DNA from: Candidatus Woesearchaeota archaeon
Lineage (GTDB): Archaea; Nanobdellota; Nanobdellia; Woesearchaeales; UBA10216
DNA length: 64,000 nucleotides
Assembly: GCA_016192905.1 (NCBI GenBank)
Contig: JACPTG010000004.1
Span: 173,734-237,733 of the forward strand
Direction of reading: 5' to 3'
In this document: piece by piece, positions 1 through 64,000 of the stretch
Numbering within the stretch: the first letter of the stretch is position 1
Layout of the letters: each line of letters opens with the position of its first letter
The notes under the pieces: generated by a model
The model's input: only the letters and a program-made list of their open reading frames with translations
Databases searched by the model: none
What the model was told of the DNA's origin: nothing
Position numbers and translations under genes: made by a program

Positions 1-592
1 GTCTTTCATTCAGGCCAATCCTGCAAAAATTGTATAAGATTTCCCTTCCATGCTCAGTCATTATTGACTCAGGATGGAACTGGACTCCGAAAATCGGGTA
101 GGACTTATGCTGGAGCCCCATAATTGCCCTGTCGTCCCTGCTGCGGGCAGTAATGGCAAGACAGTCAGGAAATGACTCCTCATCGGCAACAAGGGAGTGG
201 TATCTCATCACCCTGATATTGTTCCTGATTCCCCTGAAAATCCCCTTTCCTGAGTGCGTGATAAGGCTTGTTTTTCCGTGCATCGGCTTGCGGGCCCTTA
301 CCACCTTCCCGCCAAAAGCAGAAACTATGCCCTGATGGCCAAGGCAGACGCCCAATACAGGAATACTCCTGCCCAGCTTTGAAATAACCTCTGCGCATAC
401 CCCAAAATCACTTTTATTTTTGGGATTCCCTGGCCCTGGAGAAATAATTATCAGCCTGTAATTCCTTTCTTTAATCCTGCCAAGCGAAAGCGCATTGTTC
501 CTGACCACGTCAACATCCAGCCCAAACTCAGCCAGCATCTGGTACAAATTGTAAACAAACGAGTCAAAGTTGTCAATCAGCAGCGCCTTCAT
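1..592 (-). CDS. trpG: anthranilate synthase component II / glutamine amidotransferase (3' end truncated by window edge)
   Basis: Hand translation from rc ATG at 592: [25 protein letters not shown]...GVCLGHQG...FHPESIMTEHGREIL. This is the class-I GATase triad region. The frame stays open to position 2. The track ORF 180..398 is in a different frame. Confidence 0.85.
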   Translation of the reverse strand, partial: MKALLIDNFDSFVYNLYQMLAEFGLDVDVVRNNALSLGRIKERNYRLIIISPGPGNPKNKSDFGVCAEVISKLGRSIPVLGVCLGHQGIVSAFGGKVVRARKPMHGKTSLITHSGKGIFRGIRNNIRVMRYHSLVADEESFPDCLAITARSRDDRAIMGLQHKSYPIFGVQFHPESIMTEHGREILYNFCRIGLNER

Positions 593-1941
593 TTGTTTAC
601 CCCCATCACACTGAGCAATGCCGCTGCCTTTGCCTCGGTCTCCTCAAACTCCCTTTCAGGGACGCTGTCATAGACAATCCCTGCGCCTGCCTGCAAAAAA
701 GCCCTGTTTTTCACTGCAAACAATGTCCTTATGCAAATCGCAAAGTCCACATTCCCATTGCTGGAAAAATAACCCACTGCACCACCATAAGGCCCTCGCC
801 TGTCACGCTCCAGCTGCGAAATTATCCCAATCGCCCTAATCTTTGGCGCGCCGGAAACAGTCCCTGCAGGAAAAATCGCCCTGAACGCATCAAAGCCGGC
901 CATTCCCTTTTTTAGCCTGGAGCAGACAAGGGATGCCATGTGCTGGACGTGCGAAAATTTCTGAACTCCCATCAGCTCAGGAACCGAAACCGAGCCTATA
1001 ACAGACACTTTTCCAACATCGTTCCGCGTGAGGTCAACAAGCATAAGGTGCTCTGCCCTCTCCTTCCCGTCTGCCAGCAGTTCCTGCTCAAGCCTCAGGT
1101 CTTCCTCTGCGGAATTCCCCCTTGGCCTCGTGCCAGCCAATGTCGCATAGCTGGTGATATCCCTGCCCTCAACCCGAATCAGGTTTTCAGGGCTTGCCCC
1201 TATAATTTTCCTTTCACCAAACTTCAGGCAGTACATGTAAGGAGAGGGGTTTATCTGCTTCAGCCTTGGATAAATGGTGAAGATATCACCTGAAAAGTTT
1301 ATTTCATACCTTCTGGAGATTACAGCCTGGAAGATCTCCCCGGAAACAATTGACTCCTTCACCTTCTTCACCTTTCTGCAGAATTGCTGCCGTGACATGC
1401 CTGGCTTTAGGCTTACAACCCTGAATGGCTTTTCCCCATGCGTTTTCGCTGCGAGCATTTGAGCAATCCGTGGATACCTGTTCCTCGCCGAATAGACGTA
1501 CCTTGCCTCTTTTTTCAGGTGGTCAAAGACTATTACATCGTCATAAATCCCGAACTCAAAGTCAGGGAAAAGCTGAGCTCCCTTCTGAGGCTGAATTTCC
1601 TCAAGGCTCCTGACAAAATCAAAAGAAAAATAGCCAACCCCGCCTCCAACAAAGCCTTCTGAAGCCAAGCAATTCCTGCGTAAGTTGGCCTCCAGGTCAC
1701 GAAGAGGATCATTGGTAACCGACTTCTTTCCATTCACATAAATGAAACCCCCTTTGAATACGATGTGCCTTGCCGGGCTGAATCCAACAAAGGAAAACCT
1801 GGCCAGTTTTTCGTTCCCCTCACAGCTTTCCAGAAGAAAAGCATTTTTGAATTTCCTTGAAATGGATGAAAAAACATCTGAAGGGCTAAGTTCTGGATTA
1901 AGGGCAATCTGCCCTGGAGCGCTATTTTTTTTTGCAGTCAT
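589..1941 (-). CDS. trpE: anthranilate synthase component I (chorismate-binding enzyme)
   Basis: 450 aa. Chorismate-binding motifs present (…GAVGYFS…, …[26 protein letters not shown]…). Its stop abuts the trpG ATG. Confidence 0.88.
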
Positions 1942-2159
1942 CAGGCCTGCCTCCTGAAATAAAGCTTCCTTCTCAGGTCAGAAGGAACTGGCTCCTCTGC
2001 AAGAAGCCCGGCCTGCAGGAGCAGCTTCAGGGAACACTTGATGCCCCGCCTGGAAAGCCTGGTTTTTTCCGCAATGAAGCCCTGCGTTAAACCAGCTTCA
2101 TAAGATAAAAATACTTCAAGAATCCTAAGGCAGGAACGATTCAGGCCACCGGCAACCAA
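1941..2159 (-). CDS. small winged-HTH protein (putative regulator), TTG start
   Basis: 72 aa. The segment RSCLRILEVFLSYEAGLTQGFIAEKTRLSRRGIKCSLKLLLQAGLL matches the helix-turn-helix pattern of MarR/ArsR/Lrp N-domains. The stop and the trpE ATG overlap as TGATG. No ATG start, and the RBS is weak. Confidence 0.4.
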   Translation of the reverse strand: MVAGGLNRSCLRILEVFLSYEAGLTQGFIAEKTRLSRRGIKCSLKLLLQAGLLAEEPVPSDLRRKLYFRRQA

Positions 2160-2293
2160 CTCTTGAAACTTCTGGAGTGGAATCTAACTTAGAAACTAAA
2201 GCCTGCCTTCCAAAGGCAACCACCACTCAACGTCGCATTCATAGAAATACAGAATGGCAGGCTTGCTTAAATACCTTTTGGTAGGGGCAAAAT

Positions 2294-2557
2294 TCAGCCC
2301 CTGACATAAAGGAATTCTGTGTTCCTTAGCGGATCTCTCAACAAAATAGCTTCCTCCCTGCCCTCAGCACGGCCATAAAAAGTTGTTGCAGTCACACCTG
2401 ACGGAAGCCCGATTTCCCTCATATAAAAAGGCAAACCATTTGCCCGGTCAAGTGTTGCAAGAAGCGCACGCTGCTCCCCCTCTTCCCTGCCCGTCACCCT
2501 AACATAGGGAGGCTGGAAAGCCCCTAAAAACCTGTCAAACCCGTTAAAATCAGCCAT
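2294..2557 (-). CDS. small protein, paralog 1 of a tandem triplet (unknown function)
   Basis: 87 aa, MADFNGFDRFLGAF… It is preceded by TTGGAGGTAGATTGAAATGGCTGA, the same RBS and start context as the next two ORFs. A G/C hairpin lies downstream. Confidence 0.5.
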   Translation of the reverse strand: MADFNGFDRFLGAFQPPYVRVTGREEGEQRALLATLDRANGLPFYMREIGLPSGVTATTFYGRAEGREEAILLRDPLRNTEFLYVRG

Positions 2558-2583
2558 TTCAATCTACCTCCAATCAGCTAAAC

Positions 2584-2832
2584 TCAGCATTTCAGCAAAT
2601 AATTCCTCACATAGAGGGCTTCACCAACAGCCACAGCGTAGACATCCTGGCCAGCATAAACAACGGCGCTCCTCGCGGCGTCCGGGCCAATGCCCTCCAG
2701 TCCAGTGGCTCCCAAAAGGCCTTCAGGCAATCCTACCGACTCTTCAAGCCTCATGTCATGCTCTACAAGTTTTAGCAGAGATTCAGCGCCCCAACCGCTG
2801 GCCTTAAAAAAACCTTCCATACTATCAGCCAT
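2584..2832 (-). CDS. small protein, paralog 2 of the tandem triplet
   Basis: 82 aa, MADSMEGFFKASGWGA…LL.L…GLPEGL. Shares the MAD..GF..G.A and LL..L…GLP.G pattern with paralog 1. Upstream context is the identical TTGGAGGTAGATTGGAATGGCTGA. Confidence 0.5.
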   Translation of the reverse strand: MADSMEGFFKASGWGAESLLKLVEHDMRLEESVGLPEGLLGATGLEGIGPDAARSAVVYAGQDVYAVAVGEALYVRNYLLKC

Positions 2833-2934
2833 TCCAATCTACCTCCAAATCATATTTTGTAATTGTTATCAGAGCGAACATACAGCGACCTTTGCTGCCC
2901 GCCATCCATGTAAGTCTCAGTAAACAGCAGAGCT

Positions 2935-3102
2935 TCAGGGACACCGTACGTCATTGAAAAAGGCTGTTGCAGAAGTTGCAACTCCAGGACGCTTGTCAGC
3001 AACAAGCGCCACTGCACCTCTATACTCCCTGCCCATATACAAATCCAGCAGCGCTTGCAAATCGCCGTCAGCTGCCCTCACATATCCCCTGATGTCATCC
3101 AT
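2935..3102 (-). CDS. small protein, paralog 3 of the tandem triplet (55 aa, below the ORF-track cutoff)
   Basis: Hand translation: MDDIRGYVRAADGDLQALLDLYMGREYRGAVALVADKRPGVATSATAFFNDVRCP*. Upstream TTGGAGGTAGGTTGAAATGGATGA matches the other two. The LLxLYMxxEY segment resembles LLATLDRANGLPFYMREIG of paralog 1. Confidence 0.45.
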   Translation of the reverse strand: MDDIRGYVRAADGDLQALLDLYMGREYRGAVALVADKRPGVATSATAFFNDVRCP

Positions 3103-3339
3103 TTCAACCTACCTCCAATACTTCTTTATCCTCACATCTGAAAGGTCAAATGACTCTGAGACTGCACCTGAAGTTACCAGATTCTTCAGGCTATACTTGA
3201 CTGAACGAACAGAAAGGCCGGTAGCCAGAACAATTTCCCTTTGCGTAACTGGACTTGAACCAATAACCCTGAAAACCTTATTGCAAGACCTAGAAGACGA
3301 GTTGCCTATGACAAAGGTAATCGCCTTTTGACATAAAAA

Positions 3340-3362
3340 GAAAAGCAGAGCCTGAAATTTAA
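3340..3362 (-). promoter_or_regulatory. BRE/TATA promoter (GCAAAGTATTTAAA on the minus strand) driving the small-ORF/trp block
   Basis: rc reads gcatagcaaagtatttaaatttcag, about 240 nt upstream of paralog 3. The same 14-mer occurs upstream of the gene at 46760..47038. Confidence 0.4.
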
Positions 3363-3401
3363 ATACTTTGCTATGCGTGCAATATTGCCTTGGCGCCGCT
3401 T

Positions 3402-3478
3402 AGGTCGAGTAGCCTGCGCCTGCAGTGAAAGGGCGAATGCTCGACAGGCAGCTATCAGATAGAACCCTTTCACTGCCT
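3402..3478 (-). terminator. two adjacent stem-loops overlapping the tktC stop (putative terminator/RNA structure)
   Basis: GCAGTGAAAGGG(…31 nt…)CCCTTTCACTGC is a 12-bp stem. Next to it is GGCGC(…)GCGCC. Both sit just before the internal promoter. Confidence 0.35.
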
Positions 3479-4411
3479 CAGCGCCTTCTTTCCAACAGCC
3501 CTCTTGACCGCAGCTGCAATGTGACCCGGGCTCAATCCGTATTTCTCGTAAAGCTCCCCTGGCTTGCCTGACTCTGCGAAAACATCCTTAACGCCAACCT
3601 TCTGGACAGGGATAAGACTATCGTTCTCATTAAGAACATCTTGGACAGCAGAGCCAAGGCCTCCTATTATGCTGTGGTCCTCTGAAGTGACAACCGCCCT
3701 GGTTTTTGAGGCGTATTCAAGAACAAGGCTTTTGTCTATTGGCTTTATGGAGGAAATGTTAACAACAGCAGCCCTTATGCCTTCCTTCTCCAACTGCTCT
3801 GCAGCCTTAAGCGACTCAGAAACCATTGTGCCGCATGCAAAAATTACAGCGTCTGCACCCTCACGCACAACATAACCCCTGCCAATCTCAAAATTATGGG
3901 AATCATCATAAAGCGCTGGAACAGGAGCGCGGGACATCCTCATGTAAGCAGGCCCAATATGCCTGTAAAGAGCCTCAACTGCCTTTTCAGTCTGAACAGA
4001 ATCAGCAGGGACAAGCACAACCATGCCTGGAAGGGCCCTCATAGTTGCAATGTCAGTAATCTCCTGCGCTGTAGGGCCGTCCTCGCCTGTGGCAAGCCCT
4101 GCATGGCTGCCTACAAGCTTCACGTTCAATTTTGAATAACACACTGATACAAAAATCTGGTCATAAGCGTTCCTTGTAAGGAAGCACGCAAAGCTGGACG
4201 CAAAGGGCTTTTTTCCGCAGGTGGCAAGGCCTGCCCCAGTGCAGACCATGTCAGCCTCTGCAATGCCCATAGTGAAGAAACGGTCAGGGTATTTTTCGCC
4301 GAACTGGAGGCTCCTGGTTGAATCCTGCAAATCTGCGTCAAGCACAACAACGTCCCTGTCATCAGCAATCTTCAGCAAACCCCTGCCATAGCCATCCCTG
4401 GAAGCTTCCAC
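3470..4411 (-). CDS. transketolase, C-terminal (pyrimidine-binding) subunit
   Basis: 313 aa. …FTMGIAEADMVCTGAGLA…VGSHAGLATGEDGPTAQ… This is the split archaeal-type tkt. Confidence 0.9.
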   Translation of the reverse strand: MEASRDGYGRGLLKIADDRDVVVLDADLQDSTRSLQFGEKYPDRFFTMGIAEADMVCTGAGLATCGKKPFASSFACFLTRNAYDQIFVSVCYSKLNVKLVGSHAGLATGEDGPTAQEITDIATMRALPGMVVLVPADSVQTEKAVEALYRHIGPAYMRMSRAPVPALYDDSHNFEIGRGYVVREGADAVIFACGTMVSESLKAAEQLEKEGIRAAVVNISSIKPIDKSLVLEYASKTRAVVTSEDHSIIGGLGSAVQDVLNENDSLIPVQKVGVKDVFAESGKPGELYEKYGLSPGHIAAAVKRAVGKKALRQ

Positions 4412-5269
4412 CTACATCGCCTCCACTTCAGCCAGCGCCTGCCTCAGCTGCTCAGCGTTTGGAGCCTTCCCATGCCATGAGGAAACATTCTCCATGAAGG
4501 AAACGCCCTTGCCCTTGACTGTCCGGGCGATGACAACCTTCGGCCTGCCCCTGATTGTCAATGCCAGGTCAAAAGCGTTGCAAAGCTCCTGCACATCGTG
4601 ACCATCCACCTCGGACGTATGCCATCCGAAGGCTGCAAACTTCTCAGCAACAGGCTCAATCCGCATCAGCTTCTCAGTCGGGCCGTTCTGCTGCAGGCCA
4701 TTCCTGTCTACGATGGCTATTACATTATCAAGCCTGTAATGGGCAGCTGACCTTGCAGCCTCCCATACCTGGCCCTCCTGAAGCTCGCCGTCACCCATTA
4801 CCACATAAACATCGTATGGCTTTCCATCAAGCTTTCCTGCCAGGGCCATTCCATTGCCAACAGACAAGCCCTGGCCAAGGCTTCCAGTGCAGACATCAAT
4901 TCCCGGAGTGTAGATGCTGGAGTGGCCCTGAAGCCTGCTGTTCAGCTGCCTGTAGGTTTTGAGATCTTCCTTTGGGAAAAATCCAGCCTCTGCCATTGCC
5001 GCATATAATGCAGGTGTTGCATGCCCTTTGCTCATGACAAAACGGTCCCTGTCAGGCCACTTAGGATTCTTGGCATCAAACTTCATCTGACGGAAGAATA
5101 ATACGGAAAGAATTTCAGCAGCAGACAAAGAGCCGCCAGGATGGCCAGAGCCAGCCCTGTTGGCCATTAAAAGACTTTGCAGCCGGATTTCCTTTGCAAA
5201 CGCCCTGAGCTCTTCCGGAGTCCTCATATTTACAGGCAGGTCCATGGGTGAGTAAATAAAGTTTGTCAA
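4412..5269 (-). CDS. transketolase, N-terminal (TPP-binding) subunit
   Basis: 285 aa. GHPGGSLS…SKGHATPALYA…VVMGDGELQEG…DRNGLQ. Directly adjacent to the C-terminal subunit. Confidence 0.9.
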   Translation of the reverse strand: MTNFIYSPMDLPVNMRTPEELRAFAKEIRLQSLLMANRAGSGHPGGSLSAAEILSVLFFRQMKFDAKNPKWPDRDRFVMSKGHATPALYAAMAEAGFFPKEDLKTYRQLNSRLQGHSSIYTPGIDVCTGSLGQGLSVGNGMALAGKLDGKPYDVYVVMGDGELQEGQVWEAARSAAHYRLDNVIAIVDRNGLQQNGPTEKLMRIEPVAEKFAAFGWHTSEVDGHDVQELCNAFDLALTIRGRPKVVIARTVKGKGVSFMENVSSWHGKAPNAEQLRQALAEVEAM

Positions 5270-6090
5270 AAATCCTTTCCTTTTGGATAGGAGCCTAAAA
5301 TCTTCATGAACAACGCGTTTTTCCTCAGCTCAGCAATTGCATTCTTTACCTTTCCATCTTTAAGAGAGCCCTCAAAATCAAGGTAAAACATGTATTCCCA
5401 CTTTTTCCCTTTCATTGGCCTTGAAACGAGCTTTGTCAGGTTAATGTTGTTTTCCGCAAGTCCCCTCAGGCTGCAGTACAAAGAGCCGGGGGTGTGCTTT
5501 ACACTGAATACCACTGAGGTCTTTAATTCCCTGCTGCCCGCAACTCCCTGCTCCCTTGCCACAACAAAGAAGCGTGTTGTGTTGCCACTGTCAGTCTCTA
5601 TCCGCTTTCTTAGCATCTTCATGCCGTATATCTCTGCCGCCAGCTCACTCGCAACAGCAGCCTCCTCCTTATTCCCCCTTTCCTTTACTATCCTAACAGC
5701 GCCTGCCGTGTCATATTCCTCAATCCTCTGAATACTGTTCCTGTCCAGGAATTCCTGGCTCTGGACGAGGGCCTGTGGATGGGAATACGCCCTCCTGATA
5801 TCTTTCAGGCCAGAGCCCTTCTGCCCAATCAGGCAGTGGTGCACAGGAAGGTATTCCTCACCACAGACCACGAGGTTTTTTTCAAGGAGCAGGTCATAGT
5901 TCTCATTCACGTCTCCAGCAGTGCTGTTCTCCACAGGCACCATTCCGTAAGCTGCGTGACTTCTTTCCACCCTCTCAAAAAGCTCCCTGAAAGTCCTGCA
6001 GGGGGAAGTTTGCACTTTCCTGCCGAAATGGTTGAAGGCTGCAAGCTCGCTGTATGCGCCGTGCTCGCCCTGGAATGCAACGTCATCCAT
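5266..6090 (-). CDS. pheA: prephenate dehydratase with C-terminal ACT domain
   Basis: PDT motifs present: AYSELAAFNHF, TRF. ACT tail present: VVFSVKHTPGSLYCSLRGLAENNINLTKL. Start taken at the internal Met (MDDVAFQGEHGAYSE), just after the tyrA stop. The track start at 6129 would overlap tyrA by 47 nt. Confidence 0.82.
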   Translation of the reverse strand: MDDVAFQGEHGAYSELAAFNHFGRKVQTSPCRTFRELFERVERSHAAYGMVPVENSTAGDVNENYDLLLEKNLVVCGEEYLPVHHCLIGQKGSGLKDIRRAYSHPQALVQSQEFLDRNSIQRIEEYDTAGAVRIVKERGNKEEAAVASELAAEIYGMKMLRKRIETDSGNTTRFFVVAREQGVAGSRELKTSVVFSVKHTPGSLYCSLRGLAENNINLTKLVSRPMKGKKWEYMFYLDFEGSLKDGKVKNAIAELRKNALFMKILGSYPKGKDF

Positions 6091-6787
6091 TTTTGCCTGC
6101 CAGTTCCATAATCCTTTTTCCAAAGCCAATCAGTGCAGGCCTTGCAAACCTGTTATAGCGAAGCATGTCCAAAAACAGCTGGTAAGAGTCACTCTCAACC
6201 CTCTCCTTAATGCCTGCCATGAGTTCAGAATTCATGGTTTTTATCTCCGGCGCGCCAGAAGGAAACGACCGGCCAATTGCATGGATAAGAGCAAGCGAAA
6301 AGGCAGCCTGCCGGTCATGCTCCTCAGGCGTGGTTTCCATTACCCTGAGCCCGAGCCCGGCCATGAAATCCTTAACCTTCTTAAGCCTTGCCTGGCTTAT
6401 CCTTACAGGGCATAAAACTATTCTCCTGCTCCCAGGCCTGCTGTAGCTGTCAGGCCCGAACAATGGGTGAGTGGAAATCAAATCAGCCTGAGGCAGCCCC
6501 TTGCGCAATACACCAGCAGGATATTCCTTTACAGAGCACACGTCCATAACAAGGGCTCCTTTCCTGACATGGGGCCTTATCTGCCTGACAGCATCCTCAA
6601 GAGAGGATGCGTGGACACACAGCAATACGATGTCAGACGCTGCTGCTTCCTCTAATGTGGCTGTGCATTCTTCACGCTTCAAGTCATAGACTAATGTCCT
6701 GAAGTGCCGGCTCAGCAGCCTTTCAGCCAGCCTTCCAAACCTTCCACGCCCGATTATTCCAAGGCTTTTCTTAGCTGCCTTAACCAT
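6083..6787 (-). CDS. tyrA: prephenate dehydrogenase
   Basis: 234 aa. N-terminal Rossmann motif (LGIIGRGRFG); STHPLFGP; PDH domain. Confidence 0.82.
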   Translation of the reverse strand: MVKAAKKSLGIIGRGRFGRLAERLLSRHFRTLVYDLKREECTATLEEAAASDIVLLCVHASSLEDAVRQIRPHVRKGALVMDVCSVKEYPAGVLRKGLPQADLISTHPLFGPDSYSRPGSRRIVLCPVRISQARLKKVKDFMAGLGLRVMETTPEEHDRQAAFSLALIHAIGRSFPSGAPEIKTMNSELMAGIKERVESDSYQLFLDMLRYNRFARPALIGFGKRIMELAGKNG

Positions 6788-7835
6788 ACGCCCTCTGCCT
6801 GAGAAGATGGTCTACCAGAACAAGGGCAACCATTGCCTCAACCACAGGAACCGCCCTTGGACAGAGGCACGGGTCAAACCTTCCCTCTGCCTTCAGCTTT
6901 TCCTCCCTTCCTGCCCTGCTTATTGTCTGCTGCTCCTTAGCTATTGATGAAGTGGGCTTTACTGCGGCCCTTACGATTATGTCCTGGCCGCTTGAAATCC
7001 CTCCAAGAATCCCTCCTGCGTGGTTTGTGGAGAATCCTGATTTTTTTATCGCATCGTTTGCCTCTGAGCCCTTCATCTCAGCAAGCCTGAACCCGTCACC
7101 AATCTCAATACCCTTAACCGCGCCTATGCTCATAACTGCCTTTGCAAGGTCTGCACTCAGCTTGTCAAAGGTCGGCTCGCCAAGGCCTGCGGGAACTCCT
7201 TTTGCAACAACCTCAACTATGCCTCCGACTGAATCGCCTTCTGCTTTTGCAGCCAGAATAAGCTTTTCCATCTCCAACGCCTTTTTCCTGTGGGCAGCCC
7301 TTACAGGGTTCTTCTCTGTCTCGCTGTAGTCTATCTCGCTGTCCTCCAGCCTTATCCTGCCCACCTGCCTTGTGAAACCAATAACACTTATACCTTCCTT
7401 TTCCAGGACTTTCTTTGCGATTGCAGCTGCCGCCACGCGGCCTACCTGCTCCCTTGCCGAGCTCCTTCCGCCACCCCTCCAGTCCCTTATGCCATATTTC
7501 TTTTCGTAAGTGTAGTCAGCGTGCCCTGGCCTGTACAGCTCCCTGAACTTCTCGTATTTGGCCGAGTCTATATCCTCATTCATCACCATTATGGATATAG
7601 GGGCTCCTGTAGTACGGCCTTCGAAAACTCCTGACATTATAATGGCCTTGTCCGCCTCTTTCCTTGGAGTCGTGACTGCACTCTGGCCAGGCCTTCTCCT
7701 GTCAAGGTCTTTCTGAATGTCCTCTTCACTTACTTCCAAGTTTGGCGGGCAGCCATCTATGACAACACCCACGCCTTTCCCATGAGACTCGCCCCATGTT
7801 GATATCCTGAACATCCTTCCGAAAGTGCTGGTCAT
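6780..7835 (-). CDS. aroC: chorismate synthase
   Basis: 351 aa. FGRMFRISTWGESHG…GRSSARE… are canonical AroC motifs. Confidence 0.92.
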   Translation of the reverse strand: MTSTFGRMFRISTWGESHGKGVGVVIDGCPPNLEVSEEDIQKDLDRRRPGQSAVTTPRKEADKAIIMSGVFEGRTTGAPISIMVMNEDIDSAKYEKFRELYRPGHADYTYEKKYGIRDWRGGGRSSAREQVGRVAAAAIAKKVLEKEGISVIGFTRQVGRIRLEDSEIDYSETEKNPVRAAHRKKALEMEKLILAAKAEGDSVGGIVEVVAKGVPAGLGEPTFDKLSADLAKAVMSIGAVKGIEIGDGFRLAEMKGSEANDAIKKSGFSTNHAGGILGGISSGQDIIVRAAVKPTSSIAKEQQTISRAGREEKLKAEGRFDPCLCPRAVPVVEAMVALVLVDHLLRQRAYG

Positions 7836-8350
7836 TGTTTCACCCTTGCGTGCTTTAAAAAGCCGAGTATAATCCGCGCAGCCTCCTGAGGGCTTGCTTC
7901 TGAAGTGTCAATAACCACATCCGCAATCCCAAAGTATCTCTTCTCCCTTTTCCTCAAAACCTGCCTTATCTCAGCAACCGCGCCCTTCCCGGTAATGGAC
8001 GGCCTGCCACTGCCAGCTATCCTTGAGGCAATCACTTCACTGTCAGCAGTCAGGAGAATAACCAGATTTTTTTTCCGGTCAAACCTTATCCTGCTTTCTG
8101 TAAATGCGCCGCCTCCGGTCGCAACCACAGCGCGACCTGACCTCAGGGCAGCCCTTACCGCCACTCTTTCCAGAGACCTCAGCCTTTTCCACCCTGATTT
8201 GGCCACCAGCTCAGGAATGGTCATTTTTGCAAGCCTCTCAACCTCATCATCAGTGTCAATGAACCTGGATTTAAGCTTTCTTGAAAGAATTTTCCCAACC
8301 GCAGTCTTGCCAACACCCCGGTATCCTGTAAGAACTATGTTCATCAGCAA
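7832..8350 (-). CDS. aroK: shikimate kinase, bacterial P-loop (AroK/AroL) type
   Basis: 172 aa. Walker A (LTGYRGVGKTAVGKIL), ATGGG, and an AroK-like layout. It is not a GHMP-family kinase. Confidence 0.82.
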   Translation of the reverse strand: MLMNIVLTGYRGVGKTAVGKILSRKLKSRFIDTDDEVERLAKMTIPELVAKSGWKRLRSLERVAVRAALRSGRAVVATGGGAFTESRIRFDRKKNLVILLTADSEVIASRIAGSGRPSITGKGAVAEIRQVLRKREKRYFGIADVVIDTSEASPQEAARIILGFLKHARVKQ

Positions 8351-9612
8351 AGCCTCTCAAGCTCCCTGAAAAAATCCGGGAAAGTCTTTGAAACACACTC
8401 AGCACCCCTAATAACCATGCCCTTCACTGCAAGCCCTGCAATGGCAAAGCTCATGGCCATCCGGTGGTCATTGTAAGTTTCAATGGCAGAACCTTTCAAA
8501 TGGCCTGGTTCTATTTGGAGCCTGTTTTCAGTCTCAGTTACCTTTGCCCCCATCTTTCTCAGTTCTGTTGCCGTTGCCCTAATCCTGTCAGTTTCCTTTA
8601 CTCTAAGGTTGCTTATGTTCATTATACTCGTCCTTCCATTTGCAAAGGCTGCAACGACTGCCAAGGTCTGTGCAGTGTCAGGCATGCTGTTCATGTCAGC
8701 AACTATCCCCTTGAGGCTGCCGCCTTGGACTTCTATCCAGTCCTTGCCTTTCCTTACCCTGCAACCCATCTTTCCAAGCAGGTCAGGGAATTTTGCATCG
8801 CCCTGCACGCTTTTCGGGTTTACCCCTGTTACCTTTACCCTTCCCTTTGTCACTGCGGCTGCAGCGAAAAAGTATGATGCGTTGCTAAAGTCGCCCTCCA
8901 CAAAGTAGTTTCTCGCTGAGTATTTTTGGCCGGATTTCACTGACAACTCCCTGTAGTTCCTGTTGGAGGCCCTAATACCAAATGCCGTCATTGAGTCAAT
9001 CGTCATATCAACGTAGGGCTTTGAAGTCAGGTCTCCTGTAATTTCTATCTGGACATCATTATCAGCGTATGGGGCAACCATGAGCATTGCGCTCAGGTAC
9101 TGGCTGCTTAATGAACCATCTAAATTTGCCTTTCCCCCTTTCAGCCTCCTGCCCCTTACAGTCACAGGCGGAAAACCATGACTCGTCTTTATCTCTGCGC
9201 CAAGCTGCCTCAGCCCCTCCTCCAAGTCGCCTATCGGCCTTTGCCTCATTCTTGCTTCCCCGTCAATAATGGTGCGGCCTTCTGCCAATGTTGCCGCGGC
9301 TGCGATGAACCTTACTGTAGTTCCGGAGTTGCCTGCGAATATGGTTTTCTTAGGAGCCGCCATAGCTTCCGGCTTCCCTTCAACAGCGATTGTCCCACTG
9401 TTCTGGCCTATCAGTGCGGCATTAACCCCAAGCTGTTTCAGGGCGTTTATCATGTGCCTGGTGTCATCGCTGTCAAGGCAGTTGCTCAGCGTTGACCTGC
9501 CATCCGCCAGGGCTGCTATCATTAGTGCCCTGTTTGTGAAGCTCCTTGACCTTGGGCAGCCGATGCTCGCGTTTAGTTCACCTTCACATACAGGCTTCAC
9601 AGAGATTTCCAT
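8344..9612 (-). CDS. aroA: 3-phosphoshikimate 1-carboxyvinyltransferase (EPSP synthase)
   Basis: EPSPS fold repeats present: …LGNSGTTVRF…, …RPIGDLEEGLRQLGA… Start chosen at internal MEISVKPV. Confidence 0.9.
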   Translation of the reverse strand: MEISVKPVCEGELNASIGCPRSRSFTNRALMIAALADGRSTLSNCLDSDDTRHMINALKQLGVNAALIGQNSGTIAVEGKPEAMAAPKKTIFAGNSGTTVRFIAAAATLAEGRTIIDGEARMRQRPIGDLEEGLRQLGAEIKTSHGFPPVTVRGRRLKGGKANLDGSLSSQYLSAMLMVAPYADNDVQIEITGDLTSKPYVDMTIDSMTAFGIRASNRNYRELSVKSGQKYSARNYFVEGDFSNASYFFAAAAVTKGRVKVTGVNPKSVQGDAKFPDLLGKMGCRVRKGKDWIEVQGGSLKGIVADMNSMPDTAQTLAVVAAFANGRTSIMNISNLRVKETDRIRATATELRKMGAKVTETENRLQIEPGHLKGSAIETYNDHRMAMSFAIAGLAVKGMVIRGAECVSKTFPDFFRELERLC

Positions 9613-11054
9613 AAAGATTCCCTCATTATTTCTATCGGAGCTTTTTTGCCGGTCCACAGCTCAAACTGGCCGGTTGCCTGGTGAAGGAGCATTGCGAGGC
9701 CGTCCACTGTCATGCAGCCGGATTCTTTTGCCTCTCTTAACAGCCTTGTTACAGGCGGCTTGTATATAACGTCCATGACGACACCCCTCAACTGCGCTTT
9801 CGGGACAGGGGTTTCGCCATCATTTGGGCTCATTCCAACAGTGGTGCAGTTTATCAGGATGTCGTATTCCATCTTATCCAGGTCGCTTATCGGGCCATAG
9901 CCACACCCAAGCTTTTCCGCAACCTGCCTGGCCCTCTCCACAGTCCTGTTCAGGATGAAAAGCCTGCAGCCTTCCCTTGACAGCTCGAACGCAACTGATT
10001 TTGCAGCCCCTCCAGCGCCGATGATTACTACGACTTTGCCCTTAATGGCGGTCTTTTCCAAAAGCGCCTTCTTCGCGCCCATGCCGTCAGTGTTGTGCCC
10101 AATAAAGATGCCGTCCCTGACTGAAATCGTATTCACAGCGCCAATCTTCCCGGCGTTTTCATCCATGCTGTCAAGATGCCTAATTACCTGCTCCTTGTAG
10201 GGCGTTGTTACAGAAAACCCGGCAGGGTTCAGCTTCCTGATTTCACCAAGGAAAGCAGCCAGATTGTCAACCTCGAATTTCATGTGCACGAAGTTAAGGC
10301 CCAATTTCTCATACACAGGGTTGAACATGAAGAAGCTCCTGCTGTACCTCGCAGGCCTTCCGATAGTGCCAAGAATCCCTGTTTTCCGGTTCAGCCTATC
10401 AGCCCTGTAAACATCCTTCATAAGCGAAAACTGAATCTGCCCTGTAGCAGACTCCATTCCTGAATCAAGGGCGGCATAGGTGAGAAAAGAGCCAAACACC
10501 CTGTAAAGAATCCTGCTAAGCTCGCCCTTCTCCCCCATGCAAACAGCTATGAAAGGCGTTTTCAAATCCTTCACAGACTCAAACATGCGGATATTGTCAA
10601 CTATGTCATTTGCAAAAGTGGCGACCTTGGCAATATCGCAGCCAACGCCTTCCAATTCGGCAAAAATCCTTCTTATTTCCCCTATGTCAGCCGGAGTCTC
10701 TTTTAGGTTATGGAAGGAAACAATCAGCCTGCAGCTTCCCCTGCCGTCCGCCAGCATCTTAATCGAATCCGAGCCGCTGCTAAGCTCCACATCAACATAA
10801 TCTGCGCCAAGGCTTATGGCGTCCTTAAGCAGCGCTATCCTTTCGTCCTCGCTTCCCCTGTAAAAACCGCCCTCCTCCTTTTTCCTGCAAGTCACTATAA
10901 CCTGCTTTTTCCTGGCGCTGAGCAGCCTGCCAAGCCTTGGGCTTTCCATGCAGTCAATCCTGAGCTCAATTATGTCTGCACCCCTTGCCGCCGCTGTTTC
11001 CATACAGTCCAGGGCTTCCTGCTCAGTTTTCGCTGTTATGGGGATGCATATCAT
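9597..11054 (-). CDS. bifunctional 3-dehydroquinate dehydratase (type I) / shikimate dehydrogenase fusion
   Basis: 485 aa. The N-terminal half is type-I DHQase: ICIPITAKT…GADIIELRIDCM. The C-terminal half is SDH: …HNTDGMGAKKAL…VVIIGAGGAAKSVA…. Confidence 0.85.
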   Translation of the reverse strand: MICIPITAKTEQEALDCMETAAARGADIIELRIDCMESPRLGRLLSARKKQVIVTCRKKEEGGFYRGSEDERIALLKDAISLGADYVDVELSSGSDSIKMLADGRGSCRLIVSFHNLKETPADIGEIRRIFAELEGVGCDIAKVATFANDIVDNIRMFESVKDLKTPFIAVCMGEKGELSRILYRVFGSFLTYAALDSGMESATGQIQFSLMKDVYRADRLNRKTGILGTIGRPARYSRSFFMFNPVYEKLGLNFVHMKFEVDNLAAFLGEIRKLNPAGFSVTTPYKEQVIRHLDSMDENAGKIGAVNTISVRDGIFIGHNTDGMGAKKALLEKTAIKGKVVVIIGAGGAAKSVAFELSREGCRLFILNRTVERARQVAEKLGCGYGPISDLDKMEYDILINCTTVGMSPNDGETPVPKAQLRGVVMDVIYKPPVTRLLREAKESGCMTVDGLAMLLHQATGQFELWTGKKAPIEIMRESLWKSL

Positions 11055-11344
11055 CGCTGTTGTCTCCTGAGCTGCCTTTTTCTTGACTGCGCTATTATCT
11101 CCCTGAAAATGCTTTCTGTTGCCACTTCATCTATCCCCTCCAGCCTGGCAATGGCCTTAACCCTTCCAATCACTTCCTGCTCCCTTTCCAGGTCAAGCAC
11201 AGGCATGCCTGCCTTTGCCTTGTGCTCAGCTATCCTGTCCGCTATCTTGAGCCTTTTCCTTATCAGGCGTGCGAGTTCCCTGTCTGTCTCATCAATCTCC
11301 TTCCTCAAACTGTTAAGGTCATCATCAACCATTCTGCATCTCAC
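11051..11344 (-). CDS. chorismate mutase (AroQ class)
   Basis: 97 aa. LRKEIDETDRELARLIRKRLKIADRIAEHK is typical of AroQ. An internal Met at residue 5 is a possible alternative start. Confidence 0.78.
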   Translation of the reverse strand: MRCRMVDDDLNSLRKEIDETDRELARLIRKRLKIADRIAEHKAKAGMPVLDLEREQEVIGRVKAIARLEGIDEVATESIFREIIAQSRKRQLRRQQR

Positions 11345-12420
11345 CTGCTGCCGTCTATGCTTTTCCTTACTAATTCCTCGTCAACATTCCTTAGCCTGTC
11401 AACCTTTCCTATTCCACCGAGGAGAGCGTATTCTGCCTGCCTGTTTTTTGCCTTTTTGTCCAGCATGGTTTTTGCAATTATGTCGGCTGTTTTTATATCC
11501 CCAGGCACCTTAACAGGCAGCCCTGCGCGTTCCAGCAGGCTATTCTGCCTTTCTATGTCCTGCTTTTTCATCGCCTTTTCAGCCAAGCACGCTTCCACAG
11601 CCATACCTATGGATATTGCCTCGCCGTGGCTAAGCGTATAGCTGCTCAGCTGCTCCACAGCATGCCCTATCGTATGGCCATAGTTCAGGGCTTTCCTAAG
11701 CATGCTTTCCCTCTCATCCTTCATGACAATTGCAGACTTTACAGCCGCACACCTTGATATTGCCTCCATAAGCGCGTTCTTGTCCTTTGCCAGCACTTTT
11801 TCAATGTCCCTTTCAAGGTATTCAAACAGCTTTTTGTCAGCAATCATCGCGTGCTTTATGCACTCAGCCAATCCGCTGCCCATTTCCCTGGCAGGAAGAG
11901 TTTCAAGGAAGTCCAAATCTGAAAATACGGCTTTGGGCTGCCAGAAAGCGCCAATCAAATTCTTGCCATGGCGCGTATCAACGCCGGTCTTTCCTCCAAT
12001 GCTGCTGTCAACCATTGACAACAGAGTTGTAGGGACATGAATGTAAGGAACCCCCCTGCAGTAAGTTGCGGCCACAAATCCTGCAAGGTCCCCAACCACT
12101 CCGCCGCCCAAGGCTATTATGAGCGTATCCCTCCCAAACCCATTCATGATAAGCTCATCCTCAATAAGGGCTTTTGTATCGCGGCTCTTTCCTGCCTCTC
12201 CAGGCTTGATGCTCACAAGCTCTGCTGCAACATGCGCCTTTTCAAGGGCGTCCAAAACCTTCCTGCTGAAAAGCCCCTCAGTGTTGCTGTCTGTTATAAC
12301 GCACGACCTCAAGCCCATGGCCTTTGCAAATTTTGCCATTTCCTGAAGGAGCCCTGAGCCTATGTGAATGTCGTATGACTCATCCACAGCTTTTTTCAGG
12401 CTTAACCTTATTGCCGCCAT
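11341..12420 (-). CDS. aroB: 3-dehydroquinate synthase
   Basis: GGGVVGDLAGFVAATYCRGVPYIHVPTTLLSMVDSSIGGKTGV. Start at MAAIRLSL, just after the DAHP synthase stop. Confidence 0.9.
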   Translation of the reverse strand: MAAIRLSLKKAVDESYDIHIGSGLLQEMAKFAKAMGLRSCVITDSNTEGLFSRKVLDALEKAHVAAELVSIKPGEAGKSRDTKALIEDELIMNGFGRDTLIIALGGGVVGDLAGFVAATYCRGVPYIHVPTTLLSMVDSSIGGKTGVDTRHGKNLIGAFWQPKAVFSDLDFLETLPAREMGSGLAECIKHAMIADKKLFEYLERDIEKVLAKDKNALMEAISRCAAVKSAIVMKDERESMLRKALNYGHTIGHAVEQLSSYTLSHGEAISIGMAVEACLAEKAMKKQDIERQNSLLERAGLPVKVPGDIKTADIIAKTMLDKKAKNRQAEYALLGGIGKVDRLRNVDEELVRKSIDGSR

Positions 12421-12421
12421 T

Positions 12422-13435
12422 TTACAGCTTCCTGCCAACTGCCCTGGATATTTCCCTAAGCTGCTGCATCAGCTCTGCGAACTGTGCAGGCAGCAACGCC
12501 TGCGGGCCGTCACAAAGCGCCTTTTCAGGCTCGTGGTGCACCTCAATGAGCAGGCCATCAGAGCCTGCGGCCACAGCAGCCTTTGCCAAGGCCCCAACAT
12601 AATTCCGGTTCCCTGCTGCGTGGCTGGGGTCCACTATCACAGGAAGATGCGTTTCCTCCCTGAGCACAGGCACGGCTCCAATGTCCAAAGTGCTCCTTGT
12701 TGCAGTCTCAAAAGTCCTAATACCCCTCTCGCAAAGCACAATGTTGTGGTTTCCCTCCTTCATCATGTACTCTGCAGCGAGCATCAACTCCTTTATGGTG
12801 GCGCTCATCCCCCTCTTAAGAATCACCGGCTTGTCTGTCTTCCCGATTTCCTTAAGCAGGTCGAAATTCTGCATGTTCCGGGCACCCACCCTCAGCATGT
12901 CCACATATCCGGCAACCATCTCCACGTCCCTTGTGTCCATGACCTCTGTCTCAACGAGCAGCCCTGTAGCCTGCCTTACCTTCCTCATCATCCTGAGACC
13001 CTCTTCCCCAAGGCCCTGGAAATCGTAAGGGCTTGTCCTGGGCTTGAACGCAGAGCCCCTTAATATCTTTGCGCCAGCTGCCTTCACTTCCTTTGCAACG
13101 GCCATGAGCTGCTCCTCGCTTTCTATAGCACAGGGACCTGCAATAACCACGATTTCCTCTCCCCCGATTTCCACCCCGCCGACATTCACAACAGTCCCCT
13201 CAGGCCTGAACTTCCTGCTTGCCATCTTGTAGGGCTTCATTATGGGAGTCACGGCGAGCACGCCACGCATGCTCCTGAACCCGTTCACACCAATTCCCCT
13301 GGTATCACCTATCACGCCTACGGCAAGCGTTTCAGCGCCCCTGTGTATGTGCGCCTGAAACCCATGCGCCCTAATCCTATCAACGACCCTGTCAACATCA
13401 GACTCGCTTGCGTTCTGGTCCATCATAATAATCAT
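12422..13435 (-). CDS. DAHP synthase, class I-beta (KDO8PS-like) with N-terminal regulatory domain
   Basis: 337 aa. The N-terminal ~70 aa form a ferredoxin-like/ACT-like domain, followed by …IAGPCAIESEEQ…KPRTSPYDFQGLG…DPSHAAGNR…. Confidence 0.86.
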   Translation of the reverse strand: MIIMMDQNASESDVDRVVDRIRAHGFQAHIHRGAETLAVGVIGDTRGIGVNGFRSMRGVLAVTPIMKPYKMASRKFRPEGTVVNVGGVEIGGEEIVVIAGPCAIESEEQLMAVAKEVKAAGAKILRGSAFKPRTSPYDFQGLGEEGLRMMRKVRQATGLLVETEVMDTRDVEMVAGYVDMLRVGARNMQNFDLLKEIGKTDKPVILKRGMSATIKELMLAAEYMMKEGNHNIVLCERGIRTFETATRSTLDIGAVPVLREETHLPVIVDPSHAAGNRNYVGALAKAAVAAGSDGLLIEVHHEPEKALCDGPQALLPAQFAELMQQLREISRAVGRKL

Positions 13436-13686
13436 CTTGCATCACTCTCCATGATTCATCGGATATGGTTAAACCACTGACTGGAAAAAACTGTGCGCCC
13501 GCCTTATCTTGCCAGGTTTTCAGCAGGCGAAATCAATACCAGAAATAAAAGCTAAAAGAATCAGATGCACTTCCGCTGACTACAGACCTTTTCATTATAC
13601 AGCATGGGAGCAGACGCATGTATTTAAAACTTTCTCCAAGCGAAAGTATTATAAAGTAATACTAAATCATACTTTTCAGTGGTCTT

Positions 13687-14817
13687 ATGAAAATAGGCCT
13701 CCCAAAGGAAATAAAGACAGGCGAGAATAGGGTAGGCTTAGCTCCTGAAGGCGCGGCTGAGCTGACCAGGAATGGCCATACTGTGATAATTGAGTCTTCT
13801 GCAGGAGCAGCGTCAGGGTTTCCGGATTTAGAGTATGCCCAGGCTGGCGCAAAAATAGCTGAAAATGCCTCGCAGGTCTGGGAAGGCTCGGAAATGGTAA
13901 TCAAGGTAAAGGAGCCGCTTGAGTCCGAGTTCAAATACCTGAGAGAGGGGCTAATACTGTTTACCTACCTTCACTTGGCAGCAGAGGAAAAAGTCGCAAA
14001 GACGCTTCTTGACAAGAAAGCAATTGGCATAGCGTATGAGACAGTAGAGCTGGATGACGGCAGCAAGCCAATGCTCAGGCCAATGAGCGAAGTGGCCGGA
14101 AGGATGGCTGTGCAGATAGGCATGCACTATCTTGAGAGGACAAACGGCGGCTCAGGCAAGCTGCTTTCAGGCGTAACAGGAGTAAATCCCGGAGTTGTAA
14201 CGGTAATAGGCTCAGGGGTTGCAGGAATGAATGCTGCAAGAATAGCACATGGAATCGGGGCGCAGGTCATCGTGGTAGGCATAATAGAAGAACAGCTTAA
14301 AAGGGCGGCATCACTGCTGCCTGGGATAAAGACCCTGCACTCCACAGCAGAAAACATAGCTGCGGCGGTTGCTTCAAGCGACCTCGTAATCGGCTCAGTG
14401 GCTGTAACCGGAGCATCTGCACCCAAACTGGTAACCAGGCAAATGGTCAGCAGAATGCGGCCAGGCTCGGTGATAGTGGACATAAGCATAGACCAGGGAG
14501 GCTGCTTTGAGACGTCGAGGCCAACCACCCATGCAGCTCCTGTCTATAAAGAGGAGGGAGTCACCCATTACTGCGTGACGAACATGCCAGGGGCTGTCCC
14601 GAACACATCAACAACAGCCCTGACAAAGGCAACGCTGCCATACGCGCTGAAAATAGCAAACGAAGGCCTGGCCGCGCTGCAGGACGAATACATTGCAAAG
14701 GGCGTCAACACGTTCCTTGGGAAGCTAACAAACAAGCAGGTCGCAGAGGCGCTGAAAATGGAGTACGAGCCGCTTCAAACAGCCATACCGCTTGCCAGAT
14801 ACAGAGAATTGTGCTGA
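13687..14817 (+). CDS. ald: alanine dehydrogenase
   Basis: 376 aa. MKIGLPKEIKTGENRVGL…VIGSGVAGMNAARIAHGIGA… is the canonical Ald family pattern. Confidence 0.9.
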   Translation: MKIGLPKEIKTGENRVGLAPEGAAELTRNGHTVIIESSAGAASGFPDLEYAQAGAKIAENASQVWEGSEMVIKVKEPLESEFKYLREGLILFTYLHLAAEEKVAKTLLDKKAIGIAYETVELDDGSKPMLRPMSEVAGRMAVQIGMHYLERTNGGSGKLLSGVTGVNPGVVTVIGSGVAGMNAARIAHGIGAQVIVVGIIEEQLKRAASLLPGIKTLHSTAENIAAAVASSDLVIGSVAVTGASAPKLVTRQMVSRMRPGSVIVDISIDQGGCFETSRPTTHAAPVYKEEGVTHYCVTNMPGAVPNTSTTALTKATLPYALKIANEGLAALQDEYIAKGVNTFLGKLTNKQVAEALKMEYEPLQTAIPLARYRELC

Positions 14818-14823
14818 TGCAAT

Positions 14824-15270
14824 TTACGATAGCAGCCTTTCCACTGCGATGAGTGCAATCCCCCTTTTCCTTGGGAAAGCCGCAATGCCAATCTTAACGT
14901 GAAAGCAATTGCCGCTGTCAGTAACAAAAAACTCCCCTGCAAGCAGCTTATCCTTGTCCAGCCGCACAAAAAAGTCAAGGCCTGAATCAAGCCTGGATTC
15001 CTTTTGATGAATCAAAAGCTGCCTCTGGCGCTCGCCAAGCCTTTCCCTGAGAAAATCAAGGAACGCCCTGATGTGCCTGTCCTTCACAAGCACAATCTCC
15101 AGAATGCCAATCCTGCGCTCATTAAAGCCAACAGCAGCCTGCTGCCTTACCAGAACCTTTTCCTTTTCAAGGTCCAATGGGACAAGAGACCTGAAAGCGG
15201 CATGGACAGCGTCATAATCCTCACCGTCCTTCACAAAGACGCGTATCGTAACTGAGTTCGCAAACTTCAT
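14824..15270 (-). CDS. conserved hypothetical protein (possibly a small archaeal RNA-binding protein family)
   Basis: 148 aa. No diagnostic motif recognised. Convergent with ald. Confidence 0.35.
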   Translation of the reverse strand: MKFANSVTIRVFVKDGEDYDAVHAAFRSLVPLDLEKEKVLVRQQAAVGFNERRIGILEIVLVKDRHIRAFLDFLRERLGERQRQLLIHQKESRLDSGLDFFVRLDKDKLLAGEFFVTDSGNCFHVKIGIAAFPRKRGIALIAVERLLS

Positions 15271-15314
15271 CCTATCTCCAAACCTTTAAATAGCTTTAAA
15301 ATTATTTCCAAAAA

Positions 15315-16226
15315 ATGAAGCACAGCATAAGGACAACAGCACTGCTGCTGACGCTATTCCTGCTCACACAGCTGGTCGGGCTTGTCGTTGTGGACAACTA
15401 CATAGACAAGGAAGCAACTGAGAAAACAGGGGCTGTAACCTACAAAGACCTGCCATACCACATAGAGAGGCCGAATGTCTCGCCGCAGGAATCAATCTGG
15501 CTAATACTGGCCGGAGTGGGCATAGGCACCGCAATCCTGCTGGTTCTAATCAAATTCAGGAAGGTAGGCCTCTGGAAGGTCTGGTTTTTCCTCAGCGTTG
15601 CAATAACCCTAAGCATGGCCCTGGCATCATTCATACCAGCGGCCGCTGCCCTGGCTGCAAGCATCGGCCTGGCCGCCTGGAAAACATTCAGGCCAAACAT
15701 CTACGTGCACAACATTACAGAGGTGTTCATATACGGCGGGCTGGCCGCGATATTCGTACCAATGCTCAACATACTATACGCGACAATACTATTGCTTGCA
15801 ATTTCTGCATACGATGCGATAGCAGTCTGGCAAAGCAGGCACATGGTAACCATGGCGCAATTCCAAACCTCAACAGGAATATTCTCAGGCCTTTACCTTC
15901 CCAAGGAGGCCCACCATGGAAGGCGGAGGGAGAAGGCTGAATTTCAGCCAGGGAAGGCCGCAGGGCAGCCAGCCAAGCCCCAAGAGAAGGAAACAAGCGC
16001 AGTGCTTGGAGGAGGCGACATGGGCTTCCCCCTGATATTTGCAGGCGTTGCGCTGAAAACACTACCCTTTGCCCAGGTCCTCATAATACCTGCGGCTGCA
16101 GGCCTGGCAATTCTTGGCCTTATGGTGTTTGGCAAGCAGAATAAATTTTACCCTGCAATGCCCTTCATAACAGCCGCGTGCCTGCTTGGATACGGGCTAA
16201 GCGTTTTTTTGGCTCTTTATGCCTAA
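15315..16226 (+). CDS. presenilin/signal-peptide-peptidase-like intramembrane aspartyl protease (GxGD type)
   Basis: 303 aa and about 9 TM. YD motif in a TM (AISAYDAIAVW). Long hydrophilic loop. GGGDMGFPLIF and PAM(PF) lie in later TMs, giving the presenilin-homolog topology. Confidence 0.5.
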   Translation: MKHSIRTTALLLTLFLLTQLVGLVVVDNYIDKEATEKTGAVTYKDLPYHIERPNVSPQESIWLILAGVGIGTAILLVLIKFRKVGLWKVWFFLSVAITLSMALASFIPAAAALAASIGLAAWKTFRPNIYVHNITEVFIYGGLAAIFVPMLNILYATILLLAISAYDAIAVWQSRHMVTMAQFQTSTGIFSGLYLPKEAHHGRRREKAEFQPGKAAGQPAKPQEKETSAVLGGGDMGFPLIFAGVALKTLPFAQVLIIPAAAGLAILGLMVFGKQNKFYPAMPFITAACLLGYGLSVFLALYA

Positions 16227-16323
16227 AAGGCAGCATACGCCCCGAATCCGCCCGGGGCTATCACTCTTGTCCTGCCGATAGCCATCATTAAGAGCGGTTT
16301 GTGGCTTTTTTCCTGGCGAGCAG

Positions 16324-16859
16324 CTATATTTTTATTTCAGCAACTTTGTGCCACCATGAAACGTGCTTTTCTAACCAGTAATCCAGGCTATATTTGCTTG
16401 TGCCTGAATTTGCATTCAGCACTATGAAAGCCAAAAAAACCATCGCGTAAATTATTCCGGTCCCTATGTCTGTTGCTCCAGCCGTATATGGGCCACCAAA
16501 ACCTTCTGCTGTGGACCATATCAGCAGGCTAAACCCGAGGGCTAGAGTATAACTTACTTTGCGGGCAAATCCGAAAATGAGGGTGATAGCGATGGCTGTT
16601 TCCAGCACTGCAGTTACGAATGAAAAAAAGTGACATGGGGGGAAACAGTTGCTATCCAAAAATTAAACCAGGGAGCCAGCCATCCGGGCTGGCCATTTGC
16701 AGCTTCAACAAGAATATCAAGATATTCCGCTCTAAAGGCTGGCTGCCATTTCAGAGCGGCATCAATGAGCCAAAAAAGCCCAAATAACACCCTCATCCCA
16801 CTCTTGATCCGGTCCATTGAGGGAGAATAAGTTTTGGTTTTAGAGTCGCCTTTCATCAA
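16324..16859 (-). pseudogene. DoxX-like membrane protein interrupted by a frameshift at C7/T7 homopolymers (two ORFs: 16614..16859 and 16324..16659)
   Basis: The upstream frame ends …WIATVSPHVTFFHS*. The overlapping frame continues …SFVTAVLETAIAITLIFGF… across ccccccatgtcacttttttt. Confidence 0.5.
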
Positions 16860-16889
16860 TCCAGAAACTGGATAAAACCATATAAAAAA

Positions 16890-17594
16890 TTATCTTTTTT
16901 TTTCCAGAACCAGCCTTAATACCTCATCCTCATGGCCGGCGCCCACAACCGCGAGCACCCGCTTATCAGGATTGGCGGCCATAATCCTGGCAAGGGCCTC
17001 TGCCATATGCACATTCCGCTCCTCGACAAGAACCCTGTAAATGCCAGGGTACTTTGACCTAAGCTCTCCCATAAGGAGGGATATCAGCTCGCGGTCAGGA
17101 ACCTTTGAAAGGTCCACCTTAACCCTTTTTGAAAAGGGCGACAATAAGACATCGGCAAACAGCCGGAATTTTTCCCTGAAAGTGAAATACCTGGAAAACC
17201 TTCGCATGGTTATGGCAATGTCCCTGTCAATCAGGGCGACAGGAATATTCCTTTCCCTCGCAAGAAGCACAGCCTTCCTCATGTCAGAGCCAGGGACAAT
17301 GCCAACGTGCTCGCCAAGCCTTGCCTGAAGAAAGCTGCCAATCACCAGAAAAAGAAACCCACCCAACCCAATGCGCCTGATGTCAGAAAGGGAAGGAGCG
17401 GCCTTTACACCGCTCATAAGCGCATGGAGCCTTCCCCTGTCAAGCTCCACCGCAACAATCTCAGGCATAAACTCATCAAAAGAGCGTTCAATAACCTTTA
17501 TGCTGTCCGCTGATATATGCGAAGTGCCAACCACCCTGAAATTATCCATATGCGGAAGGAGAATCAGGCCAAGGTTAAAAACGCTTTTCAACAA
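16890..17594 (-). CDS. TraB/GumN family protein
   Basis: 234 aa. VVGTSHIS and a C-terminal HxxE are typical of the TraB family. Confidence 0.7.
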   Translation of the reverse strand: MLKSVFNLGLILLPHMDNFRVVGTSHISADSIKVIERSFDEFMPEIVAVELDRGRLHALMSGVKAAPSLSDIRRIGLGGFLFLVIGSFLQARLGEHVGIVPGSDMRKAVLLARERNIPVALIDRDIAITMRRFSRYFTFREKFRLFADVLLSPFSKRVKVDLSKVPDRELISLLMGELRSKYPGIYRVLVEERNVHMAEALARIMAANPDKRVLAVVGAGHEDEVLRLVLEKKR

Positions 17595-17725
17595 TGGCGC
17601 TTCTTGTTATATTACTTACCAGTGGTGATAACCCAAAGGCTCCTGTTTTGCCAGCCATCACAAACTTTAAATAAATAGGTGTAGACTAAAATCTGTTTTT
17701 ACTATGAAATAGTGGAGGGGTAAAC

Positions 17726-18001
17726 ATGCTCAAGACCAAGAAGCTTATTGAAACCTATGACATGAAGGTATTCACCGACTCAGGGGAGTACTTCGGAGAC
17801 GTTGAGGAGGCAATATTAACACCAACAAAGATAATCGGCTGGAGGGTCAAGGCTACAAGAACGAGCTTCCTGAACAAAATCCTCGGAGGAGGGGCAAAAG
17901 GGGTAATAGTGCCGCACCAGCACGTAAAGTCAGTGGGCGACGTCATGATAATAAGCAAAATGGCAGTGCCAACCTACAGCAAGGAAGCAGAGAGTGACTA
18001 G
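17726..18001 (+). CDS. PRC-barrel domain protein
   Basis: 91 aa. YDMKVFTDSGEYFGDVEEAIL…IIGWRV… SD GGAGGGGT and a TATA (aactttaaataaat) lie upstream. Confidence 0.72.
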   Translation: MLKTKKLIETYDMKVFTDSGEYFGDVEEAILTPTKIIGWRVKATRTSFLNKILGGGAKGVIVPHQHVKSVGDVMIISKMAVPTYSKEAESD

Positions 18002-20397
18002 CGCTGCTTCAAGATGTCCTTGACAAGCTCAACCACTTCAGGATATTCTTCAGGGTGAAGCATCCCTGTATGGAACGTCCTCACGCCTGAGCAGTTCCCT
18101 GAAACGTAGAAATTATCCGCGAAAGGCAGGTATGCGCTGGATGCCTTCACCACGCCATCCCCGTCCTCGCCAACTGTCCTGCAGCCTGTTCCCACAATGT
18201 TGTAAACAGGAATTCCCGGAGGCGGGCTGGCAGCAAGCTTTCTCATGAAAAAAGAGCCCGCTTCCATATCCCGGCACTCCTTCTCCTCGCCAAAAAACCC
18301 GCAAATCTGGCTTTCAGTTGAATTGATGCCCTGGTTTGGTGTGCCAAGCATAATCAGGGCTGCAACAGAGCCATCGCCAAAAATACTCATATAACTCCTT
18401 GAGACCAGGCCGCCCATTGAATGGGCAACGATAACAACCTTATCCCTGCCGGTGCGCCTCTTAACAACCTCAACAAGGTCCCGCAGCCTAACAGCAAGGG
18501 CTGTTATTTCCTGGCTTGGCCGCCTAACAGGCTCATAGCCGACCACATCATAATAGTAAGTGACCGCTATGAGAACAGGCTTTCCTGACAAACCCCAGTC
18601 TCCTTCAGAGACGTTCCCGGACTCATAATAAAGGACTCCTGCGTTGACAAATCCCTCCTTCTGAAGCTCACGCTGGATGGGCCCAAAGGCGCTGGCGCTG
18701 AATTCAGGCTGGTTCCTGCTATTGAATGAACGGCCGTGCACTAAAACAACCGGGAAGGTCTGGCTGTCATTCCTGCAGAAAACACAGCAGGGCCTGCACT
18801 GGCCCAGCACGCAGCAGACAGGGTAAGGAGTGTCCAGCGAGAAGTTAACATACTGAAGGCTGACATTGACTGCCTGAACGTCAATGAATGAAAGATTTTG
18901 CCTGCCGAAATTAACCGTGACATCAGGAAGCCCATCACAGTGGTATTTCCTGAATTCAGCTACAGAAGGGCTTAAGTTAAAGGCAAGCCTCAATGCAGGG
19001 TCGGGTGAAAGGGCCTTGTTGAGTGAAAGATTGAATTCTAATTCCTGAAGCGAGGCAATGAATTCAGGCCGGGAAAGCAGGCCGCGCATGTCAAGGTATG
19101 AATAAAGGTAAGGATATGCATCGGAAAAATTTTTTGAAATATTCATCGAATCCAAGACCCTTGTTGAGTAATAAACCTGACCCCAGTAAAATGTGCTCTG
19201 CAGATCCTCTGCATCGGCGCAGGCATAACTCATCAACGAGCTGATGTTTGTGCGGGTGACAGGGGGGTAGTACCTAGGGCCATAATAAGCCGGGCAATAG
19301 CCCTTAACCCTGCAAATGCGGTCCACCTCCCCTGAGAAATTAACCTGGGAATCAGCATAATCAGAGAAAGAGGAAAGGGAATAAGCATGGGCTTCGTCCA
19401 GCTCAGAAAGCAAAAGCTGCTGCTCAGCCAAAACCAGGCTGATGTTTGAATAGTTCCTTATAAACAAACTGTAAGCAGACTGGTTAACAAGGTTTGCAAT
19501 TTCACGCAGCCTTGCCTGCTGGAAAGTGTCGTTAATCTCCACAGCAACCGCGAAATCATCAGAAGCGTTTGTCTCCCCTGAAAGCAGGGTCTCATACTGC
19601 AATAGGCTTTGGTTATAAGCATCCACCAGCAGATTTAGTTCTGAATTAAGGCTAACCACCAAATCCTTGTCAGGCAGAGTGCGGTTTCTGAATTTATCAG
19701 CCAGCAACGCGAATTCCTGCTGGCTCCACAATGTCCTGAAGGACTCAGCTTCAATCAAAAGCTTCTGGACATTATCATTCAAAGCAGACCTGCCCTTTGC
19801 CAGCGAATCAATCCTGGCAGTCTCCTCTGCAAAGGCAAGCCTGGCCTCAAGAACCTGGGCGCCTGAGTAAAACCCGTTCACATCCCCAAGGTAAGAAGCC
19901 AGAGGCTGCCCAAGCTTTCCCTTAAGCTCAAGCTCCTCAGCAGTGTAGTCATAATTAAGGGTGACAAAAGAGGATGTCACAAACGGGCCATAAGAGGAAG
20001 AGCATCCAAACCGCCCAATGTTCCTGCACGCTGCCTCGAAATTGTACACAAACTGGCCCTGGCCACGCCTGGAAAGACTAAGCGAATAATTCCTAGGAAA
20101 AGCCTCGCCGCGCTTCAGCAGGACCGTGCCGTTATCCAAAACACGGCCTTCACTGGTGTCAACAAACCTGTAGCTGCATTCGGCACTGCAAAGAGTCTTT
20201 GGAAGCGCAACCAATTCAAATGAGGCATTAACCTCATCCCCATAATGCGCCCTGTAACTGGCCTGGGAAGGGCTAACCCTTGCGGAAATATCAGCAGTGC
20301 CGATAACGTTCAACAATACTGCCAGGATAATGGTGGACAAAGCAACAACAACAAACAGCCCTGCAAGGAAAATCTCGCGCTTCCGTGACCTTCGCAT
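17998..20397 (-). CDS. large membrane-anchored extracellular protein with C-terminal alpha/beta-hydrolase (lipase-like) domain
   Basis: 799 aa. N-terminal signal-anchor. More than 20 N-x-S/T sequons. The C-terminus has VLVHGRSFNS…VVIVAHSMGGLV, an AHSMG lipase nucleophile elbow. Confidence 0.65.
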   Translation of the reverse strand: MRRSRKREIFLAGLFVVVALSTIILAVLLNVIGTADISARVSPSQASYRAHYGDEVNASFELVALPKTLCSAECSYRFVDTSEGRVLDNGTVLLKRGEAFPRNYSLSLSRRGQGQFVYNFEAACRNIGRFGCSSSYGPFVTSSFVTLNYDYTAEELELKGKLGQPLASYLGDVNGFYSGAQVLEARLAFAEETARIDSLAKGRSALNDNVQKLLIEAESFRTLWSQQEFALLADKFRNRTLPDKDLVVSLNSELNLLVDAYNQSLLQYETLLSGETNASDDFAVAVEINDTFQQARLREIANLVNQSAYSLFIRNYSNISLVLAEQQLLLSELDEAHAYSLSSFSDYADSQVNFSGEVDRICRVKGYCPAYYGPRYYPPVTRTNISSLMSYACADAEDLQSTFYWGQVYYSTRVLDSMNISKNFSDAYPYLYSYLDMRGLLSRPEFIASLQELEFNLSLNKALSPDPALRLAFNLSPSVAEFRKYHCDGLPDVTVNFGRQNLSFIDVQAVNVSLQYVNFSLDTPYPVCCVLGQCRPCCVFCRNDSQTFPVVLVHGRSFNSRNQPEFSASAFGPIQRELQKEGFVNAGVLYYESGNVSEGDWGLSGKPVLIAVTYYYDVVGYEPVRRPSQEITALAVRLRDLVEVVKRRTGRDKVVIVAHSMGGLVSRSYMSIFGDGSVAALIMLGTPNQGINSTESQICGFFGEEKECRDMEAGSFFMRKLAASPPPGIPVYNIVGTGCRTVGEDGDGVVKASSAYLPFADNFYVSGNCSGVRTFHTGMLHPEEYPEVVELVKDILKQR

Positions 20398-20486
20398 CCA
20401 GACTGGAAGGGGAATCTTTGTTTATAAATGTGTCTGGATTGCCAATAGAAACAATTAAATTACACCCAAAGAAACTGCACTAATAT

Positions 20487-20573
20487 ACGGCAGTGGTCAA
20501 ACGGCATGACAGGAGCTTCCCAAGGCAATGCTGCAAAAAGCTTCTAGTCCGGGTTCAATTCCCGGCTGCCGTA
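20487..20573 (+). tRNA. tRNA-Gly(CCC) with 16-nt intron at canonical position 37/38
   Basis: Acceptor ACGGCAG/CTGCCGT with discriminator A. D-arm GTCA…TGAC. Anticodon stem GGAGC/GCTTC, loop TTCCCAA. T-arm CCGGG-TTCAATT-CCCGG. The intron is AGGCAATGCTGCAAAA. A TATA (tttataaatg) lies upstream. Confidence 0.7.
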
Positions 20574-20634
20574 TGAAACTTGTCCCTTCCCGGCCTTGGG
20601 TTACCTTTAAATCCTCCAAAAGATTACCTGCCTT

Positions 20635-20748
20635 ATGGAAACAGCGGTAGAGCCTGAAAACTGCCCTATATGCGGCAGGTTCATCTCCTATGCAAGGGGC
20701 GACCTCTGCTTTTGCACAAACTGCGGGTACCGGGATGACTGCTGCTAA
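20635..20748 (+). CDS. small Zn-ribbon protein (37 aa)
   Basis: METAVEPENCPICGRFISYARGDLCFCTNCGYRDDCC. Contains CPxCG…CxxC pairs. Below the ORF-track size cutoff. Confidence 0.3.
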   Translation: METAVEPENCPICGRFISYARGDLCFCTNCGYRDDCC

Positions 20749-20873
20749 AATGTCCCTGAAACTGAAAGAGTGGTAAAATGGCAAAGGCCACCTTAGATAA
20801 GCTGTCTGCACCACCAACAAAAAATCACAGTAAACTATATAAAAGAACCAGGGTTTCTTAACAATTGTTAAAA

Positions 20874-21233
20874 ATGATGCGGCTTCCACAGGAGATACAG
20901 GTATGGTATGTGCTGCCTGCATTAAGGAGGGAGCTTGCCATATTGCTGGCGCATTCCACGCCGAGGAAAGAAATAGCAAAAACACTCGGGGTATCAGAAG
21001 CGGCAGTATCCCAATACCTGAGCTCAAAAAGAGGCAACAATGTGGCATTTGACAGGCAGATAATGGGCCAGATAGCAGCCGCAGCCGCGCGGATAAGCAG
21101 AGACAGCAGCCAGGCAATGGCTGAGCTGATAAGGCTGTCAGAGCTGCCGGGCGTAATGCAGGCGATGTGCCGCCTGCATAAAGAACAGGAGCCTTCTGTG
21201 GAGAAGGGCTGCGACATCTGCTTCAGGAGATAA
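20874..21233 (+). CDS. HTH transcriptional regulator with C-terminal Cys cluster
   Basis: HTH segment RKEIAKTLGVSEAAVSQYL. C-terminus …CRLHKEQEPSVEKGCDIC. TATA (ctatataaaag) upstream. Immediately precedes sufB. Confidence 0.55.
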   Translation: MMRLPQEIQVWYVLPALRRELAILLAHSTPRKEIAKTLGVSEAAVSQYLSSKRGNNVAFDRQIMGQIAAAAARISRDSSQAMAELIRLSELPGVMQAMCRLHKEQEPSVEKGCDICFRR

Positions 21234-21234
21234 C

Positions 21235-23652
21235 ATGGCAGAACTAGACCTATTGAATCTGGACTATGAGGACAAATACGGGTTCAGAGACCCTGAAGTC
21301 TACGTCAAAAAACTGCAAAAAGGCCTCTCAGCAGAAGTGGTCCGGGAAATATCAGAAACAAAAGGCGAGCCAGAATGGATGCTCAAATTCCGGCTGAAAG
21401 CGCTTGACATATTTTACAGGAAAAAGATGCCTCAATGGGGCGCAGACCTGTCTGCAATAAACTTTGACGACATCATCTACTACATCAAACCATCTGAGAG
21501 AAAGGCAACAAACTGGGAGGACGTGCCTGAAAAAATCAAGCAGACCTTTGAAAAGCTAGGCATACCCGAGGCTGAGAGAAAATTCCTTGGCGGCTCAGGC
21601 GCGCAGTATGAATCAGAAGTCGTGTACCACAAGCTCAGGGAAGACCTTGAGAAGAAGGGAGTGGTGTTCCTCGACACCGATACCGGCCTGAAGGAGTATG
21701 AAAGCCTGTTCAAGCAGCACTTCGGGACTGTGGTTCCCCCCCACGACAACAAGTTTGCCGCGCTCAACAGCGCAGCATGGAGCGGCGGGAGCTTCATCTA
21801 TGTCCCGAAAAACGTAAAGGTGGACATGCCCCTGCAGGCCTATTTCAGGATAAACGCCCAGAGCATGGGACAGTTTGAAAGGACGCTTATAATGGCAGAT
21901 GAGGGGGCGTCTGTTACATACGTCGAGGCCTGCACAGCCCCCATGTATTCAACCAATTCGCTGCATGCGGCCGTGGTTGAGCTTATCGCAATGAAAAATT
22001 CCAAAATCAGGTACACCACCATACAGAACTGGTCAAGCAATGTGTACAACCTTGTAACAAAAAGGGCATTCGCCTATGAGCATGCATTTGTCGAGTGGAT
22101 TGACGGGAATTTGGGCTGTTTATCCGGCGACGCACAGGTTTTCCTAAACAGTAACCTCAAGCCTATTTCGGAAGTGCAAGCGGGCGATAGCATTTTTGCG
22201 ATGGATGGCTATTTCAATTTAGAAAAGCGAAAGGTTGCCAGCAAAAAATTCAGCGGCAAGCAAAAAATTTTCAAGCTTAAGACACTAAACCACCGTGAAA
22301 TAAAGGCCACTGCAAGCCACCCTTTTCTTATTTTCAGAAAGCTTGGCAAATTCAGCTTTGCTGAATGGACCCCGCTTGATAAGATAAAGATTGGCGACCT
22401 AATCGCCATCTCGGGCCACATCCCCGACTCTGGAGAGCCGTTAAAAATTACGTTTTCAAAAAAAGGCATTAAAGAACTCAAAATCCCCGATGAAACCAAT
22501 GATGATTTGCTATGGCTAATGGGGGTTTACATTGGAGATGGCTATTGCGACAAAAACAGAGTATATTTTGCCGTTCCTGAAACGGACAAGGCCTGCCCCA
22601 AGCTTGTAAGGCTGCTTAAAGAGATTTTCGGAGTTGCCGGGGAAAGGAAGGGGGTCGTCCTTAGAATTGCCTCGGTAGACTTGGTAAGGTTTATCAAGCA
22701 AACTCTTGGGTTCTATGGCACTGCCCAAACCAAACGGATACCTGGCTGGATTTTTACCATTCCAAAATCCCAGCGGCTTGCCCTATTAGACGGATATATA
22801 GCCGCTGATGGATACATCCGCGAAAATCATACAAACATATCCATAACCAGCTCTAACAGGCAGCTTCTTTCCGAAGTGAAAATGCTGGCAATAACCTGCG
22901 GTTTAAACCCGATGAAAATAAGCACATGGACCAGACGGGAGTTAAAGCCCCTTGGCAAGGAAATTAAGGAATATACACACCACTTTCTCTATTTTGGGGA
23001 GGGAAAATTCGAGAAGGACGTTGTTTTCTGTCCAGTTTCAGATATTACCTTCTGCGGCGAAGAGGACACATGGGATATAGAAGTTGAAGACAGCCATAAC
23101 TTTGTCGCAAATGGATTTATTGTTCATAACTCAAATATCACCATGAAGTACCCGAGCGTTTACCTACTCGGAAGAAACGCGAAGGCAGACATACTATCCG
23201 TCGCGTTCGCTGGCAAGGGCCAGCACCAGGATGCTGGCGGAAAGGCGCTTCATTTTGCTCCGGACACCACATCAACAATAATCTCAAAGTCGATAAGCAA
23301 AGGCGGGGGAAGGACCTCATACAGGGGCCTTTTACATGTTGAGAAGGGAGCGACAGGCGTAAAGTCAAACGTGAGATGCGACGCGTTAATACTGGATGAG
23401 GCATCAAGGTCAGACACATATCCGTACATGAAAATCGAGGAGCAGGACACAACCATAACCCATGAGGCGACAGTTGGAAAAATCGGCGAGGACAAGATAT
23501 TCTACCTAATGAGCCGCGGACTGACCGAGCAGCAGGCAATCGCAATGATAGTCCTTGGATTTGTGGAACAGTTCACCAAAGAACTGCCAATGGAATATGC
23601 TGTGGAACTCAACAGGCTGATAAGGCTTGAAATGGCAGGAAGCGTAGGATGA
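21235..23652 (+). CDS. sufB: Fe-S cluster assembly protein SufB, interrupted by an intein
   Basis: N-extein 294 aa (…FVEWIDGNLG) and C-extein (SNITMKYPSVYLLG…EDKIFYLMSRG…) together make ~466 aa of SufB. Confidence 0.9.
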   Translation: MAELDLLNLDYEDKYGFRDPEVYVKKLQKGLSAEVVREISETKGEPEWMLKFRLKALDIFYRKKMPQWGADLSAINFDDIIYYIKPSERKATNWEDVPEKIKQTFEKLGIPEAERKFLGGSGAQYESEVVYHKLREDLEKKGVVFLDTDTGLKEYESLFKQHFGTVVPPHDNKFAALNSAAWSGGSFIYVPKNVKVDMPLQAYFRINAQSMGQFERTLIMADEGASVTYVEACTAPMYSTNSLHAAVVELIAMKNSKIRYTTIQNWSSNVYNLVTKRAFAYEHAFVEWIDGNLGCLSGDAQVFLNSNLKPISEVQAGDSIFAMDGYFNLEKRKVASKKFSGKQKIFKLKTLNHREIKATASHPFLIFRKLGKFSFAEWTPLDKIKIGDLIAISGHIPDSGEPLKITFSKKGIKELKIPDETNDDLLWLMGVYIGDGYCDKNRVYFAVPETDKACPKLVRLLKEIFGVAGERKGVVLRIASVDLVRFIKQTLGFYGTAQTKRIPGWIFTIPKSQRLALLDGYIAADGYIRENHTNISITSSNRQLLSEVKMLAITCGLNPMKISTWTRRELKPLGKEIKEYTHHFLYFGEGKFEKDVVFCPVSDITFCGEEDTWDIEVEDSHNFVANGFIVHNSNITMKYPSVYLLGRNAKADILSVAFAGKGQHQDAGGKALHFAPDTTSTIISKSISKGGGRTSYRGLLHVEKGATGVKSNVRCDALILDEASRSDTYPYMKIEEQDTTITHEATVGKIGEDKIFYLMSRGLTEQQAIAMIVLGFVEQFTKELPMEYAVELNRLIRLEMAGSVG
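22117..23130 (+). mobile_element. SufB intein with LAGLIDADG homing-endonuclease domain (338 aa)
   Basis: Starts CLSGDAQVFL (block A). LAGLIDADG blocks LLWLMGVYIGDGYC and LALLDGYIAADGYI. Ends …VANGFIVHN followed by extein +1 Ser. Confidence 0.85.
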
Positions 23653-24770
23653 TAGAACTCCTTTCTGCCAGGGCAGTTGAAAATGAGGGGTTCTGGCTCA
23701 AGCGGATTAGAAAGGAGGCTGTTTCAGCAATTGAATGCCTAACGCCTGACAAAAGCCTTTCAGACACCGGTCTGGAGGCGGCCAGAATTATTGGACAGCA
23801 GGAAAAGCCCGAGATATCCATTAACGGCGGGGCGGCCGACATCATGCAGCTGGGCCAGGATGAATGGAAAAGGATTTATGAGAATGCGGTAATCAGGCAT
23901 GATGAGGACTTTTTCACTGCGCTCAACACGGCAGTATTCAATGCAGGGACCATGATTTCAGTGCCAAAGGGGGGCAGGGCCGAGATCAACAGGAAAATTG
24001 TCAGCAAGGGGGCATCCATAATAAGGACAGTGATAATGCTAGAGGAAGGCTCAAGCCTGTCCTTCACAGACACAGCGGAGTCTGCGGAAAGAAACTTTTT
24101 CCACAGCGAGGCCATGGAGATAATAATGAAGGAAAATTCCAATTTGGACCTCACATTCATCAACAGCCTGAACAACAACACAGTGTCTGTCTTCAACCGC
24201 AAGGCAGTGCTGGGAGAAAATTCATCCATTTCCTGGAGCACGCTGACATCAGGCTCATCAATTTGCAAAACAAGGCGGCAGACCAGGCTTGCCGGCCAGG
24301 GGGCATCGGTAAAGGATGCCGAGATAATGCTGTCGGCAGGGAGCCAAAGGTTTGACGTAAGGGCGGATATCATCCATGAGGGCAGGCATACACAGAGCAA
24401 TGTGCTGGCAAAAGGGATACTTGCCGGAGAATCGCGCCAGAAAGCGTATGGAAACGTAAACATAAAAGACACAGCAAAAGGGACAAATTCTGTCCTTGAG
24501 GAACATTCAATCATCCTAAGCCCAGGCGCCAAGGCGGACTCAATACCTGGCCTTGAGATAGAAACAAATGATGTAACTGCAAAGCATGCCGCCACATGCA
24601 CGCAGCTTGACGAGGAAAAGCTGTTCTACATAACCAGCAGAGGGGTGTCACCTACCGAGGCACGGAAGCTTGTAACAAGGGGATTCCTGGCCTCAGCCAT
24701 AGGCAAAATGAGCAACAAGGAACTATTAATGGAGAACGCTGAAAAATGGCTACAACACTCAGCCTGCTGA
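23649..24770 (+). CDS. sufD: Fe-S cluster assembly protein SufD
   Basis: 373 aa with a SufBD beta-helix C-terminus (…EEKLFYITSRG…). Its ATGA overlaps the sufB stop. Confidence 0.85.
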   Translation: MIELLSARAVENEGFWLKRIRKEAVSAIECLTPDKSLSDTGLEAARIIGQQEKPEISINGGAADIMQLGQDEWKRIYENAVIRHDEDFFTALNTAVFNAGTMISVPKGGRAEINRKIVSKGASIIRTVIMLEEGSSLSFTDTAESAERNFFHSEAMEIIMKENSNLDLTFINSLNNNTVSVFNRKAVLGENSSISWSTLTSGSSICKTRRQTRLAGQGASVKDAEIMLSAGSQRFDVRADIIHEGRHTQSNVLAKGILAGESRQKAYGNVNIKDTAKGTNSVLEEHSIILSPGAKADSIPGLEIETNDVTAKHAATCTQLDEEKLFYITSRGVSPTEARKLVTRGFLASAIGKMSNKELLMENAEKWLQHSAC

Positions 24771-25966
24771 CCAAAACAAGAAAGGACTTCCCAATACTTG
24801 GAAGAAACGTAAACGGAAAGCCGCTGGCATACCTGGACAACGCAGCAACAAGCCAAAAGCCAAGGCAGGTAATAGAAGCAATTTCAGCATATTATGAAAA
24901 TTACAATGCAAACATACACAGGGGCATACACCGCCTGAGCGAGGAGGCTACAGCGGCATATGAAGAGGCGCATAAGAAGGCCGCGGGCCTCATTGGAGCC
25001 CGGGAAGGGGAAATTATCTTTACCAAGAACACTACGGAATCATTAAACCTGCTGGCTTATTCCATAGGGCTAACCCTAAGGCCCGGGGATGAAATAGTCC
25101 TTACAGAGGCAGAGCACCACAGCAACCTTGTGCCATGGCAGCAGGTAGCCAAAATAACCCAATCGCAGGTGAAATTCGCGCAGGTAAACGAAAAGGGCGA
25201 GCTGGACATGGAGCACTTCCAAAGCCTTGTAACCAGGAATACGCGCATAGTTGCAGCAGCGCATGTGACCAACGCATTTGGCGCAATCAACCCAGTCAAG
25301 GAAATGGCTGAAATAGCGCATTCAGAAGGGGCGCTGATGGTCGTTGATGCAGCCCAGAGCGTGCCGCACATGCCTGTCTCTGCCAGCCAGCTTGGCTGCG
25401 ACTTTATCGCATTCTCCAGCCATAAGATGCTTGGGCCAACCGGGATAGGCGTGCTCTATGGAAGGAAAAGCGAGCTTGAAAAAATGCACCCATTCCTTTA
25501 CGGAGGGGACATGATAAAGGAGGTAAGTTACGAGGAAACCAAGTTCAACGAGCTCCCATGGAAATTCGAAGCAGGAACGCCAAACATATCAGGGGCTATT
25601 GGATTCGGGGCGGCAATAGACTACCTCTGCAAAATAGGGTTGGACAGCGTGCAAAGCCACGAGCAGGCCCTCACCAGACACGCACTAAAAAGACTTGCCG
25701 AGGAGAAAGACGTCCTTGTTTACGGGCCTGAGAAAAGGGCAGGGATAATCTCATTCAACATCGGGAACGTGCACCCGCATGACGCAGCCGCAATACTTGA
25801 CATGGAAGGCATAGCGGTAAGGGCAGGCCACCACTGCGCAATGCCGCTGATGAAAAAAATGGGGTTGCAGGGGACTGTAAGGGCAAGCTTCTACCTCTAC
25901 AATACAAAGGCTGAAATTGGCAGGCTCGCAGAGGCGCTTGAAAAGGTAAGGAAGGTGTTCAAATGA
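24746..25966 (+). CDS. sufS: cysteine desulfurase SufS (class V aminotransferase)
   Basis: 406 aa. …SSHKMLGPTGIGVLYG… (PLP Lys); RAGHHCA (active-site Cys). Confidence 0.92.
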   Translation: MATTLSLLTKTRKDFPILGRNVNGKPLAYLDNAATSQKPRQVIEAISAYYENYNANIHRGIHRLSEEATAAYEEAHKKAAGLIGAREGEIIFTKNTTESLNLLAYSIGLTLRPGDEIVLTEAEHHSNLVPWQQVAKITQSQVKFAQVNEKGELDMEHFQSLVTRNTRIVAAAHVTNAFGAINPVKEMAEIAHSEGALMVVDAAQSVPHMPVSASQLGCDFIAFSSHKMLGPTGIGVLYGRKSELEKMHPFLYGGDMIKEVSYEETKFNELPWKFEAGTPNISGAIGFGAAIDYLCKIGLDSVQSHEQALTRHALKRLAEEKDVLVYGPEKRAGIISFNIGNVHPHDAAAILDMEGIAVRAGHHCAMPLMKKMGLQGTVRASFYLYNTKAEIGRLAEALEKVRKVFK

Positions 25967-26352
25967 ACGCTGAAATATACCAGCAGCACATTCTGGACCA
26001 TTATTCAAACCCGAGGAACCGGAGGGAAATCGAAAATGCTGACTTGCAGTACAGGGACAGCAACCCCCTATGCGGAGATGAGGTTGCCATGTATGCAAAG
26101 CTAAAGGATGGTCTCATGGAGGACTTGAGCTTCATAGGCCGAGGCTGCGCAATCAGCCAGGCTTCAGCATCAATGATCACCGAAGCCCTGAAGGGAGCAA
26201 GCCTCAGCCAGGCTGCCGAAATGGGAAAAGAAGATGTAACAAGAATGCTCATGATACAAATCAGCCCAACAAGGCTCAAATGCGCATTACTGCCGCTAAA
26301 AACACTCCAGGCCGGAATAAGGGTTTACCAAAATGGCGCTGCTCGAAATTAA
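25963..26352 (+). CDS. sufU: SufU/IscU-like sulfur-acceptor/scaffold protein
   Basis: 129 aa. NPLCGDEV, GRGCAISQASASMITE, PTRLKCALL. Confidence 0.78.
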   Translation: MNAEIYQQHILDHYSNPRNRREIENADLQYRDSNPLCGDEVAMYAKLKDGLMEDLSFIGRGCAISQASASMITEALKGASLSQAAEMGKEDVTRMLMIQISPTRLKCALLPLKTLQAGIRVYQNGAARN

Positions 26353-27094
26353 CAACCTAAAAGTACAGGTGGAAGGCCAGGAAATAGTTAAAGATGCAAC
26401 CCTGTCAGTTGAGGCAGGACAGGTGGCGGCCCTGATGGGCCCAAACGGGTCAGGGAAAAGCACGCTGGCATACAGCCTAATGGGGCACCCGAAATACAAG
26501 GTTACATCAGGAAGCATCATCCTTGGAGGAAAGGAAATTACAACTGCAACCCCTACAGAAAGGGCAAAGGCAGGGCTGTTCCTCTCCTTCCAGTACCCAA
26601 GCGAAATACCCGGCGTAAGCGTTGAAAATTTCCTCAGGGAGGCATACAATTCAGTAAGGGAAAAAAAGATTGGAGTGATGGAATTCCACAAGCAGCTTGC
26701 AGAAAACATGGGGCTGCTGGGCATACCTGAAAGCTTTGCAGGAAGGCACATAAACGAAGGGTTCTCAGGAGGGGAAAAGAAGAAGATGGAAATACTGCAG
26801 ATGTCAATACTGGCCCCGAGAATGGCGCTGCTGGACGAAACAGACTCAGGCCTGGACGTGGACGCCCTGAGGACTGTTGCCGAAGGAATAAAAAGGACAC
26901 TCAACCATGAAAGGGGAGTTCTTCTCATCACGCATTACCAGCGAATCCTTGAATACATAAAGCCGGACAAAGTTTATATAATGAAGTCAGGCAGGATAGC
27001 TGCGGCAGGAAACGCAGACCTGTCTGTAATGGTGGAAAAAAAGGGATATGACTGGGTGACTGACAATGGCCACGTTCAAAGCAAAGCTGCTTGA
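26333..27094 (+). CDS. sufC: Fe-S cluster assembly ATPase SufC
   Basis: 253 aa. GPNGSGKSTL, the ABC signature FSGGEKKKMEIL, and LLDETDSGLD. Confidence 0.92.
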   Translation: MALLEINNLKVQVEGQEIVKDATLSVEAGQVAALMGPNGSGKSTLAYSLMGHPKYKVTSGSIILGGKEITTATPTERAKAGLFLSFQYPSEIPGVSVENFLREAYNSVREKKIGVMEFHKQLAENMGLLGIPESFAGRHINEGFSGGEKKKMEILQMSILAPRMALLDETDSGLDVDALRTVAEGIKRTLNHERGVLLITHYQRILEYIKPDKVYIMKSGRIAAAGNADLSVMVEKKGYDWVTDNGHVQSKAA

Positions 27095-27761
27095 AACAAT
27101 ACAGGAAACCCCAAGGGTCAAGCTTCTAAGGTTCGCAAGGCCAGCCAGCTTTGACTTCAAGCCAGGCCAATTCATAACAGCATCAATAGAAGGCCTCAAA
27201 GGGCCCCATGGCGAAACGGTAAAAAGAAGCTACTCAATAGCCTCCTCGCCGCACGACAAGGACTACATAGAACTCTGCGTGGCAAGGGCTGAAACAGGCT
27301 TGTTCTCAAACGCCCTCCACAAACACAAGCATGGAGAGGAAGTCATAATAACAGGGCCATACGGGGTTTTCCAGCTTAGGGAACCTGTCCATCCAAACAC
27401 CACATTTGTGGCAGGAGGCAGCGGAATCGCGCCAATAAGGAGCATGATAAGGACGCACATGCACAGGGGCGAAAAAACAAACCTCTTTTACGGGTTCAGG
27501 AGCCCTGAAGAATTCATCTACAGGAAGGAACTCACGCAACTCGCGGCAAAGGGCAAAATAAAGCTCTTCCTGACCATCGACAAGCCAGCCAAGGGCTGGA
27601 AAGATGAGGTGGGGTATGTCTCTGAACTCCCTGCGAAGCACGCGAATTACGAAAAGACAGACGCATACATATGCGGGCCGCCAGCAATGGTGACTGCAAC
27701 AATAAAGGCGCTTACAGAGCTCGGATTTGACCAGAAAAGGATATACAGGGAACAGTGGTAG
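27066..27761 (+). CDS. FAD/NAD(P)-binding oxidoreductase (ferredoxin-NADP reductase-like), co-operonic with suf
   Basis: 231 aa. RSYSIASSP is the FAD-binding RxYS motif. GGSGIAPIRSM is the NAD(P)-binding motif. No Fe-S Cys cluster. Confidence 0.78.
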   Translation: MATFKAKLLETIQETPRVKLLRFARPASFDFKPGQFITASIEGLKGPHGETVKRSYSIASSPHDKDYIELCVARAETGLFSNALHKHKHGEEVIITGPYGVFQLREPVHPNTTFVAGGSGIAPIRSMIRTHMHRGEKTNLFYGFRSPEEFIYRKELTQLAAKGKIKLFLTIDKPAKGWKDEVGYVSELPAKHANYEKTDAYICGPPAMVTATIKALTELGFDQKRIYREQW

Positions 27762-27804
27762 CATGAATAGTAGTTGACAGTTGGTTGTTGGTTGTATTGC
27801 AAAG

Positions 27805-27956
27805 CAGTACACGAAGCCAGACAGTACACATTGGCGACCTCCCGAAGGGGCTGCTGAAACCAAGGAAGGCACAGCCTGCTACTTGTTAACAGTTTTATAA
27901 GTGATTTCTGCGGATAGAGAACTAAAAAAACCTGTGCGAGCTGACTCTTCGTGAAC
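27805..27956. repeat. ~150-bp intergenic element bounded by imperfect inverted arms (cagtacacgaagccag … ctgactcttcgtgaacag); carries one copy of the dispersed GCTGACTCTTCGTGAAC motif
   Basis: Arms at 27808-27821 and 27939-27956. It also shares the ttaacagtttta and tagtagttg/gttggttg segments with the 29120-29233 intergenic region. Confidence 0.3.
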
Positions 27957-28391
27957 AGACGCCAACCTGTCCAAATCAGCCCTGGACATAACTGCAACAG
28001 TTCCAAACATCGCCTTCAGCCCCTGCCTAAGCGAGGACTTGTCGCAAACAGAGTCATGAAGGTGGGCTGCAACAACCCATTTCTCCTCAGGCTGCGAAAA
28101 AGGGTTGACAAAAACCAGGGTGGCCCTGCTGTCAACAAACGACTTCCACCTGTCAAGCAAAGCCTTAAAATTCTCCGCACTGTTGAAAGTGACAATGGTG
28201 CAGCCTGGCTCAAGCCTGGCCTGCCCAAGAGCAGGAGCAACAATGCAGGGTACAACCCTATCCTTATGCCTTACACTAATCCTGCTGCCCCTGACCTCCA
28301 TTGCCACAATGCTTTTCCTGACAGCATCCCTGTTCCTCAGATAGAGCGTGGCCCACTCAACCAGATATCCCTCCTGATTCATGAAGGCCAA
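27879..28391 (-). CDS. conserved hypothetical protein
   Basis: 170 aa. No motif recognised. Its C-terminal codons overlap the repeat arm, so the true stop is uncertain. Confidence 0.45.
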   Translation of the reverse strand: MAFMNQEGYLVEWATLYLRNRDAVRKSIVAMEVRGSRISVRHKDRVVPCIVAPALGQARLEPGCTIVTFNSAENFKALLDRWKSFVDSRATLVFVNPFSQPEEKWVVAAHLHDSVCDKSSLRQGLKAMFGTVAVMSRADLDRLASVHEESARTGFFSSLSAEITYKTVNK

Positions 28392-28639
28392 AAACCGGCC
28401 AGGAGGTATAAATAGTTTTTTCCTTCATCCAAACCAGTAGCTGTCTTCCATAATATCGTAAAAGTCATCCGGCTCAAGCTCGAAAAGCGAATGCATAAAT
28501 ACCACCTCCTTCTTTACTTAAAATGTACATGAAGTGGTTCTAACGCTATCTTAATTAAATAATTTATTTCTGTTTTCATATACAAATGGGCATTTTTTTC
28601 AATAAAGCTTAAATATATGTTCATTGTGACATCAAACTT

Positions 28640-29119
28640 ATGGAGGAAAACAAACAAAGGGAAAGCCCTGAAAAAAGGGAAATACGCGAATTGGACATCC
28701 GAATACTCAACATACTGCTTGAAGACTCAAGGCTGTCGTACAGGCAGCTGGCAAAAAAGGCAGGCGTGTCGGTCGCAACCGCCATGAACCACGTGAAAGG
28801 GCTTGAAAAAGAAGGGGTAATCAAGGGATATACAGCAACCGTGAACTATGACAGGCTTGGCTTTGACATTGACGTTATAGTCAGCGTCAAGGTCTCCAAG
28901 GGAAAACTCTTCGCGGTTGAAAACAGGATTGCGGCAATACCGAATGTAGTGGAAGTGTACGATGTAACAGGGGACTTTGACTGCGTTGTTGTGGCCAAAT
29001 TCAAAAACAGAAGGCTGCTAGACAATTTCCTTAAAAAGATACAGACATTTGAGTTTGTCGAAAGGACAAGCACAGTGATGATACTCAACACAATAAAAAA
29101 CAGCCAGATGAGGCTTTAG
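28640..29119 (+). CDS. Lrp/AsnC family transcriptional regulator
   Basis: 159 aa. HTH (LDIRILNILLEDSRLSYRQLAKKAGVSVATAMNHVKGLEKEGVI) plus a RAM domain. AT-rich TATA region upstream. Confidence 0.85.
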   Translation: MEENKQRESPEKREIRELDIRILNILLEDSRLSYRQLAKKAGVSVATAMNHVKGLEKEGVIKGYTATVNYDRLGFDIDVIVSVKVSKGKLFAVENRIAAIPNVVEVYDVTGDFDCVVVAKFKNRRLLDNFLKKIQTFEFVERTSTVMILNTIKNSQMRL

Positions 29120-29172
29120 TGGTTTGTGGTTAATTGTAGGTAGTTAGCATAATGTTTAATCTAATAGTAGTA

Positions 29173-29190
29173 GGCTGACTCTTCGTGAAC
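29173..29190. repeat. copy of dispersed motif GGCTGACTCTTCGTGAAC in a convergent intergenic region
   Basis: Exact 17-18-nt match to 27939-27956 and to the reverse complement of 50989-51006. Flanks partly similar to the 27805-27956 element. Confidence 0.4.
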
Positions 29191-29233
29191 GGCAACAAGG
29201 TGAACTGGACAAAGGAGTGAACAATTAACAGTT

Positions 29234-29689
29234 TTACTCCTTCCTGGGGTTAAGAAGCGAGTCAGCGTAGGCAACATAGCCGACTGTCCTGTCATAATAC
29301 TCCCTGATTGTCTCCATTGTGATAAGCAATATCCCGCTGTCTGTAATGGCTGTCATCGTAACATGCCTCCTGTACTCATTGCTTCTCCTGTACTCAGCCC
29401 TGCTTATCTTCTTAAGAGTCTGGTAAAAAATCACCATGTCAGTGATTTTCTCGTCGTTGAAGAGCTTTTTCACAAGCTCTGCCTTCAGCCCTGCATTAGA
29501 AGGAATCTCCTTTACCTTTTTCCTTTCCTTTGCCCTCTCAAGAAGGGCGTCAATGGCAAGGGAAATCCCGCTGATAAGCCTGTCAATAATGCTCTTTATA
29601 ACATCAACTGTCCTCGTGTACTTCAGGCTTACGTACAACAGGTGGTCAGCCCTTTTCAGCTCTTCAGAAGCCTCTTCAATCAGAGTCAT
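29234..29689 (-). CDS. hypothetical alpha-helical protein
   Basis: 151 aa. Co-oriented with NAC and overlapping it by 14 nt. Confidence 0.45.
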   Translation of the reverse strand: MTLIEEASEELKRADHLLYVSLKYTRTVDVIKSIIDRLISGISLAIDALLERAKERKKVKEIPSNAGLKAELVKKLFNDEKITDMVIFYQTLKKISRAEYRRSNEYRRHVTMTAITDSGILLITMETIREYYDRTVGYVAYADSLLNPRKE

Positions 29690-30011
29690 TTTTCCTGTCT
29701 TTCAGCGAAATTATGGCAGCGGCAATGTCCCCGCCAGAGGCGTCCAGGGCCTTCCTGGCCACATCCCCTGTAACCCCTGCCTGCGATGAAACCAGCTGAA
29801 CGTCATCCTCTGAAACCGAAGACCTCTCAACAACGTTCCCAACAACCTGAAAGGTGTCCTGGCCCATCATGTTAACCTTTGTAACCGAGGGGCTGGAAAT
29901 TACGATATCCTTCCCGGCAGACCTGATTATAACCTCAGAAGCAGGAATATCCTCGCTGCGGATGCCCATCCTCCGCATCGCAGCCTTGACAGCCTTATCA
30001 TCCATCCTCAT
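29676..30011 (-). CDS. nac: nascent polypeptide-associated complex protein (NAC alpha, with UBA-like C-terminus)
   Basis: 111 aa. NAC domain (…KVNMMGQDTFQVVGNV…) and a UBA-like tail (VQLVSSQAGVTGDVARKALDASGGDIAAAI). Confidence 0.85.
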   Translation of the reverse strand: MRMDDKAVKAAMRRMGIRSEDIPASEVIIRSAGKDIVISSPSVTKVNMMGQDTFQVVGNVVERSSVSEDDVQLVSSQAGVTGDVARKALDASGGDIAAAIISLKDRKNDSD

Positions 30012-30013
30012 GA

Positions 30014-30172
30014 CTAACCTACCGCATGCAGAACTATCTCGATGACCATCACAATGGCAGCAAGAAGGATGACATGGCCTGGCTGGAACTCAATCTTGCT
30101 CTTGTACTCGTCAAAGTACCTGACAATGCCACCCATAGAGCTGGGCATCTGAACCTTGTCGTCCCTTGCCAT
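30014..30172 (-). CDS. preprotein translocase subunit Sec61beta (SecG)
   Basis: From the internal Met: MARDDKVQMPSSMGGIVRYFDEYKSKIEFQPGHVILLAAIVMVIEIVLH is the archaeal Sec-beta signature plus a TM. Confidence 0.8.
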   Translation of the reverse strand: MARDDKVQMPSSMGGIVRYFDEYKSKIEFQPGHVILLAAIVMVIEIVLHAVG

Positions 30173-30225
30173 AGCGTTTAGGGTTGGGAAGGTAAGTATA
30201 AAAAGGTTATTGCTCACAAACAATC

Positions 30226-30426
30226 CTACTTTGGGAGATGTAAACCCTTCATCTTGCCCTTAAAGCCTAACCAGAGATAAATGACGGCAAGAAAAAATCC
30301 TATGAATACAGCAAGCAGAAGCCAGAGAACCAGCAGCTCTCCACGCAGGCCAAGGATTGTAAAGCTTCCAAACCGCCTCTCATAAGATGTTAAGCCAGCA
30401 TAGCTTACTGCAACGGCAGCCAACAC
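30226..30426 (-). CDS. small membrane protein (hypothetical)
   Basis: 66 aa with two hydrophobic helices. Abuts the upstream ORF. Confidence 0.3.
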   Translation of the reverse strand: MLAAVAVSYAGLTSYERRFGSFTILGLRGELLVLWLLLAVFIGFFLAVIYLWLGFKGKMKGLHLPK

Positions 30427-30783
30427 TATAATGCCTCCTGCAATAGCTTTACTGCCTGGCTTGAAGGGGTTTGCCGATGATTCATATCCCTTTGCCAGGA
30501 CATAGGAAACAAAGTCATGTTATCAGATATCCAGCCGTAGCCAGGATAAAACCTGTTGTGGGAACTCAAAGGTGAAACAATACATGATGAGAAAAGGATT
30601 TTAGGACTGGGATTAACCAGCCTGATTCCCCTAATACTGCCCAAATCAACATACCTGCCATTCCTTCCTGTTGTTTGGCTGAAGGCATCTGGCCACAGAA
30701 AAATCCTTTTCCCCTCCAAAAAGGGCTGTTTGTTCTTAAAAGGAAATTCAGGAAGCTCAACATCAGGCTTGTCCTTCACCATT
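30426..30783 (-). CDS. hypothetical protein
   Basis: Start chosen at internal MVKDKPDVEL, after the atpD stop. No motif recognised. Confidence 0.3.
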
Positions 30784-30786
30784 TTG

Positions 30787-31410
30787 TTACGCATGCGCCC
30801 GCTTGATGTGCTTGAGCCTTGCGAAGTTCTCCCTCTCCATCTCCTCAAGCCTGAGCCTTACGTAGGAAGCTGATGCCTCAAGCCTTGGAATGGTGATTTT
30901 CTCAAGCGCATTAACCTTCCTCTTGGTCTTCTCAATCTCCTGCAGCAGCCTCCTCAATGCGGTTTCGTGCTCTGCCGCCTCCAGAACCTTCTCAACAAGC
31001 TTCTCGTAGGCAAGCGCTGCCTCGTCAATCTTAATAGAGCCGGAAAGGTAGCCAAAGCCCCTGGTGAAAATGCGCTTCTGCACAGCGCCCTTCTTTATGC
31101 TGGGCACCAGAACGCCCATCACGTTCTTGGCCTCAAGCTGGATAACCGGCTTGTCCTTAACAGCCAGCGCTACAGACTTAACAGCCAAATCAGAGTCAAG
31201 CGCCCTGGTGATATTCATCTTCCCAAGCGCATGCCTGTACTCCTCCACAAGCTCAGAGCGAACATTCCTGGCCTTTTCAAGTGCCTTGAAGAACTCAATA
31301 ATAAGGCCGTCACGCTTCTTCTTAAGCATGCTATGGCCAGACCTTGCCAGCTTAATCTTCTTCCTGAGAAGAAGCAGCTCGCTTCTATTTGGAGTTACGT
31401 TCTGGGACAT
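30787..31410 (-). CDS. atpD: A1AO (V-type) ATP synthase subunit D
   Basis: 207 aa. Coiled-coil subunit with the pattern typical of subunit D (…[25 protein letters not shown]…). Confidence 0.9.
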
Positions 31411-34357
31411 TCTTGTAGTACTTCTTCCTCAGCTCAGGGCTTATCCTGACAAGCTCAGCCTCAGGCAGGGCTCCCAAAAGAGCCCAAGCAACCCTAAGCG
31501 TATCCTCCTGGACAGACCTGTTCTCATTCCTGGCCTGCCTGACGAACACGTCCTCAAAGGAGGCTGCGAACTTCAAAAGGCGGCGGTCCCTCTCAGCAAG
31601 CGACTCCTCGCCGACAATAGCAGCCAGGCCCCTGAGGTCGCGGCCCTCAGCATAGGCTGCGTACAGCTGGTCTGAAACCTGCTTGTGGTCCTCCCTTGTC
31701 TTGCCCTGGCCGATGCCAAGGTTCATCAGCCTTGACAGGGATGGCAAAACATCAATCGGAGGGTAAATGTTCTTCCGGTGAAGCTCCCTGCTCAGGACAA
31801 TCTGGCCCTCGGTAATGTACCCTGTCAGGTCAGGAATCGGATGGGTGATGTCATCACCAATCATGGTCAAAATCGGAATCTGCGTAACAGAGCCCTTCTT
31901 TCCCTTGACAATCCCGGCCCGTTCATACAGCGAAGCGAGGTCAGTGTACATATAGCCGGGGTAGCCCCTCCTCCCGGGAATCTCCTCCCTGGCCGCGCCA
32001 ATCTCACGAAGTGATTCACAATTTGATATTATTAAGCCATTTCCAACCAAGAATTTTCCTGTTTCTGGAATGGTGACATCAAAAACAAACAAGTCTTTTG
32101 GTTCAGTTACTTTAATGTCTGTGATTTCGTCCAAAATGAATTCATCATTTGCATGTTTCTTTAACTCTTTCAGGATTTCATCATTTTCTGCAACGAGTTG
32201 AGAGAACTTTTCCATGCATTTTACAAGTTGCACTTTACTAATTCTCTTAAAGCCCCGTTCAACTTCAGACAACTGGCCGTTACTGGAAATTTGAGTTTGT
32301 TTTATTCCATATTTATGCCTCAATGCCCTTATTAATGTTCCGCAAACTCTCGGCGCATATTCAAATTCAGCGCTCTCTAAAGCATTATCCTTTACCTTCT
32401 CTAATTTATGTCTTTTATGCGGGTGTGATGCGCCAACTTTTTCAACAAACAAGTTAACATACCTTTTGCCTCTTATGATTATGTCAAACACATTACTCTC
32501 TCCATAAGTGCCTGTAGAGTGCCTATCAACAATGATAGAAGCTATTCCAAGTCTCCTTAAAAGCTGTTGGAGCCTTTTGATAACTTTTTCATTCACAGAA
32601 GTATATTGAATGACCCTTCTATTGACAATGCAGCTGCCATCGCCATCAAAGTAGCCTCTCAAAAATGCAGAAATCAAGTTTTCAGGCAATGAGAACAATT
32701 TCTTAAATTCCTTATCTTTCAAACCAAAGAAAGTTGCTATGTCGCAGTAAGCCTTATTATTAATTCTGCATATACTTACTCCATCTTGACTCTTGAAATC
32801 TGTAATCTGGATGTTGGGGAAAATTGTTGTAATCTTTTTCTTGTATATTTTTCTCAAATCAGAACTTGTATTTGAGAAATCCACGCGATAGATGTGGCTA
32901 TTCTCATTTCTTATCAATGAGCCATCAGAAGCAACTAGCCCTAGCAAGTAAAGTAAGTCGTCGTTTGCGTATGCCGTCGCTATTTTCAATCTATTGCCGC
33001 CAACATGCGATATGGCTGAAATTGCCTTCTCTATTGGCAACTCAGGACATATTTTAATCAATGCTCGAATCTCTTTAACATTCAAGAAACTTTCAGAATC
33101 TGTTAGCCTTGAATAATTAATGCCCGATTCTTTACATGCTTCCTTCAGTGAACCATACAGTTTTTTCAGTTTTTGTTTGCTGGTTTCCCTGACTAACTTA
33201 TCAAAGAAAACAATTGTGTTTTCATTTAATGCATCTATTATGGAAGGAATAGCCGTATTCACATTTATTTTTGATGTAATTGCGACTCTATCACCTTTCT
33301 TTAATTGGCCTGCAGGCGCCATTCTTAGTCCAAGAATCGTGTCTGTCAGTATCCTATGATTTGGCGTCAAGGTTAATTTGTTTCCTGAGCGAGTTGATAG
33401 TTCTATCATTTGCATTGAAGCTGGAAGCTTTTGAACTCGGGCAATCTGTTTAATGGCATCATTATTACCGTCCCATGTTAGCGCTTTTTCTTCCTTATCC
33501 CTAATATCAACATCAGAACCTCTTGTTTGACTTTCAACAAATTCTTTAATTGTTGTTATTCTTCCATCACCTAAAAACATCTCAGTTTCTCCAGCGACGC
33601 AGTAGTTCGTCATATCAGTCAATATTACCAGCACATGCATGTCCTTCTCATACGCAAAATACTCTGCTGCTGTAAGCGCCATTCTTGGAGTTATAAGCCT
33701 CTCCACAGCAGGGTCATCTGCCAGGTTGAGGAATACGAGAGACCTCTTAAGCGCGCCAGTGTTCTCGAAATCAGTAATAAAGCGCTGCGCTTCCTCATTG
33801 GTAATGCCCATTGCGGCAAAGATGACGACAAAGCCAGCCTCTTTGCCCAGAACCCTTGCCTGCCTTGCAATCTGAAGGGCAATGTCGTTGTGCGGCAGGC
33901 CAGAGCCTGAGAAAACAGGCAGCTTCTGCCCCCTGACAAGCGTATTCATCAGGTCAATGGTTGAAATACCTGTCTGGATGAAGTCCTCAGGGCCTGCCCT
34001 GGCCACCGGGTTAATGGCAGCCCCGGTAATGTCAAGCTTATCCTCAGGAATAATTTCAGGGCCGTTGTCAATGGGCTTTCCAGCGCCGCTAAGAATCCTT
34101 CCAAGCATGTCCGGGGAAACAGGCAGCCTGATGTTTTCGCCAAGGAACCTTACGCGGGCATCCCTGTCCAGGCCAGAAGTGCCCTCGAAAACCTGGACTA
34201 CGACTATATCATCACTTGTATCAAGAACCTGGCCTGTCTTTAATTCACCTGAAGGCGTGGCAATCCTTACCAGGTCATTATAGCCAACAGGGTCTGTCTT
34301 CCTTACAAAGACAAGCGGGCCTGCAATCCGTGAAACAGTCTTATACTCCTTTTCCAT
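31385..34357 (-). CDS. atpB: A1AO (V-type) ATP synthase subunit B, interrupted by an intein
   Basis: The N-extein ends …ILTDMTNY. The C-extein begins [36 protein letters not shown]. The exteins sum to ~464 aa. Start taken at MEKEYKTV. Confidence 0.9.
32021..33601 (-). mobile_element. intein in ATP synthase subunit B with LAGLIDADG endonuclease domain (527 aa)
   Basis: Starts [22 protein letters not shown] blocks [14 protein letters not shown] and [11 protein letters not shown]. Ends [11 protein letters not shown] with +1 Cys. In frame. Confidence 0.85.
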
Positions 34358-36074
34358 CCCTAAACTCCCTCTCCATGTCAGCCACAATCCCCTTGAGGAA
34401 TGGCTCGTAATCCTTCTCAAACTTCACATCGCCAATCCTGTCCTTTGCCTTAATCTCCAGAATCCTCTGCGCCTTCCCGCCTGATTCAAGGGCAGCGTAC
34501 GCAAGGTCAGCATACTTCAGGACAGTCTTCATTATGAGATAGGTTTTCTTAGGCTGCGAATACGTGTCAACAGGGTGGAATGCGTTCTGCTGCAGCAGGA
34601 ACTCACGGGCCATCCTCGCTATCCTCAGCGTAATCCGCTCACGCTCAGGCAGGGCATCAGAGCCAATAAGCTGGACAATCTCAAGCAGCCTGTCCTCCTC
34701 CTGAAGCACGGCCATAAGCCTGTCAACACAATTTCTCCAATCAGCAGCAACGTTCTTCGCAAACCAGGGCTCAAGGATGTCTGCGTACAGCGAGTAGGAA
34801 GTAAGCCAGTTTATTGAAGGGAAATGCCTGCGCTGGGAGAGCTTTGCATCCAAAGCCCAGAATACCTTAACAACCCTAAGGGTGCTTTGAGTTACAGGTT
34901 CTGAAAAATCCCCGCCTGGCGGCGAAACAGCGCCTATGACAGAAACAGAGCCTTCCTTTCCAGACAGCGCGACAACCCTGCCAGCCCTTTCGTAAAACTC
35001 CGCAAGCCTTGTTGAAAGGTATGAAGGGTAGCCCTCCTCACCAGGCATCTCCTGAAGCCTTGAAGAGATTTCCCTCATGGCCTCAGCCCACCTTGAAGTT
35101 GAGTCAGCCATAAGGGCAACGCTATAACCCATGTCCCTGTAATACTCAGCGATTGTAACTCCTGTGTAAATTGAAGCCTCCCTGGCGGCAACAGGCATGT
35201 TTGAAGTGTTCGCGATAAGCACAGTCCTGTTCATAAGCGGCTTATCAGTCCGCGGGTCAACCAGCTTAGGGAACTCCTCCAAGACCTCAGTCATCTCATT
35301 GCCCCGCTCGCCGCAGCCTACATAGACTACGACTTCTGCATCGGCCCACTTGGCCAAGGCCTGCTGAGTCACCGTTTTTCCCGACCCGAATGGCCCCGGG
35401 ATAGCAGCCACTCCTCCCTTGGAAAGCGGAAACAGCGCATCAAAAACCCTCTGGCCGGTAATCAGGGGAAGGTTGGGAATAAGCTTTTTAGAGGAAGGCC
35501 TGGGTCTCCTCACAGGCCACTGCTGCATAAGCGTAATTTTCGCGCCATTCTCCAAAGTGCAAACCTCGTCCTCAACGGTGAACGAGCCCTCTCTGATATC
35601 CTTCGCCTTTCCTGCGGAAATGTCTGCAGGGGCAGGGAACCTGTGTTCTGTGTTAAGCTCCTGGACAGTCCCGATAATCATTCCCGGAGAAACCAAATCG
35701 CCTTTTTTTACAGCAGGCTTAAACTCCCACTTCTTCCTGCGGTCCAAGCCAGGGGCAGTGATGCCGCGGGATATGAAATCTCCACGCTGCCTCCTAAGCT
35801 CTGCAAGCGGCCTCTGGATGCCATCATAAACAGAGTTAAGAAGCCCGGGGCCAAGCTCAACAGAAAGCGGAAGGCCTGTAGTCTCAACAACCTCGCCAGG
35901 CTTCAGGCCTGAAGTGTCCTCATAAACCTGGATTGTCGTGCGGTCATCATTAATCTGGATAACCTCACCCATAAGCTTCTCCCTGCCCACGCGAACAACG
36001 TCGTACATCCTGGCGCTGAGCCCCTTCGCAACGACCACAGGGCCTGAAATCTGGTAAAGCCTTGCCATTTTCAA
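34341..36074 (-). CDS. atpA: A1AO (V-type) ATP synthase catalytic subunit A (no intein)
   Basis: 577 aa. GPFGSGKT Walker A; …[22 protein letters not shown]…. Confidence 0.92.
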
Positions 36075-36349
36075 AGTTCTATGCCAATAGACCCCCTTAT
36101 CAGCCGGGCCATATCCTCCCTCCTGTCACTCGTTGACAGCATAACAAAAAGCGGGTTAATGGAATCTTCAAAAAATTTGCGGTCATCCTCCCCAAAAGCA
36201 GAAACAATGGACTCGTCAACAATGACAACCCCCACCTTCTCCTTTGGGATTGACCTAAGCTCGCCAGCCTTGGAGTAGTTAAATGTCTTCAGGCCAACCA
36301 ACTCAAACCCAAGCGTAAACTCAGGGCTACCAACAGCGACAAGATCCAT
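36071..36349 (-). CDS. atpF: A1AO ATP synthase subunit F
   Basis: Start at internal [20 protein letters not shown]. Length and position are typical of subunit F. Confidence 0.78.
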
Positions 36350-36350
36350 G

Positions 36351-37394
36351 CTAAACCACCAGCTGCTCCTCAATGAAACCCTCAGCCATCCCAAGCTGCC
36401 GGGCCTTCATAATGAGCCTCAGATTCCTGATTTCAATCTCCTTGGCAAACACATACCCGACAATCGAGTCTGCAAGCAGCGGCTTCCTCCTATGAAGCGA
36501 AAGCGCCTTCCTGAGAAGGTACTTGTAAAGGCCAGTCTCGACATAAATTAAAGTTTCCTTTTCCCTGAACTCCTTAACGCCCTGCCTGACATGCTCGCCA
36601 AACCTTGAATTCTCAAGCGCTGAAAGAATCTCCGCAAGCCCAAGCTCGGAAAGCCTCCTCACCATTGGCTCTGCATCAGCAACCGCCTTCTGCATATCGC
36701 GCTTATCCATACCCTCGCGCCTGTACCTAAGAACCTTAATCAGGGCAGCAATCAGCATCTCCTCAGCCAGGAACTCGCGGAAAAGGCTGCTGCCCATTCC
36801 CTGCATCCCAGCAACAATCGCCCTCCTGTACTCTGAATCAATCACGTTCTCAACCTCGGCAAGGCTGCCAGTCTCCCTAAACCTGTCAACAGCAACCTTA
36901 ACCTGGGCTGCAGGGAGGCCGGAATCGCGGAGAGCCTCCTCAACTGACTGCCTCCTGAAAACAGAGCGAAGCCTTTCAGCGCTTACAGAATAGGGAACGA
37001 GCACATTCATAACATCATCCTCTGACGAAGATGTATAAATGCCCCTAAGCACAGCCTTAAAATTATCCCTATCCCGCCTTTTCAGGTAAACATCCAGGAC
37101 ACGCTGAAGCGAAGGCCCTGAAAAGCGCCTGAGCTTCTGATAAGTGTTAGCCAGGTTAAGGTTAAGAGCCTGCTCCATAAGACTGACTCCTGAAAACCTT
37201 ACAGCAAGGGCATCAATCTCAGCCTTGTACTGGCTGGACTCAAGAAAGCCGATTACCTCAGAAAGGCCCATCCTAAGCAGCCTGTCATAATCCTGCCTGC
37301 CAAGAAGAGCTGCGCGCATCACGCATACACGGGCATAAGCGTAAGGGTAACGCCCGCCAGACTCAATTCCCGGTGAAGAGTATCTTTGCAACAT
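36351..37394 (-). CDS. atpC: A1AO ATP synthase subunit C (d-like)
   Basis: 347 aa, all-helical. Placement between E and F is as in archaeal operons. Confidence 0.82.
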   Translation of the reverse strand: MLQRYSSPGIESGGRYPYAYARVCVMRAALLGRQDYDRLLRMGLSEVIGFLESSQYKAEIDALAVRFSGVSLMEQALNLNLANTYQKLRRFSGPSLQRVLDVYLKRRDRDNFKAVLRGIYTSSSEDDVMNVLVPYSVSAERLRSVFRRQSVEEALRDSGLPAAQVKVAVDRFRETGSLAEVENVIDSEYRRAIVAGMQGMGSSLFREFLAEEMLIAALIKVLRYRREGMDKRDMQKAVADAEPMVRRLSELGLAEILSALENSRFGEHVRQGVKEFREKETLIYVETGLYKYLLRKALSLHRRKPLLADSIVGYVFAKEIEIRNLRLIMKARQLGMAEGFIEEQLVV

Positions 37395-37914
37395 CCTTCA
37401 ATGTCAACTCCCTGACTTTTTCAATCATCGCGCCGTAGCTCAGGTCAATCCTGACAGTTCCGTCACTGTTCTCAGCAATTATGCCGCCGGCAATCCCCGC
37501 AGGCTGGCATCTGACACCTGTAACTGACTTTACATCCCTTTCATTGCACATTACAAGCTGCACGTCCATCTGCTCCCTGGCCCTCCTAAGAAGGCTTTTC
37601 ACATGCTCAGACCTCCTGGCGGCCGGGGACTTGACAATGGCGGCTGCGGCTTCAAAATAGACCTCTTCAATCAGCCGCTTCCTCGCATCCAGCAAGGCCT
37701 TTGCCGCCTCAAGCTCTGCTGCAGCCAAATCCCTGGAGCGCTCCTCAGCAAGCCTTAGCTCAGCATCATCCAGCAAAGCCTTTGCAATCTCATCAGCTTT
37801 CTGAGTGGCAACAGCGATAACCTGCTCTTCCTCTTTCTTTGCCTCAGAAAGAATGCCCTGGGCTTCCTTCCTCGCCCTGGCAAGCACATCCTCCCTGACC
37901 TTCTCAAAGCCCAC
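37363..37914 (-). CDS. atpE: A1AO ATP synthase subunit E
   Basis: 183 aa with a charged coiled-coil N-terminus and a globular C-terminus. Confidence 0.82.
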   Translation of the reverse strand: MGFEKVREDVLARARKEAQGILSEAKKEEEQVIAVATQKADEIAKALLDDAELRLAEERSRDLAAAELEAAKALLDARKRLIEEVYFEAAAAIVKSPAARRSEHVKSLLRRAREQMDVQLVMCNERDVKSVTGVRCQPAGIAGGIIAENSDGTVRIDLSYGAMIEKVRELTLKDVAKILFTGN

Positions 37915-38142
37915 TCAACCACCCTGAGCAAGACCCAAGATCATAATGGCAACCACAAGACCGAATATGACAAGCGTCTCAGGAATGACAGTCATCAAAA
38001 GGCCCTTTCCAAAGAACTCGTCCTTCTCAGCCATGGCGCCAACAGCTGCAGCCCCAATCTCCTTCTCTGCGAGCGCAGCGCCAATGGCACTCAAGCCAAT
38101 GGCCAGCCCGGCACCAATGGCAACCAAACCAGTCTCAACCAT
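37915..38142 (-). CDS. atpK: A1AO ATP synthase proteolipid subunit K (c)
   Basis: 75 aa, Gly/Ala-rich two-helix hairpin, with the ion-binding Glu in helix 2 (VIPETLVIFGL). Confidence 0.85.
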   Translation of the reverse strand: MVETGLVAIGAGLAIGLSAIGAALAEKEIGAAAVGAMAEKDEFFGKGLLMTVIPETLVIFGLVVAIMILGLAQGG

Positions 38143-39985
38143 GCATCCTCACCTCGCGTTCACCGAATGGCCTGAAAGGCTCAGAGCCACCTTTATAAAA
38201 TTTTGTGAAAAACTCAACATACTCAAGCCTGAGCGAATGAAGAAAAGAGCCGAGAAGCCCAAGCAAAATATTAATCGTATGGCCCAATAAGAGCATAATT
38301 ACCCCGCCCACGACCGCAAAGCCCCCTGCGTGGAACATCTCGCCTGCAAACTCATTGACGATAAGCGCAAGCTGCACAGAAGCAAGGCCCACAGCCATAA
38401 GCCTGGCGTAAGAAAGGATATTGCTAAAAATGCCAATGGACTCAACAAGGGCCTTGACGCCTCCAATGGCGCCCATCCTCAGCTCAGCAAGCACCAGCAT
38501 GAAAACCCCTGCGGCCAACGAGCCTGCTGAGAGGACAACAAAAGGCTGCGGGACCTGAAAAATGCCAAGTGAGGAAAGGATAAAAGGCGCTCCAAGCTGG
38601 ATGAAAACCCAGCTGAACTTCTCCATAAACGCGGCAACAAACCCATGCCTCAGCTCATTCACAAAGCCAAGAGCCAATCCAAGGTTAACGTGCAAGACGC
38701 CAAAAGCAATCGCTGCCAAAAACAGAGCCTGCCTGCCCTCAGCATGCGCCCTACTCAGCAAATGCGGGATTGAAATCCCGAAAAACTGCTCCTCGCCAAA
38801 AAACTCGCCAAAGACAAACCCAAAAACAACTGAAGACAACGCACCGAGCAAAAGCACATCCAAAAGGGCAGCCCTGCCAAGCCTCATCCTCAGCAGGAGA
38901 ACCATGGCAAGGGTAACCAGGCCGTATCCAATGTCGCCAAGCATGAACCCAAAGAAAACAGGGAAAGTAAGAAACACAATCAACGTGGGGTCAATCTCGT
39001 CATAAAGGGGAAGCCCTCTCAAGCCAATCAGAAGCTCAAACGGGCTCGCAGCAGCTACATTATTCAACCGGACCGGGACCTTATCATGAGGGCCAACCTC
39101 CTCACAGGAAACAGAAACCCTGCCTTCGGAAACCCTCTCCAGCCGCTGCCTGACAGTGCCAAAGCCCTGCTCAGGCACAAAGCCAGTCACAACAAAAATG
39201 TTCCTGGACGTGCCAAACCTCAAGGGAGCCTCAGCCTTCTCAAGCTCGGCCGCGACCACCCACTCAGCAGACACGATAAAATCAGCCCACTTCTCCCTAA
39301 GCCTCGCAACGCCAGCAGCTATACCTGACTGCTCTGCCAAAAGCTTCTGCCTCTCAGCCGCAAACCTTTCAATGTGAACCGCAGCAGTGCCCTTCAAGCC
39401 CTCTGGAACAGGAATGTCAGCAAACCCTTCAGAAGCCAAGAACTCCTGGACCTCCCTGGCCTTTGCCGCCTCAACAAAAACAGCCAAAACGCCATCACCC
39501 CTGACAACGGCAACCCTGTCTGAAATACTTCCCAGGCGGGCATCAACAGACTTATCACCAAGCCTTCCAACAAAAACAGAAACAGACCTGCAGGACTTCA
39601 AGTCCTCCAGGCCAATGCCAAGCCCTGCCAGAGAAGACAGCTCTGACTCAAGCTGAGCCAAGGACTTCAACCTTTCTGACAAGGCCTTCTCCTGCCCAGC
39701 GAGCTCTCCAACAGACCTGCTGAGGACATCAAGCTTCTGCCCAGCCTCTGCAATGCCAATCCTCCTTGAAGGCTTCCCAAGCTTAATCCTGAGAAAAGCG
39801 GCAGCGGACCTTGCCGCAACCAAAAGCTCAGAAAGCCTCTCCGCAGACGCAAAGGGCTTCCCAAGCTCAAGCTCAGAAGCCTCGGATATGTGAACAGCCT
39901 TAAGAGCGTAAAGCTCGGCGACAACCTTTTCCATAACTGACTTGGAGCCAACTACCTGAACCTTGACCATCCTCTGAGGCATCAT
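38135..39985 (-). CDS. atpI: A1AO ATP synthase subunit I (a)
   Basis: 616 aa. A soluble N-terminal half plus a polytopic C-terminal half with conserved Arg in TM. Confidence 0.86.
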   Translation of the reverse strand: MMPQRMVKVQVVGSKSVMEKVVAELYALKAVHISEASELELGKPFASAERLSELLVAARSAAAFLRIKLGKPSRRIGIAEAGQKLDVLSRSVGELAGQEKALSERLKSLAQLESELSSLAGLGIGLEDLKSCRSVSVFVGRLGDKSVDARLGSISDRVAVVRGDGVLAVFVEAAKAREVQEFLASEGFADIPVPEGLKGTAAVHIERFAAERQKLLAEQSGIAAGVARLREKWADFIVSAEWVVAAELEKAEAPLRFGTSRNIFVVTGFVPEQGFGTVRQRLERVSEGRVSVSCEEVGPHDKVPVRLNNVAAASPFELLIGLRGLPLYDEIDPTLIVFLTFPVFFGFMLGDIGYGLVTLAMVLLLRMRLGRAALLDVLLLGALSSVVFGFVFGEFFGEEQFFGISIPHLLSRAHAEGRQALFLAAIAFGVLHVNLGLALGFVNELRHGFVAAFMEKFSWVFIQLGAPFILSSLGIFQVPQPFVVLSAGSLAAGVFMLVLAELRMGAIGGVKALVESIGIFSNILSYARLMAVGLASVQLALIVNEFAGEMFHAGGFAVVGGVIMLLLGHTINILLGLLGSFLHSLRLEYVEFFTKFYKGGSEPFRPFGEREVRMHG

Positions 39986-40296
39986 TTCACAAACTCCCCA
40001 AAAGACTCAAGAACGTGCGCAACAGCCTTTTCCTTCCTCCTCTGGCCTGCCTTAAACACCTCTGCGGCCCTGAGCCTTCCATCCTCAAGCAGCTTTTCCC
40101 TCAAAACAGATACCTTTTCACGGCCCTGGGCCAGAATTTTTTCCGCGGAAATGCGGGCTTCCTTTTCCCTGATTGAAATTATCCTCGCAGAATTAGACCT
40201 CGCAGAAGATACAACCTCCTGCGCCCTCTTCCTGGCAGACTCAACAATCTCATCCGCCTCACTCTCAGCCTTCCTTATCTCCTCAATAACCTTCAT
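39982..40296 (-). CDS. atpH: A1AO ATP synthase subunit H
   Basis: Start at internal MKVIEEIRKAESEADEIVESARKRAQE. The upstream ATG at 40326 would lie inside the RNase P RNA. Confidence 0.72.
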   Translation of the reverse strand: MKVIEEIRKAESEADEIVESARKRAQEVVSSARSNSARIISIREKEARISAEKILAQGREKVSVLREKLLEDGRLRAAEVFKAGQRRKEKAVAHVLESFGEFVK

Positions 40297-40299
40297 TTT

Positions 40300-40656
40300 A
40301 AAAGTGCGGGGGCAAGAATAAGCCACCTTCTGTCATGCCCGATGGCAGCACAGGCTGCCGATGGCACGCCTCAACATTCGACTAAGCGTCAAAGACTTGC
40401 ACCGGCCAGGACTCGCCGTTTCACCGTATCCCAGGGGAAATGTCTGCAGGTTAACTCTCCCATATCCTCGCGGAGGGATTCTCAGCATCATCCTAACCCA
40501 TGGGCCGTGCCGTTTCTGAGCGGTTGCCTTCCCTTTCAGGAACTCCCTGACAGGAGTGGCCATGTTTCAGCTCGCCTTTGCACAAGGCTCGCGTCGGTGG
40601 GTGGACTTTCCTCAGCGAAAAAACCGCCGGAGTCAAGCTCCTGCCCCGCACAACAC
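40300..40656 (-). ncRNA. rnpB: RNase P RNA (archaeal type A)
   Basis: On the minus strand: CR-I GAGGAAAGUCCACC. CR-V ACAGAAGGUGGCUUA, giving a P4 helix with a bulged U. GGUGAAACGGCG. P1 pairing GUGCGGGGCA/UGCCCCCGCAC. TATA (ttttaaat) about 27 nt upstream. No credible ORF. Confidence 0.7.
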
Positions 40657-40859
40657 CTGGACAAAAAGGAGATTTAAAAAGGTTTTGGCAGGCAAGTTAG
40701 CAGTCGGCGGTTGCATTCATGCTTAAAACTCAGCCGTATAAACCTTTATATACCGCGGCATTTCCCACAGTGCATTGCCTAGCCATTCACAATAATGGCG
40801 CTTGCAGTGGGCTATAAAACCTGCACATTGGCTTCTTGTCAGATGTGCTTAGATAAAAA

Positions 40860-41462
40860 ATGACTACAGCTGGAAATTTTTTGGTCCCCCAGGAGCAGTA
40901 CCTGAAGGCAGGAATCCACATAGGCACGAAATTCAGGACAAGGTACATGGAGCAGTTCATCTACAAGACAAGGCCTGACGGGCTCAGCGTGCTAAACCTC
41001 CAGAAAATTGACGAGAGGATAAGGCTGGCCATAGGCCTGCTTTCCGTTTACGCCCCTGAGGATATTCTTGTCGTCAGCAGGAGGGAGAATGGATGGAAGG
41101 CTGTGAAGATGCTGAACAGGGTTACAGGCATGCGCATAATCGCAGGCCGCTACCTTCCAGGCATCCTCACAAACCCAAAGCTTGAGAAGTACATGGAGGT
41201 CAAGGCTGTCCTGGTCACTGACGCCTGGCCTGACAGGAATGTCATTGGCGACGCTGTCAAGATAGGGATTCCGGTCATAGCCCTCTGCGACACCAACAAC
41301 CAGGCAAACAACATTGACCTGGTCGTGCCCTGCAACAACAAGGGAAAGAAGAGCCTCGGGCTCCTGTTCTGGATAATTGCGCTTGAGTACCTGAAGAAAA
41401 GGGGAACTATTCAGTCCGATTCTGAGTTTAAGGCGGTCATTGAGGACTTCACCGACGAATAA
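40860..41462 (+). CDS. rps2: 30S ribosomal protein S2
   Basis: 200 aa. …GIHIGTKFRTRYMEQFIY… is the archaeal S2 family pattern. Confidence 0.92.
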   Translation: MTTAGNFLVPQEQYLKAGIHIGTKFRTRYMEQFIYKTRPDGLSVLNLQKIDERIRLAIGLLSVYAPEDILVVSRRENGWKAVKMLNRVTGMRIIAGRYLPGILTNPKLEKYMEVKAVLVTDAWPDRNVIGDAVKIGIPVIALCDTNNQANNIDLVVPCNNKGKKSLGLLFWIIALEYLKKRGTIQSDSEFKAVIEDFTDE

Positions 41463-41655
41463 TCATCCCAGGTCTTCGTCATACCCTGCCATGAAAGCCT
41501 CTTCCTGCGGGCTGAGCTCATCATCCTCAAGCATCTGCTCTGCCCTGCCTGCCTCGTAAATGTCCTGCTCGGAGTCTTCCATTGCGCATCACCTGTCAAG
41601 GTGTACGCAAGCTTAATATATACTTAACCACTATAGAATATATGGCATATAAACT

Positions 41656-42594
41656 TTGGGGGTTATAATGGATGTAAGGAAAATCGTGAGCTTCGGCAAC
41701 TCGTCATTCGTAATTTCGCTACCAAAAAAGTGGGTTATAAGCCACGGGCTCAAGAAGGGCGACAGCGTCTATGTTGACGAGCGCAATTCCGAGCTGATCG
41801 TCTCAGGGGCTGAGAAGACCAAAAAGGCGCCAAGCCATGCCGTAATCAGCGCCGAGGGCAAGTCGCTTGCCGAGCTGAAGACAGAGATTTTTGCAGCTTA
41901 CGTCAACAATTACAGCATGGTTTCCATATCCGGCGGGAACGTAAAGGACATTTCGCCAGACATCAAGAGGATAATCCATGGCCTTGTCGGCATGGAGGTT
42001 GTCGAGGAGACGGCTTCAAGCATTGTCGTAAAGGACCTCATGGACCTGAGCGAGGTATCAATCGACAGCCTTGTGAGGAGGATGGACATCCTCCTGAAAT
42101 CAATGCTTGAGGACTCGGCCCAGCCTGACAGGAAGGAGAGCGTGAGCGAGCGGGACAAGGAAGTGAACCGCTTGGCACTCCTTTCAGCCAGGATTTTCAA
42201 GGCAGTGACCGAAAACCCCGGCCTGCTCAGGATTTTCGGCAACAGCTACTGGGACATGTACATCGCAAGGCAGGTCGCATTCCAGCTTGAGCATATAGGG
42301 GATAATGTCAAGAGGGCTTCAAGGCAGCTTGGCAGGAAGGGCAATGAAGACCTGAGGAGGATTTTCAGCCAGCTCAGGTCACGTTACCTGGAAGTGATGA
42401 AGGTTTACTATACAAAGGACAAGGAAGCCGCATATAGGCTTGAGTCTGACACGCGGAAGTTCCTCCACGCCTGCGACAAGCTGATTGAAAAAAACAGGGA
42501 TGTCACATCCACAAGGATTATCGACAACCTCAACGGAATGTCAAAGGCCATGATGTACATACTGAGGACGGTAATGGAAAGCGGGTCGGCGTAG
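41656..42594 (+). CDS. PhoU-domain protein with N-terminal AbrB/SpoVT swapped-hairpin domain
   Basis: 312 aa. VRKIVSFGNSSFVISLPKKWVISHGLKKGDSVYV is the AbrB-like part, followed by PhoU-like helical repeats. A paralog lies at 56927..57862. Confidence 0.72.
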   Translation: MGVIMDVRKIVSFGNSSFVISLPKKWVISHGLKKGDSVYVDERNSELIVSGAEKTKKAPSHAVISAEGKSLAELKTEIFAAYVNNYSMVSISGGNVKDISPDIKRIIHGLVGMEVVEETASSIVVKDLMDLSEVSIDSLVRRMDILLKSMLEDSAQPDRKESVSERDKEVNRLALLSARIFKAVTENPGLLRIFGNSYWDMYIARQVAFQLEHIGDNVKRASRQLGRKGNEDLRRIFSQLRSRYLEVMKVYYTKDKEAAYRLESDTRKFLHACDKLIEKNRDVTSTRIIDNLNGMSKAMMYILRTVMESGSA

Positions 42595-42636
42595 ATAAAG
42601 TCAGCATACCAGGCCTTTGTTTCAAATCAAAATTTT

Positions 42637-43323
42637 TCAGAATAGCCTGAAACCCTTCTCCTGCACTTCCTCAAATCCGGCGCCGGTGATTTCATACACC
42701 AGTTCCCTCTGCGGAATGTGCCTGTGCCTCTGAAGTATGGCCAGCCTCTTGCTTGAGTGAAGCTGCCTAAGCTCTATCAGGCACTTGCTGCTGTACGTTA
42801 TAATGTCCCCGCCAACCATCCTTATCCCTTTCTTGCCTTCAAAGTCAGAATAAACCTGATTTGTGACTATAACCGGTATTGCCTTTGTACGCGCAAGCCC
42901 GACCAAAGCCGCAACCTGCCTGCCCAGCTCCCTGTTAAGCTCAGAGTTATCCGAAGTCCTCTGCGCCCTGTACAGGGAGGTTATTGTATCAACCACCACG
43001 AGCCCAACCTTCTCAGTCGCCAGGCTACCCAGCTTCTCCAGGCATTTCTTCTGCTCATCGAAACTTGCAGGGCGGAGAAAGAGTATCCTTTCCATCACTG
43101 AATTGTCATTGCCTGCCAGCTGACGCAGCCTTGTCACCGAGAGCCCGCCTTCTGTGTCCACAAAAATAGCCTTCCTGCCCTGGCGCGCTGAATTGATGCA
43201 GGCAAGAAGGCAGGCAGTTGTCTTTCCAGTACCGGCCGGCCCATAGATTGTAGTGACAGCATCGCTTTCATACCCTCCCTCAAGCAGCCTGTCAAGAACA
43301 GCAGTGCCTGTCCCGAGCTTTTC
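42637..43323 (-). CDS. radB: DNA repair/recombination protein RadB
   Basis: Start at MEKLGTGTAVLDRLLEGG. Walker A is GPAGTGKT. About 230 aa, the size of RadB. Confidence 0.8.
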   Translation of the reverse strand, partial: EKLGTGTAVLDRLLEGGYESDAVTTIYGPAGTGKTTACLLACINSARQGRKAIFVDTEGGLSVTRLRQLAGNDNSVMERILFLRPASFDEQKKCLEKLGSLATEKVGLVVVDTITSLYRAQRTSDNSELNRELGRQVAALVGLARTKAIPVIVTNQVYSDFEGKKGIRMVGGDIITYSSKCLIELRQLHSSKRLAILQRHRHIPQRELVYEITGAGFEEVQEKGFRLF

Positions 43324-43405
43324 CATAGATTGCCGTGCTTTCACGGTGTTTTTAAAGTGTTTGCACAAGAATTTAGCAATAGCAGAACTCGCAGTTCCTT
43401 AACCG

Positions 43406-43834
43406 TCATCGCTTTTTTGCGTGGATATGCCTCTCATACGCCTTCTTCGTAAGCGAATCAGCCTCTGAATTCTCCTCCCGTGGAATCCACTGGAATTTTA
43501 CATTCTTCCCTTCAAGCATGCGCCTGATGATGGGAGCATACTTCCTTGCAGTCTCTGAAATGAGCTTGTACTCGCCGGCCATCTGCCTGGCAACCAGCTG
43601 GCTGTCCCCCCTGATAGTGATATCTTTTTCCCCGGGATAGCTCTTCAGGACAAAATCAACAGCATGCAGAATGCCGTTGTATTCGGCAACGTTGTTTGTC
43701 ATGCCCTTCCCCTCACCCACAACGCCTTGCCCCTCCCCAAGCTTTTTGCCAGCCCTATAAACAACAAAGCCGTAGGTTGCAACGCCGCCGGGGTTGATTG
43801 GCGCGCAAAGGCCGTCAAAGAAAATCTCAATCAT
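43406..43834 (-). CDS. rnhA: ribonuclease HI (type 1 RNase H)
   Basis: Start at MIEIFFDGLC. Motifs DG…NNVAEYNGILHAVDFVL…IRGDSQLVARQ…IPREENSEADSL carry the DEDD catalytic residues. Confidence 0.78.
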   Translation of the reverse strand: MIEIFFDGLCAPINPGGVATYGFVVYRAGKKLGEGQGVVGEGKGMTNNVAEYNGILHAVDFVLKSYPGEKDITIRGDSQLVARQMAGEYKLISETARKYAPIIRRMLEGKNVKFQWIPREENSEADSLTKKAYERHIHAKKR

Positions 43835-44360
43835 CAGCGCCAAACACCTCCACATCCCTGTAAACAGGGCCCTTTGCGGCCTGAAGAATGCTCTGCTTAA
43901 GGCTGAAGCTGCCAACCTGGAATTCAAGCCTGTTTACGGATATTCTTTTCATGACCTCCAGAAAATGTGCCCTGTCACTAATATACTTTGCCCTGGCGAG
44001 GGTTATGTGCGGGCTGAACCCGTGGTCATCAGGGTATTCGCTGCCGATGCAATCATCAACTGACCTGTGCAAATCAAGGAAACCCTTTTCTGGACTAACC
44101 CCCACCCAGACAACCCTCATGTTCTTTTCAGAGGGGAAAACGCCGAGGTCTGAAAGCGAGGCTGAAAACCTTCTGAAACCCGCTTTCCGCAGTTCCGCCC
44201 TGACCCATTCAGCCTTATCCTGCGTCACCTCGCCGAGAAACTTCAGGGTAAGGTGAAAATTTTTTGCAAGGCTAAGCTTTTCCTCTGGAAGAAGGGACTG
44301 AATCCTTGACAACTCTTCCAAAACCGGCCCCGGAAGATCAACCGCGATAAACAATCTCAT
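43827..44360 (-). CDS. thpR: RNA 2',3'-cyclic phosphodiesterase (2H phosphoesterase, LigT/ThpR)
   Basis: Start at MRLFIAVDLPG. Two H-x-T-x motifs are present (HLTLKFLG, HITLAR). Confidence 0.8.
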   Translation of the reverse strand: MRLFIAVDLPGPVLEELSRIQSLLPEEKLSLAKNFHLTLKFLGEVTQDKAEWVRAELRKAGFRRFSASLSDLGVFPSEKNMRVVWVGVSPEKGFLDLHRSVDDCIGSEYPDDHGFSPHITLARAKYISDRAHFLEVMKRISVNRLEFQVGSFSLKQSILQAAKGPVYRDVEVFGADD

Positions 44361-44412
44361 ATGTGCTGCCAGTTTTAGCAATTCTTAAATACTTGCCTAT
44401 GTTTAACTGCCC

Positions 44413-44622
44413 ATGGCAAGAAAATTTACAGTAATCATCGAAAAGGACAGGAAAGGATTGTTAGTTTCTGAGGTTCTTGGGCTGCCCGGGTGCCATACCC
44501 AGGGTAAAGACATGGAACAGTTAATGGAAAGGACCAAGGAGGCAATACAGGCTTACCTTGAATCCGAAGAGGATATTGAGATATCAGAAGAATTTGTGGG
44601 TGTAAAGCAAATAGTGGTTTAA
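44413..44622 (+). CDS. hicB: HicB-family antitoxin (UPF0150)
   Basis: 69 aa. …VIIEKDRKGLLVSEVLGLPGCHTQGKDMEQLMERTKEAIQAYLE is the canonical HicB N-domain. Confidence 0.7.
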   Translation: MARKFTVIIEKDRKGLLVSEVLGLPGCHTQGKDMEQLMERTKEAIQAYLESEEDIEISEEFVGVKQIVV

Positions 44623-44709
44623 TGCCCAAGCTGCCAATTCTCACAGGAAGATGGAAGGAAAACTGTGGTTCCCTGCCATGCACAGGAAGACCTAGAGCTT
44701 ATAAAATGA
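44622..44709 (+). pseudogene. hicA: hicA toxin remnant (internally deleted and frameshifted)
   Basis: Frame 1 reads MPKLPILTGR (the HicA N-terminus). The +1 frame reads EDGRKTVVPCHAQEDLELIK* (the HicA mid/C-terminus). The central dsRBD-like segment is missing. Confidence 0.5.
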
Positions 44710-44742
44710 GAAGGTCAGCTGCAATGAAAAGCCTCGAAGAGA

Positions 44743-45087
44743 CTACTTCTCCTCCTCACCGAAGTCCTCACTGTCCTCAGTGTCCTCTTCAGACTCGTCC
44801 CCTGGCTCATCAGATTCCTCAACTTCCTCGTCTGATTCCCCTTCAGACTCCTCTTCCTTTTTGGACTCTGACTTTCCAATGACCTCAGCGAAGCCGACGC
44901 TCTTAAGAACCTTTGTCACGCGAATCCTGACCCTGTCACCCTTGTGAGTGTCAGGAACAAAAAGCACAAACCCCTCCTTCTTGGCAATGCCATCGCCCTT
45001 CTCACCGACAGCCTCAATAACAGTCTCCATCTCGTCGCCCACCTTGACCGGCGTAGGCTTTGGCCTGAAACCCTTTTCTGAATTCAT
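44743..45087 (-). CDS. TRAM-domain protein with acidic C-terminal tail
   Basis: 114 aa. PVKVGDEMETVIEAVGEKGDGIAKKEGFVLFVPDTHKGDRVRIRVTKV is a TRAM OB-fold, followed by an E/D-rich tail. Confidence 0.8.
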   Translation of the reverse strand: MNSEKGFRPKPTPVKVGDEMETVIEAVGEKGDGIAKKEGFVLFVPDTHKGDRVRIRVTKVLKSVGFAEVIGKSESKKEEESEGESDEEVEESDEPGDESEEDTEDSEDFGEEEK

Positions 45088-45203
45088 GTACGTTTCCTCC
45101 GAACAAATTTTTACAATACAGATTTGAAATTCATTATATAAATGTTTCTACTCCCCAGGCGCATTCGGCAATGTTTTTATAGCCGCCACGCTGACACAGC
45201 GCC

Positions 45204-45758
45204 ATGTCTGACTTTGACATAGGGTATGCCTATTACCTGCATGACAAGCAGATAGAGGCTGAGGACGCCAGGGCGAACGGCACTATCCTCATAAGGACAG
45301 GGGTAATTTTAATCCTCTTTTCCATGTCAATCGCAGCACTGGCCCGGAAGCCCGAGGCATTGCTGCTTTCAGCGCTGGGCTTCGCGGCCATAATGATGGG
45401 CGTCCAGAGGCATGCGGCAACGAAGAAGCTGCATGAGGGCGAGATTAAACGGAATCAGAGAATGAACATTGAGCTGCATCACACTCCTATCAAGCCCCAT
45501 CAACTTATTGCAAAGCCTTCGATACTGAGGGAAAGGCTGGCAAGGAAATTCTCAGAAAGCCTGTCTGAACACCATGCAGAAAAGGAGGCCATAACAGAAA
45601 TAATCAGGCAGAACTCGGGAAGTGACATAAACTCGGTCTACAAAATATACAGGCTCCAGGGCGGCAAGGCCGACCCGGAGCACTTTGTAAAGCTGCTGCA
45701 CAGCTTAAAGAGGCACGGCCATGTGCAGGTCAGGCACCTAAACGTCCCTGATTCCTGA
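45204..45758 (+). CDS. hypothetical membrane protein (2 TM)
   Basis: 184 aa. No motif recognised. Confidence 0.4.
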   Translation: MSDFDIGYAYYLHDKQIEAEDARANGTILIRTGVILILFSMSIAALARKPEALLLSALGFAAIMMGVQRHAATKKLHEGEIKRNQRMNIELHHTPIKPHQLIAKPSILRERLARKFSESLSEHHAEKEAITEIIRQNSGSDINSVYKIYRLQGGKADPEHFVKLLHSLKRHGHVQVRHLNVPDS

Positions 45759-46736
45759 CTCGTCCACAAAAAACATCGCCTCAGCCTCAGGAAGATTCGG
45801 GCTGTCAACAAGCTTTGCCACCCGGCTGCCCTTCTTTCCCCTCCTGAGATACATCCTGTATGTGCTGTTATGGCTGACAACATGTCCGCCAATGGCCTCA
45901 GTGGGGTCCCCAAAAAAGACATCAGGCCTGGCCATCACCTGATTCGTGACATAGACGCACAGATTGTAGGTGGTGGCAAGCCGCATCAGGGAATGCATGT
46001 GCTTGTTAAGCTTCTGCTGCCTCTCAGCAAGAGTGCCCCTGCCAATGAACTCTGCCCTGAAATGCGCGGTAAGGGAGTCCACCACCACGAGCTTTACATT
46101 CAGCCCCTTCTTGATAAGGTCCTCAACCTTCTCGGCAAGGAGCATCTGATGGTCTGAGTTGAAAGCCCGCGCAACCCTGATGTTCCTAAGGACCTTATCA
46201 GGGTCCATTCCTGGAAGGATGAGCTGCTTTATCCTCTCTGGCCTGAATGTTGACTCGGTGTCTATGAAGACTGCAACGTTCTCAGGGTTGTCCCTCTGGA
46301 CATTAACGCAGAGAGTGTGGGCCAGCTGTGACTTGCCTGCGCCATAAGCCCCGAACGCCTCTGTAATCGCGCCTGACTCAAAGCCGCCGCCCAGAAGATT
46401 ATTCAGCGCGCTGCTTTTTGTCGTAATCTTGTAAATTCCCTCCCTCCTCTTCAATACCTCGTCAGCGCTTTCAAAGCCCATCTCCATCTTTTCCCTGGCA
46501 GACTGGATTATCCTCCTTGCAGCCTGCTCGGTCACGCCAGCCATGTCCACAATCTCCCCAGGGGTTGCGACTGCAACAGAAAGAAGCGTGTCAAATCCTG
46601 AAGCAGCAAGCTTCTCAGCAGTGGCAGCGCCCACGCCAGGCAGCTGGGTAAGCTCAGCGCCCCTGAAAGCCAGCCCTGCAACCGGCTCATCAACTTCCTC
46701 AGATTCCATAACCAGCTCCGCTCTTTTTTTCATCAC
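45738..46736 (-). CDS. radA: DNA repair and recombination protein RadA
   Basis: 332 aa. HhH N-domain (LPGVGAATAEKL). Walker A GAYGAGKSQL. …VDSLTAHFRAEF…. Confidence 0.92.
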   Translation of the reverse strand: MMKKRAELVMESEEVDEPVAGLAFRGAELTQLPGVGAATAEKLAASGFDTLLSVAVATPGEIVDMAGVTEQAARRIIQSAREKMEMGFESADEVLKRREGIYKITTKSSALNNLLGGGFESGAITEAFGAYGAGKSQLAHTLCVNVQRDNPENVAVFIDTESTFRPERIKQLILPGMDPDKVLRNIRVARAFNSDHQMLLAEKVEDLIKKGLNVKLVVVDSLTAHFRAEFIGRGTLAERQQKLNKHMHSLMRLATTYNLCVYVTNQVMARPDVFFGDPTEAIGGHVVSHNSTYRMYLRRGKKGSRVAKLVDSPNLPEAEAMFFVDESGIRDV

Positions 46737-46759
46737 GCATCACCATTTTTCAAAAGAGG

Positions 46760-47038
46760 TCAAATGACCTCCTCCATAACAATCTCCTCCTGCGCACCAT
46801 CATCCCTGCTTACAAGGTAGTCAAACGCCTTGGTAAGCACAAGCACTGCCTTGGGAAGGTCGTTAACACGCAGCGAGCCCGTGGACTTCCACGTGTCCTT
46901 GTCCTTATAGCTGCGCTCAACCTGCACAGAGGCATAGCTTCCCTTTTCTGTCACATTCCGCCAGATTACCGCAGAAACAGGGCCTGCCCTGAACTTCTTC
47001 TCAGGCCTTTGCCTAGCCAACTTATTAACGATTTCCAT
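46760..47038 (-). CDS. hypothetical small protein
   Basis: 92 aa. The promoter GCAAAGTATTTAAA and an SD (GGAGGAGG) lie upstream. Confidence 0.4.
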   Translation of the reverse strand: MEIVNKLARQRPEKKFRAGPVSAVIWRNVTEKGSYASVQVERSYKDKDTWKSTGSLRVNDLPKAVLVLTKAFDYLVSRDDGAQEEIVMEEVI

Positions 47039-47261
47039 CTTACCTCCTCCTTCCTGTTCGGGTCTTGTTTCAACCTCTCAGCTAACGCCTTGAGGCGGAG
47101 TAAGAAGACTATCAGCATGCTGGGTTTAAATACTTTGCCCGGGCCTGTCCAGTGTCCAGTGGGTTATTGGCCATATGGTTCTGTATAGGGAGTTATGCTG
47201 ATTACCGTAATTATAACGAAAAAAATGAAGAATAAAGTTTGAATAAATAACCCCCAGGATA

Positions 47262-47285
47262 ACCCCCACCCAGGTGGGAGGCCTC
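47262..47285 (-). terminator. stem-loop (CCCACC-cagg-GGUGGG) followed on the minus strand by a T-rich tract, downstream of rpa
   Basis: rc reads cccacctgggtggg-ggttatcctggggg-ttatttattcaaactttattcttcatttttttcg. Confidence 0.35.
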
Positions 47286-47297
47286 AAAAGACCTGCA

Positions 47298-48314
47298 TCA
47301 GCCCCTCTGCTCCCTCAGCTTCTCAACTTCCTGCTGCAGCCTGGCAATCTCATCATCAGGCTCAGGGTTAACCAGAACGCTGCTGGCAACAAGCTCAACC
47401 CTGTTGAACATGTCATTTTTTGCAGATTTTCCGAGAATCTTCACGCTGGCTCCCAAAAGCTCATTCCTCACATTCTCAAAAGCCTCAGGAGAGTCCCTGA
47501 AGGCAAGTATTCCCTCATTAGGAAGCCCAAGAAGCTTCTGGGCCTGCTCCCTGAAGAAAACAGCCCTCACACTTTCAGTGCCATCATCCAGATAAGCGTT
47601 AAGCACGTAAGAGTAGGAGGGGCTTACAGCGCCATGAACCTCACACACAGCCGAGCCATCATTCATGCGCGCCCTCTTGCCGCAATGGCAAACCTCAAAA
47701 AACCTCGGCTCGAAAACCTGGACAATGGTAGCAAGAACTTCAACCTGGCCCTCGCCTCCCTGAAGTTCTGCGAGATTCTTCCGCGAAGCAGACTGGACAG
47801 CAGTAACTGGCACGTTCACTGACTCACCCTCAGGATTAATCAGCAGCTTGCTCCTGTCATTAAGATGGACCTCGTTAAAAGAGCCGCGCTGCCTGACATA
47901 GCCTCCCTTTACACGCAACACATCACCAGCCTTCAGCTTAGAGGCGAAATCAGCCATCTCATTCCAAAGCACAACCCTCACCTGGCCGGTCTCATCAGCT
48001 ATCTGGACCGAGGCCACCCTGCCCTCCCTGCCTGAAGACTGGAAAGACCTTGCCTCGTAAACAGCAACAACCCTGCCAAGAACCTCCACATCCCTCAGCC
48101 CTGCCAGGATGTTCCTAATCTCCATCCTTCCTGAAACCGGCTCAAAAAGCCTCACGCCCAACTCGTTGGCAATAATATGGGCCGCGCCCTCCCTGCTCAC
48201 CAGGCCGGAGAGCATTGAAATCCTTTCATCAACCCGCCTGCCTATCTCAGCCTCATCAAGGCCTGACTTCTCCCTTATTCTTGCAACTATATCCTCATAA
48301 GGCACCCTAAGCAT
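47298..48314 (-). CDS. rpa: replication protein A (archaeal SSB/RPA with OB folds and Zn ribbon)
   Basis: 338 aa. Two OB-fold regions and the Zn ribbon CHCGKRARMNDGSAVCEVHG. Confidence 0.78.
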   Translation of the reverse strand: MLRVPYEDIVARIREKSGLDEAEIGRRVDERISMLSGLVSREGAAHIIANELGVRLFEPVSGRMEIRNILAGLRDVEVLGRVVAVYEARSFQSSGREGRVASVQIADETGQVRVVLWNEMADFASKLKAGDVLRVKGGYVRQRGSFNEVHLNDRSKLLINPEGESVNVPVTAVQSASRKNLAELQGGEGQVEVLATIVQVFEPRFFEVCHCGKRARMNDGSAVCEVHGAVSPSYSYVLNAYLDDGTESVRAVFFREQAQKLLGLPNEGILAFRDSPEAFENVRNELLGASVKILGKSAKNDMFNRVELVASSVLVNPEPDDEIARLQQEVEKLREQRG

Positions 48315-48409
48315 GTCACCGGGCTTGGCTGCGAACTATAAATAAGTTTTGCTTGCGGTTTTTACTGGCGCAAAACTATTTAAAGGCTCTTGGCTGATTC
48401 TGATGCGGC

Positions 48410-49225
48410 ATGGGAAAAAGAGGTGAATCGTCGCTTTCCTATTTTGTATCCACAAATTTTGTCAAAATCGCGGTCAGCGCAATGATAGTTGTCGTGCTGC
48501 TCCTGCTTGTCCGGGCCTACGCCAACAACAGCTCCACAGAAAGGCAATTCCTGTCAAGGGACACCGCCATGCTCATAGATGCCATGCTCGCAGCTCCCGG
48601 AGATGTCGAGTATGCCTACGTCCTGCCAAGCCGCAGGTTTGACTACAAGCTGGGCGGAGGCATTGTGAGTGTCCAGGACAAGCGTGCAGGCCTTTCATCT
48701 GAGTATTTCTTTGCCGAGAGCGAGAGGGTTGCCTTTGTGCCGCTGGAAACAGAAAGCCCGCCCAGGGAGTTAAGGTTTATCAAGAAAGGCAAGGAACTGC
48801 GGGTCAACGCAGTCTACGACGACAGCGAAAAGGAAGCATTGAAGGCTTTCGACCAGCTTGTAAGCTTCCTCAGGACAAATTCAAAGAAATCATACACTTT
48901 CAAGTGCCGCGAAACCTTCGCATTCAACGCTGCAATCGGCTACTACATTTCATTCTCAAACGGAATTGCCAGCCTGATCCACCAGTCATCAACAGGAGAA
49001 AGCCAGGTGGCGTCAGACAGGGTGCCTGACCTGGATGTCTACAACTCCGCTGCAAAGGGCTTCATACTGGCCTCAGGATGGGAGCCTGACAGCACCGCAG
49101 CCATAAAAATGAATGGAGCCCTCAGCCTTGTGCACGAATCCGGAACGTGGCATTACTCAAGCAGCAGCATTGAGGTCAACCAGCTTCCAGCATGCGAACT
49201 CGAATCACTGGCAAGAAAGCAGTAG
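48410..49225 (+). CDS. secreted/surface protein, first gene of pilin-like cluster
   Basis: 271 aa. MGKRGESSLSYFVSTNFVKIAVSAMIVVVLLLLV: a KRG motif followed by a hydrophobic helix. Confidence 0.5.
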   Translation: MGKRGESSLSYFVSTNFVKIAVSAMIVVVLLLLVRAYANNSSTERQFLSRDTAMLIDAMLAAPGDVEYAYVLPSRRFDYKLGGGIVSVQDKRAGLSSEYFFAESERVAFVPLETESPPRELRFIKKGKELRVNAVYDDSEKEALKAFDQLVSFLRTNSKKSYTFKCRETFAFNAAIGYYISFSNGIASLIHQSSTGESQVASDRVPDLDVYNSAAKGFILASGWEPDSTAAIKMNGALSLVHESGTWHYSSSSIEVNQLPACELESLARKQ

Positions 49226-49638
49226 TAAGCGAGGAGCTGGCACAGATTGCCAGAACCGCTTTCCTGATTTACGTAGTGGTAGTAATCATAGCAGTCATGT
49301 ACCTGAACTCTGTAAAAATACTTGACACCGGCGATGCTGAAGCAAGAATCCTGGCCAACAGGCTCGCATACGAGGCAGGAGGCACTGACAAGGACACGGG
49401 CCGCGTGTACGTCGGGACACTGGACAACTCCATTGATTCAAAAACCCTGGAAAAACGAATGGACTTCGTCATCCAAAGAAGGATTGGAGGAAAGATTTCA
49501 ACTGGAACAAAAGCGGTTTACTACAACGAATTCTGGTACAACAACCTGAAGCCAAGGGTTGGGTACGATGCAGTCCAGGGAAGCCAGGCCTTTTACGGGC
49601 ATAAAGGGGAAGTAGCCAGCTCAGAGGTAATAATATGA
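49192..49638 (+). CDS. pilin-like protein (start uncertain)
   Basis: …TGKKAVVSEELAQIARTAFLIYVVVVIIAV… then a small globular domain. Overlaps the previous gene by 34 nt if the ATG at 49192 is used. Confidence 0.4.
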   Translation: MRTRITGKKAVVSEELAQIARTAFLIYVVVVIIAVMYLNSVKILDTGDAEARILANRLAYEAGGTDKDTGRVYVGTLDNSIDSKTLEKRMDFVIQRRIGGKISTGTKAVYYNEFWYNNLKPRVGYDAVQGSQAFYGHKGEVASSEVII

Positions 49639-50153
49639 ACACCAGGGGAGACCTTCCAATCGGAATTTTCATCGCAGCATTAGTATTTACTTTTTCAGCC
49701 ATCACACTACTTCTTGCGGTCAACTTCCTGCCAGTGTTCGGAAGGCAAGGGCCAATAGTCTCAAGCGTTGGAAGCAGCCTGGCTGACTCAGAATACTACG
49801 CCTTCTCAATCAGCGCAGTCAACTTCCTACGGCTGGAAAAGGAGGGCTCAAGCATCGGCAGGAAAATGGATGAACTGGCACAGGCATGCAAGATAGGAGG
49901 AAGCGAGTGCGACGCACTTGCCGCAAAAATGGATGCTTATGCCGACGCCTACCTGAAGGCGTATGAGAAGAAATGCGTTGCAATCGAACTTCGGGAACCA
50001 ACAGGCGTCATGATATGGCAGGGAAGGCAGTCAGAGCACTGCCTCTTCGCAAGGTCTGCATTTGCAGGAGCCAAGTACAAGACTGAGATTCTAATCCCCA
50101 CAAGCGACCTGTCAACAGGCATCGTGTTCATCCAGAAAAGGGTGTTCGGATGA
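49635..50153 (+). CDS. pilin-like protein
   Basis: MNTRGDLPIGIFIAALVFTFSAITLLLAV: a class-III-signal-like TRG motif plus a hydrophobic stretch. 172 aa with 4 Cys. Confidence 0.5.
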   Translation: MNTRGDLPIGIFIAALVFTFSAITLLLAVNFLPVFGRQGPIVSSVGSSLADSEYYAFSISAVNFLRLEKEGSSIGRKMDELAQACKIGGSECDALAAKMDAYADAYLKAYEKKCVAIELREPTGVMIWQGRQSEHCLFARSAFAGAKYKTEILIPTSDLSTGIVFIQKRVFG

Positions 50154-50938
50154 GAGCACTGCATGGAAGGAAGGCTGACTTCATGGCCACTGTAACAACC
50201 TTTCTGGGCGTAAGCATCCTGGTATTCCTGCTGGGATTCCAGCTCGGCAGCTATTACCAGGTCGCAAAAGGGCTTAACATCGGCGACAAACAATTCACCC
50301 TTTTCTCAGCCTACAGCAGGGCAGAGGAAGCACTTTTCTACGTTGACGAATCCTCAGGCATTGCCCTTGAACAGGCGTCCTCTGAAGCAGCCGCAATGGG
50401 CGGAACCGCAAGCCCTGCCTGCGGGACAGCCAGCGGAATTGCGCTCTGGAAGGATGGCAAAAAGGAGTGCTACCCATCAACAGAAGACAACAGGGCAGCG
50501 CTTGCCCAGTCACTTACTCCACAGCTTTCCAAGTACCTGGCAGCCTACAAGGCGCTAAAGATACCTGCTGACTATTCCTACGAGTTCAAGGAGGGGAATA
50601 TCATTGGAATGGCAAAGCAGGATACAGCAATCAGCGGCGAACTGGCGAAGACAGATTCAAAAGACACATACTCATACAAGTTCAGGGCCTCCTTCAAGCA
50701 CCCGATGCCCTATTCAGATGAATATGACGCCCTCAAAGCGAAAGCCAGGCAGATTGCGTCATCATGCGAGGGAAAAAACGGGTTTTCAGGATGCATCAAA
50801 TCCTTTGACGGCCCAGCAGCAGGAGGACTTCAACTGGATGTAAACTGCCTGGGGCCTCCTGACGAAACAGAGAGGCTCGCGCTAATCTGCGCAAGAAATG
50901 GCAAAACAGAATACAGGTTCGGGCTCAGGCTGGAGTAA
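50150..50938 (+). CDS. pilin-like/secreted protein
   Basis: MRALHGRKADFMATVTTFLGVSILVFLLG. 262 aa with a Cys-containing ectodomain. Confidence 0.5.
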   Translation: MRALHGRKADFMATVTTFLGVSILVFLLGFQLGSYYQVAKGLNIGDKQFTLFSAYSRAEEALFYVDESSGIALEQASSEAAAMGGTASPACGTASGIALWKDGKKECYPSTEDNRAALAQSLTPQLSKYLAAYKALKIPADYSYEFKEGNIIGMAKQDTAISGELAKTDSKDTYSYKFRASFKHPMPYSDEYDALKAKARQIASSCEGKNGFSGCIKSFDGPAAGGLQLDVNCLGPPDETERLALICARNGKTEYRFGLRLE

Positions 50939-50988
50939 TTTAAGCTAAATTGACTAAAGTATTGCATTTGTACAGTATTCATTTGTAC

Positions 50989-51006
50989 CGTACACGAAGA
51001 GTCAGC
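50989..51006. repeat. copy (reverse orientation) of dispersed motif GGCTGACTCTTCGTG(T/A)AC between convergent pilin-like operons
   Basis: gtacacgaagagtcagcc is the reverse complement of ggctgactcttcgtgtac. It is flanked by internally repeated gtacaaatg. Confidence 0.4.
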
Positions 51007-51046
51007 CTGCTACGAACCATTAACTTCATACTACCAACTAAACTGC

Positions 51047-51583
51047 CTAATATGAACACCTGCTGAAATAGACAGAGGAACCTGACCTTACACCCCTTAT
51101 GCAGAAAATCCTCTCCTTGCCGCCGTCCAGAGCCACATAAAAAAGGCCCTTTGACTTCTCTGAGCCGCGGTTAAGCCCGGCCAGGCTGCTGTCAGCCATG
51201 AAACTGCTGACATCCCTTGCAGACCTGCAATACCTTTCCTCCCTCCTGGAGCATCCCTCGCTGCAGACGCAAAGGCATGCGCCGGCATTGCATGAAGGCT
51301 CATCAGGCTTGGCTATCTGCCTGCTGCCATCAACCAAGATATGCTTCTCCCCTGCCAGGAAGCCATAAAGAAAGCGGCTGTCCAATGAAAGCTGCCGCTC
51401 AAACGGCTCATTATCAGCAACAAGGCCTGCAGCCTCCACCACCACGTCAAAAGTCCGGTTAGGGTCAGGCTGCCAGACAGGAGCAAGGATTCTGAAGAGA
51501 AGCCAAAGCAGGATAATGAAGGCAGCGGTCACCACAAGCCTAATCGTGGTCTCCGGAACAAGAGTCTCAGCCCTTCGTGCCAT
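51047..51583 (-). CDS. pilin-like/secreted protein
   Basis: Start at internal MARRAETLVPETTIRLVVTAAFIILLWLLF. Confidence 0.45.
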   Translation of the reverse strand: MARRAETLVPETTIRLVVTAAFIILLWLLFRILAPVWQPDPNRTFDVVVEAAGLVADNEPFERQLSLDSRFLYGFLAGEKHILVDGSRQIAKPDEPSCNAGACLCVCSEGCSRREERYCRSARDVSSFMADSSLAGLNRGSEKSKGLFYVALDGGKERIFCIRGVRSGSSVYFSRCSY

Positions 51584-51839
51584 GGCAACACCAACTTTTC
51601 GAGTCCTCGCAAAGCCCTGGAGTGCAGGTCTTGCCAGCCCTCCTCTCGGAATCCAGCTGGGATTCAGGAACGCAGCTGCCGCCAAAATTGCTGCAGCTCC
51701 CGCTCTTGACAAGGCCAAGCCTCTTCAGGACGTCCTGAAACTGGCCTGTGACTATGGCAATGACTATGACCATCACAACCAGAATCAAAACAGCAACAAC
51801 CATTGTCTCCAATGAAAGGTTAACGCCTTTCCTGCTCAT
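51567..51839 (-). CDS. pilin-like small Cys-rich protein
   Basis: Start at internal MSRKGVNLSLETMVVAVLILVVMVIVIAIV. The C-terminus is Cys-rich (CSNFGGSCVPE…CTPGLCEDSKSWCCHG). Confidence 0.5.
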   Translation of the reverse strand: MSRKGVNLSLETMVVAVLILVVMVIVIAIVTGQFQDVLKRLGLVKSGSCSNFGGSCVPESQLDSERRAGKTCTPGLCEDSKSWCCHGTKG

Positions 51840-52399
51840 TTTATCACCACCCTGGGCCTGCAGGTGCCTCCGCCCAGAATTGAGAAGCCACTCCCCCTGC
51901 ACTCATAAAGCCCGGGCGCACAGCACGGGCCAGAACCTCCAACCACTGGGCCGATAACAGGCATAGGCTTGAGCAGAGGAATCCCGCCTTCACAAGCCTC
52001 GCCTTCCTTCTCGCATTTCACGCACTGGTTATTGATGTTCCCAAAGCCGGCAGGGCAATCAGCAACCCTGCATCCAGCTTCCCGACAGTAATCATTATGC
52101 CTTATAGGCCTATAACTGCCAGGGTCGCAAAATTCATCCACCTTCCCAAACTCACCCCAGCGCTTGCACTCAGGCACAGGATTCCCCTCCTTGTCCACCT
52201 TGGCATTCTTGCACCAAAAGGAGTTTAGGTTATTCTTAACACACTTCTGCGGGTCGGTAACTGCAATAGGCGAGGCGTCAATAATCTTATCAATAAGCGC
52301 AGGGCCATTAGTCCACGCCACCCACAAAAGGATTGCGAGGACAACAATGCCAAGTATAAGGAGAATGGGAAAAGCAAGGAAAAGAAAGCCGCGTTTCAT
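51836..52399 (-). CDS. pilin-like Cys-rich extracellular protein
   Basis: MKRGFLFLAFPILLILGIVVLAILLWV, then a 16-Cys ectodomain (…CKNAKVDKEG…CVKCEKEGEAC…). Confidence 0.55.
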   Translation of the reverse strand: MKRGFLFLAFPILLILGIVVLAILLWVAWTNGPALIDKIIDASPIAVTDPQKCVKNNLNSFWCKNAKVDKEGNPVPECKRWGEFGKVDEFCDPGSYRPIRHNDYCREAGCRVADCPAGFGNINNQCVKCEKEGEACEGGIPLLKPMPVIGPVVGGSGPCCAPGLYECRGSGFSILGGGTCRPRVVIK

Positions 52400-52551
52400 C
52401 CTCCGAACGTAAGCCTCCGCATAAGCTCGGCAAAGACATCCTCATTGCCAGTCTTAAGCTTGAAAATGATAAGGACCGTTACGAGAAGCAAGGCCACCCC
52501 AAGAATAATCTTAAGAGTCATTTCAATCTCAAAAGAGCCCCTTTTCGCCAT
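52396..52551 (-). CDS. 51-aa mini pilin-like protein (below the ORF-track cutoff)
   Basis: MAKRGSFEIEMTLKIILGVALLLVTVLIIFKLKTGNEDVFAELMRRLTFGG*. Its ATGA overlaps the next gene. Confidence 0.45.
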   Translation of the reverse strand: MAKRGSFEIEMTLKIILGVALLLVTVLIIFKLKTGNEDVFAELMRRLTFGG

Positions 52552-52572
52552 ACACATCCATCCTCAACGCAG

Positions 52573-53562
52573 TTATATAATTTTATCGCTCAGCTCCTCG
52601 CAGCCAAACCTGCGGAGGAGGCTTTCATCATACCTTCCAAAAACAGTAAACGCTGTCCAGTCCTTAACAGGCTGGCCCTGAACATAAGCCTCGGCAGCGC
52701 CCTCAATCCCTGCGCCGATGGTGGCGACTGTAACCACCTTGAAAATGATGGCAGCGCCAGCAGCCACCATAGCGCCGCCGCCTGGAGGAACAATAAAGGC
52801 CACAATCGCGCCGCCCACAATCAGGACAACACCGCCTGCAATGGCAACCTTGCCGCCGCCTGACTCATAAAACTTGGCCAAAAACTCCTCAGCGTTCCTA
52901 ACAAAAGGCTCGCTCTTGGCATAGACAAAGACAACAGCGTAAGGGCTGGAAGCGTCAAGACTTGAGGCCTCAAGCGACTCCCTCTGGGCTGCAATCGCAG
53001 GATTGTCAACAAAGCCGCCCTTAGTCCGGCCCATCATGTAATCAAAATAAGTAACTCCATTATTCGCAAGCTCGCTATTCGGGACATTGTTCTTCATAAG
53101 GTAACCATAGAACCCGTCAATCTGCCTGTCGCTCCTGAACTGAAAGACAGCGCATACAGAACAGTAAGTCTTGGGCCCGCCAAACAAATCCAGCTTACCC
53201 TCACCAAACTGGTTCCAGCACTGATAAATCTCCTCAGCCATCTGCCTTTTAATTGACTCCTGCCTCTTATCAGCGTCATCAGGAAGGCTTAAAGTGCGCT
53301 GCCTGTCCCTATAGCTGACAGTATACGATTTTGCATCAAACTGCCTGTAAACAGACGGGCAGTCAATAATTTCAGAAGAAGGATTATAGGTCTTAAGCTG
53401 CAGGGCTGAATGCACTTTTACAGATTCCCTGCATACATAACGGTCAGCGATGTCCTCACCGCCCCTGAAAATTGCAAGAGCCAAGGTAATAAGTATCACT
53501 GCAGAAATTACAACCAGCACACCCTTCATTAGCTGGTCAACAGCCAGGCTAGCCCTTGCCAT
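52573..53562 (-). CDS. pilin-like large subunit/adhesin candidate (paralog of 53549..54532)
   Basis: Start at internal MARASLAVDQLMKGVLVVISAVILITLALAIF. Shares the motif QCWNQFGEGK…FGGPKTYCSVCAVFQF with its paralog. Confidence 0.5.
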   Translation of the reverse strand: MARASLAVDQLMKGVLVVISAVILITLALAIFRGGEDIADRYVCRESVKVHSALQLKTYNPSSEIIDCPSVYRQFDAKSYTVSYRDRQRTLSLPDDADKRQESIKRQMAEEIYQCWNQFGEGKLDLFGGPKTYCSVCAVFQFRSDRQIDGFYGYLMKNNVPNSELANNGVTYFDYMMGRTKGGFVDNPAIAAQRESLEASSLDASSPYAVVFVYAKSEPFVRNAEEFLAKFYESGGGKVAIAGGVVLIVGGAIVAFIVPPGGGAMVAAGAAIIFKVVTVATIGAGIEGAAEAYVQGQPVKDWTAFTVFGRYDESLLRRFGCEELSDKII

Positions 53563-54532
53563 AAAGCCGGTCGCACTCCCTGCCAACCTCACCAGTCGGA
53601 ATAAGCCCGACTCCAACCACTGCAGGAATCTCATCACCAGAAGGGGCCTTCTTAATGAACGCAGCCCCAAAAAGGCCTGCAATCCCATCCTTCTCAAGCC
53701 TCCTCCTGCAAAGCCAGGCAAAGCCCTTTGAATCCCTGCTGCCCAGCACCCTTCCGCCAAGCTTAAGGTCAGAAGGCGCATCGCCAGAAGGCGAAGCCCT
53801 GCCAAGCGCAGCGCCAAGCCAGTCAGTGACAACCGTGAATGCAGCGCAGGAAGCAGCGCCCTCAGGACTCAGGGGAAGGATAGAAGACAGATGCCACTTG
53901 ACATCAGGCTTTACAGAGATGAAAACAACAGACTGCGGCTTTGTTTCCAGCTTCATGTTAAACTCTCCCTTGGCATCGCTGGTCAGGTAATCCCAATACG
54001 TAATCTGGGCGCCGGTAAACTCGTCAGTTATGTAATGCTCCTTCAGGAACTGGTGGAAATCATCGTACTTCACATTTTCATACTTGCTGTCAAACTCGAA
54101 CTGCGCACAAACAACACACCTGCTTGAGCCGTCATACTCGCCAAAAGGGTCAATCGGATTCGGATAGCCCCTGCCAAGGTTGCCCCAGCATTTCGCCAAC
54201 TGGTCAGCAACAGCCTTCTGCACATAGAAATCAGACCTTGCCTTCGTGAACTGGCTGTAAAGGACATCCTTCCTGTAAATGCCGTCATCATAACGCCTGA
54301 TTGCGTCCTCATCAACCCTGAAATACTGGGTAATGCAGTTCAAGTCCTTAATCAAAGGCGAGTCAAATCCGAGAAGCTTGGTCTTTGCCATTGCCGAGGC
54401 GCTGAACCTGCAGGCAGGCTGGGTGGCATACGCCTTGAAGCCGAAGACAACAACGTAGACAAACCAAAGTGCAACCGCGAATACAATAGCAAAAATGACG
54501 GCATTCAACAAAGCGCTCTGGGCCCGGCTCAT
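53549..54532 (-). CDS. pilin-like large subunit/adhesin candidate
   Basis: MSRAQSALLNAVIFAIVFAVALWFVYVVVF… and KCWGNLGRGYPNPIDPFGEYDGSSRCVVCAQFEF. Confidence 0.55.
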   Translation of the reverse strand: MSRAQSALLNAVIFAIVFAVALWFVYVVVFGFKAYATQPACRFSASAMAKTKLLGFDSPLIKDLNCITQYFRVDEDAIRRYDDGIYRKDVLYSQFTKARSDFYVQKAVADQLAKCWGNLGRGYPNPIDPFGEYDGSSRCVVCAQFEFDSKYENVKYDDFHQFLKEHYITDEFTGAQITYWDYLTSDAKGEFNMKLETKPQSVVFISVKPDVKWHLSSILPLSPEGAASCAAFTVVTDWLGAALGRASPSGDAPSDLKLGGRVLGSRDSKGFAWLCRRRLEKDGIAGLFGAAFIKKAPSGDEIPAVVGVGLIPTGEVGRECDRLYGKG

Positions 54533-54651
54533 CTTTGCGGCACCAACATCGTTATCCTGCTGACAATGATAAGAGCCGCCACCAGAAACAATGCCGCAAT
54601 GACAAGCACAACCACCATGCTAAGAGAGCCTGACTTCCCACCTCTTTCCAT
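54529..54651 (-). CDS. 40-aa mini pilin-like protein (first gene of the minus-strand operon)
   Basis: MERGGKSGSLSMVVVLVIAALFLVAALIIVSRITMLVPQR*. Its stop overlaps the ATG of the next gene (ATGAGCC). Confidence 0.4.
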   Translation of the reverse strand: MERGGKSGSLSMVVVLVIAALFLVAALIIVSRITMLVPQR

Positions 54652-54729
54652 AAACTGAAAAACCGGAGAAATAGCTATATAATCCTTTCTAAAGGGCGGC
54701 GGTATCGGAAACCCGCCTCTATTGTCGAG

Positions 54730-54835
54730 ATAACTTAAATTTACTTTAAGTTACTTAAACGTAGTGGAGTAAAATTTCTATCGTCTACAAAACAGGAAAC
54801 TTTATAAATACTTAAAGTTTACTTAAACTTACCTC
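54730..54835. promoter_or_regulatory. divergent promoter region with five or more ACTTAAA / TTTAAGT repeats
   Basis: …gataACTTAAAtttACTTTAAGTtACTTAAAcg… …tataaatACTTAAAgtttACTTAAActt… Lies between the pilin-like operon and the kinase-like gene. Confidence 0.35.
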
Positions 54836-54969
54836 ATTCAACAGAACAATAAAATCCAAAACCTATGCTAACATCAACGGCGTCTCTCTTCCCATTGCAC
54901 TTAAAGACTTGGCAGAACTGATAAAGTCCGGGTATTTGAAAAAAGTCGGCTCTTTTAGAGGAGCGTATT

Positions 54970-56946
54970 ATGTTCTCGGAAAGGAACAGGCTTAGGATGA
55001 GCAGCCTGAGGAGCGGCCTGGAAAAATACCTGGACGTGGGGGCCTCAGCTTTAAATGCGGCGCAGCACGGCCTTGAGAAAGCAGTAAACTCAGTCCTGGA
55101 ATACCATGCAGCCACATCAGCCCTCGCATTCCCGCCTGCGTGGTGGGCTTTTGACAGGCTGTTCAGTCTTGGAGTGCAGCTAATCAACTCCTACAGGGAA
55201 TACCAAACAGCACAGCCTGCGGCAAATCCAGACGCGGCAATACTGACATCAGGAGGCTTGGCTGCGCTTCTGGCAGCGCAATACCTGAACCACCAGCTGA
55301 GGATACAAAGGTCAATAAGACAGATAGGGCTCAAGAGAGACCTGGTAATTAGGGCGGCCCGCAGCCACATTTCTTCCAGAGGCAAAAGCACGCCAATCCA
55401 GATATGGGACAGCCTGTTTGAAAATGCGCACGCCACAGCCGCAATACCAGTCGGAATAGCATACTCAGCCTACGGATACAACCTGCCGGCACTGGCAATG
55501 ATATACGGGGCTAGTTTTCTCGCACTGCGGATTTCAGGGCCCTGGCTGGAGTCAGACTCCTTCCTGTGGCCAAGACTGAAAGGCGCGCTGATGGGAAGGC
55601 GGGATTACATCACCAGCCTTGAGCGGATGGCAGAGGAAACAAACAACACCAAGGCAAGGCAGGAATTGATGAACCACTACTTTTCCATGGGAGATGCAAT
55701 CGCTGCCTACGCCCACGCCAAAGCACTTAGGGAAAGAGGAATCAGCCACCCAAAGACATACCACATCCCGCTCCACCCATACCCATATCAGGAGGCCATC
55801 GCAGACCAAATGGAAAGAGTAGAGCAGGGAGCAGCAGGGCTCCAGGACTATGCAGTGCTGGCAGCGCTCCTGGCAGGCGTTGACAGGCATAAGGCTAGGG
55901 ATACACTTATGAGCATGGCAGAGAGGCATAAAACACCAGAAGCAAGGGCACTCGCATTCCTTTTCCTCCATGACCTTGGCTTCACTGATGAAAAGGACAT
56001 GCAGGTCGGCCTGGCCCTGGAGGAGATAGTCCAATCGCCGGAAAAATACAGGAGAAGACAGCTTGAGAAACCACATCCAGTGTATGTAATACAGCACCCG
56101 CTTCTGGAAAATGACGTGGCCATCAAGATACATCCAGATGCAAAGGCTGAAAGCGAACTCCTCAGAATCGCAAGAATCAGCCTTTGCAACCATCCAACAT
56201 TCTTCGGCCTGGAGGTATTTCATACAGGCCACTTACCCTTTAGCTATTACGCGATGGGCCTCCTTAAAGAAGGGAGCACACTATACAGGGAACTGATGTC
56301 AGGACAGGCTGGCCTTGCTGAGATAATGCTGGCAAGCGAGCTGACAAGCAGGCTTCACACTGCATTTGAGGGTGTCCAGGCAGTGGAGGTTGAGGCTCAA
56401 GGAAAGCTTGCATCCATACTCGCAAAGGAATACCTCAACATTCCACCACACACATTAAAGCTCCTTCATGAAGGAATTCCTTTCCTGGCCCAGCACATTT
56501 CAACCTCGCCATACAAATTCAACACAGACGGCCACCCGGAAAACAGGTGGATTGTGCGCACGCCTGACAGGACTAAAATGGCGCCTCTTGATTTTGGAAG
56601 GAGGGAAAGGGTGAACGCAGTAATGGAAGATGCAGCACTGACGAGGTATGACGACTACCTCGGCGACGCTGAAATCGAGGCATATGCCAGGGAAAAAGGC
56701 CTTGAGCCCATAGCCTTTCAATGTGCTGTCGCTGCAAAAATGCTTTCATACTGCTCTGCATGCATGGAGCCGCAGCGGGGCAAGGACACGGCCAGGGCTG
56801 ACGGGTTCCTAAGAAGGGCAATTCATGCAATTGAAATGCTCAAGAATGCAGCGCCAATAACATACGGCAGGCACTCCAAAGGGTTAGGGTCACTGGTCAG
56901 CGGCCTGTCAATAATGAGAGAACAGATTAAACTGACAGGGCAATAA
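54970..56946 (+). CDS. membrane-associated atypical protein-kinase-like protein
   Basis: 658 aa. N-terminal ~380 aa are helical with hydrophobic segments. The C-terminal half has VAIKIHPDAK (VAIK), FNTDGHPENRWIV (a catalytic-loop-like D…N), and LDFGRRE (DFG). Confidence 0.55.
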   Translation: MFSERNRLRMSSLRSGLEKYLDVGASALNAAQHGLEKAVNSVLEYHAATSALAFPPAWWAFDRLFSLGVQLINSYREYQTAQPAANPDAAILTSGGLAALLAAQYLNHQLRIQRSIRQIGLKRDLVIRAARSHISSRGKSTPIQIWDSLFENAHATAAIPVGIAYSAYGYNLPALAMIYGASFLALRISGPWLESDSFLWPRLKGALMGRRDYITSLERMAEETNNTKARQELMNHYFSMGDAIAAYAHAKALRERGISHPKTYHIPLHPYPYQEAIADQMERVEQGAAGLQDYAVLAALLAGVDRHKARDTLMSMAERHKTPEARALAFLFLHDLGFTDEKDMQVGLALEEIVQSPEKYRRRQLEKPHPVYVIQHPLLENDVAIKIHPDAKAESELLRIARISLCNHPTFFGLEVFHTGHLPFSYYAMGLLKEGSTLYRELMSGQAGLAEIMLASELTSRLHTAFEGVQAVEVEAQGKLASILAKEYLNIPPHTLKLLHEGIPFLAQHISTSPYKFNTDGHPENRWIVRTPDRTKMAPLDFGRRERVNAVMEDAALTRYDDYLGDAEIEAYAREKGLEPIAFQCAVAAKMLSYCSACMEPQRGKDTARADGFLRRAIHAIEMLKNAAPITYGRHSKGLGSLVSGLSIMREQIKLTGQ

Positions 56947-57862
56947 AGGCGGCTGAAAAGTTTGACACAAGGTCAAGCTGCTCCATCAGCAATGCAACCG
57001 AAGCAGACTCATGCCTCTGGCACTTCTGAAGAAAATGCTGCGCCCCCCTATAAATCTCTGATTTCCTGGCAGCAAGCTCCGGAACCACCTTAACCCTATC
57101 TGCCCCAGGCATATAAAGGGCTTCATAATAGGCCCTGAGAAGGGCATTTGACTCCTGAGCCAAGCTGATGAATTGCCCGCTTACCTGCCTTGATTCGGCC
57201 AGGCCAGACAACGACTTCGCGATGGCAGCAAGGCAATCACAAACCTTCTCCAGATTCCACGCCACAATATAGGCAAAGCAGGTCTTCCTATACTCGCTGT
57301 GGCCATACTTAACAAGAATGCGCTCGCAAAAGTTGACAAGCTGGTTGTTCGTCTGCTCAAGATGAAGCAAACCCTCCAGCTCAGCATACCTGCCTGCCTT
57401 TAAGTACTCTACAAGACTGTCGCCAAGGGACAAGGTTACCATGAATGCCCGGCGCAGCGCTGAATCAGCCTCTCCAGGCACCTCTGTAGAAACAGAACGG
57501 ATAATCAGCCTGCTCCCTGACTGCTCTGTAATGGCAGAGCCAATGAAAAGACTCCTGACTAAATCATGAACAAGCCTTACAGTTTCAGCATCCTCAAACA
57601 AGACCTCAATCTCATCAAAACCCCGCTTGTTCAGCGCACCAAGGCCCCAGCTCAGCATCCTGGGCTCAAGGCCACGCGCGTCAAATACAGCGCGCTCGGC
57701 AGAAGGATGGCTGGCAGCAGATATAATCAGGCGGCTGTCCTTGTCATCAACATCCACCTCGTCGCCCTTCTTAATGCCTACCCGCCTTGCCCACCGGCTG
57801 GGCAGGGAAACAACCAAGGTCTTTCCAGCCAGCTGAATAACCTTTCTTTTCATATACGCCAT
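56927..57862 (-). CDS. PhoU-domain protein with N-terminal AbrB-like domain (paralog of 41656..42594)
   Basis: KRKVIQLAGKTLVVSLPSRWARRVGIKKGDEVDV plus a PhoU-like helical domain. Confidence 0.72.
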   Translation of the reverse strand: MAYMKRKVIQLAGKTLVVSLPSRWARRVGIKKGDEVDVDDKDSRLIISAASHPSAERAVFDARGLEPRMLSWGLGALNKRGFDEIEVLFEDAETVRLVHDLVRSLFIGSAITEQSGSRLIIRSVSTEVPGEADSALRRAFMVTLSLGDSLVEYLKAGRYAELEGLLHLEQTNNQLVNFCERILVKYGHSEYRKTCFAYIVAWNLEKVCDCLAAIAKSLSGLAESRQVSGQFISLAQESNALLRAYYEALYMPGADRVKVVPELAARKSEIYRGAQHFLQKCQRHESASVALLMEQLDLVSNFSAAFIALSV

Positions 57863-57978
57863 TTAGGAAGGTTTAGGTATATAAATGTTTGCTAAATATA
57901 TAACTATAAGATAATATATAACTTTTAAGAATAAGATATATAATCTTTCGGAAGCTTTCCGAAAACTGAGGTGATAGC

Positions 57979-58443
57979 ATGAAAAACAAGGACATTCTGA
58001 TAATCGCCCAGTTACGGAGAAATGCCAGGCTGCAGCTCACTGACATAAGCTCCAGAACAGGAATCCCAATATCCACAGTATATGACAGGATAAAGGGCTA
58101 TGCAGGCAGGTCTGTCAAGAAATATGCAGCCATCCTGGACTTCCCAGAGCTTGGCTTCCCAATAACAGCCCACGCAACATTTGCAGTGGAAAAGACGCAA
58201 AAGGCAGAATTCGGAGGGCACCTGACCAGGCACCCAAACGTGAATTCAGTCTACAGAATAAACAATGGCCACGATTTCATGGCAGAGGTGATATACCCTG
58301 ACATAAGCGGACTGGAATCGTTCATGGACAGGCTGCACGAAAGATTCAAGATACGGGACAAAAAAGTGTACTACGTAGTGGATGAGCTGAAGAAGGAGGA
58401 ATTCCTGAACGACGCCAAAATGCTCCCTGAAATGCCTACTTAA
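57979..58443 (+). CDS. Lrp/AsnC family transcriptional regulator
   Basis: 154 aa. HTH (ILIIAQLRRNARLQLTDISSRTGIPISTVYDRIKG) plus a RAM domain. Confidence 0.85.
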   Translation: MKNKDILIIAQLRRNARLQLTDISSRTGIPISTVYDRIKGYAGRSVKKYAAILDFPELGFPITAHATFAVEKTQKAEFGGHLTRHPNVNSVYRINNGHDFMAEVIYPDISGLESFMDRLHERFKIRDKKVYYVVDELKKEEFLNDAKMLPEMPT

Positions 58444-60007
58444 TGGAATCGCGGACCTCATAAAGCGGATCATCAGAATCCCCTACGGAAGGCGTGGGCG
58501 ATTGCGCAGGAGGGGAGCCTGGATTTTTCCTCAGCTTGGCGACAACAACGCCCAGCAGAACCACAAAAAGAATAACGCCTGCAAGCACAAAAAATATCCT
58601 GTTAGTACGCCTAACTCCTGCACTAAAATCCACCCTGACAGGCTCAGAAGGCCGAGATTCAACAGGAGCTGAGGAGTTAACGGAAACGTTCTGCTGGGCA
58701 ACAGCCGAAGCAACGCTCACAGGCTCAACAGAAGAGTAAGCGAAACTCTGGCCGAACAGGCTCTTATACCTCACAAGAGAGGTTAAATTATAGCTCCCAT
58801 CAGCGGTATCAACAACATAAGAAAACTCCTTATGCGACAAGCCCTCAATCCTAAGAACGCTCTCATTAGCCTCAACAAGACCATGAAGCTCAAGCCTGAG
58901 GTCAACAAGCGGCTTATTGGCAGGATTTATGACAAAAACAGAAAGACGGCTGCCTGCAGGCAGGCTCTGCCTTCCAACCCGCACATAAAGAGGCTTCAGG
59001 CTGCCATTGACAAAAACAGAGGACTCGGCCTTCTGCTGGACTCCATCAACCGAAAATTCAGCCCGGGACGAGACAGGGATAAGGCCTGCCTTTTCGACAG
59101 CAAACCTGTTCTGGAAGACCCTCACCTCATTTTCAAGCATCTTCCCGTTAAAGGAAAAAAACCTGCCGTCAGCGGACAGAGAATTGTCAGTCTTAACCGG
59201 GACAAGACCGCTGCCAACATCCACCCTGAAGGCAATGCTCAGATTTTTTGAGGATTTCAATGTGAAATTAACAGGCACCTCATCTCCAACCTCAGGGCTC
59301 AGGTTACTTACGGAAAAACCGGCCCTGACAGGATAATCCGGAACTATGACTGAAGCTGAAGACTCCTCCCTCGCAAAGCCAATCCCATTCATGTACTCAA
59401 CACGGGCAACAGAGCCAAAGGAAACATTGGACTTCGGCCTTAAGATATAGGAGCACTTCACCGCCTCGCCGGCAGCAAGCTCACCCCGCCATGAAACATT
59501 GTTGCCAGCAATCTGGCAGTCAGAAGCCAGCGAAACGTCAAACTCAGCAGGATAGGCGTCCTGGAAGAAAACAGAGCTGGCAGATGCCTCCCCAACATTC
59601 TGCATAATAGAGGTCACTGTAAACTGCCTGCCAAGAAGCAGCTCCGAAGGCATAACACGGGTCAGGTTTACCTTGGCAATATAGGCCTCAATAGCCAGCT
59701 TTGCCTTGTAAACCCTTGTGTTGGTAACATTCCGGTCCCAGTGGCTGAACGTGAAGTTGTCAAAGCACACATTATAGCCGGCCTGCTGCACGCAGTCACC
59801 GGCCGAGACAACAAAGCTGCCGCCAGCAAGGCTGACAACAACCTTGTTCTCGCCAGAGAAATCCACAGAGAAGGTCTGGTTGTTACTGGTAACGTACAGC
59901 TTGTCCTCGTAGGCGAAGGCGTCAAACACCTTTTCCTTGTAAAGCTCGGCAAAAACCTGCATAGAGATAAGAGAAAGCACAATCACCGACAAAATAAGCA
60001 GTCGCAT
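58436..60007 (-). CDS. surface-anchored (glyco)protein: signal peptide, multiple N-glycosylation sequons, C-terminal TM anchor
   Basis: Start at MRLLILSVIVLSLISMQVFA. C-terminus …RIFFVLAGVILFVVLLGVVVAKLRK plus a Pro/Ser tail. TATA (tttttatagg) upstream. Confidence 0.6.
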   Translation of the reverse strand: MRLLILSVIVLSLISMQVFAELYKEKVFDAFAYEDKLYVTSNNQTFSVDFSGENKVVVSLAGGSFVVSAGDCVQQAGYNVCFDNFTFSHWDRNVTNTRVYKAKLAIEAYIAKVNLTRVMPSELLLGRQFTVTSIMQNVGEASASSVFFQDAYPAEFDVSLASDCQIAGNNVSWRGELAAGEAVKCSYILRPKSNVSFGSVARVEYMNGIGFAREESSASVIVPDYPVRAGFSVSNLSPEVGDEVPVNFTLKSSKNLSIAFRVDVGSGLVPVKTDNSLSADGRFFSFNGKMLENEVRVFQNRFAVEKAGLIPVSSRAEFSVDGVQQKAESSVFVNGSLKPLYVRVGRQSLPAGSRLSVFVINPANKPLVDLRLELHGLVEANESVLRIEGLSHKEFSYVVDTADGSYNLTSLVRYKSLFGQSFAYSSVEPVSVASAVAQQNVSVNSSAPVESRPSEPVRVDFSAGVRRTNRIFFVLAGVILFVVLLGVVVAKLRKNPGSPPAQSPTPSVGDSDDPLYEVRDSIK

Positions 60008-60126
60008 GGGCTTAAAATACAAACACAAGCCTATAAAAATTTGCCGGAAAGGTGCTACAGTTTATTATCGTGAATGCTCGCAGTATATAATGGATTCTGC
60101 AAGGCTAATATATGCAATATGACAAC

Positions 60127-61140
60127 TCACTTAACCACATTAACCTGCTTCTTCCTGGCATAACCGCTGACATTCTCAACAGTGGTATCAAGAATCCTCA
60201 GCAAAGCCTCCCTGCTGTTGAAGGCATTGTGGGGAGTGATAATCACGTTGCCCATCCGCTGAAGCATGTGATTCTGAAGGACAGTCCGCAGGTCACAGGT
60301 CTGAGCAAAGCCTGCCGAAAGGAGCTGCTTCTCCTCCTTAATCTCGCACTCCTCCTCAAGAACATCAAGCCCTGCAGCAGCAAGCTGGCCTGAAGACAAA
60401 CCGCCAATGAGGGCCTCAGTCTCAACCAGGCCGCCCCTTGCAGTGTTAATAAGAATAGAACCCTTTTTCATTGAATTGATGTTAGACTTGTTGATTAAGT
60501 GGTGGGTGGCCTTGTTGTAGGGGCAGTGTAAAGTTACTAAATCGCTGTTCTTCAGCAGCTTTGCCATGTCTGCATACCTAAACCCGAGGTTTTTGGCCAG
60601 CCCGGAGTCCCGGTTAAGGTCAAAAGCCAGCACATCCATCTCAAAGCCGCGGGCCATCCTTGCGACATGCTGGCCAATGCTGCCCATGCCGACAATGCCT
60701 ATTGTTTTACCCTTAAGGTCAAAGCCCCTCAGCCCTTCCAGGCTAAAGTCGCCCTTCCTCGTGCGGTCAACGCTCTCCACAATCTTTCTTGAGAGGGCAA
60801 GTATAAGCGCGAAGGTGTGCTCGGCAACAGTATTCTCGCCATAATTTGGAACATTGCAAACAACAATTTTCCTCTTCCGGCATTCCTCCAGGTCAATATG
60901 GTCAAAGCCAGTGGACATGGTCGCGATGAGCTTAAGCTTAGGCAGGGAATCAAGAACTGACTTGTCAACCTTGGAGTAAATGAAAACCGCAAGAACCTCA
61001 GCATCCCTGACCTTCCTCAATGAAGCGCCATCAATCTTGCCGCTGAAAAAAACAGGCGAGAAGCCCTTCAGATTTTTGGATATGTGCTCGCGCTCCCAGT
61101 CCTCAACCTCAAAGAAGGCTGCCTTCCGCATAACCAGCAA
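60127..61140 (-). CDS. D-isomer-specific 2-hydroxyacid dehydrogenase (D-lactate dehydrogenase-like)
   Basis: 337 aa. GIVGMGSIGQHVARM (NAD-binding). The catalytic R/E/H triad context is present (…TARGGLV…, …ITPHNAF…). Confidence 0.88.
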   Translation of the reverse strand: MLVMRKAAFFEVEDWEREHISKNLKGFSPVFFSGKIDGASLRKVRDAEVLAVFIYSKVDKSVLDSLPKLKLIATMSTGFDHIDLEECRKRKIVVCNVPNYGENTVAEHTFALILALSRKIVESVDRTRKGDFSLEGLRGFDLKGKTIGIVGMGSIGQHVARMARGFEMDVLAFDLNRDSGLAKNLGFRYADMAKLLKNSDLVTLHCPYNKATHHLINKSNINSMKKGSILINTARGGLVETEALIGGLSSGQLAAAGLDVLEEECEIKEEKQLLSAGFAQTCDLRTVLQNHMLQRMGNVIITPHNAFNSREALLRILDTTVENVSGYARKKQVNVVK

Positions 61141-61257
61141 TCCCTGATGGAACTATAAAAAACTTTGCCTGCGGTAATGCGGACATGGCCAAATTCAGAA
61201 TCCGCCCGGGGCCACTTTTTCACAAACTTTATATACTTGTTATAACACGTAATTACT

Positions 61258-61455
61258 ATGGGGCTTATTTTGACCCTTCATGCGAAAGAGCAGATGGTCG
61301 AAAGGGGAGTAAGCAGGCAGCAGGTCATTGATACGATAAAGAAAGGGTCAAAAGTTGTTCAGACTGACGGGTTTTTAGCCTCTTATAGCTACATAAAGGT
61401 AGCATACAAGATGAGAGGTGATAAATTCATTGTAAAAACGGTGATGCTAAGATGA
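61258..61455 (+). CDS. DUF4258-family putative toxin
   Basis: 65 aa. LTLHAKEQMVERGVSRQQVIDTIKKG matches the DUF4258 consensus (HAxEQMxERGIS). Confidence 0.55.
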   Translation: MGLILTLHAKEQMVERGVSRQQVIDTIKKGSKVVQTDGFLASYSYIKVAYKMRGDKFIVKTVMLR

Positions 61456-61787
61456 GCGAAAAATGCTATATTTGTGAAAAAGGCGAACTTCTAAAGAAGA
61501 AAGTAGATGTCAAGCCTTATGGTGTTTCAATCGGAAAGTTTGATGCCCAAGTTTGCACTGAATGCAACGAAACGTTCTTTAGCGAGCAAACATCAGATAA
61601 GATAGATGAAGTTGCAAAAATCAAAGGGCTGTGGGGACTTGAAGCCCGAACCAAGATAGGCCAGGTCGGAAATTCGATTGATGTTAAGATAAGCAAGAAA
61701 ATTGCTGAATTTGCAGGCCTCAAGAAAGGAGGAGAAGTCAGAGTTTATCCCGAAGGGAAAAACAGGATAATAATTGAGTCTGCTTGA
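61452..61787 (+). CDS. putative antitoxin: N-terminal Zn ribbon (YgiT/MqsA-like) + C-terminal AbrB/SpoVT-like domain
   Basis: CYICEKG…CTECNE and VKISKKIAEFAGLKKGGEVRVYPEGKNRIIIE. Overlaps the upstream ORF by 4 nt. Confidence 0.55.
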   Translation: MSEKCYICEKGELLKKKVDVKPYGVSIGKFDAQVCTECNETFFSEQTSDKIDEVAKIKGLWGLEARTKIGQVGNSIDVKISKKIAEFAGLKKGGEVRVYPEGKNRIIIESA

Positions 61788-61805
61788 AAAAGAAATCGCC
61801 CCGAC

Positions 61806-61846
61806 TTTTAACAAAAACATCCATAGTCCGCCCAAGGCTACTTTTT
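61806..61846. repeat. 40-nt intergenic repeat, copy A (TTTTAACAAAAACATCCATAGTCCGCCCAAGGCTACTTTT)
   Basis: Identical 40/40 to 63111..63150 and about 31/40 to 63903..63945. Each copy begins 6-15 nt after a stop codon. Confidence 0.6.
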
Positions 61847-62212
61847 GCTTTTTTTCCCATCCTCAGCCCAATGAATCATGGGATGAAGCGCTCGCATCAG
61901 TTTCTTTCCATTTTTGGTTAAAGAATATTCAACTCTTGGCGGCATTTCATTAAATGAATGCCTTTGGACTATTCTCTCAGCTTCTAATTCCCGCAAGCGT
62001 TCTGTCAAAATCTTGGCTGTTGCTTTTTCAAGCCTGTCCTTAAGCTCGTTAAACCTTAGTATTCCAAAGTTTCCAATGGTAATTATAATTGATATAGACC
62101 ATTTTTTGCTTAGGAAATCAGAAGCCTCTTCAAGAGGCCTGGGACAGTAGCCCTTTAAAGACTTCATTTTACAACACTTAGTATCAATTTGGATAGTTTT
62201 GTTAGTTTCCAT
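61838..62212 (-). CDS. HxlR-type winged-helix transcriptional regulator
   Basis: 124 aa. CPRPLEEASDFLSKKWSISIIITIGNFGILRFNELKDRL…ILTERLRELEAERIV matches the HxlR family. Confidence 0.72.
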   Translation of the reverse strand: METNKTIQIDTKCCKMKSLKGYCPRPLEEASDFLSKKWSISIIITIGNFGILRFNELKDRLEKATAKILTERLRELEAERIVQRHSFNEMPPRVEYSLTKNGKKLMRALHPMIHWAEDGKKSKK

Positions 62213-62292
62213 TTTTAAACTCCTAAATTTAAATAGTAGCTTACTTTATTTGTTATACTAAGTAGATTATTTAAACTTTGTGAGGTGGAACG

Positions 62293-62427
62293 TATGGAGA
62301 AGAGAAAACCCTGCTGCTCAGGAGGCATATGCCCTGCTTGTGAATGCTGCATATGCATTTGCACGAAGGAGTTAAAGAAAATACTCTCGCCGGAAGTGAG
62401 AAAATTGCTACTAAAGGAAATTGATTA
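62293..62427 (+). CDS. Cys-rich 44-aa peptide (8 Cys)
   Basis: MEKRKPCCSGGICPACECCICICTKELKKILSPEVRKLLLKEID*. SD GAGGTGG upstream. Divergent from hxlR. Confidence 0.4.
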
Positions 62428-62458
62428 AGGCAAATAAATTGATGATGAGTGGAAATCT

Positions 62459-62962
62459 ATGCTAAAAGTAATGTATACTGTCTTATCTAACAGGAAATAT
62501 TTAGCAATAGCTATATTTTCCACAATATCATTAATGATTTTATACATCATTTCATTATCTTCTGTGGTTTTAAAATCATTCGATATAATTACTGATACTG
62601 CGATGCTCAGTTCTATTTTCTCTGGCGGTTTGTTACAACTTATTTTAATTGGCGTACTTACAATATTATTTGGCATCTGGTTAGCGATGCAGCTTTATCT
62701 GCGATGGGAAAATAAGGAAATGAAGGCAACTCCAATTGCTGCAGCGAGCGGAAGCGTATTCAGTGGCTTCTTGGGAGGGTTGGGCGCACTTGGGGGATGT
62801 CCTGCTTGCCTCGTTATCATTACAGCGGTTATAGGCAGTACAGCAACCGCATTCCTACTTCAGTACAGGACACCAATTGTGCTGTTAGCAATAGCATTAA
62901 GTGTCCTGTCTATTTATATTACATCAAAATCCATAGAGAATAAATGCGGGTGGTGCAAATGA
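62459..62962 (+). CDS. membrane protein with intramembrane Cys pair (GGCPACL) and C-terminal CGWCK
   Basis: 167 aa, about 4 TM. Confidence 0.5.
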   Translation: MLKVMYTVLSNRKYLAIAIFSTISLMILYIISLSSVVLKSFDIITDTAMLSSIFSGGLLQLILIGVLTILFGIWLAMQLYLRWENKEMKATPIAAASGSVFSGFLGGLGALGGCPACLVIITAVIGSTATAFLLQYRTPIVLLAIALSVLSIYITSKSIENKCGWCK

Positions 62963-63093
62963 CAAAATCTTTTATCTGCCCCGAATGTAATTTTTCCTAT
63001 AGGGGAAAAAAGTGGGCAGAAAAATGCGAAAAGTGGTGCAAGGAGCACAATAGCTGTAATATTGAAATTACAAAACACGCTATTCAAACATGA
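62959..63093 (+). CDS. 44-aa Zn-ribbon-like mini-protein
   Basis: MTKSFICPECNFSYRGKKWAEKCEKWCKEHNSCNIEITKHAIQT*. Its ATGA overlaps the upstream gene. Confidence 0.4.
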   Translation: MTKSFICPECNFSYRGKKWAEKCEKWCKEHNSCNIEITKHAIQT

Positions 63094-63110
63094 TTTTAGT
63101 TAGCCCTTAT

Positions 63111-63150
63111 TTTTAACAAAAACATCCATAGTCCGCCCAAGGCTACTTTT
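63111..63150. repeat. 40-nt intergenic repeat, copy B
   Basis: Identical to copy A. Directly follows the Zn-ribbon mini-ORF stop. Confidence 0.6.
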
Positions 63151-63158
63151 CTATATCT

Positions 63159-63431
63159 TTATTGCTTGCTGATGAACTCCATTATTTCTTTTTTCATTTT
63201 TGGATTTAACGAGACGTGGAGTTCTCCAGTTGATTTTTTGGCAAGAAGCCAACTATCATTAATCAGCTCTTTTATGGCGTTGTCAATCAATTTTTGACCT
63301 TCCTTTGTTGATGTAAAATTGGAAGGGAAACCTTTTTTCAGATTTCTTACATCAGTATGCTTGCCTCCCCATCTAGGAGGAGTTATAAGTCCATCAAGAA
63401 TTATCCTTTTTACAACTTTAGCATCATGCAT
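63159..63431 (-). CDS. hypothetical small protein
   Basis: 90 aa. No diagnostic motif. Lies in the AT-rich island. Confidence 0.4.
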   Translation of the reverse strand: MHDAKVVKRIILDGLITPPRWGGKHTDVRNLKKGFPSNFTSTKEGQKLIDNAIKELINDSWLLAKKSTGELHVSLNPKMKKEIMEFISKQ

Positions 63432-63546
63432 GTTTCAAATCGCCATACACCCCTTAATAACGCTTTCTTCTATAATGATATGATATGATATTAAAACAAA
63501 AGATTTAAATATGCATGGATGTAGCTATAGCCATATATGAAAAGGG

Positions 63547-63891
63547 ATGAACAAAATGGAACAACCGATATTCATTAAAGCGCTTGGTGACACACCGAAG
63601 ATAAGGATTTTGAACTACTTAATAAAGTACCGTGGGTTGGACTACTCGATGTCGGATATTGCCAGGAACAGCAATGTTGGCTGGGCAACTCTTAGCAGGT
63701 TATGGAAAGAATTTGTAGGATTGAAGATAATGACTGCTACAAGAGAAGTAGGAAAGGCGAAACTGTTCAAGTTAAATGAGAAAAATGAAGCAGTCATGAA
63801 GCTTATAGAAGTATACAATAAACTGTTAGAACAAGAAACAGAAGACTATTTTGCCAAAAATACAACAACAGTTAAGTCTACTGTAGAATAA
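63547..63891 (+). CDS. winged-helix DNA-binding protein
   Basis: 114 aa. KIRILNYLIKYRGLDYSMSDIARNSNVGWATLSRLWKEFVGLKIM is HTH-like. Confidence 0.55.
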   Translation: MNKMEQPIFIKALGDTPKIRILNYLIKYRGLDYSMSDIARNSNVGWATLSRLWKEFVGLKIMTATREVGKAKLFKLNEKNEAVMKLIEVYNKLLEQETEDYFAKNTTTVKSTVE

Positions 63892-63902
63892 GAAAAGCCC
63901 CG

Positions 63903-63945
63903 CTTTTTAACAGAAACATTAAGTGTCCGCCCGGGGCTACTCTTT
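63903..63945. repeat. 40-nt intergenic repeat, diverged copy C
   Basis: CTTTTTAACAGAAACATTAAGTGTCCGCCCGGGGCTACTCTTT. The flank GCCCCG…CGGGGC can form a hairpin. Follows the stop of the wHTH gene. Confidence 0.5.
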
Positions 63946-64000
63946 AAATTACCCTAATCTTTATATCTCCTTTGTCCACTACCCAGTGCTTCCGAAGCCG

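Follow-up and report, generated by a model that had tools for sequence, protein, structure and literature searches.

The motif GGCTGACTCTTCGTGAAC, of 17 to 18 nucleotides, is dispersed over a 64,000-nt stretch of woesearchaeal DNA (hereafter the window) and raises the question of whether it belongs to a bidirectional terminator family, a small RNA gene family or a miniature mobile element, the three options left by the original prediction. The recurrence is real: a search allowing up to three mismatches finds the motif at three places, where chance would give 0.05, and none of 100 shuffles reached three matches. The positions first given for sites 1 and 2 hold, whereas that of site 3 shifts by one base, from 50989-51006 to 50990-51007. 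All three copies had been placed in spacers between convergent genes, which is correct for sites 2 and 3, whereas at site 1 the copy overlaps the last codons of an open reading frame, 27879-28391(-). The inverted partial copy described near site 1 is present (GGCTTCGTGTAC at 27807-27818, minus strand), as are the G/T-rich stretches adjoining sites 1 and 2 and a segment common to both, the dodecamer TAAAACTGTTAA, found exactly at 27886-27897 and 29225-29236 (0.2 expected). The host is a small groundwater archaeon.

A search with the exact 18-mer returned 28 matches in 185,579 species genomes, 18 of them in contigs of a single conspecific metagenome-assembled genome (MAG), CAZDCW01, which is ~97% identical to the window at the nucleotide level over window positions 43058-50865. 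The 18-mer has zero matches in viral contigs, a 22-mer has zero matches in JGI metagenomes, and there is no blastn match among plasmids and phages. The invariance of the 18-mer is in part an ascertainment effect, as exact matching was used to fetch the loci; in copies that were found independently, the terminal 24 bases have one to three mismatches. The 18-mer is the best-conserved end of a larger repeat, not a unit by itself. The conserved 24-mer of the element is GTWCACGAAGAGTCAGCCTGCTAC.

The complete element is 165-175 nt long and carries terminal inverted repeats of 11-14 bp, GTAGCAGGCTG ... CAGCCTGCTAC, with 92% of cells paired over 11 pairs. Together with its outer bases it is bounded as (CTTAACnA)GTAGCAGGCTG ... 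CAGCCTGCTAC(TAGTTAAG), and the inverted repeats may extend outward (CTTAAC..GTTAAG). The motif, which reads GTWCACGAAGAGTCAGCC on the other strand, is located just inside the 3' repeat. Outer 5' ends are GTAG in 10 of 18 cases and ATAG or TTAG in the remainder, and most copies have CTAC or CTAT at the outer 3' end. Indels between copies are not multiples of three, and the element is non-coding. Its interior includes several GTTCAC/TGTAC boxes and, in nearly all copies, a CCC-(UUCG/UUUC)-GGG hairpin; an internal arm, GGCTTCGTKYAC, considered as a partner of GTWCACGAAG, showed no covariation, and the two arms make more sense as copies of the GTTCAC box. Information content reaches 1.6-1.8 bits at the ends, against 0.7-1.1 bits in the interior. 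The 12-14-mer occurs head-to-head, tail-to-tail and in direct arrangement, with conserved linkers, and two accessory modules often lie alongside the element, an AC-rich tail (T) and a T-run linker (U). We refer to the 5' half as module A and to the 3' fragment as module B.

A profile of 170 positions, built from ten full copies and searched with nhmmer, finds about 30 copies or fragments at 19 loci covering ~150 kb of the conspecific MAG, all of them intergenic and in both orientations. In the window the same profile finds exactly four pieces (Table 1), and the window holds only fragments of the element.

Table 1. Motif copies and pieces of the repeat in the window.
Feature	Position	Strand	Evidence or remark
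Motif copy, site 1	27939-27956	+	One mismatch, first base A
Motif copy, site 2	29173-29190	+	Exact
Motif copy, site 3	50990-51007	-	One mismatch
Site 1, solo 3'-end motif GTTCACGAAGAGTCAGC, 17/18 bases	27940..27956	-	Motif search and orthologue comparison
Site 1, U linker: T7 run, TATCCGCAGAAATCAC, then TAAAACTGTTAAC	27883..27939	-	Joins 3' end to next 5' inverted repeat
Site 1, module A (5' half, truncated on 3' side)	27796..27882	-	nhmmer, E = 1.3e-21
Site 1, AC-rich tail (module T)	27762..27795	-	Adjoins stop codon of convergent oxidoreductase gene 27066-27761(+)
Site 2, TAAAACTGTTAATTGTTCAC, 5' of B fragment	29218..29236	-	Overlaps TAA stop of gene 29234-29689(-)
Site 2, module B (3' fragment), profile positions 117-169	29165..29217	-	nhmmer, E = 2e-9; contains the exact 18-mer
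Site 2, AC-rich tail (module T)	29120..29164	-	Adjoins stop codon of Lrp/AsnC gene 28640-29119(+)
Site 3, module B (3' fragment), profile positions 113-168	50959..51014	+	nhmmer, E = 1.8e-13; contains the 18-mer; terminal TGCTAC
Site 3, AC-rich tail (module T)	51015..51046	+	Adjoins stop codon of convergent gene 51047-51718(-)

Site 1 (27762-27956) had been described as a ~150-bp MITE-like or hairpin unit with inverted arms, spanning 27805-27956. Read along the minus strand, the region consists instead of a solo 17-mer, a U linker, the 5' half of another copy and a tail, and the 150-bp element is therefore a junction of pieces and not a unit. The fold of 27805-27956 that had been proposed as a check is no better than those of shuffles (z = -0.7 and -1.3). 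Within the junction, nhmmer aligns window positions 27884-27796 to profile positions 2-91, the element proper beginning at 27882; this half opens with the 5' inverted repeat GTAGCAGGCTGT and holds a CCCC-UUCG-GGG hairpin and the GGCTTCGTGTAC block, the latter being the supposed inverted arm. The same order of solo 3'-end motif, linker and 5' half of another copy is repeated at L018:3950-4190, the U linker is also found in L018:3985-4024 and L030, and the order of module A and tail recurs at L021:111-250.

Gene 27879-28391(-) ends in a fusion with the solo motif, which takes the place of its last ~5 codons and stop codon. Orthologues of this reading frame end near the motif, and the window version continues 21 residues further: the repeat fragment overwrote the stop codon and lengthened the product by these 21 residues. 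The nhmmer alignment at site 1 reaches further upstream, to 27986 (E = 0.0017), covering conserved coding sequence, and this extension is probably spurious.

Sites 2 and 3 are 3' fragments with tails. The TAAAACTGTTAATTGTTCAC stretch at site 2, assigned by eye, may tentatively be taken as a U-type dodecamer combined with the remnant of a CAATGTTCAC box, and module B of site 3 is 94.5% identical to L006:4490-4544. We also considered the AC-rich tail as a general feature of gene ends and rejected it, as within the window such tracts occur only beside pieces of the element.

The family differs between genomes at several levels. Relatives with ~65% amino-acid identity, compared at sites 1 and 2, do not carry the element at the syntenic loci. 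Strain polymorphism is seen at L024:4219-4390 of the conspecific MAG, a full copy whose place in the window is taken by 130 nt of unrelated sequence; the difference is a block replacement (252 nt versus 130 nt) and not a clean pair of filled and empty sites. Recent duplication is indicated by two further loci, L016 and L025, which have 146 nt in common at 98.6% identity between unrelated flanks, and by the 94% identity of the copies in L030 and L018. This family also explains why short-read contigs from the window's own population break inside the repeat (L001 begins at 27817; the last positions of L055 and L056 are 51011 and 51008). The Logan contigs of this population, inspected for strain variation, are all identical to the window; odd 19-nt tails on them are Nextera adapter. 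The 9.4 kb further to the left of the window contain no additional copies. Relatives have AGCAGGCTGACT, followed by different sequence, between atpB and atpD; a wider family with a common end was considered and rejected, and a metagenome scan for the AGCAGGCTGACT variant gave only the atpB-atpD locus and chance matches.

Archaeal termination depends on oligo-T tracts, and a family of bidirectional terminators common to convergent gene pairs would account for the position of all three window sites between convergent genes, for the T6-T7 run that follows directly on a 3' end in the U linker, and for the convergent spacers that hold 8 of 20 copies overall. However, half of these 20 copies have tandem genes on either side and two occupy divergent spacers, the enrichment being in convergent and tandem spacers together; neither strand of the site 2 and site 3 fragments has five or more consecutive T; among the three sites a T7 run occurs only in the U linker of site 1, where it falls within the extended reading frame; and a scan for bacterial-type terminators shows no enrichment. 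A terminator family is highly improbable. A structured RNA family, either cis-acting or independently transcribed (3'-UTR stabilisers or sRNA genes), with blocks kept by selection at each locus, would fit the persistence of conserved blocks despite 63% overall identity, the near-universal hairpin, an excess of G-U over A-C in the terminal stem (12 versus 5) and an upstream gene on the same strand as the element in 14 of 20 copies. Against it, a full copy has no Rfam match even at E <= 10, the RNAalifold covariation term is about 0 (+0.16 kcal/mol), and covariation and pairing equal those of shuffled controls, 172 and 169 of 500 shuffles reaching the observed values. Covariation is also absent from the central pairs of the internal arm (helix 3), folding of the full copy gives z = -1.4 and -0.5, no consistent promoter or oligo-T accompanies the element ends, and the element stands in both orientations relative to neighbouring genes. 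At the gathering threshold, an Rfam scan of the whole window returned only RNase P and one tRNA, and a permissive scan of sites 1 and 2 only sub-threshold noise. Because Rfam matches, covariation and significant folding energy are all lacking, neither an RNA gene family nor a terminator family is supported, and we regard the former as unlikely. Several other classes were dropped on anatomy, namely C/D-box sRNA, k-turn, hammerhead, integron attC, Xer/dif sites, diversity-generating retroelement repeats and CRISPR: the element has no C box, core motifs, palindromic 28-mer, adenine-specific variation or regular spacing.

The miniature mobile element is the best fit among the three original options, in that the motif is the end of an inverted-end repeat present in some 30 copies, even though the 27805-27956 unit does not stand. 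What lies at the three sites is probably a set of fragments, decayed or rearranged, of a mosaic repeat of the MITE/BIME type that is intergenic, non-coding and specific to the lineage. We infer that the element spread, or still spreads, as DNA, and that it would do so through an enzyme recognising its conserved ends; such recognition is our proposed reason why the ends are ~90% conserved and the interiors have drifted to ~63% identity. No target-site duplication is consistent across the ten full copies, only L026 having TTATA on both sides, and short duplications could have eroded, the copies being old. A search of the window, the 19 MAG loci and their flanks (~300 kb) gave neither an autonomous partner sharing these ends nor any transposase. 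The only recombinase there is a XerA-like gene (L011:6055-6888), probably a housekeeping gene, which lies 1.6 kb from one copy and is not adjacent to the element; likewise, Pfam and PHROG summaries of 106 MAG reading frames contain no transposase among the 25 most frequent families listed and one integrase match, the XerA-like gene. If the family were a MITE active until recently, the median copy identity of 63% would be low; with the conserved blocks, this value could reflect selection on each copy in place.

A special case of mobilisation as DNA names a specific enzyme: a Y1 (HUH) transposase, encoded by a single-copy gene and of the RAYT or IS200/IS605 kind, would recognise the GTAG-tagged ends in single-stranded form, and the mosaics in which ends and linkers combine would arise as in bacterial BIMEs. 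Most outer ends read GTAG.../...CTAC, the tag that defines GTAG REPs (PMC3733652), and the missing target-site duplication is as Y1 transposition predicts; the arrangements of the 12-14-mer with conserved linkers, a position mostly downstream of genes and long persistence with diverged spacers point the same way. On the other hand, no palindrome of 20-40 bp (5-13 bp stem) lies beside the GTAG, the 5' end forming only hairpins of 3-5 bp in shifting registers and the 3' end none, and the window and MAG loci (~300 kb) yielded no Y1 transposase, tblastn with Y1 sequences as queries, a weak test, giving nothing below E = 0.1. In PMC3733652, GTAG REPs are reported only from bacterial phyla. We consider this enzyme quite unlikely. 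A broader proposal, itself unlikely, is that the family is an archaeal counterpart of the bacterial REPIN/BIME system, made of vertically inherited, long-persisting GTAG-tagged repeats and linkers that an enzyme, single-copy and possibly domesticated, would maintain, with selection acting in place on the GTTCAC boxes and the conserved 24-mer, which might, for example, bind proteins or act as determinants in 3' UTRs; if true, such a system would be the first described in DPANN archaea.

All together, the element has the look of a selfish or mosaic repeat specific to its lineage, and not that of a new RNA gene or terminator. The small genomes of DPANN archaea are known only from metagenomes, and their dispersed repeats are poorly catalogued. 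The present family flags spacers whose surroundings differ in gene content from those of relatives, has changed the C-terminal end of one protein and provides a 24-nt marker for strain tracking in this lineage.

Among known systems, the MITEs of bacteria and archaea are similar in being small (<~600 bp, against ~170 bp here), non-coding, multi-copy and intergenic in both orientations, with terminal inverted repeats, conserved ends, a diverged interior and, apparently, presence or absence between close relatives. They differ in that the present element has no detected target-site duplication and no parent insertion sequence found with the same ends, and in that its copies are unusually diverged and form mosaics with extra modules and many one-ended fragments. 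BOX of Streptococcus pneumoniae and ERIC/IRU of enterobacteria are likewise modular (boxA-boxB-boxC, compared with A, B, T and U here), intergenic, imperfect palindromes of 100-200 nt; they have no sequence relationship to the element, and their stable conserved RNA folds are not found in it. In the case of the Rickettsia palindromic elements (RPE), also old, diverged palindromic repeats of a small genome, entry into coding sequence can add residues, as at 27879-27956; RPEs, however, typically sit in frame inside genes and bear a CGTC tag (PMC3733652), whereas here only a single fragment reaches a gene, and does so at the extreme end of that gene. With the REP/REPIN/BIME repeats mobilised by RAYT Y1 enzymes (PMC3733652, PMC3116915), the element has in common the outer GTAG/CTAC tag, inverted pairs of a short conserved unit, less conserved spacers, mosaics with defined linkers, a location downstream of genes and no target duplication; unlike them, its tag-adjacent unit is not palindromic, it is longer, no RAYT was found and the host is an archaeon. 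If a dedicated enzyme binds the conserved ends, REPIN-like biology would extend to archaea; otherwise, the family would be an ordinary, unusually mosaic selfish repeat.

The motif finding is real, but fairly ordinary. The three reported copies of GGCTGACTCTTCGTGAAC are present at 27939-27956 (+, one mismatch; site 1), 29173-29190 (+, exact; site 2) and 50990-51007 (-, one mismatch; site 3), with no further match at up to three mismatches in the window; the chance expectation there is 0.05, and three matches were reached in 0 of 100 shuffles. The inverted partial copy described at site 1 is also found (GGCTTCGTGTAC, 27807-27818, minus strand), as is a segment common to sites 1 and 2, the dodecamer TAAAACTGTTAA, exact at 27886-27897 and 29225-29236. 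Alignment of the MAG copies shows that the motif terminates a longer repeat of 165-175 nt, described here in the reverse complement of the orientation first reported. A profile search finds only four pieces of this element in the window.

Parts of the element, associated modules and pieces in the window (L-numbers denote loci and contigs)
Feature	Location	Description
Part 1		5' inverted repeat, GTAGCAGGCTGT
Part 2		hairpin CCC-(UUCG/UUUC)-GGG
Part 3		GTGTAC...GGCTTCGTKYAC
Part 4		TGCAATGTTCAC
Part 5		variable stretch
Part 6		TTGTACAG...TTGTACC
Part 7		18-mer GTWCACGAAGAGTCAGCC
Part 8		terminal TGCTAC, completing 3' inverted repeat CAGCCTGCTAC
Module T	window 27762-27795, 29120-29164, 51015-51046; L005, L012, L016, L021:217-250, L025	AC-rich tail, consensus TTAGTTAAGCAAAACTACAAACCACCAAC...; after complete 3' end or truncated 5' half
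Module U	window site 1; L018:3950-4040; L030	linker: T-run, TTTATCCGCAGAAA, then ACTnTTAAC; connects 3' end to next 5' repeat
Piece	27884-27796(-)	profile positions 2-91, E = 1e-21
Piece	29217-29165(-)	profile positions 117-169
Piece	50959-51014(+)	profile positions 113-168
Piece	around site-1 18-mer	weak profile match

The original prediction saw a MITE-like or long-hairpin element of ~150 bp with inverted arms at site 1; this does not hold as a unit, and the paired arms come from two different pieces. Read on the minus strand, the order is gene end, 17-mer, U, module A (the 5' half of the element), T and the stop of the convergent gene, and site 1 is therefore a composite of pieces also present elsewhere in the genome. 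Comparison with orthologues shows that the weak match covers conserved coding sequence where it extends upstream of the 18-mer, that the orthologues of gene 27879-28391(-) end where the 18-mer begins, and that the window ORF continues through motif and linker for 21 extra residues, up to a TAG inside the next GTAGCAGG, its stop codon being supplied by the following piece's 5' inverted repeat. Across 27879-27956, the C-terminus of a conserved 150-residue protein is rewritten by repeat-derived sequence, and the lengthened reading frame includes a T7 run. Convergent spacers, as had been stated for all three sites, hold sites 2 and 3, but at site 1 the copy and the final codons of this ORF overlap.

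A search with one genome per species over 185,579 species gave 28 matches to GTWCACGAAGAGTCAGCC, 18 of them in MAG CAZDCW01 and one in an Iainarchaeum-labelled contig; the others, isolated singles dispersed over unrelated bacteria plus an archaeal MAG that is likewise unrelated, are about as many as expected by chance. CAZDCW01 is effectively conspecific with the window, since its locus L024 has ~97% nucleotide identity to window 43058-50865. The profile of ten full copies recovers ~30 copies or fragments in 19 MAG loci. Leaving out the 18-mer, whose invariance is partly an ascertainment effect, the median identity among full copies is 63%; conservation reaches 1.5-1.8 bits at the ends and a few boxes and 0.7-1.1 bits in the interior, and copies recovered by the profile alone show between one and three changes within their terminal 24 bases.

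The original prediction proposed a terminator, a small RNA or a mobile element, the last of which comes closest. No element traces are found in syntenic loci of relatives (~65% amino-acid identity, gene order kept), where extra genes (a 150-residue membrane protein, VIT1) stand in place of window sites 2 and 1. In the conspecific MAG, the orthologue of gene 47298-48314(-) has a full copy on its downstream side; at that place the window shows an unrelated 130-nt sequence, a strain polymorphism that is a block replacement and no clean insertion. Directly after the stop codon of this gene, window 47165-47294 and L024:4178-4429 (252 nt, the full copy included) are wholly unrelated, with conserved sequence on either side. 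Loci L016 and L025 have 146 nt in common (module B, the 3' fragment, plus T and a second 14-mer) at 98.6% identity between unrelated flanks, one further copy pair is 94% identical, and contigs assembled from short reads of the window's own population are broken within the repeat. Neither a target-site duplication at the copies nor a transposase within the sequence examined was found. The conserved ends and drifted interior fit long-term propagation via end recognition; selection in place would fit too.

A terminator role is not singled out by gene position. All element copies are intergenic, in spacers that are convergent (8), tandem (10) or divergent (2) among the 20 scored, with the upstream gene on the element's strand in 14 of these, a pattern usual for tolerated repeats; no oligo-T run is present in the site-2 and site-3 fragments. 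As regards an RNA, the element matches no Rfam family, and the suggested folding check did not set it apart, energies lying within 1.4 sd of shuffles on either strand. The RNAalifold structure is reduced to the terminal stem, the small hairpin and one short helix formed locally around the GTGTAC block, with a covariation term of about zero. Pair counts on an explicit structure (terminal stem, hairpin and the internal stem GGCTTCGTKYAC / GTWCACGAAG) equal those of shuffled controls in every measure, and at the two central positions of the internal stem most copies are unpaired, without covariation. Conservation of the inverted-repeat sequence, and not selection for a fold, is therefore the best explanation of the complementarity; the sole signs of constraint at the RNA level, both weak, are that G-U outnumbers A-C in the terminal stem (12 to 5) and the tetraloop hairpin, near-universal among copies.

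The window is archaeal, with an archaeal RNase P RNA, a V-type ATPase operon, Sec61-beta and NAC, and a protein at site 2 has an identical database entry under Candidatus Woesearchaeota archaeon. Proteins of the window are labelled Woesearchaeota, CAZDCW01 is labelled Methanosarcinales, and a near-identical contig of another MAG Iainarchaeum (L009 and L012, from MAGs so labelled, are 99.3% identical over 3.2 kb). As public labels disagree, we go no further than to describe the organism as a DPANN-type groundwater archaeon.

Several neighbouring features were recorded. Window 44360-44743 is a second strain-variable block relative to L024:1303-1766, with a HicB-like antitoxin ORF (44413-44622, Pfam HicB_lk_antitox) and, after it, a short ORF, in place of which another small ORF stands in the MAG; the window version recurs at L008:297-495 with 74% identity. 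An intein interrupts the V-ATPase B subunit gene (31385-34420), whose 1011-residue ORF has LAGLIDADG-like sequence; L037 likewise has an intein, while orthologues in L033, L035 and L036 (457-460 residues) are intein-free. Between the B and D genes, which overlap in the window without a spacer, relatives carry AGCAGGCTGACT, the 12-mer that also ends the repeat, and behind it ACTGCGGCTCCGC units in tandem (L033:8187-8240, L035:8078-8110, L035:8208-8262). A tRNA gene at 20486-20574 (Rfam, 49.6 bits), whose identity ARAGORN left undetermined with a four-base 'ccca' anticodon loop call, probably contains an intron. At 61193-63945, near HxlR-type regulator genes, lies a separate small repeat family of four ~28-48-nt copies (ATCCATAGTCCGCCCAAGGCTACTTTT; spacings 626, 1305 and 794 nt), two of them 94% identical over 48 nt. 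The last 19 nt of Logan contigs L053 and L054, CTGTCTCTTATACACATCT, are the Nextera/Tn5 mosaic-end adapter and were rejected as an assembly artefact.

The element is not assigned to any named repeat family. In size, inverted ends, copy number and distribution it resembles MITEs, from which it differs in lacking target duplication and a known parent element. Bacterial GTAG REP/REPIN/BIME systems have an outer GTAG tag, no duplications and mosaics of units and linkers (PMC3733652), all of which the element shares, but its unit is non-palindromic and the sequence examined shows no Y1 transposase; an archaeal REPIN/BIME-like system with an in-place function seems unlikely. Its modularity recalls BOX elements, and its intrusion into a gene end the Rickettsia palindromic elements. 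We therefore place it, as a new member specific to this lineage, in the broad class of small non-autonomous or mosaic intergenic repeats.

Follow-up and report, generated by a model that had tools for sequence, protein, structure and literature searches.

In intein surveys, ATPase inteins are recorded from subunit A alone (PMC4760082, PMC2814812), the published sites being 'a' (G260|C261) and 'b' (K240|T241), the latter in the P-loop (PMC2814812). The vma-1b inteins of T. litoralis (PDB 7qss), P. horikoshii (7qst) and Thermoplasma (VMA, 4o1s) belong to an A/V-ATPase operon, as does the element reported here, with which they share a Hint domain, a LAGLIDADG domain and a Cys1 opening of the form CV.G.T, and they are its best matches among solved structures, whether sequences (7qss, E 9e-8) or folds (E 8e-22, TM 0.63/0.76) are compared. 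They differ from it in their host, subunit A, in their site, the P-loop K|T (PMC2814812), and in their ends, which are His-Asn with Thr at +1 as opposed to Ser-Asn with Cys at +1, and their identity to it is only 15-22%. PI-SceI of yeast VMA1, the founding ATPase intein, also has Cys1, Cys+1 and a LAGLIDADG endonuclease, but resides in a eukaryotic catalytic subunit at site 'a' (G|C) and matches much more weakly in fold, with E 2e-10 and a whole-chain rmsd of about 23 Å. The archaeal LAGLIDADG intein endonucleases PI-PkoII (537 aa; DNA polymerase; 2cw7) and PI-PfuI (ribonucleotide reductase; 1dq3) resemble the present element in size and in joining a Hint domain to a LAGLIDADG core with two motifs and to further DNA-binding modules, whereas their hosts and targets are unrelated, their accessory helical domains superpose on its own only in part (TM about 0.6-0.67) and identity is 15-16%. 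The nearest kin of the element are not the VMA inteins but a clade of Ser-Asn|Cys inteins hosted by other enzymes.

We analysed a 64-kb stretch of DNA (hereafter the window) from a Woesearchaeota-labelled DPANN archaeon, in which atpB, the gene for the non-catalytic B subunit of the A/V-type ATP synthase, is interrupted by such an element. A search of the accessible literature for an ATPase B-subunit intein found no description. We consider it very probable that the element is a mobile self-splicing intein of class-1 type with its own LAGLIDADG homing endonuclease.

The interrupted atpB gene and its intact neighbour

The atpB gene had previously been placed at 31385-34357 of the window, which was correct, but with its strand left unstated; it lies on the minus strand, as do all features located below. 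The open reading frame extends over 31385..34420 and, when started from the ATG at 34357, the precursor gene (31385..34357) comprises 990 codons and a stop; its product (990 aa, MEKEYK...ERNSK) is identical to NCBI MBI3052306.1. A search against Pfam shows the ATP-synt_ab domain of this product to be split, with Intein_splicing and LAGLIDADG_3 lying inside it. The N-extein (aa 1-252; 33602..34357) runs up to ...VILTDMTNY in the Walker-B-like strand of the nucleotide-binding domain. It is followed by the intein, supported by Pfam, model and Foldseek, which comprises 527 aa from Cys1 to Asn527 (precursor aa 253-779; 32021..33601), and by the C-extein of 211 aa, beginning with Cys+1 (31388..32020) and terminated by the stop codon at 31385-31387. 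The borders proposed in the preliminary description (after ILTDMTNY, ending GNGLIISN, then C+1) were all recovered at precursor aa 253-779, and its reassembly of the exteins stands, although the subunit obtained by joining them has exactly 463 aa rather than about 464.

The spliced product aligns with M. mazei subunit B (PDB 2c61) over aa 1-454 with an E value of 3.7e-221 and a gapless junction, in agreement with the original assignment of the host as the non-catalytic B subunit. The junction also fits the consensus of 120 intein-free relatives, and removal of the element restores a colinear host sequence. The insertion point, DMTNY|C (Tyr252/Cys253), lies right behind the Walker-B-like strand; the insert directly follows a beta-strand of the nucleotide-binding core, at a position where no solved B subunit has a gap. 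In the site motif DMTNY|CESLREIGA, the +1 residue is Cys in 115 of the 119 closest intein-free B subunits in which the motif was found, so the splice nucleophile is a native host residue. A second, intein-free atpB may exist outside the 64-kb window.

The adjacent atpA gene, encoding the catalytic A subunit, is uninterrupted (34341..36074; 577 aa if begun at a TTG, 575 aa if begun at 36068, the likely ATG). Pfam detects no intein domain in its product and sites a and b are both empty, the vacant P-loop (vma-1b) site GSGK|TV falling between bases 35377 and 35376. The claim of an intein-free A subunit thus holds for the window but fails for a sister strain of about 97.5% identity, in which the P-loop site of the A subunit is occupied by a 506-aa intein, besides the B intein; the intein-free A subunit is therefore a strain-level polymorphism only. 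The A-subunit counterpart of the B site is ...DSTSRW|AEA..., which is neither site a nor site b, as expected from the distinct homing site postulated earlier, and the element is not an allele of vma-1a or vma-1b, its host being subunit B and its site a different one.

Architecture and fold of the intein

The intein opens with CVAGETEMF and closes with GNGLIISN, followed in frame by Cys+1. Pfam Intein_splicing covers both ends of the element (E 3.7e-14) and LAGLIDADG_3 scores E 1.9e-18 in one search and E 6e-19 in another. An AlphaFold model of the intein (pLDDT 92, pTM 0.92) was compared by Foldseek with the PDB and matched the TliVMA intein 7qss and PI-PkoII 2cw7 (both E 8e-22) and PI-PfuI 1dq3 (1e-19), with PI-SceI and I-DmoI ranking lower. 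The Hint fold of the model matches solved inteins with a probability of 1.00, and the alpha-beta-beta-alpha-beta-beta-alpha core of the endonuclease matches I-DmoI (TM 0.7 on target) and I-Tsp061I. With the Pfam hits, a confident model matching solved inteins and catalytic residues at both junctions, the 527-aa LAGLIDADG intein originally proposed is upheld, as one of class-1 type whose LAGLIDADG homing endonuclease has two motifs.

The N-terminal part of the Hint splicing domain (approximately intein aa 1-118; 33248..33601) contains Cys1 and block B, T79-P-N-H82, and both Cys1 and the T79xxH82 motif are conserved in 19/19 copies of the intein found at the same site in other genomes (see below). 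A first helical accessory domain follows (approximately aa 119-205; 32987..33247), delimited from predicted secondary structure and alignment; its pattern K..L..KFGS...A...LGI.Y.R is kept across the aligned clade, and it presumably acts as an additional DNA-contact module. The homing-endonuclease core (approximately aa 206-405; 32387..32986), supported by Pfam LAGLIDADG_3, Foldseek and dN/dS, harbours two LAGLIDADG motifs, the in-frame pair noted at the outset: motif 1 at aa 216-228 (32918..32956), with the acidic residue D226 in LVASD226G, and motif 2 at aa 310-323 (32633..32674), with D321 in YFDGD321G, whose residues Y317-G322 are invariant among the aligned same-site copies. The second helical accessory domain (approximately aa 406-486; 32144..32386), defined from alignment and model, looks like a helix-turn-helix (APRVCG.L....R..YGI......) of putative function. 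The C-terminal part of the Hint domain (aa 487-527; 32021..32143) comprises block F, FVFD508VTIPETG515KF, and block G, GLIIS526N527. The block F Asp (F:4) is D508 in FVFDVT and is invariant in the same-site allele family, as is the C-terminal Asn (G:7), Asn527, next to which Cys occupies +1. The reading frame of the window intein is free of stop codons and deletions and both catalytic Asp residues, D226 and D321, are intact.

Both histidines that usually assist Asn cyclisation are absent, Gly515 standing at the block F position (F:13) and Ser526 at the penultimate position (G:6). A penultimate Ser is found in all same-site copies, and the block F His has in addition been lost in the sub-clade of the window (this genome, L003-L006 and P0010), which reads T-G-K-F, whereas it is kept as T-H-N/K-F in the bacterial, Micrarchaeia and Iainarchaeum copies. 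The G:6 His is missing in ~5% of functional inteins and neither assisting His is obligatory across all inteins (PMC4031507), so that Gly515/Ser526 represents an unusual variant and no ground for exclusion. With both histidines missing, the third step of splicing, Asn cyclisation, may be slow or use other residues. Since both were lost while purifying selection acts on the intein in an essential gene, an alternative catalytic arrangement can be proposed, in which the sub-clade would resolve the branched intermediate differently (through Lys516, Ser526 or extein residues) and splicing, possibly slow or condition-dependent, would gate ATP synthase assembly; we regard this proposal as speculative and rather unlikely.

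Same-site copies and more distant relatives

A genome scan built on an 8-sequence alignment of same-site copies retrieved intact, stop-free inteins at this position in about 19 species-representative genomes among those scanned, from DPANN archaea, Armatimonadota, Acetothermia and Rubrobacteraceae. Examples are those of a Diapherotrites archaeon (PEXL01000015.1, L004), an uncultured archaeon (CAYRSM010000014.1, L006, 63% identity), Armatimonadetes CSP1-3 (LDXQ01000011.1, L011) and a member of the Rubrobacteraceae (JBHJHC010000017.1, L012). The insertion codon is identical in all of them (D[MI]T[NS]Y|C...SN|CE[AS]LRE), the domain order is the same and all ~19 retain the full-length architecture; 18 copies measure 520-532 aa and one, L032, 569 aa, with identities to the window intein of 31-63%. 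Public records name these proteins just 'V-type ATP synthase subunit B'. No intein was present in the 120 closest B-subunit clusters (0/120), and the B subunits of the closest relatives of this genome are intein-free. An intein at this B-subunit site is rare and apparently undescribed, yet about 19 other genomes of archaea and bacteria already contain one that had gone unnoticed; the preliminary description was right to call it uncommon, but this genome is not alone in having the allele.

The same in-frame junctions were found in three assemblies from different sources, namely the window (MBI3052306.1), GCA_964504135.1 and Logan SRR12113419. That the two independent assemblies designated L001 and L002 share the junctions of the window indicates that the feature is no assembly accident. 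Elsewhere in the allele family, the first catalytic Asp is replaced by Gly in one copy (L009/P0002) and the second by Asn in another (L013), which indicates that decay of the endonuclease does occur. In neighbour-joining (NJ) trees of intein and extein, the Micrarchaeia intein clusters with a bacterial clade, a hint of cross-domain transfer which, as the trees carry no support values, serves as a lead only.

The rank of the VMA inteins among PDB matches and the CVAGET opening suggested that the B intein might descend from a vma-1b intein of the neighbouring A subunit. This origin was rejected, because the sister strain's A intein shares only 22% identity with the B intein (E 2e-13) and others are far closer, dozens of inteins in unrelated enzymes, where they occupy unrelated conserved Cys sites, reaching E values of 1e-78 to 1e-40. 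The lead of the VMA inteins in the PDB ranking reflects the choice of solved structures.

Selection, homing and competing explanations

Selection was estimated by comparing the window with L002, the strain of about 97.5% identity. Synonymous divergence was similar in intein and exteins (dS 0.084 and 0.072), from which we infer that the intein was in place before the two strains split and has passed down vertically ever after. The dN/dS ratio was 0.125 for the intein and 0.053 for the exteins, the latter value indicating a strongly constrained host gene, which lends indirect support to autocatalytic excision and ligation of the exteins. None of the 12 changes in the Hint parts is non-synonymous (0 non-synonymous and 10 synonymous in the N-terminal part), and all 13 amino-acid differences fall within intein aa 159-404. 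The endonuclease core has a dN/dS of 0.23, significantly below 1 (p=0.001). The intein is therefore under purifying selection in its splicing and endonuclease parts alike. Its base composition departs from that of the exteins, with a GC content of 0.364 and a GC3 of 0.33 against GC values of 0.51 and 0.56 (0.53 overall) and GC3 values of 0.55 and 0.67 in the exteins; GC falls sharply at both junctions and the gap is the largest among all loci compared, which points to a foreign origin of the intein.

According to the mechanism that we favour, the 990-aa precursor would be translated and the Hint domain would then excise itself. Cys1 would undergo an N-to-S acyl shift and hand the thioester to Cys+1, after which cyclisation of Asn527, presumably aided by means other than the missing histidines, would free the intein, and an S-to-N shift would leave a native Tyr-Cys bond, the outcome being a normal 463-aa B subunit. 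The free intein would be expected to cleave an intein-less atpB at ...GATATGACNAAYTAY|TGYGAR..., and repair templated by the intein-bearing copy would spread the element. We reconstructed a 60-bp intein-less target, CTGGTAATATTGACTGATATGACGAACTAC|TGTGAATCACTTCGTGAGATTGGCGCGGCC, with which a natural empty allele (L083) shares 45/60 nt. Contig L001 equals the window at 369/369 informative sites upstream and at 41/41 such sites within the initial 209 nt of the C-extein, beyond which it is 98.4% identical to the intein-free relative L083, with a single crossover inside a 33-nt stretch common to both parents. This stretch is close to 31 nt, which we take to be the k-mer size of the Logan assembler, so L001 may be a chimera and was set aside as evidence of a homing event caught in progress. 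With this mosaic left aside, the comparison of the window with L002 demonstrated no recent homing of the B intein.

The last result, together with vertical inheritance since the strain split, the confinement of all 13 differences to the region outside the Hint parts and the replaced catalytic Asp of L009/P0002 and L013, would suit a splicing-competent intein whose endonuclease is inactive, a fixed resident late in the homing cycle whose imprecise loss would destroy an essential gene. We hold such a state to be less probable than an active endonuclease but worth serious consideration, given that the window copy retains both catalytic Asp and lacks stops or deletions, that its core evolves under significant constraint and that the full-length architecture persists in all ~19 same-site copies. 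A circumstantial case can also be made for an intein co-opted as a regulator, conditional splicing (redox-controlled at Cys1/Cys+1 or slowed by His-less cyclisation) gating ATP synthase assembly: the Gly515/Ser526 catalytic set is unusual yet conserved in the sub-clade, Cys stands at both splice junctions and the intein persists under purifying selection. The closest relatives nevertheless thrive without the intein and the patchy distribution fits a selfish element, which makes co-option very unlikely in our view.

The two remaining explanations dispense with a functional intein. Were the insert a lineage-specific B-subunit domain kept in the mature protein, or the gene a disrupted pseudogene, the lack of the two assisting histidines would be accounted for, and the preliminary description had allowed for a known host domain without intein blocks. 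Blocks A, B, F and G are, on the contrary, all present, together with Cys1, TxxH, Asp, Asn and Cys+1, the model agrees in fold with solved inteins, the insert breaks the nucleotide-binding core at a position that is gapless in solved B subunits, the extein dN/dS denotes strong constraint on the host gene, and kin inserted at conserved but unrelated Cys positions of other enzymes behave as mobile inteins do; a retained domain or a pseudogene is thus highly improbable. An artefactual origin in metagenome assembly or binning, for example by chimeric joining of a low-GC fragment into atpB, might be suspected from the sharp GC drop at both junctions and from the mosaic look of the related contig L001. 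The exact reading frame and splice residues, the recurrence of the in-frame junctions in three independent assemblies and the identical codon position in ~19 other genomes leave it practically no credence.

We conclude that this locus brings the intein insertion points of the A/V-ATPase head to three, the new one being non-paralogous and apparently the first to be documented in the non-catalytic subunit, while the general understanding of inteins is unchanged by the finding. As DPANN archaea and several bacterial phyla with V/A-type ATPases share the allele at the identical codon, the element is usable as a marker of cross-domain gene flow. Its C-terminal active site devoid of both histidines is a candidate for mechanistic work and intein engineering, and the near-identical strains that differ in an A-subunit intein offer a natural system for the homing cycle.

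An intein in the subunit B precursor

The atpB precursor is a single long ORF on the minus strand (31385-34357), and translation from the ATG at 34357 gives 990 residues. The parts assigned to A/V-type ATP synthase subunit B (residues 1-252 and 780-990) flank an in-frame insert of 527 aa (residues 253-779, window 32021-33601) which ends in GNGLIISN and is followed by Cys. The interruption and all of its border sequences were found as given in the preliminary description, apart from the combined length of the exteins, put there at about 464 aa and counted here as 463 aa. In Pfam, the ATP-synt_ab match is split, and between its two parts lie matches to Intein_splicing (E 3.7e-14) and LAGLIDADG_3 (E 1.9e-18). 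The precursor is identical to NCBI MBI3052306.1, named only as a V-type ATP synthase subunit B of Candidatus Woesearchaeota archaeon and encoded on a 283,780-nt MAG contig. Since the same precursor occurs at 90% identity or more in two further independent assemblies, the sister strain GCA_964504135.1 (loci L002/L003) and a Logan contig (L001), an assembly error is excluded.

That the insert might instead be a lineage-specific subunit B domain devoid of intein blocks was the alternative named with the original proposal. We rejected it on three grounds: the splicing residues are present, the predicted fold is that of an intein, and the exteins, once the insert is removed, align with the crystallised Methanosarcina mazei B subunit (2c61) without a gap at the junction (E 3.7e-221). 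The AlphaFold model, built with 18 homologues, has very high confidence (pLDDT 92, pTM 0.92), and its best matches among solved structures are the homing-endonuclease inteins TliVMA (7qss, E 8e-22), PI-PkoII (2cw7, E 8e-22) and PI-PfuI (1dq3, E 1e-19), with further matches to PhoVMA, PI-SceI and the free-standing endonuclease I-DmoI. Its approximate domain boundaries delimit a Hint N-part (intein residues 1-118), a helical module (119-205), a two-motif LAGLIDADG core (206-405), a second, HTH-like helical module (406-486) and a Hint C-part (487-527). Cys1, block B T79-P-N-H82, block F Asp508, Asn527 and Cys+1 were all found. Both of the LAGLIDADG motifs reported initially are confirmed (LVASDG and YFDGDG), and they keep the acidic endonuclease residues Asp226 and Asp321. 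The earlier interpretation of the insert as a LAGLIDADG intein is thus supported, and the element is of a standard mobile kind, a class-1-type intein with a LAGLIDADG endonuclease.

Its C-terminal active site lacks two histidines. The penultimate residue is Ser, never His, in all 19 copies inserted at the same codon, and the sub-clade of the window (with L003-L006 and metagenomic protein P0010) has Gly515-Lys516 at the position of the block-F His, which the other 14 copies retain (T-H-N/K-F). Both histidines normally assist Asn cyclisation, yet neither is indispensable to every intein, and at G:6 about 5% of the functional ones have a different residue (Mills, Johnson and Perler, PMC4031507); the histidine-less element therefore still qualifies as an intein.

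Insertion site and distribution

The intein lies directly after a Walker-B-like strand and immediately before Cys. For ATPase inteins two sites have been published, both in catalytic subunit A, as had been stated: 'a' at G260|C261 and 'b' at K240|T241 in the P-loop (PMC2814812). Subunit A is also the sole ATPase subunit among the common archaeal intein hosts listed in the survey by Novikova et al. (PMC4760082). Because the counterpart of the B-subunit site in the paralogous A subunit is DSTSRW|AEA, and neither 'a' nor 'b', the site constitutes a third, non-paralogous position, which bears out the proposal of a distinct homing site.

We compared the 120 closest B-subunit clusters, which are 79-87% identical and mostly labelled Woesearchaeota or Nanoarchaeota. 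None carries an intein at this site, and 115 of the 119 scorable ones share the 14 residues surrounding it, so that the Cys+1 nucleophile is a native residue. The predicted splicing would accordingly be expected to leave no scar in subunit B. In two over-long B-subunit homologues, P0025 (704 aa) and P0089 (588 aa), B-subunit segments are duplicated internally in tandem and there is no intein; both are probably mixed-strain assembly artefacts. The TPA record of the sister strain's contig gives it as 'uncultured Methanosarcinales archaeon', whereas the window's own B subunit and nearly all of the closest named ones are labelled Woesearchaeota or Nanoarchaeota; the former label is probably wrong.

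One genome per GTDB species was scanned with a sequence pattern, and about 19 of them have an intact intein at this very codon, in agreement with the site having been called uncommon. The archaeal copies are those of the sister strain (L003), of L006 (CAYRSM010000014.1; 63% identity, the closest full-length relative), of L004 (PEXL01000015.1; Diapherotrites) and L005 (51-52%), of Iainarchaeum (L032) and of Micrarchaeia (L016). Bacterial copies (31-37% identity) occur in Armatimonadota, Acetothermia, Rubrobacteraceae, Candidatus Fervidifonticultor, Candidatus Geohabitans, ANGP1 and unclassified bacteria. Higher identities still are shown by two metagenomic fragments, 82% for P0017 (first ~71 residues) and 70% for P0010 (last quarter). 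Public genomes of two domains already contain same-site inteins that carry no annotation. We found no description of an intein at this B-subunit site in the searchable literature; the site is rare and, within the literature searched, undescribed. P0006, a JGI metagenome protein of 634 aa, also carries a same-site intein, and its C-extein is missing about 60 residues right after Cys+1 (SSNC-EGQLVMDREL...), which may point to damage in the host gene or to faulty assembly.

In a search of 1.84 billion representative proteins, just 36 matched the B intein at E<=1e-30, and of the best 148 matches three are same-site alleles. Outside the allele family, the nearest relatives terminate in Ser-Asn, or occasionally in Lys-Asn or Gly-Asn; Cys is the next residue, and the insertion points are conserved Cys sites. 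Together with the B intein, inteins of ~490-540 aa (loci L019, L021-L029, L031, L033-L035; proteins P0007-P0016, P0145-P0163) form a small clade, which occurs mostly in DPANN, Hadarchaeota, Caldarchaeum and Bathyarchaeia, in metabolic and RNA-modifying enzymes and not in replication proteins. Judging from flanking motifs and Pfam, the putative hosts include the [NiFe]-hydrogenase large subunit (RICG[IL]|C), NuoB, Cbf5/TruB, an HdrA-like flavoprotein, a radical-SAM enzyme (CxxxCxxC), a TPP enzyme and a nitroreductase.

Intein polymorphism in the A subunit

The window's atpA (34341-36074, minus strand), upstream of atpB, is continuous and has no intein domain in Pfam, as first described. The A subunit of the sister strain (L002 6772-10017) has 1081 aa, and its P-loop (vma-1b) site is occupied by a LAGLIDADG intein of 506 aa with junctions GSGK|CVTGDTL...MILHN|TVSQSQ; this A intein and the B intein share only 22% identity. 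The intein-free state of the A subunit is therefore a strain polymorphism. At the empty site of the window (GSGK|TVTQQA, against GSGK|TVSQSQLAKW in L002), about 17 mismatches to L002 are concentrated in ~35 nt (about 35345-35390, minus strand) amid DNA that is ~99% identical, likely marking a co-conversion tract or a homing-resistant target.

A second intein of the window, a 338-aa LAGLIDADG element (22117-23130, plus strand), interrupts SufB (21235-23649). Its junctions, ...WIDGNLG|CLSGDAQ...NGFIVHN|SNITMKY, show a canonical His-Asn end with Ser at +1, and its GC is 0.44 against 0.50 in the exteins.

History and selection of the B intein

Across the operon, the DNA identity of the window and L002 is about 97.5%. 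Between them, the whole intein has a dS of 0.084 and a dN/dS of 0.125 (27 synonymous and 13 non-synonymous changes) and the exteins a dS of 0.072 and a dN/dS of 0.053 (23 and 4). Since intein dS equals that of the exteins, the intein was already in the common ancestor of both strains. The Hint parts show 12 synonymous and no non-synonymous changes; the endonuclease core has a dS of 0.093 and a dN/dS of 0.23 (p=0.001; 11 and 10). These low ratios mean that the predicted splicing and endonuclease activities have both been under selection since the strains split.

The GC content of the intein (0.364; GC3 0.33) differs from that of its exteins (0.53; GC3 0.55-0.67) by the largest gap among all same-site loci, much larger than for the SufB intein, which indicates that it came from a low-GC donor and that amelioration is incomplete. 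The exteins of intein-bearing genomes are 68-69% identical to those of the window, versus 79-87% for intein-free relatives; the carriers are thus not the closest relatives of the window organism, a patchy pattern expected of horizontal homing. The Logan contig L001 (5877 nt, from SRR12113419) matches the window at 369/369 upstream informative sites, the aligned stretch being 100% identical, and over the first 209 nt of the C-extein at 41/41 informative sites. Past that point it switches to 98.4% identity with the intein-free Woesearchaeota relative L083 (GCA_016192945.1), through a single crossover at ~3293-3325 (window ~31780-31810) inside a 33-nt stretch common to both parents. L001 may be a genuine recombinant that records the entry of the intein into another species; otherwise it is an assembly chimera joined over a k-mer-sized overlap.

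The value of the finding lies in a cross-domain allele, a paired A/B intein polymorphism and a histidine-less C-terminal active site.

Follow-up and report, generated by a model that had tools for sequence, protein, structure and literature searches.

An RNase P RNA gene directly precedes an ATP synthase operon

The stretch of DNA analysed here (64,000 nucleotides, hereafter the window), from an uncultured Candidatus Woesearchaeota archaeon, has a GC content of about 50% and is 89% coding according to a crude ORF call. Its minus strand carries nine co-directional genes of an A-type ATP synthase, and the order atpH-I-K-E-C-F-A-B-D, which had been read from the letters alone in a first-pass annotation, was confirmed with Pfam (V_ATPase_I, ATP-synt_C, vATP-synt_E, vATP-synt_AC39, ATP-synt_F and ATP-synt_D; ATP-synt_ab with Xtn in A; ATP-synt_ab in B, which carries an intein). 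The match of the H subunit is weak, and the assignment of atpH further rests on its first place in the operon and on an N-terminus that can be aligned with homologues. Upstream of atpH, on the same strand, lies a gene for RNase P RNA with a BRE/TATA promoter before it, followed by the divergent gene of ribosomal protein S2. The features are as follows.

40860 to 41462, plus strand: ribosomal protein S2 gene, the divergent upstream neighbour (Pfam Ribosomal_S2)
40672 to 40685, minus strand: BRE/TATA promoter AAACCTTTTTAAAT, 15.7 bits, the sole promoter-like site within 520 nt upstream of atpH
40304 to 40651, minus strand: RNase P RNA gene, 348 nt, with the Rfam core at 40309-40647 (RF00373 and covariation of P1-P3)
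40651-40639 paired with 40316-40304, minus strand: helix P1 (covariation in an eight-sequence alignment)
40383 to 40391, minus strand: minimal P15 hairpin GUC-UUU-GAC, in place of the Rfam consensus L15/P16/P17 region
40297 to 40303, minus strand: spacer UUUUAAA, 7 nt from the end of P1 to the atpH ATG, with a weak T4, no Shine-Dalgarno and no TATA
39982 to 40296, minus strand: atpH, A-type ATP synthase subunit H, 104 aa (weak V-ATPase_G_2 match, residues 2-97)
38191 to 38204, minus strand: promoter-like BRE/TATA site AAAATTTTATAAAG, 17.0 bits, within the 3′ end of atpI and 48 nt before the atpK ATG
38135 to 39985, minus strand: atpI, 616 aa (Pfam V_ATPase_I)
30787 to 38142, minus strand: the block atpK-E-C-F-A-B-D, located by Pfam domains and ORF coordinates, as are its seven genes:
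37915-38142, minus strand: atpK
37363-37914, minus strand: atpE
36351-37394, minus strand: atpC
36071-36394, minus strand: atpF
34341-36074, minus strand: atpA
31385-34357, minus strand: atpB with its intein
30787-31410, minus strand: atpD

AtpI is 100% identical to an NCBI protein named from Candidatus Woesearchaeota archaeon, and its next 100 relatives belong to Woesearchaeota/DPANN. The closest MAG, GCA_964504135.1 (98% nucleotide identity), is labelled Methanosarcinales, which looks like a mislabel.

The RNase P RNA combines a type-A-like S-domain with a minimal P15

All the RNase P motifs quoted in the first-pass annotation (GAGGAAAGUCCACC, GGUGAAACGG, ACAGAAGGUGGCUUA, CUUGCCCCCGCAC and UUUUAAAAUG) were present on the minus strand. 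The covariance-model search that had been proposed as a check, with RF00373 (RNaseP_arch), matched the window at 40647 to 40309 on the minus strand with 120.2 bits (E 4.4e-33; gathering threshold 84 bits), placing the 3′ end of the RNase P RNA near atpH and not well upstream of it. The match spans model positions 1-288 of 288 and is not truncated. Homologous RNase P RNAs score 97-149 bits with the same model, and the window RNA is, as judged by covariance, a member of the archaeal RNase P family.

Inspection by eye made P1 four pairs longer than the Rfam boundary (G40651:C40304 to C40648:G40307). Consensus folding with RNAalifold of alignment A1, which comprises eight homologous RNase P RNAs, recovered P1, P2 and P3 with compensatory changes, as in the P1/P2 column pairs 21:471 (UA in five sequences, CG in three), 17:475 (GC in five, AU in two, GU in one) and 14:480 (UA in three, AU in two). 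Since the P1 pairs covary beyond the Rfam match, the gene ends were taken as 40651 and 40304. P4 is formed by AAAGUCCACC pairing with GGUGGCUU, which leaves a U bulged, and the conserved blocks GAGGAAAGUCC and ACAGAAGGNGGCUUA were also found.

The S-domain carries P8/P9-like hairpins together with the GGUGAAACGG block. Two of its hairpins, CUCCUGUCAGGGAG and UUCCUGAAAGGGAA, correspond in the Rfam alignment to the pair that precedes P10-12 in the model, and P8 appears to be retained; lineage-specific insertions in P3 and before P8 were seen in alignment A1. Distal to P15, a 3-nt loop stands in place of 39 positions of the Rfam model, and the closed 3-bp hairpin GUC-UUU-GAC is kept in all eight homologues. 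P15 being a closed hairpin with a 3-nt loop, L15, P16, P17 and P6 are missing, and thus the RNA is not a canonical type A: the L15 internal loop with P16/P17/P6 distal to P15, the 3′-RCCA binding element by which type A is defined, was not found. The window has one tRNA gene, in which CCA is not encoded. The type-A label given to the RNA at first reading therefore holds for the S-domain, in which P8/P9 look present, but not for P15. Type M is reportedly also defined by an absent P8 (a definition said to go back to Harris et al. in 2001), yet P8/P9 seem to be kept in the window RNA. Its missing L15, in turn, is a trait described for M-type RNAs (PMC6565675). The RNA would fit neither textbook type, A or M, cleanly and may add an RNase P RNA variant in which a type-A-like S-domain is combined with a type-M-like minimal P15.

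The ribozyme ends seven nucleotides before the atpH start codon

The first-pass annotation had placed the end of the RNase P gene 4-8 nt before the atpH start, and the ATG at 40296-40294 indeed lies 7 nt past the end of P1 and 12 nt past the Rfam boundary. It is the sole ATG before the conserved motif EEI(K/R)KAE(K/S)EAD, and the N-termini of nine AtpH homologues align to the start at 40296; the only longer in-frame start, a GTG at 40326, falls inside the ribozyme. Three ORFs overlap the ribozyme, namely 39982 to 40326 (the GTG-extended atpH), 40333 to 40563 on the minus strand and 40342 to 40677 on the plus strand. Single-nucleotide indels and covarying stems in the RNA alignment of this region indicate that these overlapping ORFs are artefacts, as had been proposed, which is of use for annotation: gene callers put false ORFs on the ribozyme (40333-40563 and 40342-40677) and extend atpH into it (39982-40326). 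The annotated atpH of one homologous locus, L010, is likewise extended into the ribozyme.

There is no Shine-Dalgarno sequence before atpH; internal genes of the operon such as atpK have one (GAGGTGA in atpK). Folding analysis found the spacer and the region around the AUG to be unstructured and to share no common motif, with z-scores of -0.2 to -2.9, and ARAGORN detected no tRNA-like structure at the junction or in early atpH. In view of the absence of a tRNA-like or common fold at the junction, recognition of a tRNA mimic by an RNase P- or RNase Z-type activity is unsupported. A scan of 39800-41400 for bacterial-type sigma-70 promoters and hairpin terminators, which is ill-suited to archaea, gave nothing relevant and no hit at the junction.

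The promoter-ribozyme-atpH arrangement is conserved in eight assemblies

A search with AtpH returned a single relative (95% identity), the protein being too divergent for the word index, so AtpI was used as the query instead and the contigs of its homologues were scanned with Rfam. This survey from the atp side found an RNase P RNA on the same strand directly upstream of atpH in five loci (L001, L007, L008, L009 and L010), with AtpI identities across the linked loci from 96% down to about 45%. The Rfam scan found no RNase P RNA next to atpH in L011, L012, L013 and L014, and none near three atp loci of Methanomassiliicoccales type. A scan of a genome collection with AtpI, which says little on breadth, yielded just the sister MAG and three loci of this type. 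The arrangement was then surveyed from the ribozyme side by searching metagenomes with the 3′ motif of the clade, ACAGAAGGNGGCTTATTCTT, which gave 11 loci: in two of them (L016 and L017) atpH starts 22-23 nt past P1, and the remaining nine are followed, after 30-100 nt, by unrelated genes, their AT-rich spacers containing TATA-like boxes of their own. In total, seven other assemblies have an RNase P RNA gene and then atpH on one strand, 7-23 nt apart, and the junction occurs in eight independent assemblies (NCBI MAGs, JGI, ENA and Logan) from three subclades. The junctions read as follows.

Window and L001: P1 end ...CCCCCGCAC, spacer TTTTAAA, start ATG
L007: P1 end ...CCCCTGCT, spacer CCCACTCAC, start ATG
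L008: P1 end ...CCCTACGCA, spacer ATTTACGCATCACC, start ATG
L009: P1 end ...CCCCTGCT, spacer TTTTTTATTACC, start ATG
L010: P1 end ...CCCCCGCAC, spacer TTTTTGCTTAAA, start ATG
L016 and L017: spacer of 22-23 nt with no T-run, start ATG

The homologous spacers cannot be aligned to one another, and no conserved cleavage signal was found in those of the eight linked loci. The T-runs past P1 range overall from 0 to 7 nt (T4 in the window and L001, T5 in L010, T7 in L009, T3 or less in L007, L008, L016 and L017), so that half of the eight loci have no run of at least four, and their length fails to separate linked from unlinked RNase P genes cleanly. The ends of the Logan contigs were considered as possible transcript ends and rejected, because all of them start 106-107 nt before the ATG in a 31-nt invariant core of the ribozyme; such ends correspond to a de Bruijn branch point and are assembly break points, not RNA ends.

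On the upstream side, the divergent neighbour is radB in L007-L010, L016 and L017, whereas rpS2 takes this place in the window and L001 owing to an inversion of the S2-MazE-RadB block. The unit of promoter, ribozyme and atpH was kept whole through this inversion. A 1,085-nt insertion upstream of the promoter in L001 gave no Pfam or NCBIfam match and has no terminal inverted repeats. The genomes of DPANN archaea are compact (the window is 89% coding by the crude ORF call), and the adjacency could be incidental, arising from a chimeric assembly or from neutral compaction of a small genome in which the neighbours are expressed separately. This explanation is highly improbable and largely refuted by the recurrence of the junction in eight independent assemblies and three subclades and by its retention through the flanking inversion; moreover, atpH and atpI would still require a promoter, and none was found elsewhere.

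A BRE/TATA promoter is recognisable before the ribozyme but not before atpH

Promoters were scored with a 14-nt BRE/TATA position weight matrix (PWM) trained on the operon-head genes of the window (24 sites, consensus AAAGCTTTATAAAG); the matrix sees canonical BRE/TATA elements alone, and a weak atypical initiator would escape it. For 14 head genes of the window, the highest-scoring match (about 9-18 bits) has its end 20-24 nt upstream of the ATG, indicating that these mRNAs are leaderless and that this is the main mode here. About ten further head genes have the motif 29-53 nt upstream together with a Shine-Dalgarno sequence. The promoter AAACCTTTTTAAAT ends 20 nt before G40651, and in each of the eight loci an equivalent motif (12-17 bits), the one strong site within 520 nt upstream of atpH, is found 19-22 nt ahead of the RNase P 5′ end. 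As the distance from promoter to P1 equals that from promoter to ATG in leaderless genes, the first nucleotide of the ribozyme is the predicted transcription start.

The last 80 nt before atpH contain no PWM match of at least 6 bits in any of the eight linked loci. When a TATA-only matrix was applied just where it could direct initiation at the ATG, the score of atpH was -3.7 bits in the window and did not exceed 2.1 in its relatives, compared with 6.6-11.0 bits for head genes and a median of -1.4 for internal operon genes. The gene does not have the features of a leaderless primary mRNA: it has no Shine-Dalgarno sequence, as expected, but it also has no TATA 20-24 nt upstream. Both matrices thus find, at the window locus, a non-coding RNA and an mRNA on the same strand with no promoter between them, in keeping with the statement of the first-pass annotation that the atp operon has no room for a promoter of its own. 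Because the sole recognisable promoter is upstream of the ribozyme, it is most likely that ribozyme and operon form one transcript that is later cut.

The alternative offered at the time was a promoter embedded in the RNase P gene. In this case, GGCTTATTCTT in the 3′ part of the gene would act as a weak TATA and give an independent leaderless atp mRNA that begins at the ATG or close to it, and the ribozyme would end separately. The absent Shine-Dalgarno sequence suits a leaderless primary transcript, a T-rich element, CTTATTCTT, lies 19-33 nt upstream of the ATG, the ATG of L008-L010 follows the end of GCTTATTC at a distance (23-26 nt) that is in or near the leaderless range, and the T7 of L009 and the T5 of L010 should terminate ribozyme transcripts. 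However, the scores before atpH in all eight loci (PWM below 6 bits, TATA-only -3.7 to +2.1 bits) fall in the range of promoterless internal genes and far below the 6.6-11 bits of real promoters, and an A-rich BRE is absent. The distance from GCTTATTC to the ATG also varies between 19 and 33 nt and is too short in the window and L007 (19-20 nt). Finally, GGCTTATTCTT occurs in the nine RNase P genes with no downstream atpH, which have separate downstream TATA boxes, and thus belongs to the ribozyme itself (P4/P1) rather than being a signal specific to atp. Taken together, an embedded promoter is unlikely.

Sister loci suggest that the ribozyme may lie between the atp promoter and atpH

Loci L011 and L012 have radB divergent beside atpH with no ribozyme there, and the two genes are separated by just 150 and 94 nt, respectively. 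A promoter motif precedes atpH by 35 nt in L011 (AAACCGTTTTTTAA) and by 29 nt in L012 (GAAACGTTTTTAAAT); both motifs are near-identical to the ribozyme promoter GAAACCTTTTTAAAY of L007, L009 and L010 and match it in their position relative to the radB promoter. The implied leaders of about 7-13 nt in L011 and L012 resemble the 7-23 nt post-P1 spacers of the linked clade. This is most simply explained by a ribozyme gene located between the atp promoter and atpH, which was either inserted there at about +1 or lost from that place in the sister lineages. The likeness of the promoters could also reflect a shared consensus, so the argument from the sister loci is suggestive only. The co-transcription of the atp operon with RNase P RNA put forward in the first-pass annotation thus gains support from the conserved adjacency, the upstream-only promoter and the promoters of the sister loci, from which we infer it.

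Proposed biosynthesis of the ribozyme and the atp mRNA

Based on these sequence data, we consider it rather probable that one promoter gives rise to a ribozyme-atp precursor, which is cut after P1 to provide the free ribozyme and a near-leaderless atp mRNA. Transcription would start about 21 nt downstream of the BRE/TATA element at 40685-40672, at or next to G40651, so that the transcript would begin with the 5′ nucleotide of helix P1. The polymerase would then copy the 348-nt ribozyme and mostly read through the weak T4 into atpH, atpI and the genes that follow. The stable ribozyme would be freed by an endonucleolytic cut immediately 3′ of P1, and the remaining atp mRNA, with a leader of at most 7 nt, would be translated like the many leaderless mRNAs of the organism. 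Read-through, cleavage and the mode of atp translation are predicted here from the anatomy of the locus, its conservation and the promoter positions. The missing Shine-Dalgarno sequence of atpH, its unstructured start region and the four loci with no T-run of at least four past P1 speak for this course. As P1 and the AUG are 7 nt apart, a ribosome placed on the start codon would cover part of the 3′ strand of P1, and translation may thus favour the cut RNA. Leaders of 7-23 nt that have no Shine-Dalgarno sequence would not be strictly leaderless. The T tracts of the window (T4), L010 (T5) and L009 (T7) could end a large share of the transcripts; partial termination at the longer ones may tune the ratio of ribozyme to mRNA, or the tracts may argue for another start site.

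The same evidence for co-transcription is compatible with a long RNA that stays uncut, in which the ribozyme would serve as a structured 5′ UTR and atpH would be translated by internal initiation or be repressed by P1 formation and RNP assembly near the AUG. The spacers with no conserved cleavage signal and the end of P1 merely 7 nt from the AUG would agree with such an arrangement. However, there is no Shine-Dalgarno sequence for internal ribosome recruitment, although the internal genes of this genome use one, an essential and stable ribozyme on an mRNA of 8-10 kb would share the decay of that mRNA, and the threefold variation in spacer length speaks against a precise steric switch. We regard the uncut RNA as quite unlikely.

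We give about even chances to the more specific proposal that, in a Woesearchaeota-like clade, the ribozyme was inserted exactly at +1, in which case an essential tRNA-processing ribozyme and the only ATP synthase would obligatorily share one promoter and the 3′ maturation of the former would create the translatable, near-leaderless mRNA of the latter. In a bolder version, translation of atpH might be gated by the folding of P1 and the assembly of the RNP at 7 nt from its AUG, which would couple the capacity for RNA processing to energy metabolism.

Relation to known archaeal transcription units

In Thermococcus kodakarensis, a tRNA-Lys is found in the 5′ UTR of TK0306 and snoRNAs are found in 5′ UTRs (PMC4247193). 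As in these cases, a stable non-coding RNA lies here between promoter and coding region and its release would need processing. Unlike them, the non-coding RNA is the RNase P ribozyme, has its first nucleotide exactly where transcription is predicted to begin and is known from sequence alone, and the downstream unit is a nine-gene ATP synthase operon. Nanoarchaeum equitans, also of DPANN, has tRNA-sRNA dicistrons whose second RNA obtains its 5′ end when the first is processed at its 3′ side; box A, TTTAAA, is located about 26 nt upstream of the start site and T-stretches serve as terminators (PMC3491384). The two systems have in common a compact DPANN genome, a downstream RNA with no promoter of its own and a 5′ end that comes, or is predicted to come, from upstream 3′ processing. 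In N. equitans the nuclease is RNase Z, the substrate a tRNA and the product a small RNA, whereas the downstream product here is an mRNA. Leaderless mRNAs are themselves known from archaea and account for 72% of mRNAs in Haloferax volcanii (PMC4983044). Similar to such mRNAs, atpH has no Shine-Dalgarno sequence, and the head genes of this genome show TATA 20-24 nt before the ATG; atpH differs in having no TATA there, so that its near-leaderless end would need RNA cleavage, not initiation.

No report of an RNase P RNA co-transcribed with an mRNA in archaea, Woesearchaeota or DPANN was found in the literature, the coverage of which was incomplete, so that this is absence of evidence only. As the co-transcription of non-coding RNA and mRNA is already known in archaea, the RNase P-atp case would extend it and is of moderate significance. 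If correct, it would show the extent to which transcription units are merged in reduced DPANN genomes, make a catalytic housekeeping RNA the 5′ leader of a core bioenergetic operon, and provide an mRNA of leaderless type that is made by RNA cleavage rather than by initiation. The locus offers a conserved test case for 3′-end formation of archaeal RNase P RNA and for the translation of processed leaderless mRNAs.

A candidate internal promoter before atpK

Within the operon, the promoter-like site AAAATTTTATAAAG at the 3′ end of atpI recurs with scores of 16.7-17 bits in L001 and L007-L010. The site coincides in part with the codons for a conserved peptide, EFFTKFYKGG, and may be an internal promoter for the c subunit gene, atpK.

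RNase P RNA variants and the tRNA gene

Alignment of the eight RNase P RNAs from the loci in which this gene directly precedes atpH on the same strand revealed that the P15 region is cut down to a 3-bp hairpin (window 40383-40391, minus strand), without the L15/P16/P17 elements that mark type-A RNase P RNAs, in all eight sequences. Lineage-specific insertions were found in the same alignment within P3 (L010 and L017) and, with a length of 60 nt, before P8 (L009). The window holds a single tRNA gene:

20487-20573, plus strand, sole tRNA gene in the window, its anticodon region interrupted by a 19-nt intron

Its anticodon was not assignable by ARAGORN, and the 3' CCA is not encoded, which fits an RNase P lacking L15. 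The ORF at 20497-21048 (minus strand), which overlaps this gene, was rejected as spurious.

Rearrangements upstream of the RNase P promoter

Comparison with the locus of the sister MAG, GCA_964504135.1 (L001, 98% nucleotide identity to the window), placed an insertion directly upstream of the RNase P promoter:

L001 4527-5611 (corresponding to window 40738-40688), insertion of ~1,085 nt in the sister MAG

The insertion codes for a 323-aa ORF that has no match in Pfam or NCBIfam, and a search for terminal inverted repeats found none. In the window and L001, the block of rpS2, a MazE-domain protein and radB (window 40860-43326) has the opposite orientation to that in the remaining linked loci (L007-L010, L016 and L017); the breakpoint of this inversion is located a short distance upstream of the promoter of the RNase P RNA gene. 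All Logan contigs bearing atpH (L002 and L026-L029) begin 106-107 nt before the ATG, in the invariant ribozyme core GGTGCAAGTCTTTGACGCTTAGTCGAATGTT; the most likely cause of these starts is a branch point in the de Bruijn graph common to co-occurring strains, not a biological end.

A promoter-like motif before atpK

A strong candidate was located within the operon, 48 nt upstream of atpK, whose Shine-Dalgarno sequence is GAGGTGA:

38191-38204, minus strand, promoter-like BRE/TATA AAAATTTTATAAAG within the atpI 3' end, 17 bits

Scores of 16.7-17 bits were obtained across the linked clade (L001 and L007-L010), with lower scores in L011 and L012, two relatives without RNase P RNA before atpH. The motif was not found in a third such relative, L013, where the peptide EFFTKFYKGG is the same but is written in different codons. 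The element may be an internal promoter boosting the c subunit.

Inteins and the identity of the sister MAG

Domain searches located inteins in catalytic ATP-synthase subunits of both genomes:

Window 31385-34357, minus strand, AtpB with intein and LAGLIDADG domain (Pfam), ~990 aa
L001 10229-12315+, AtpA with intein and LAGLIDADG domain, 1081 aa

The window AtpA (577 aa) is intein-free, and thus near-identical genomes differ in the intein occupancy of the two catalytic subunits. The record of GCA_964504135.1 (L001/L003) is titled 'uncultured Methanosarcinales archaeon'; this label is probably a taxonomic misassignment, because the AtpI proteins of this MAG and of every near relative carry Woesearchaeota/DPANN names.

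Base composition

The last 4 kb of the window (60001-64000) have a GC content of 0.41, compared to about 0.50 elsewhere, and contain small ORFs and AT-rich intergenic stretches.
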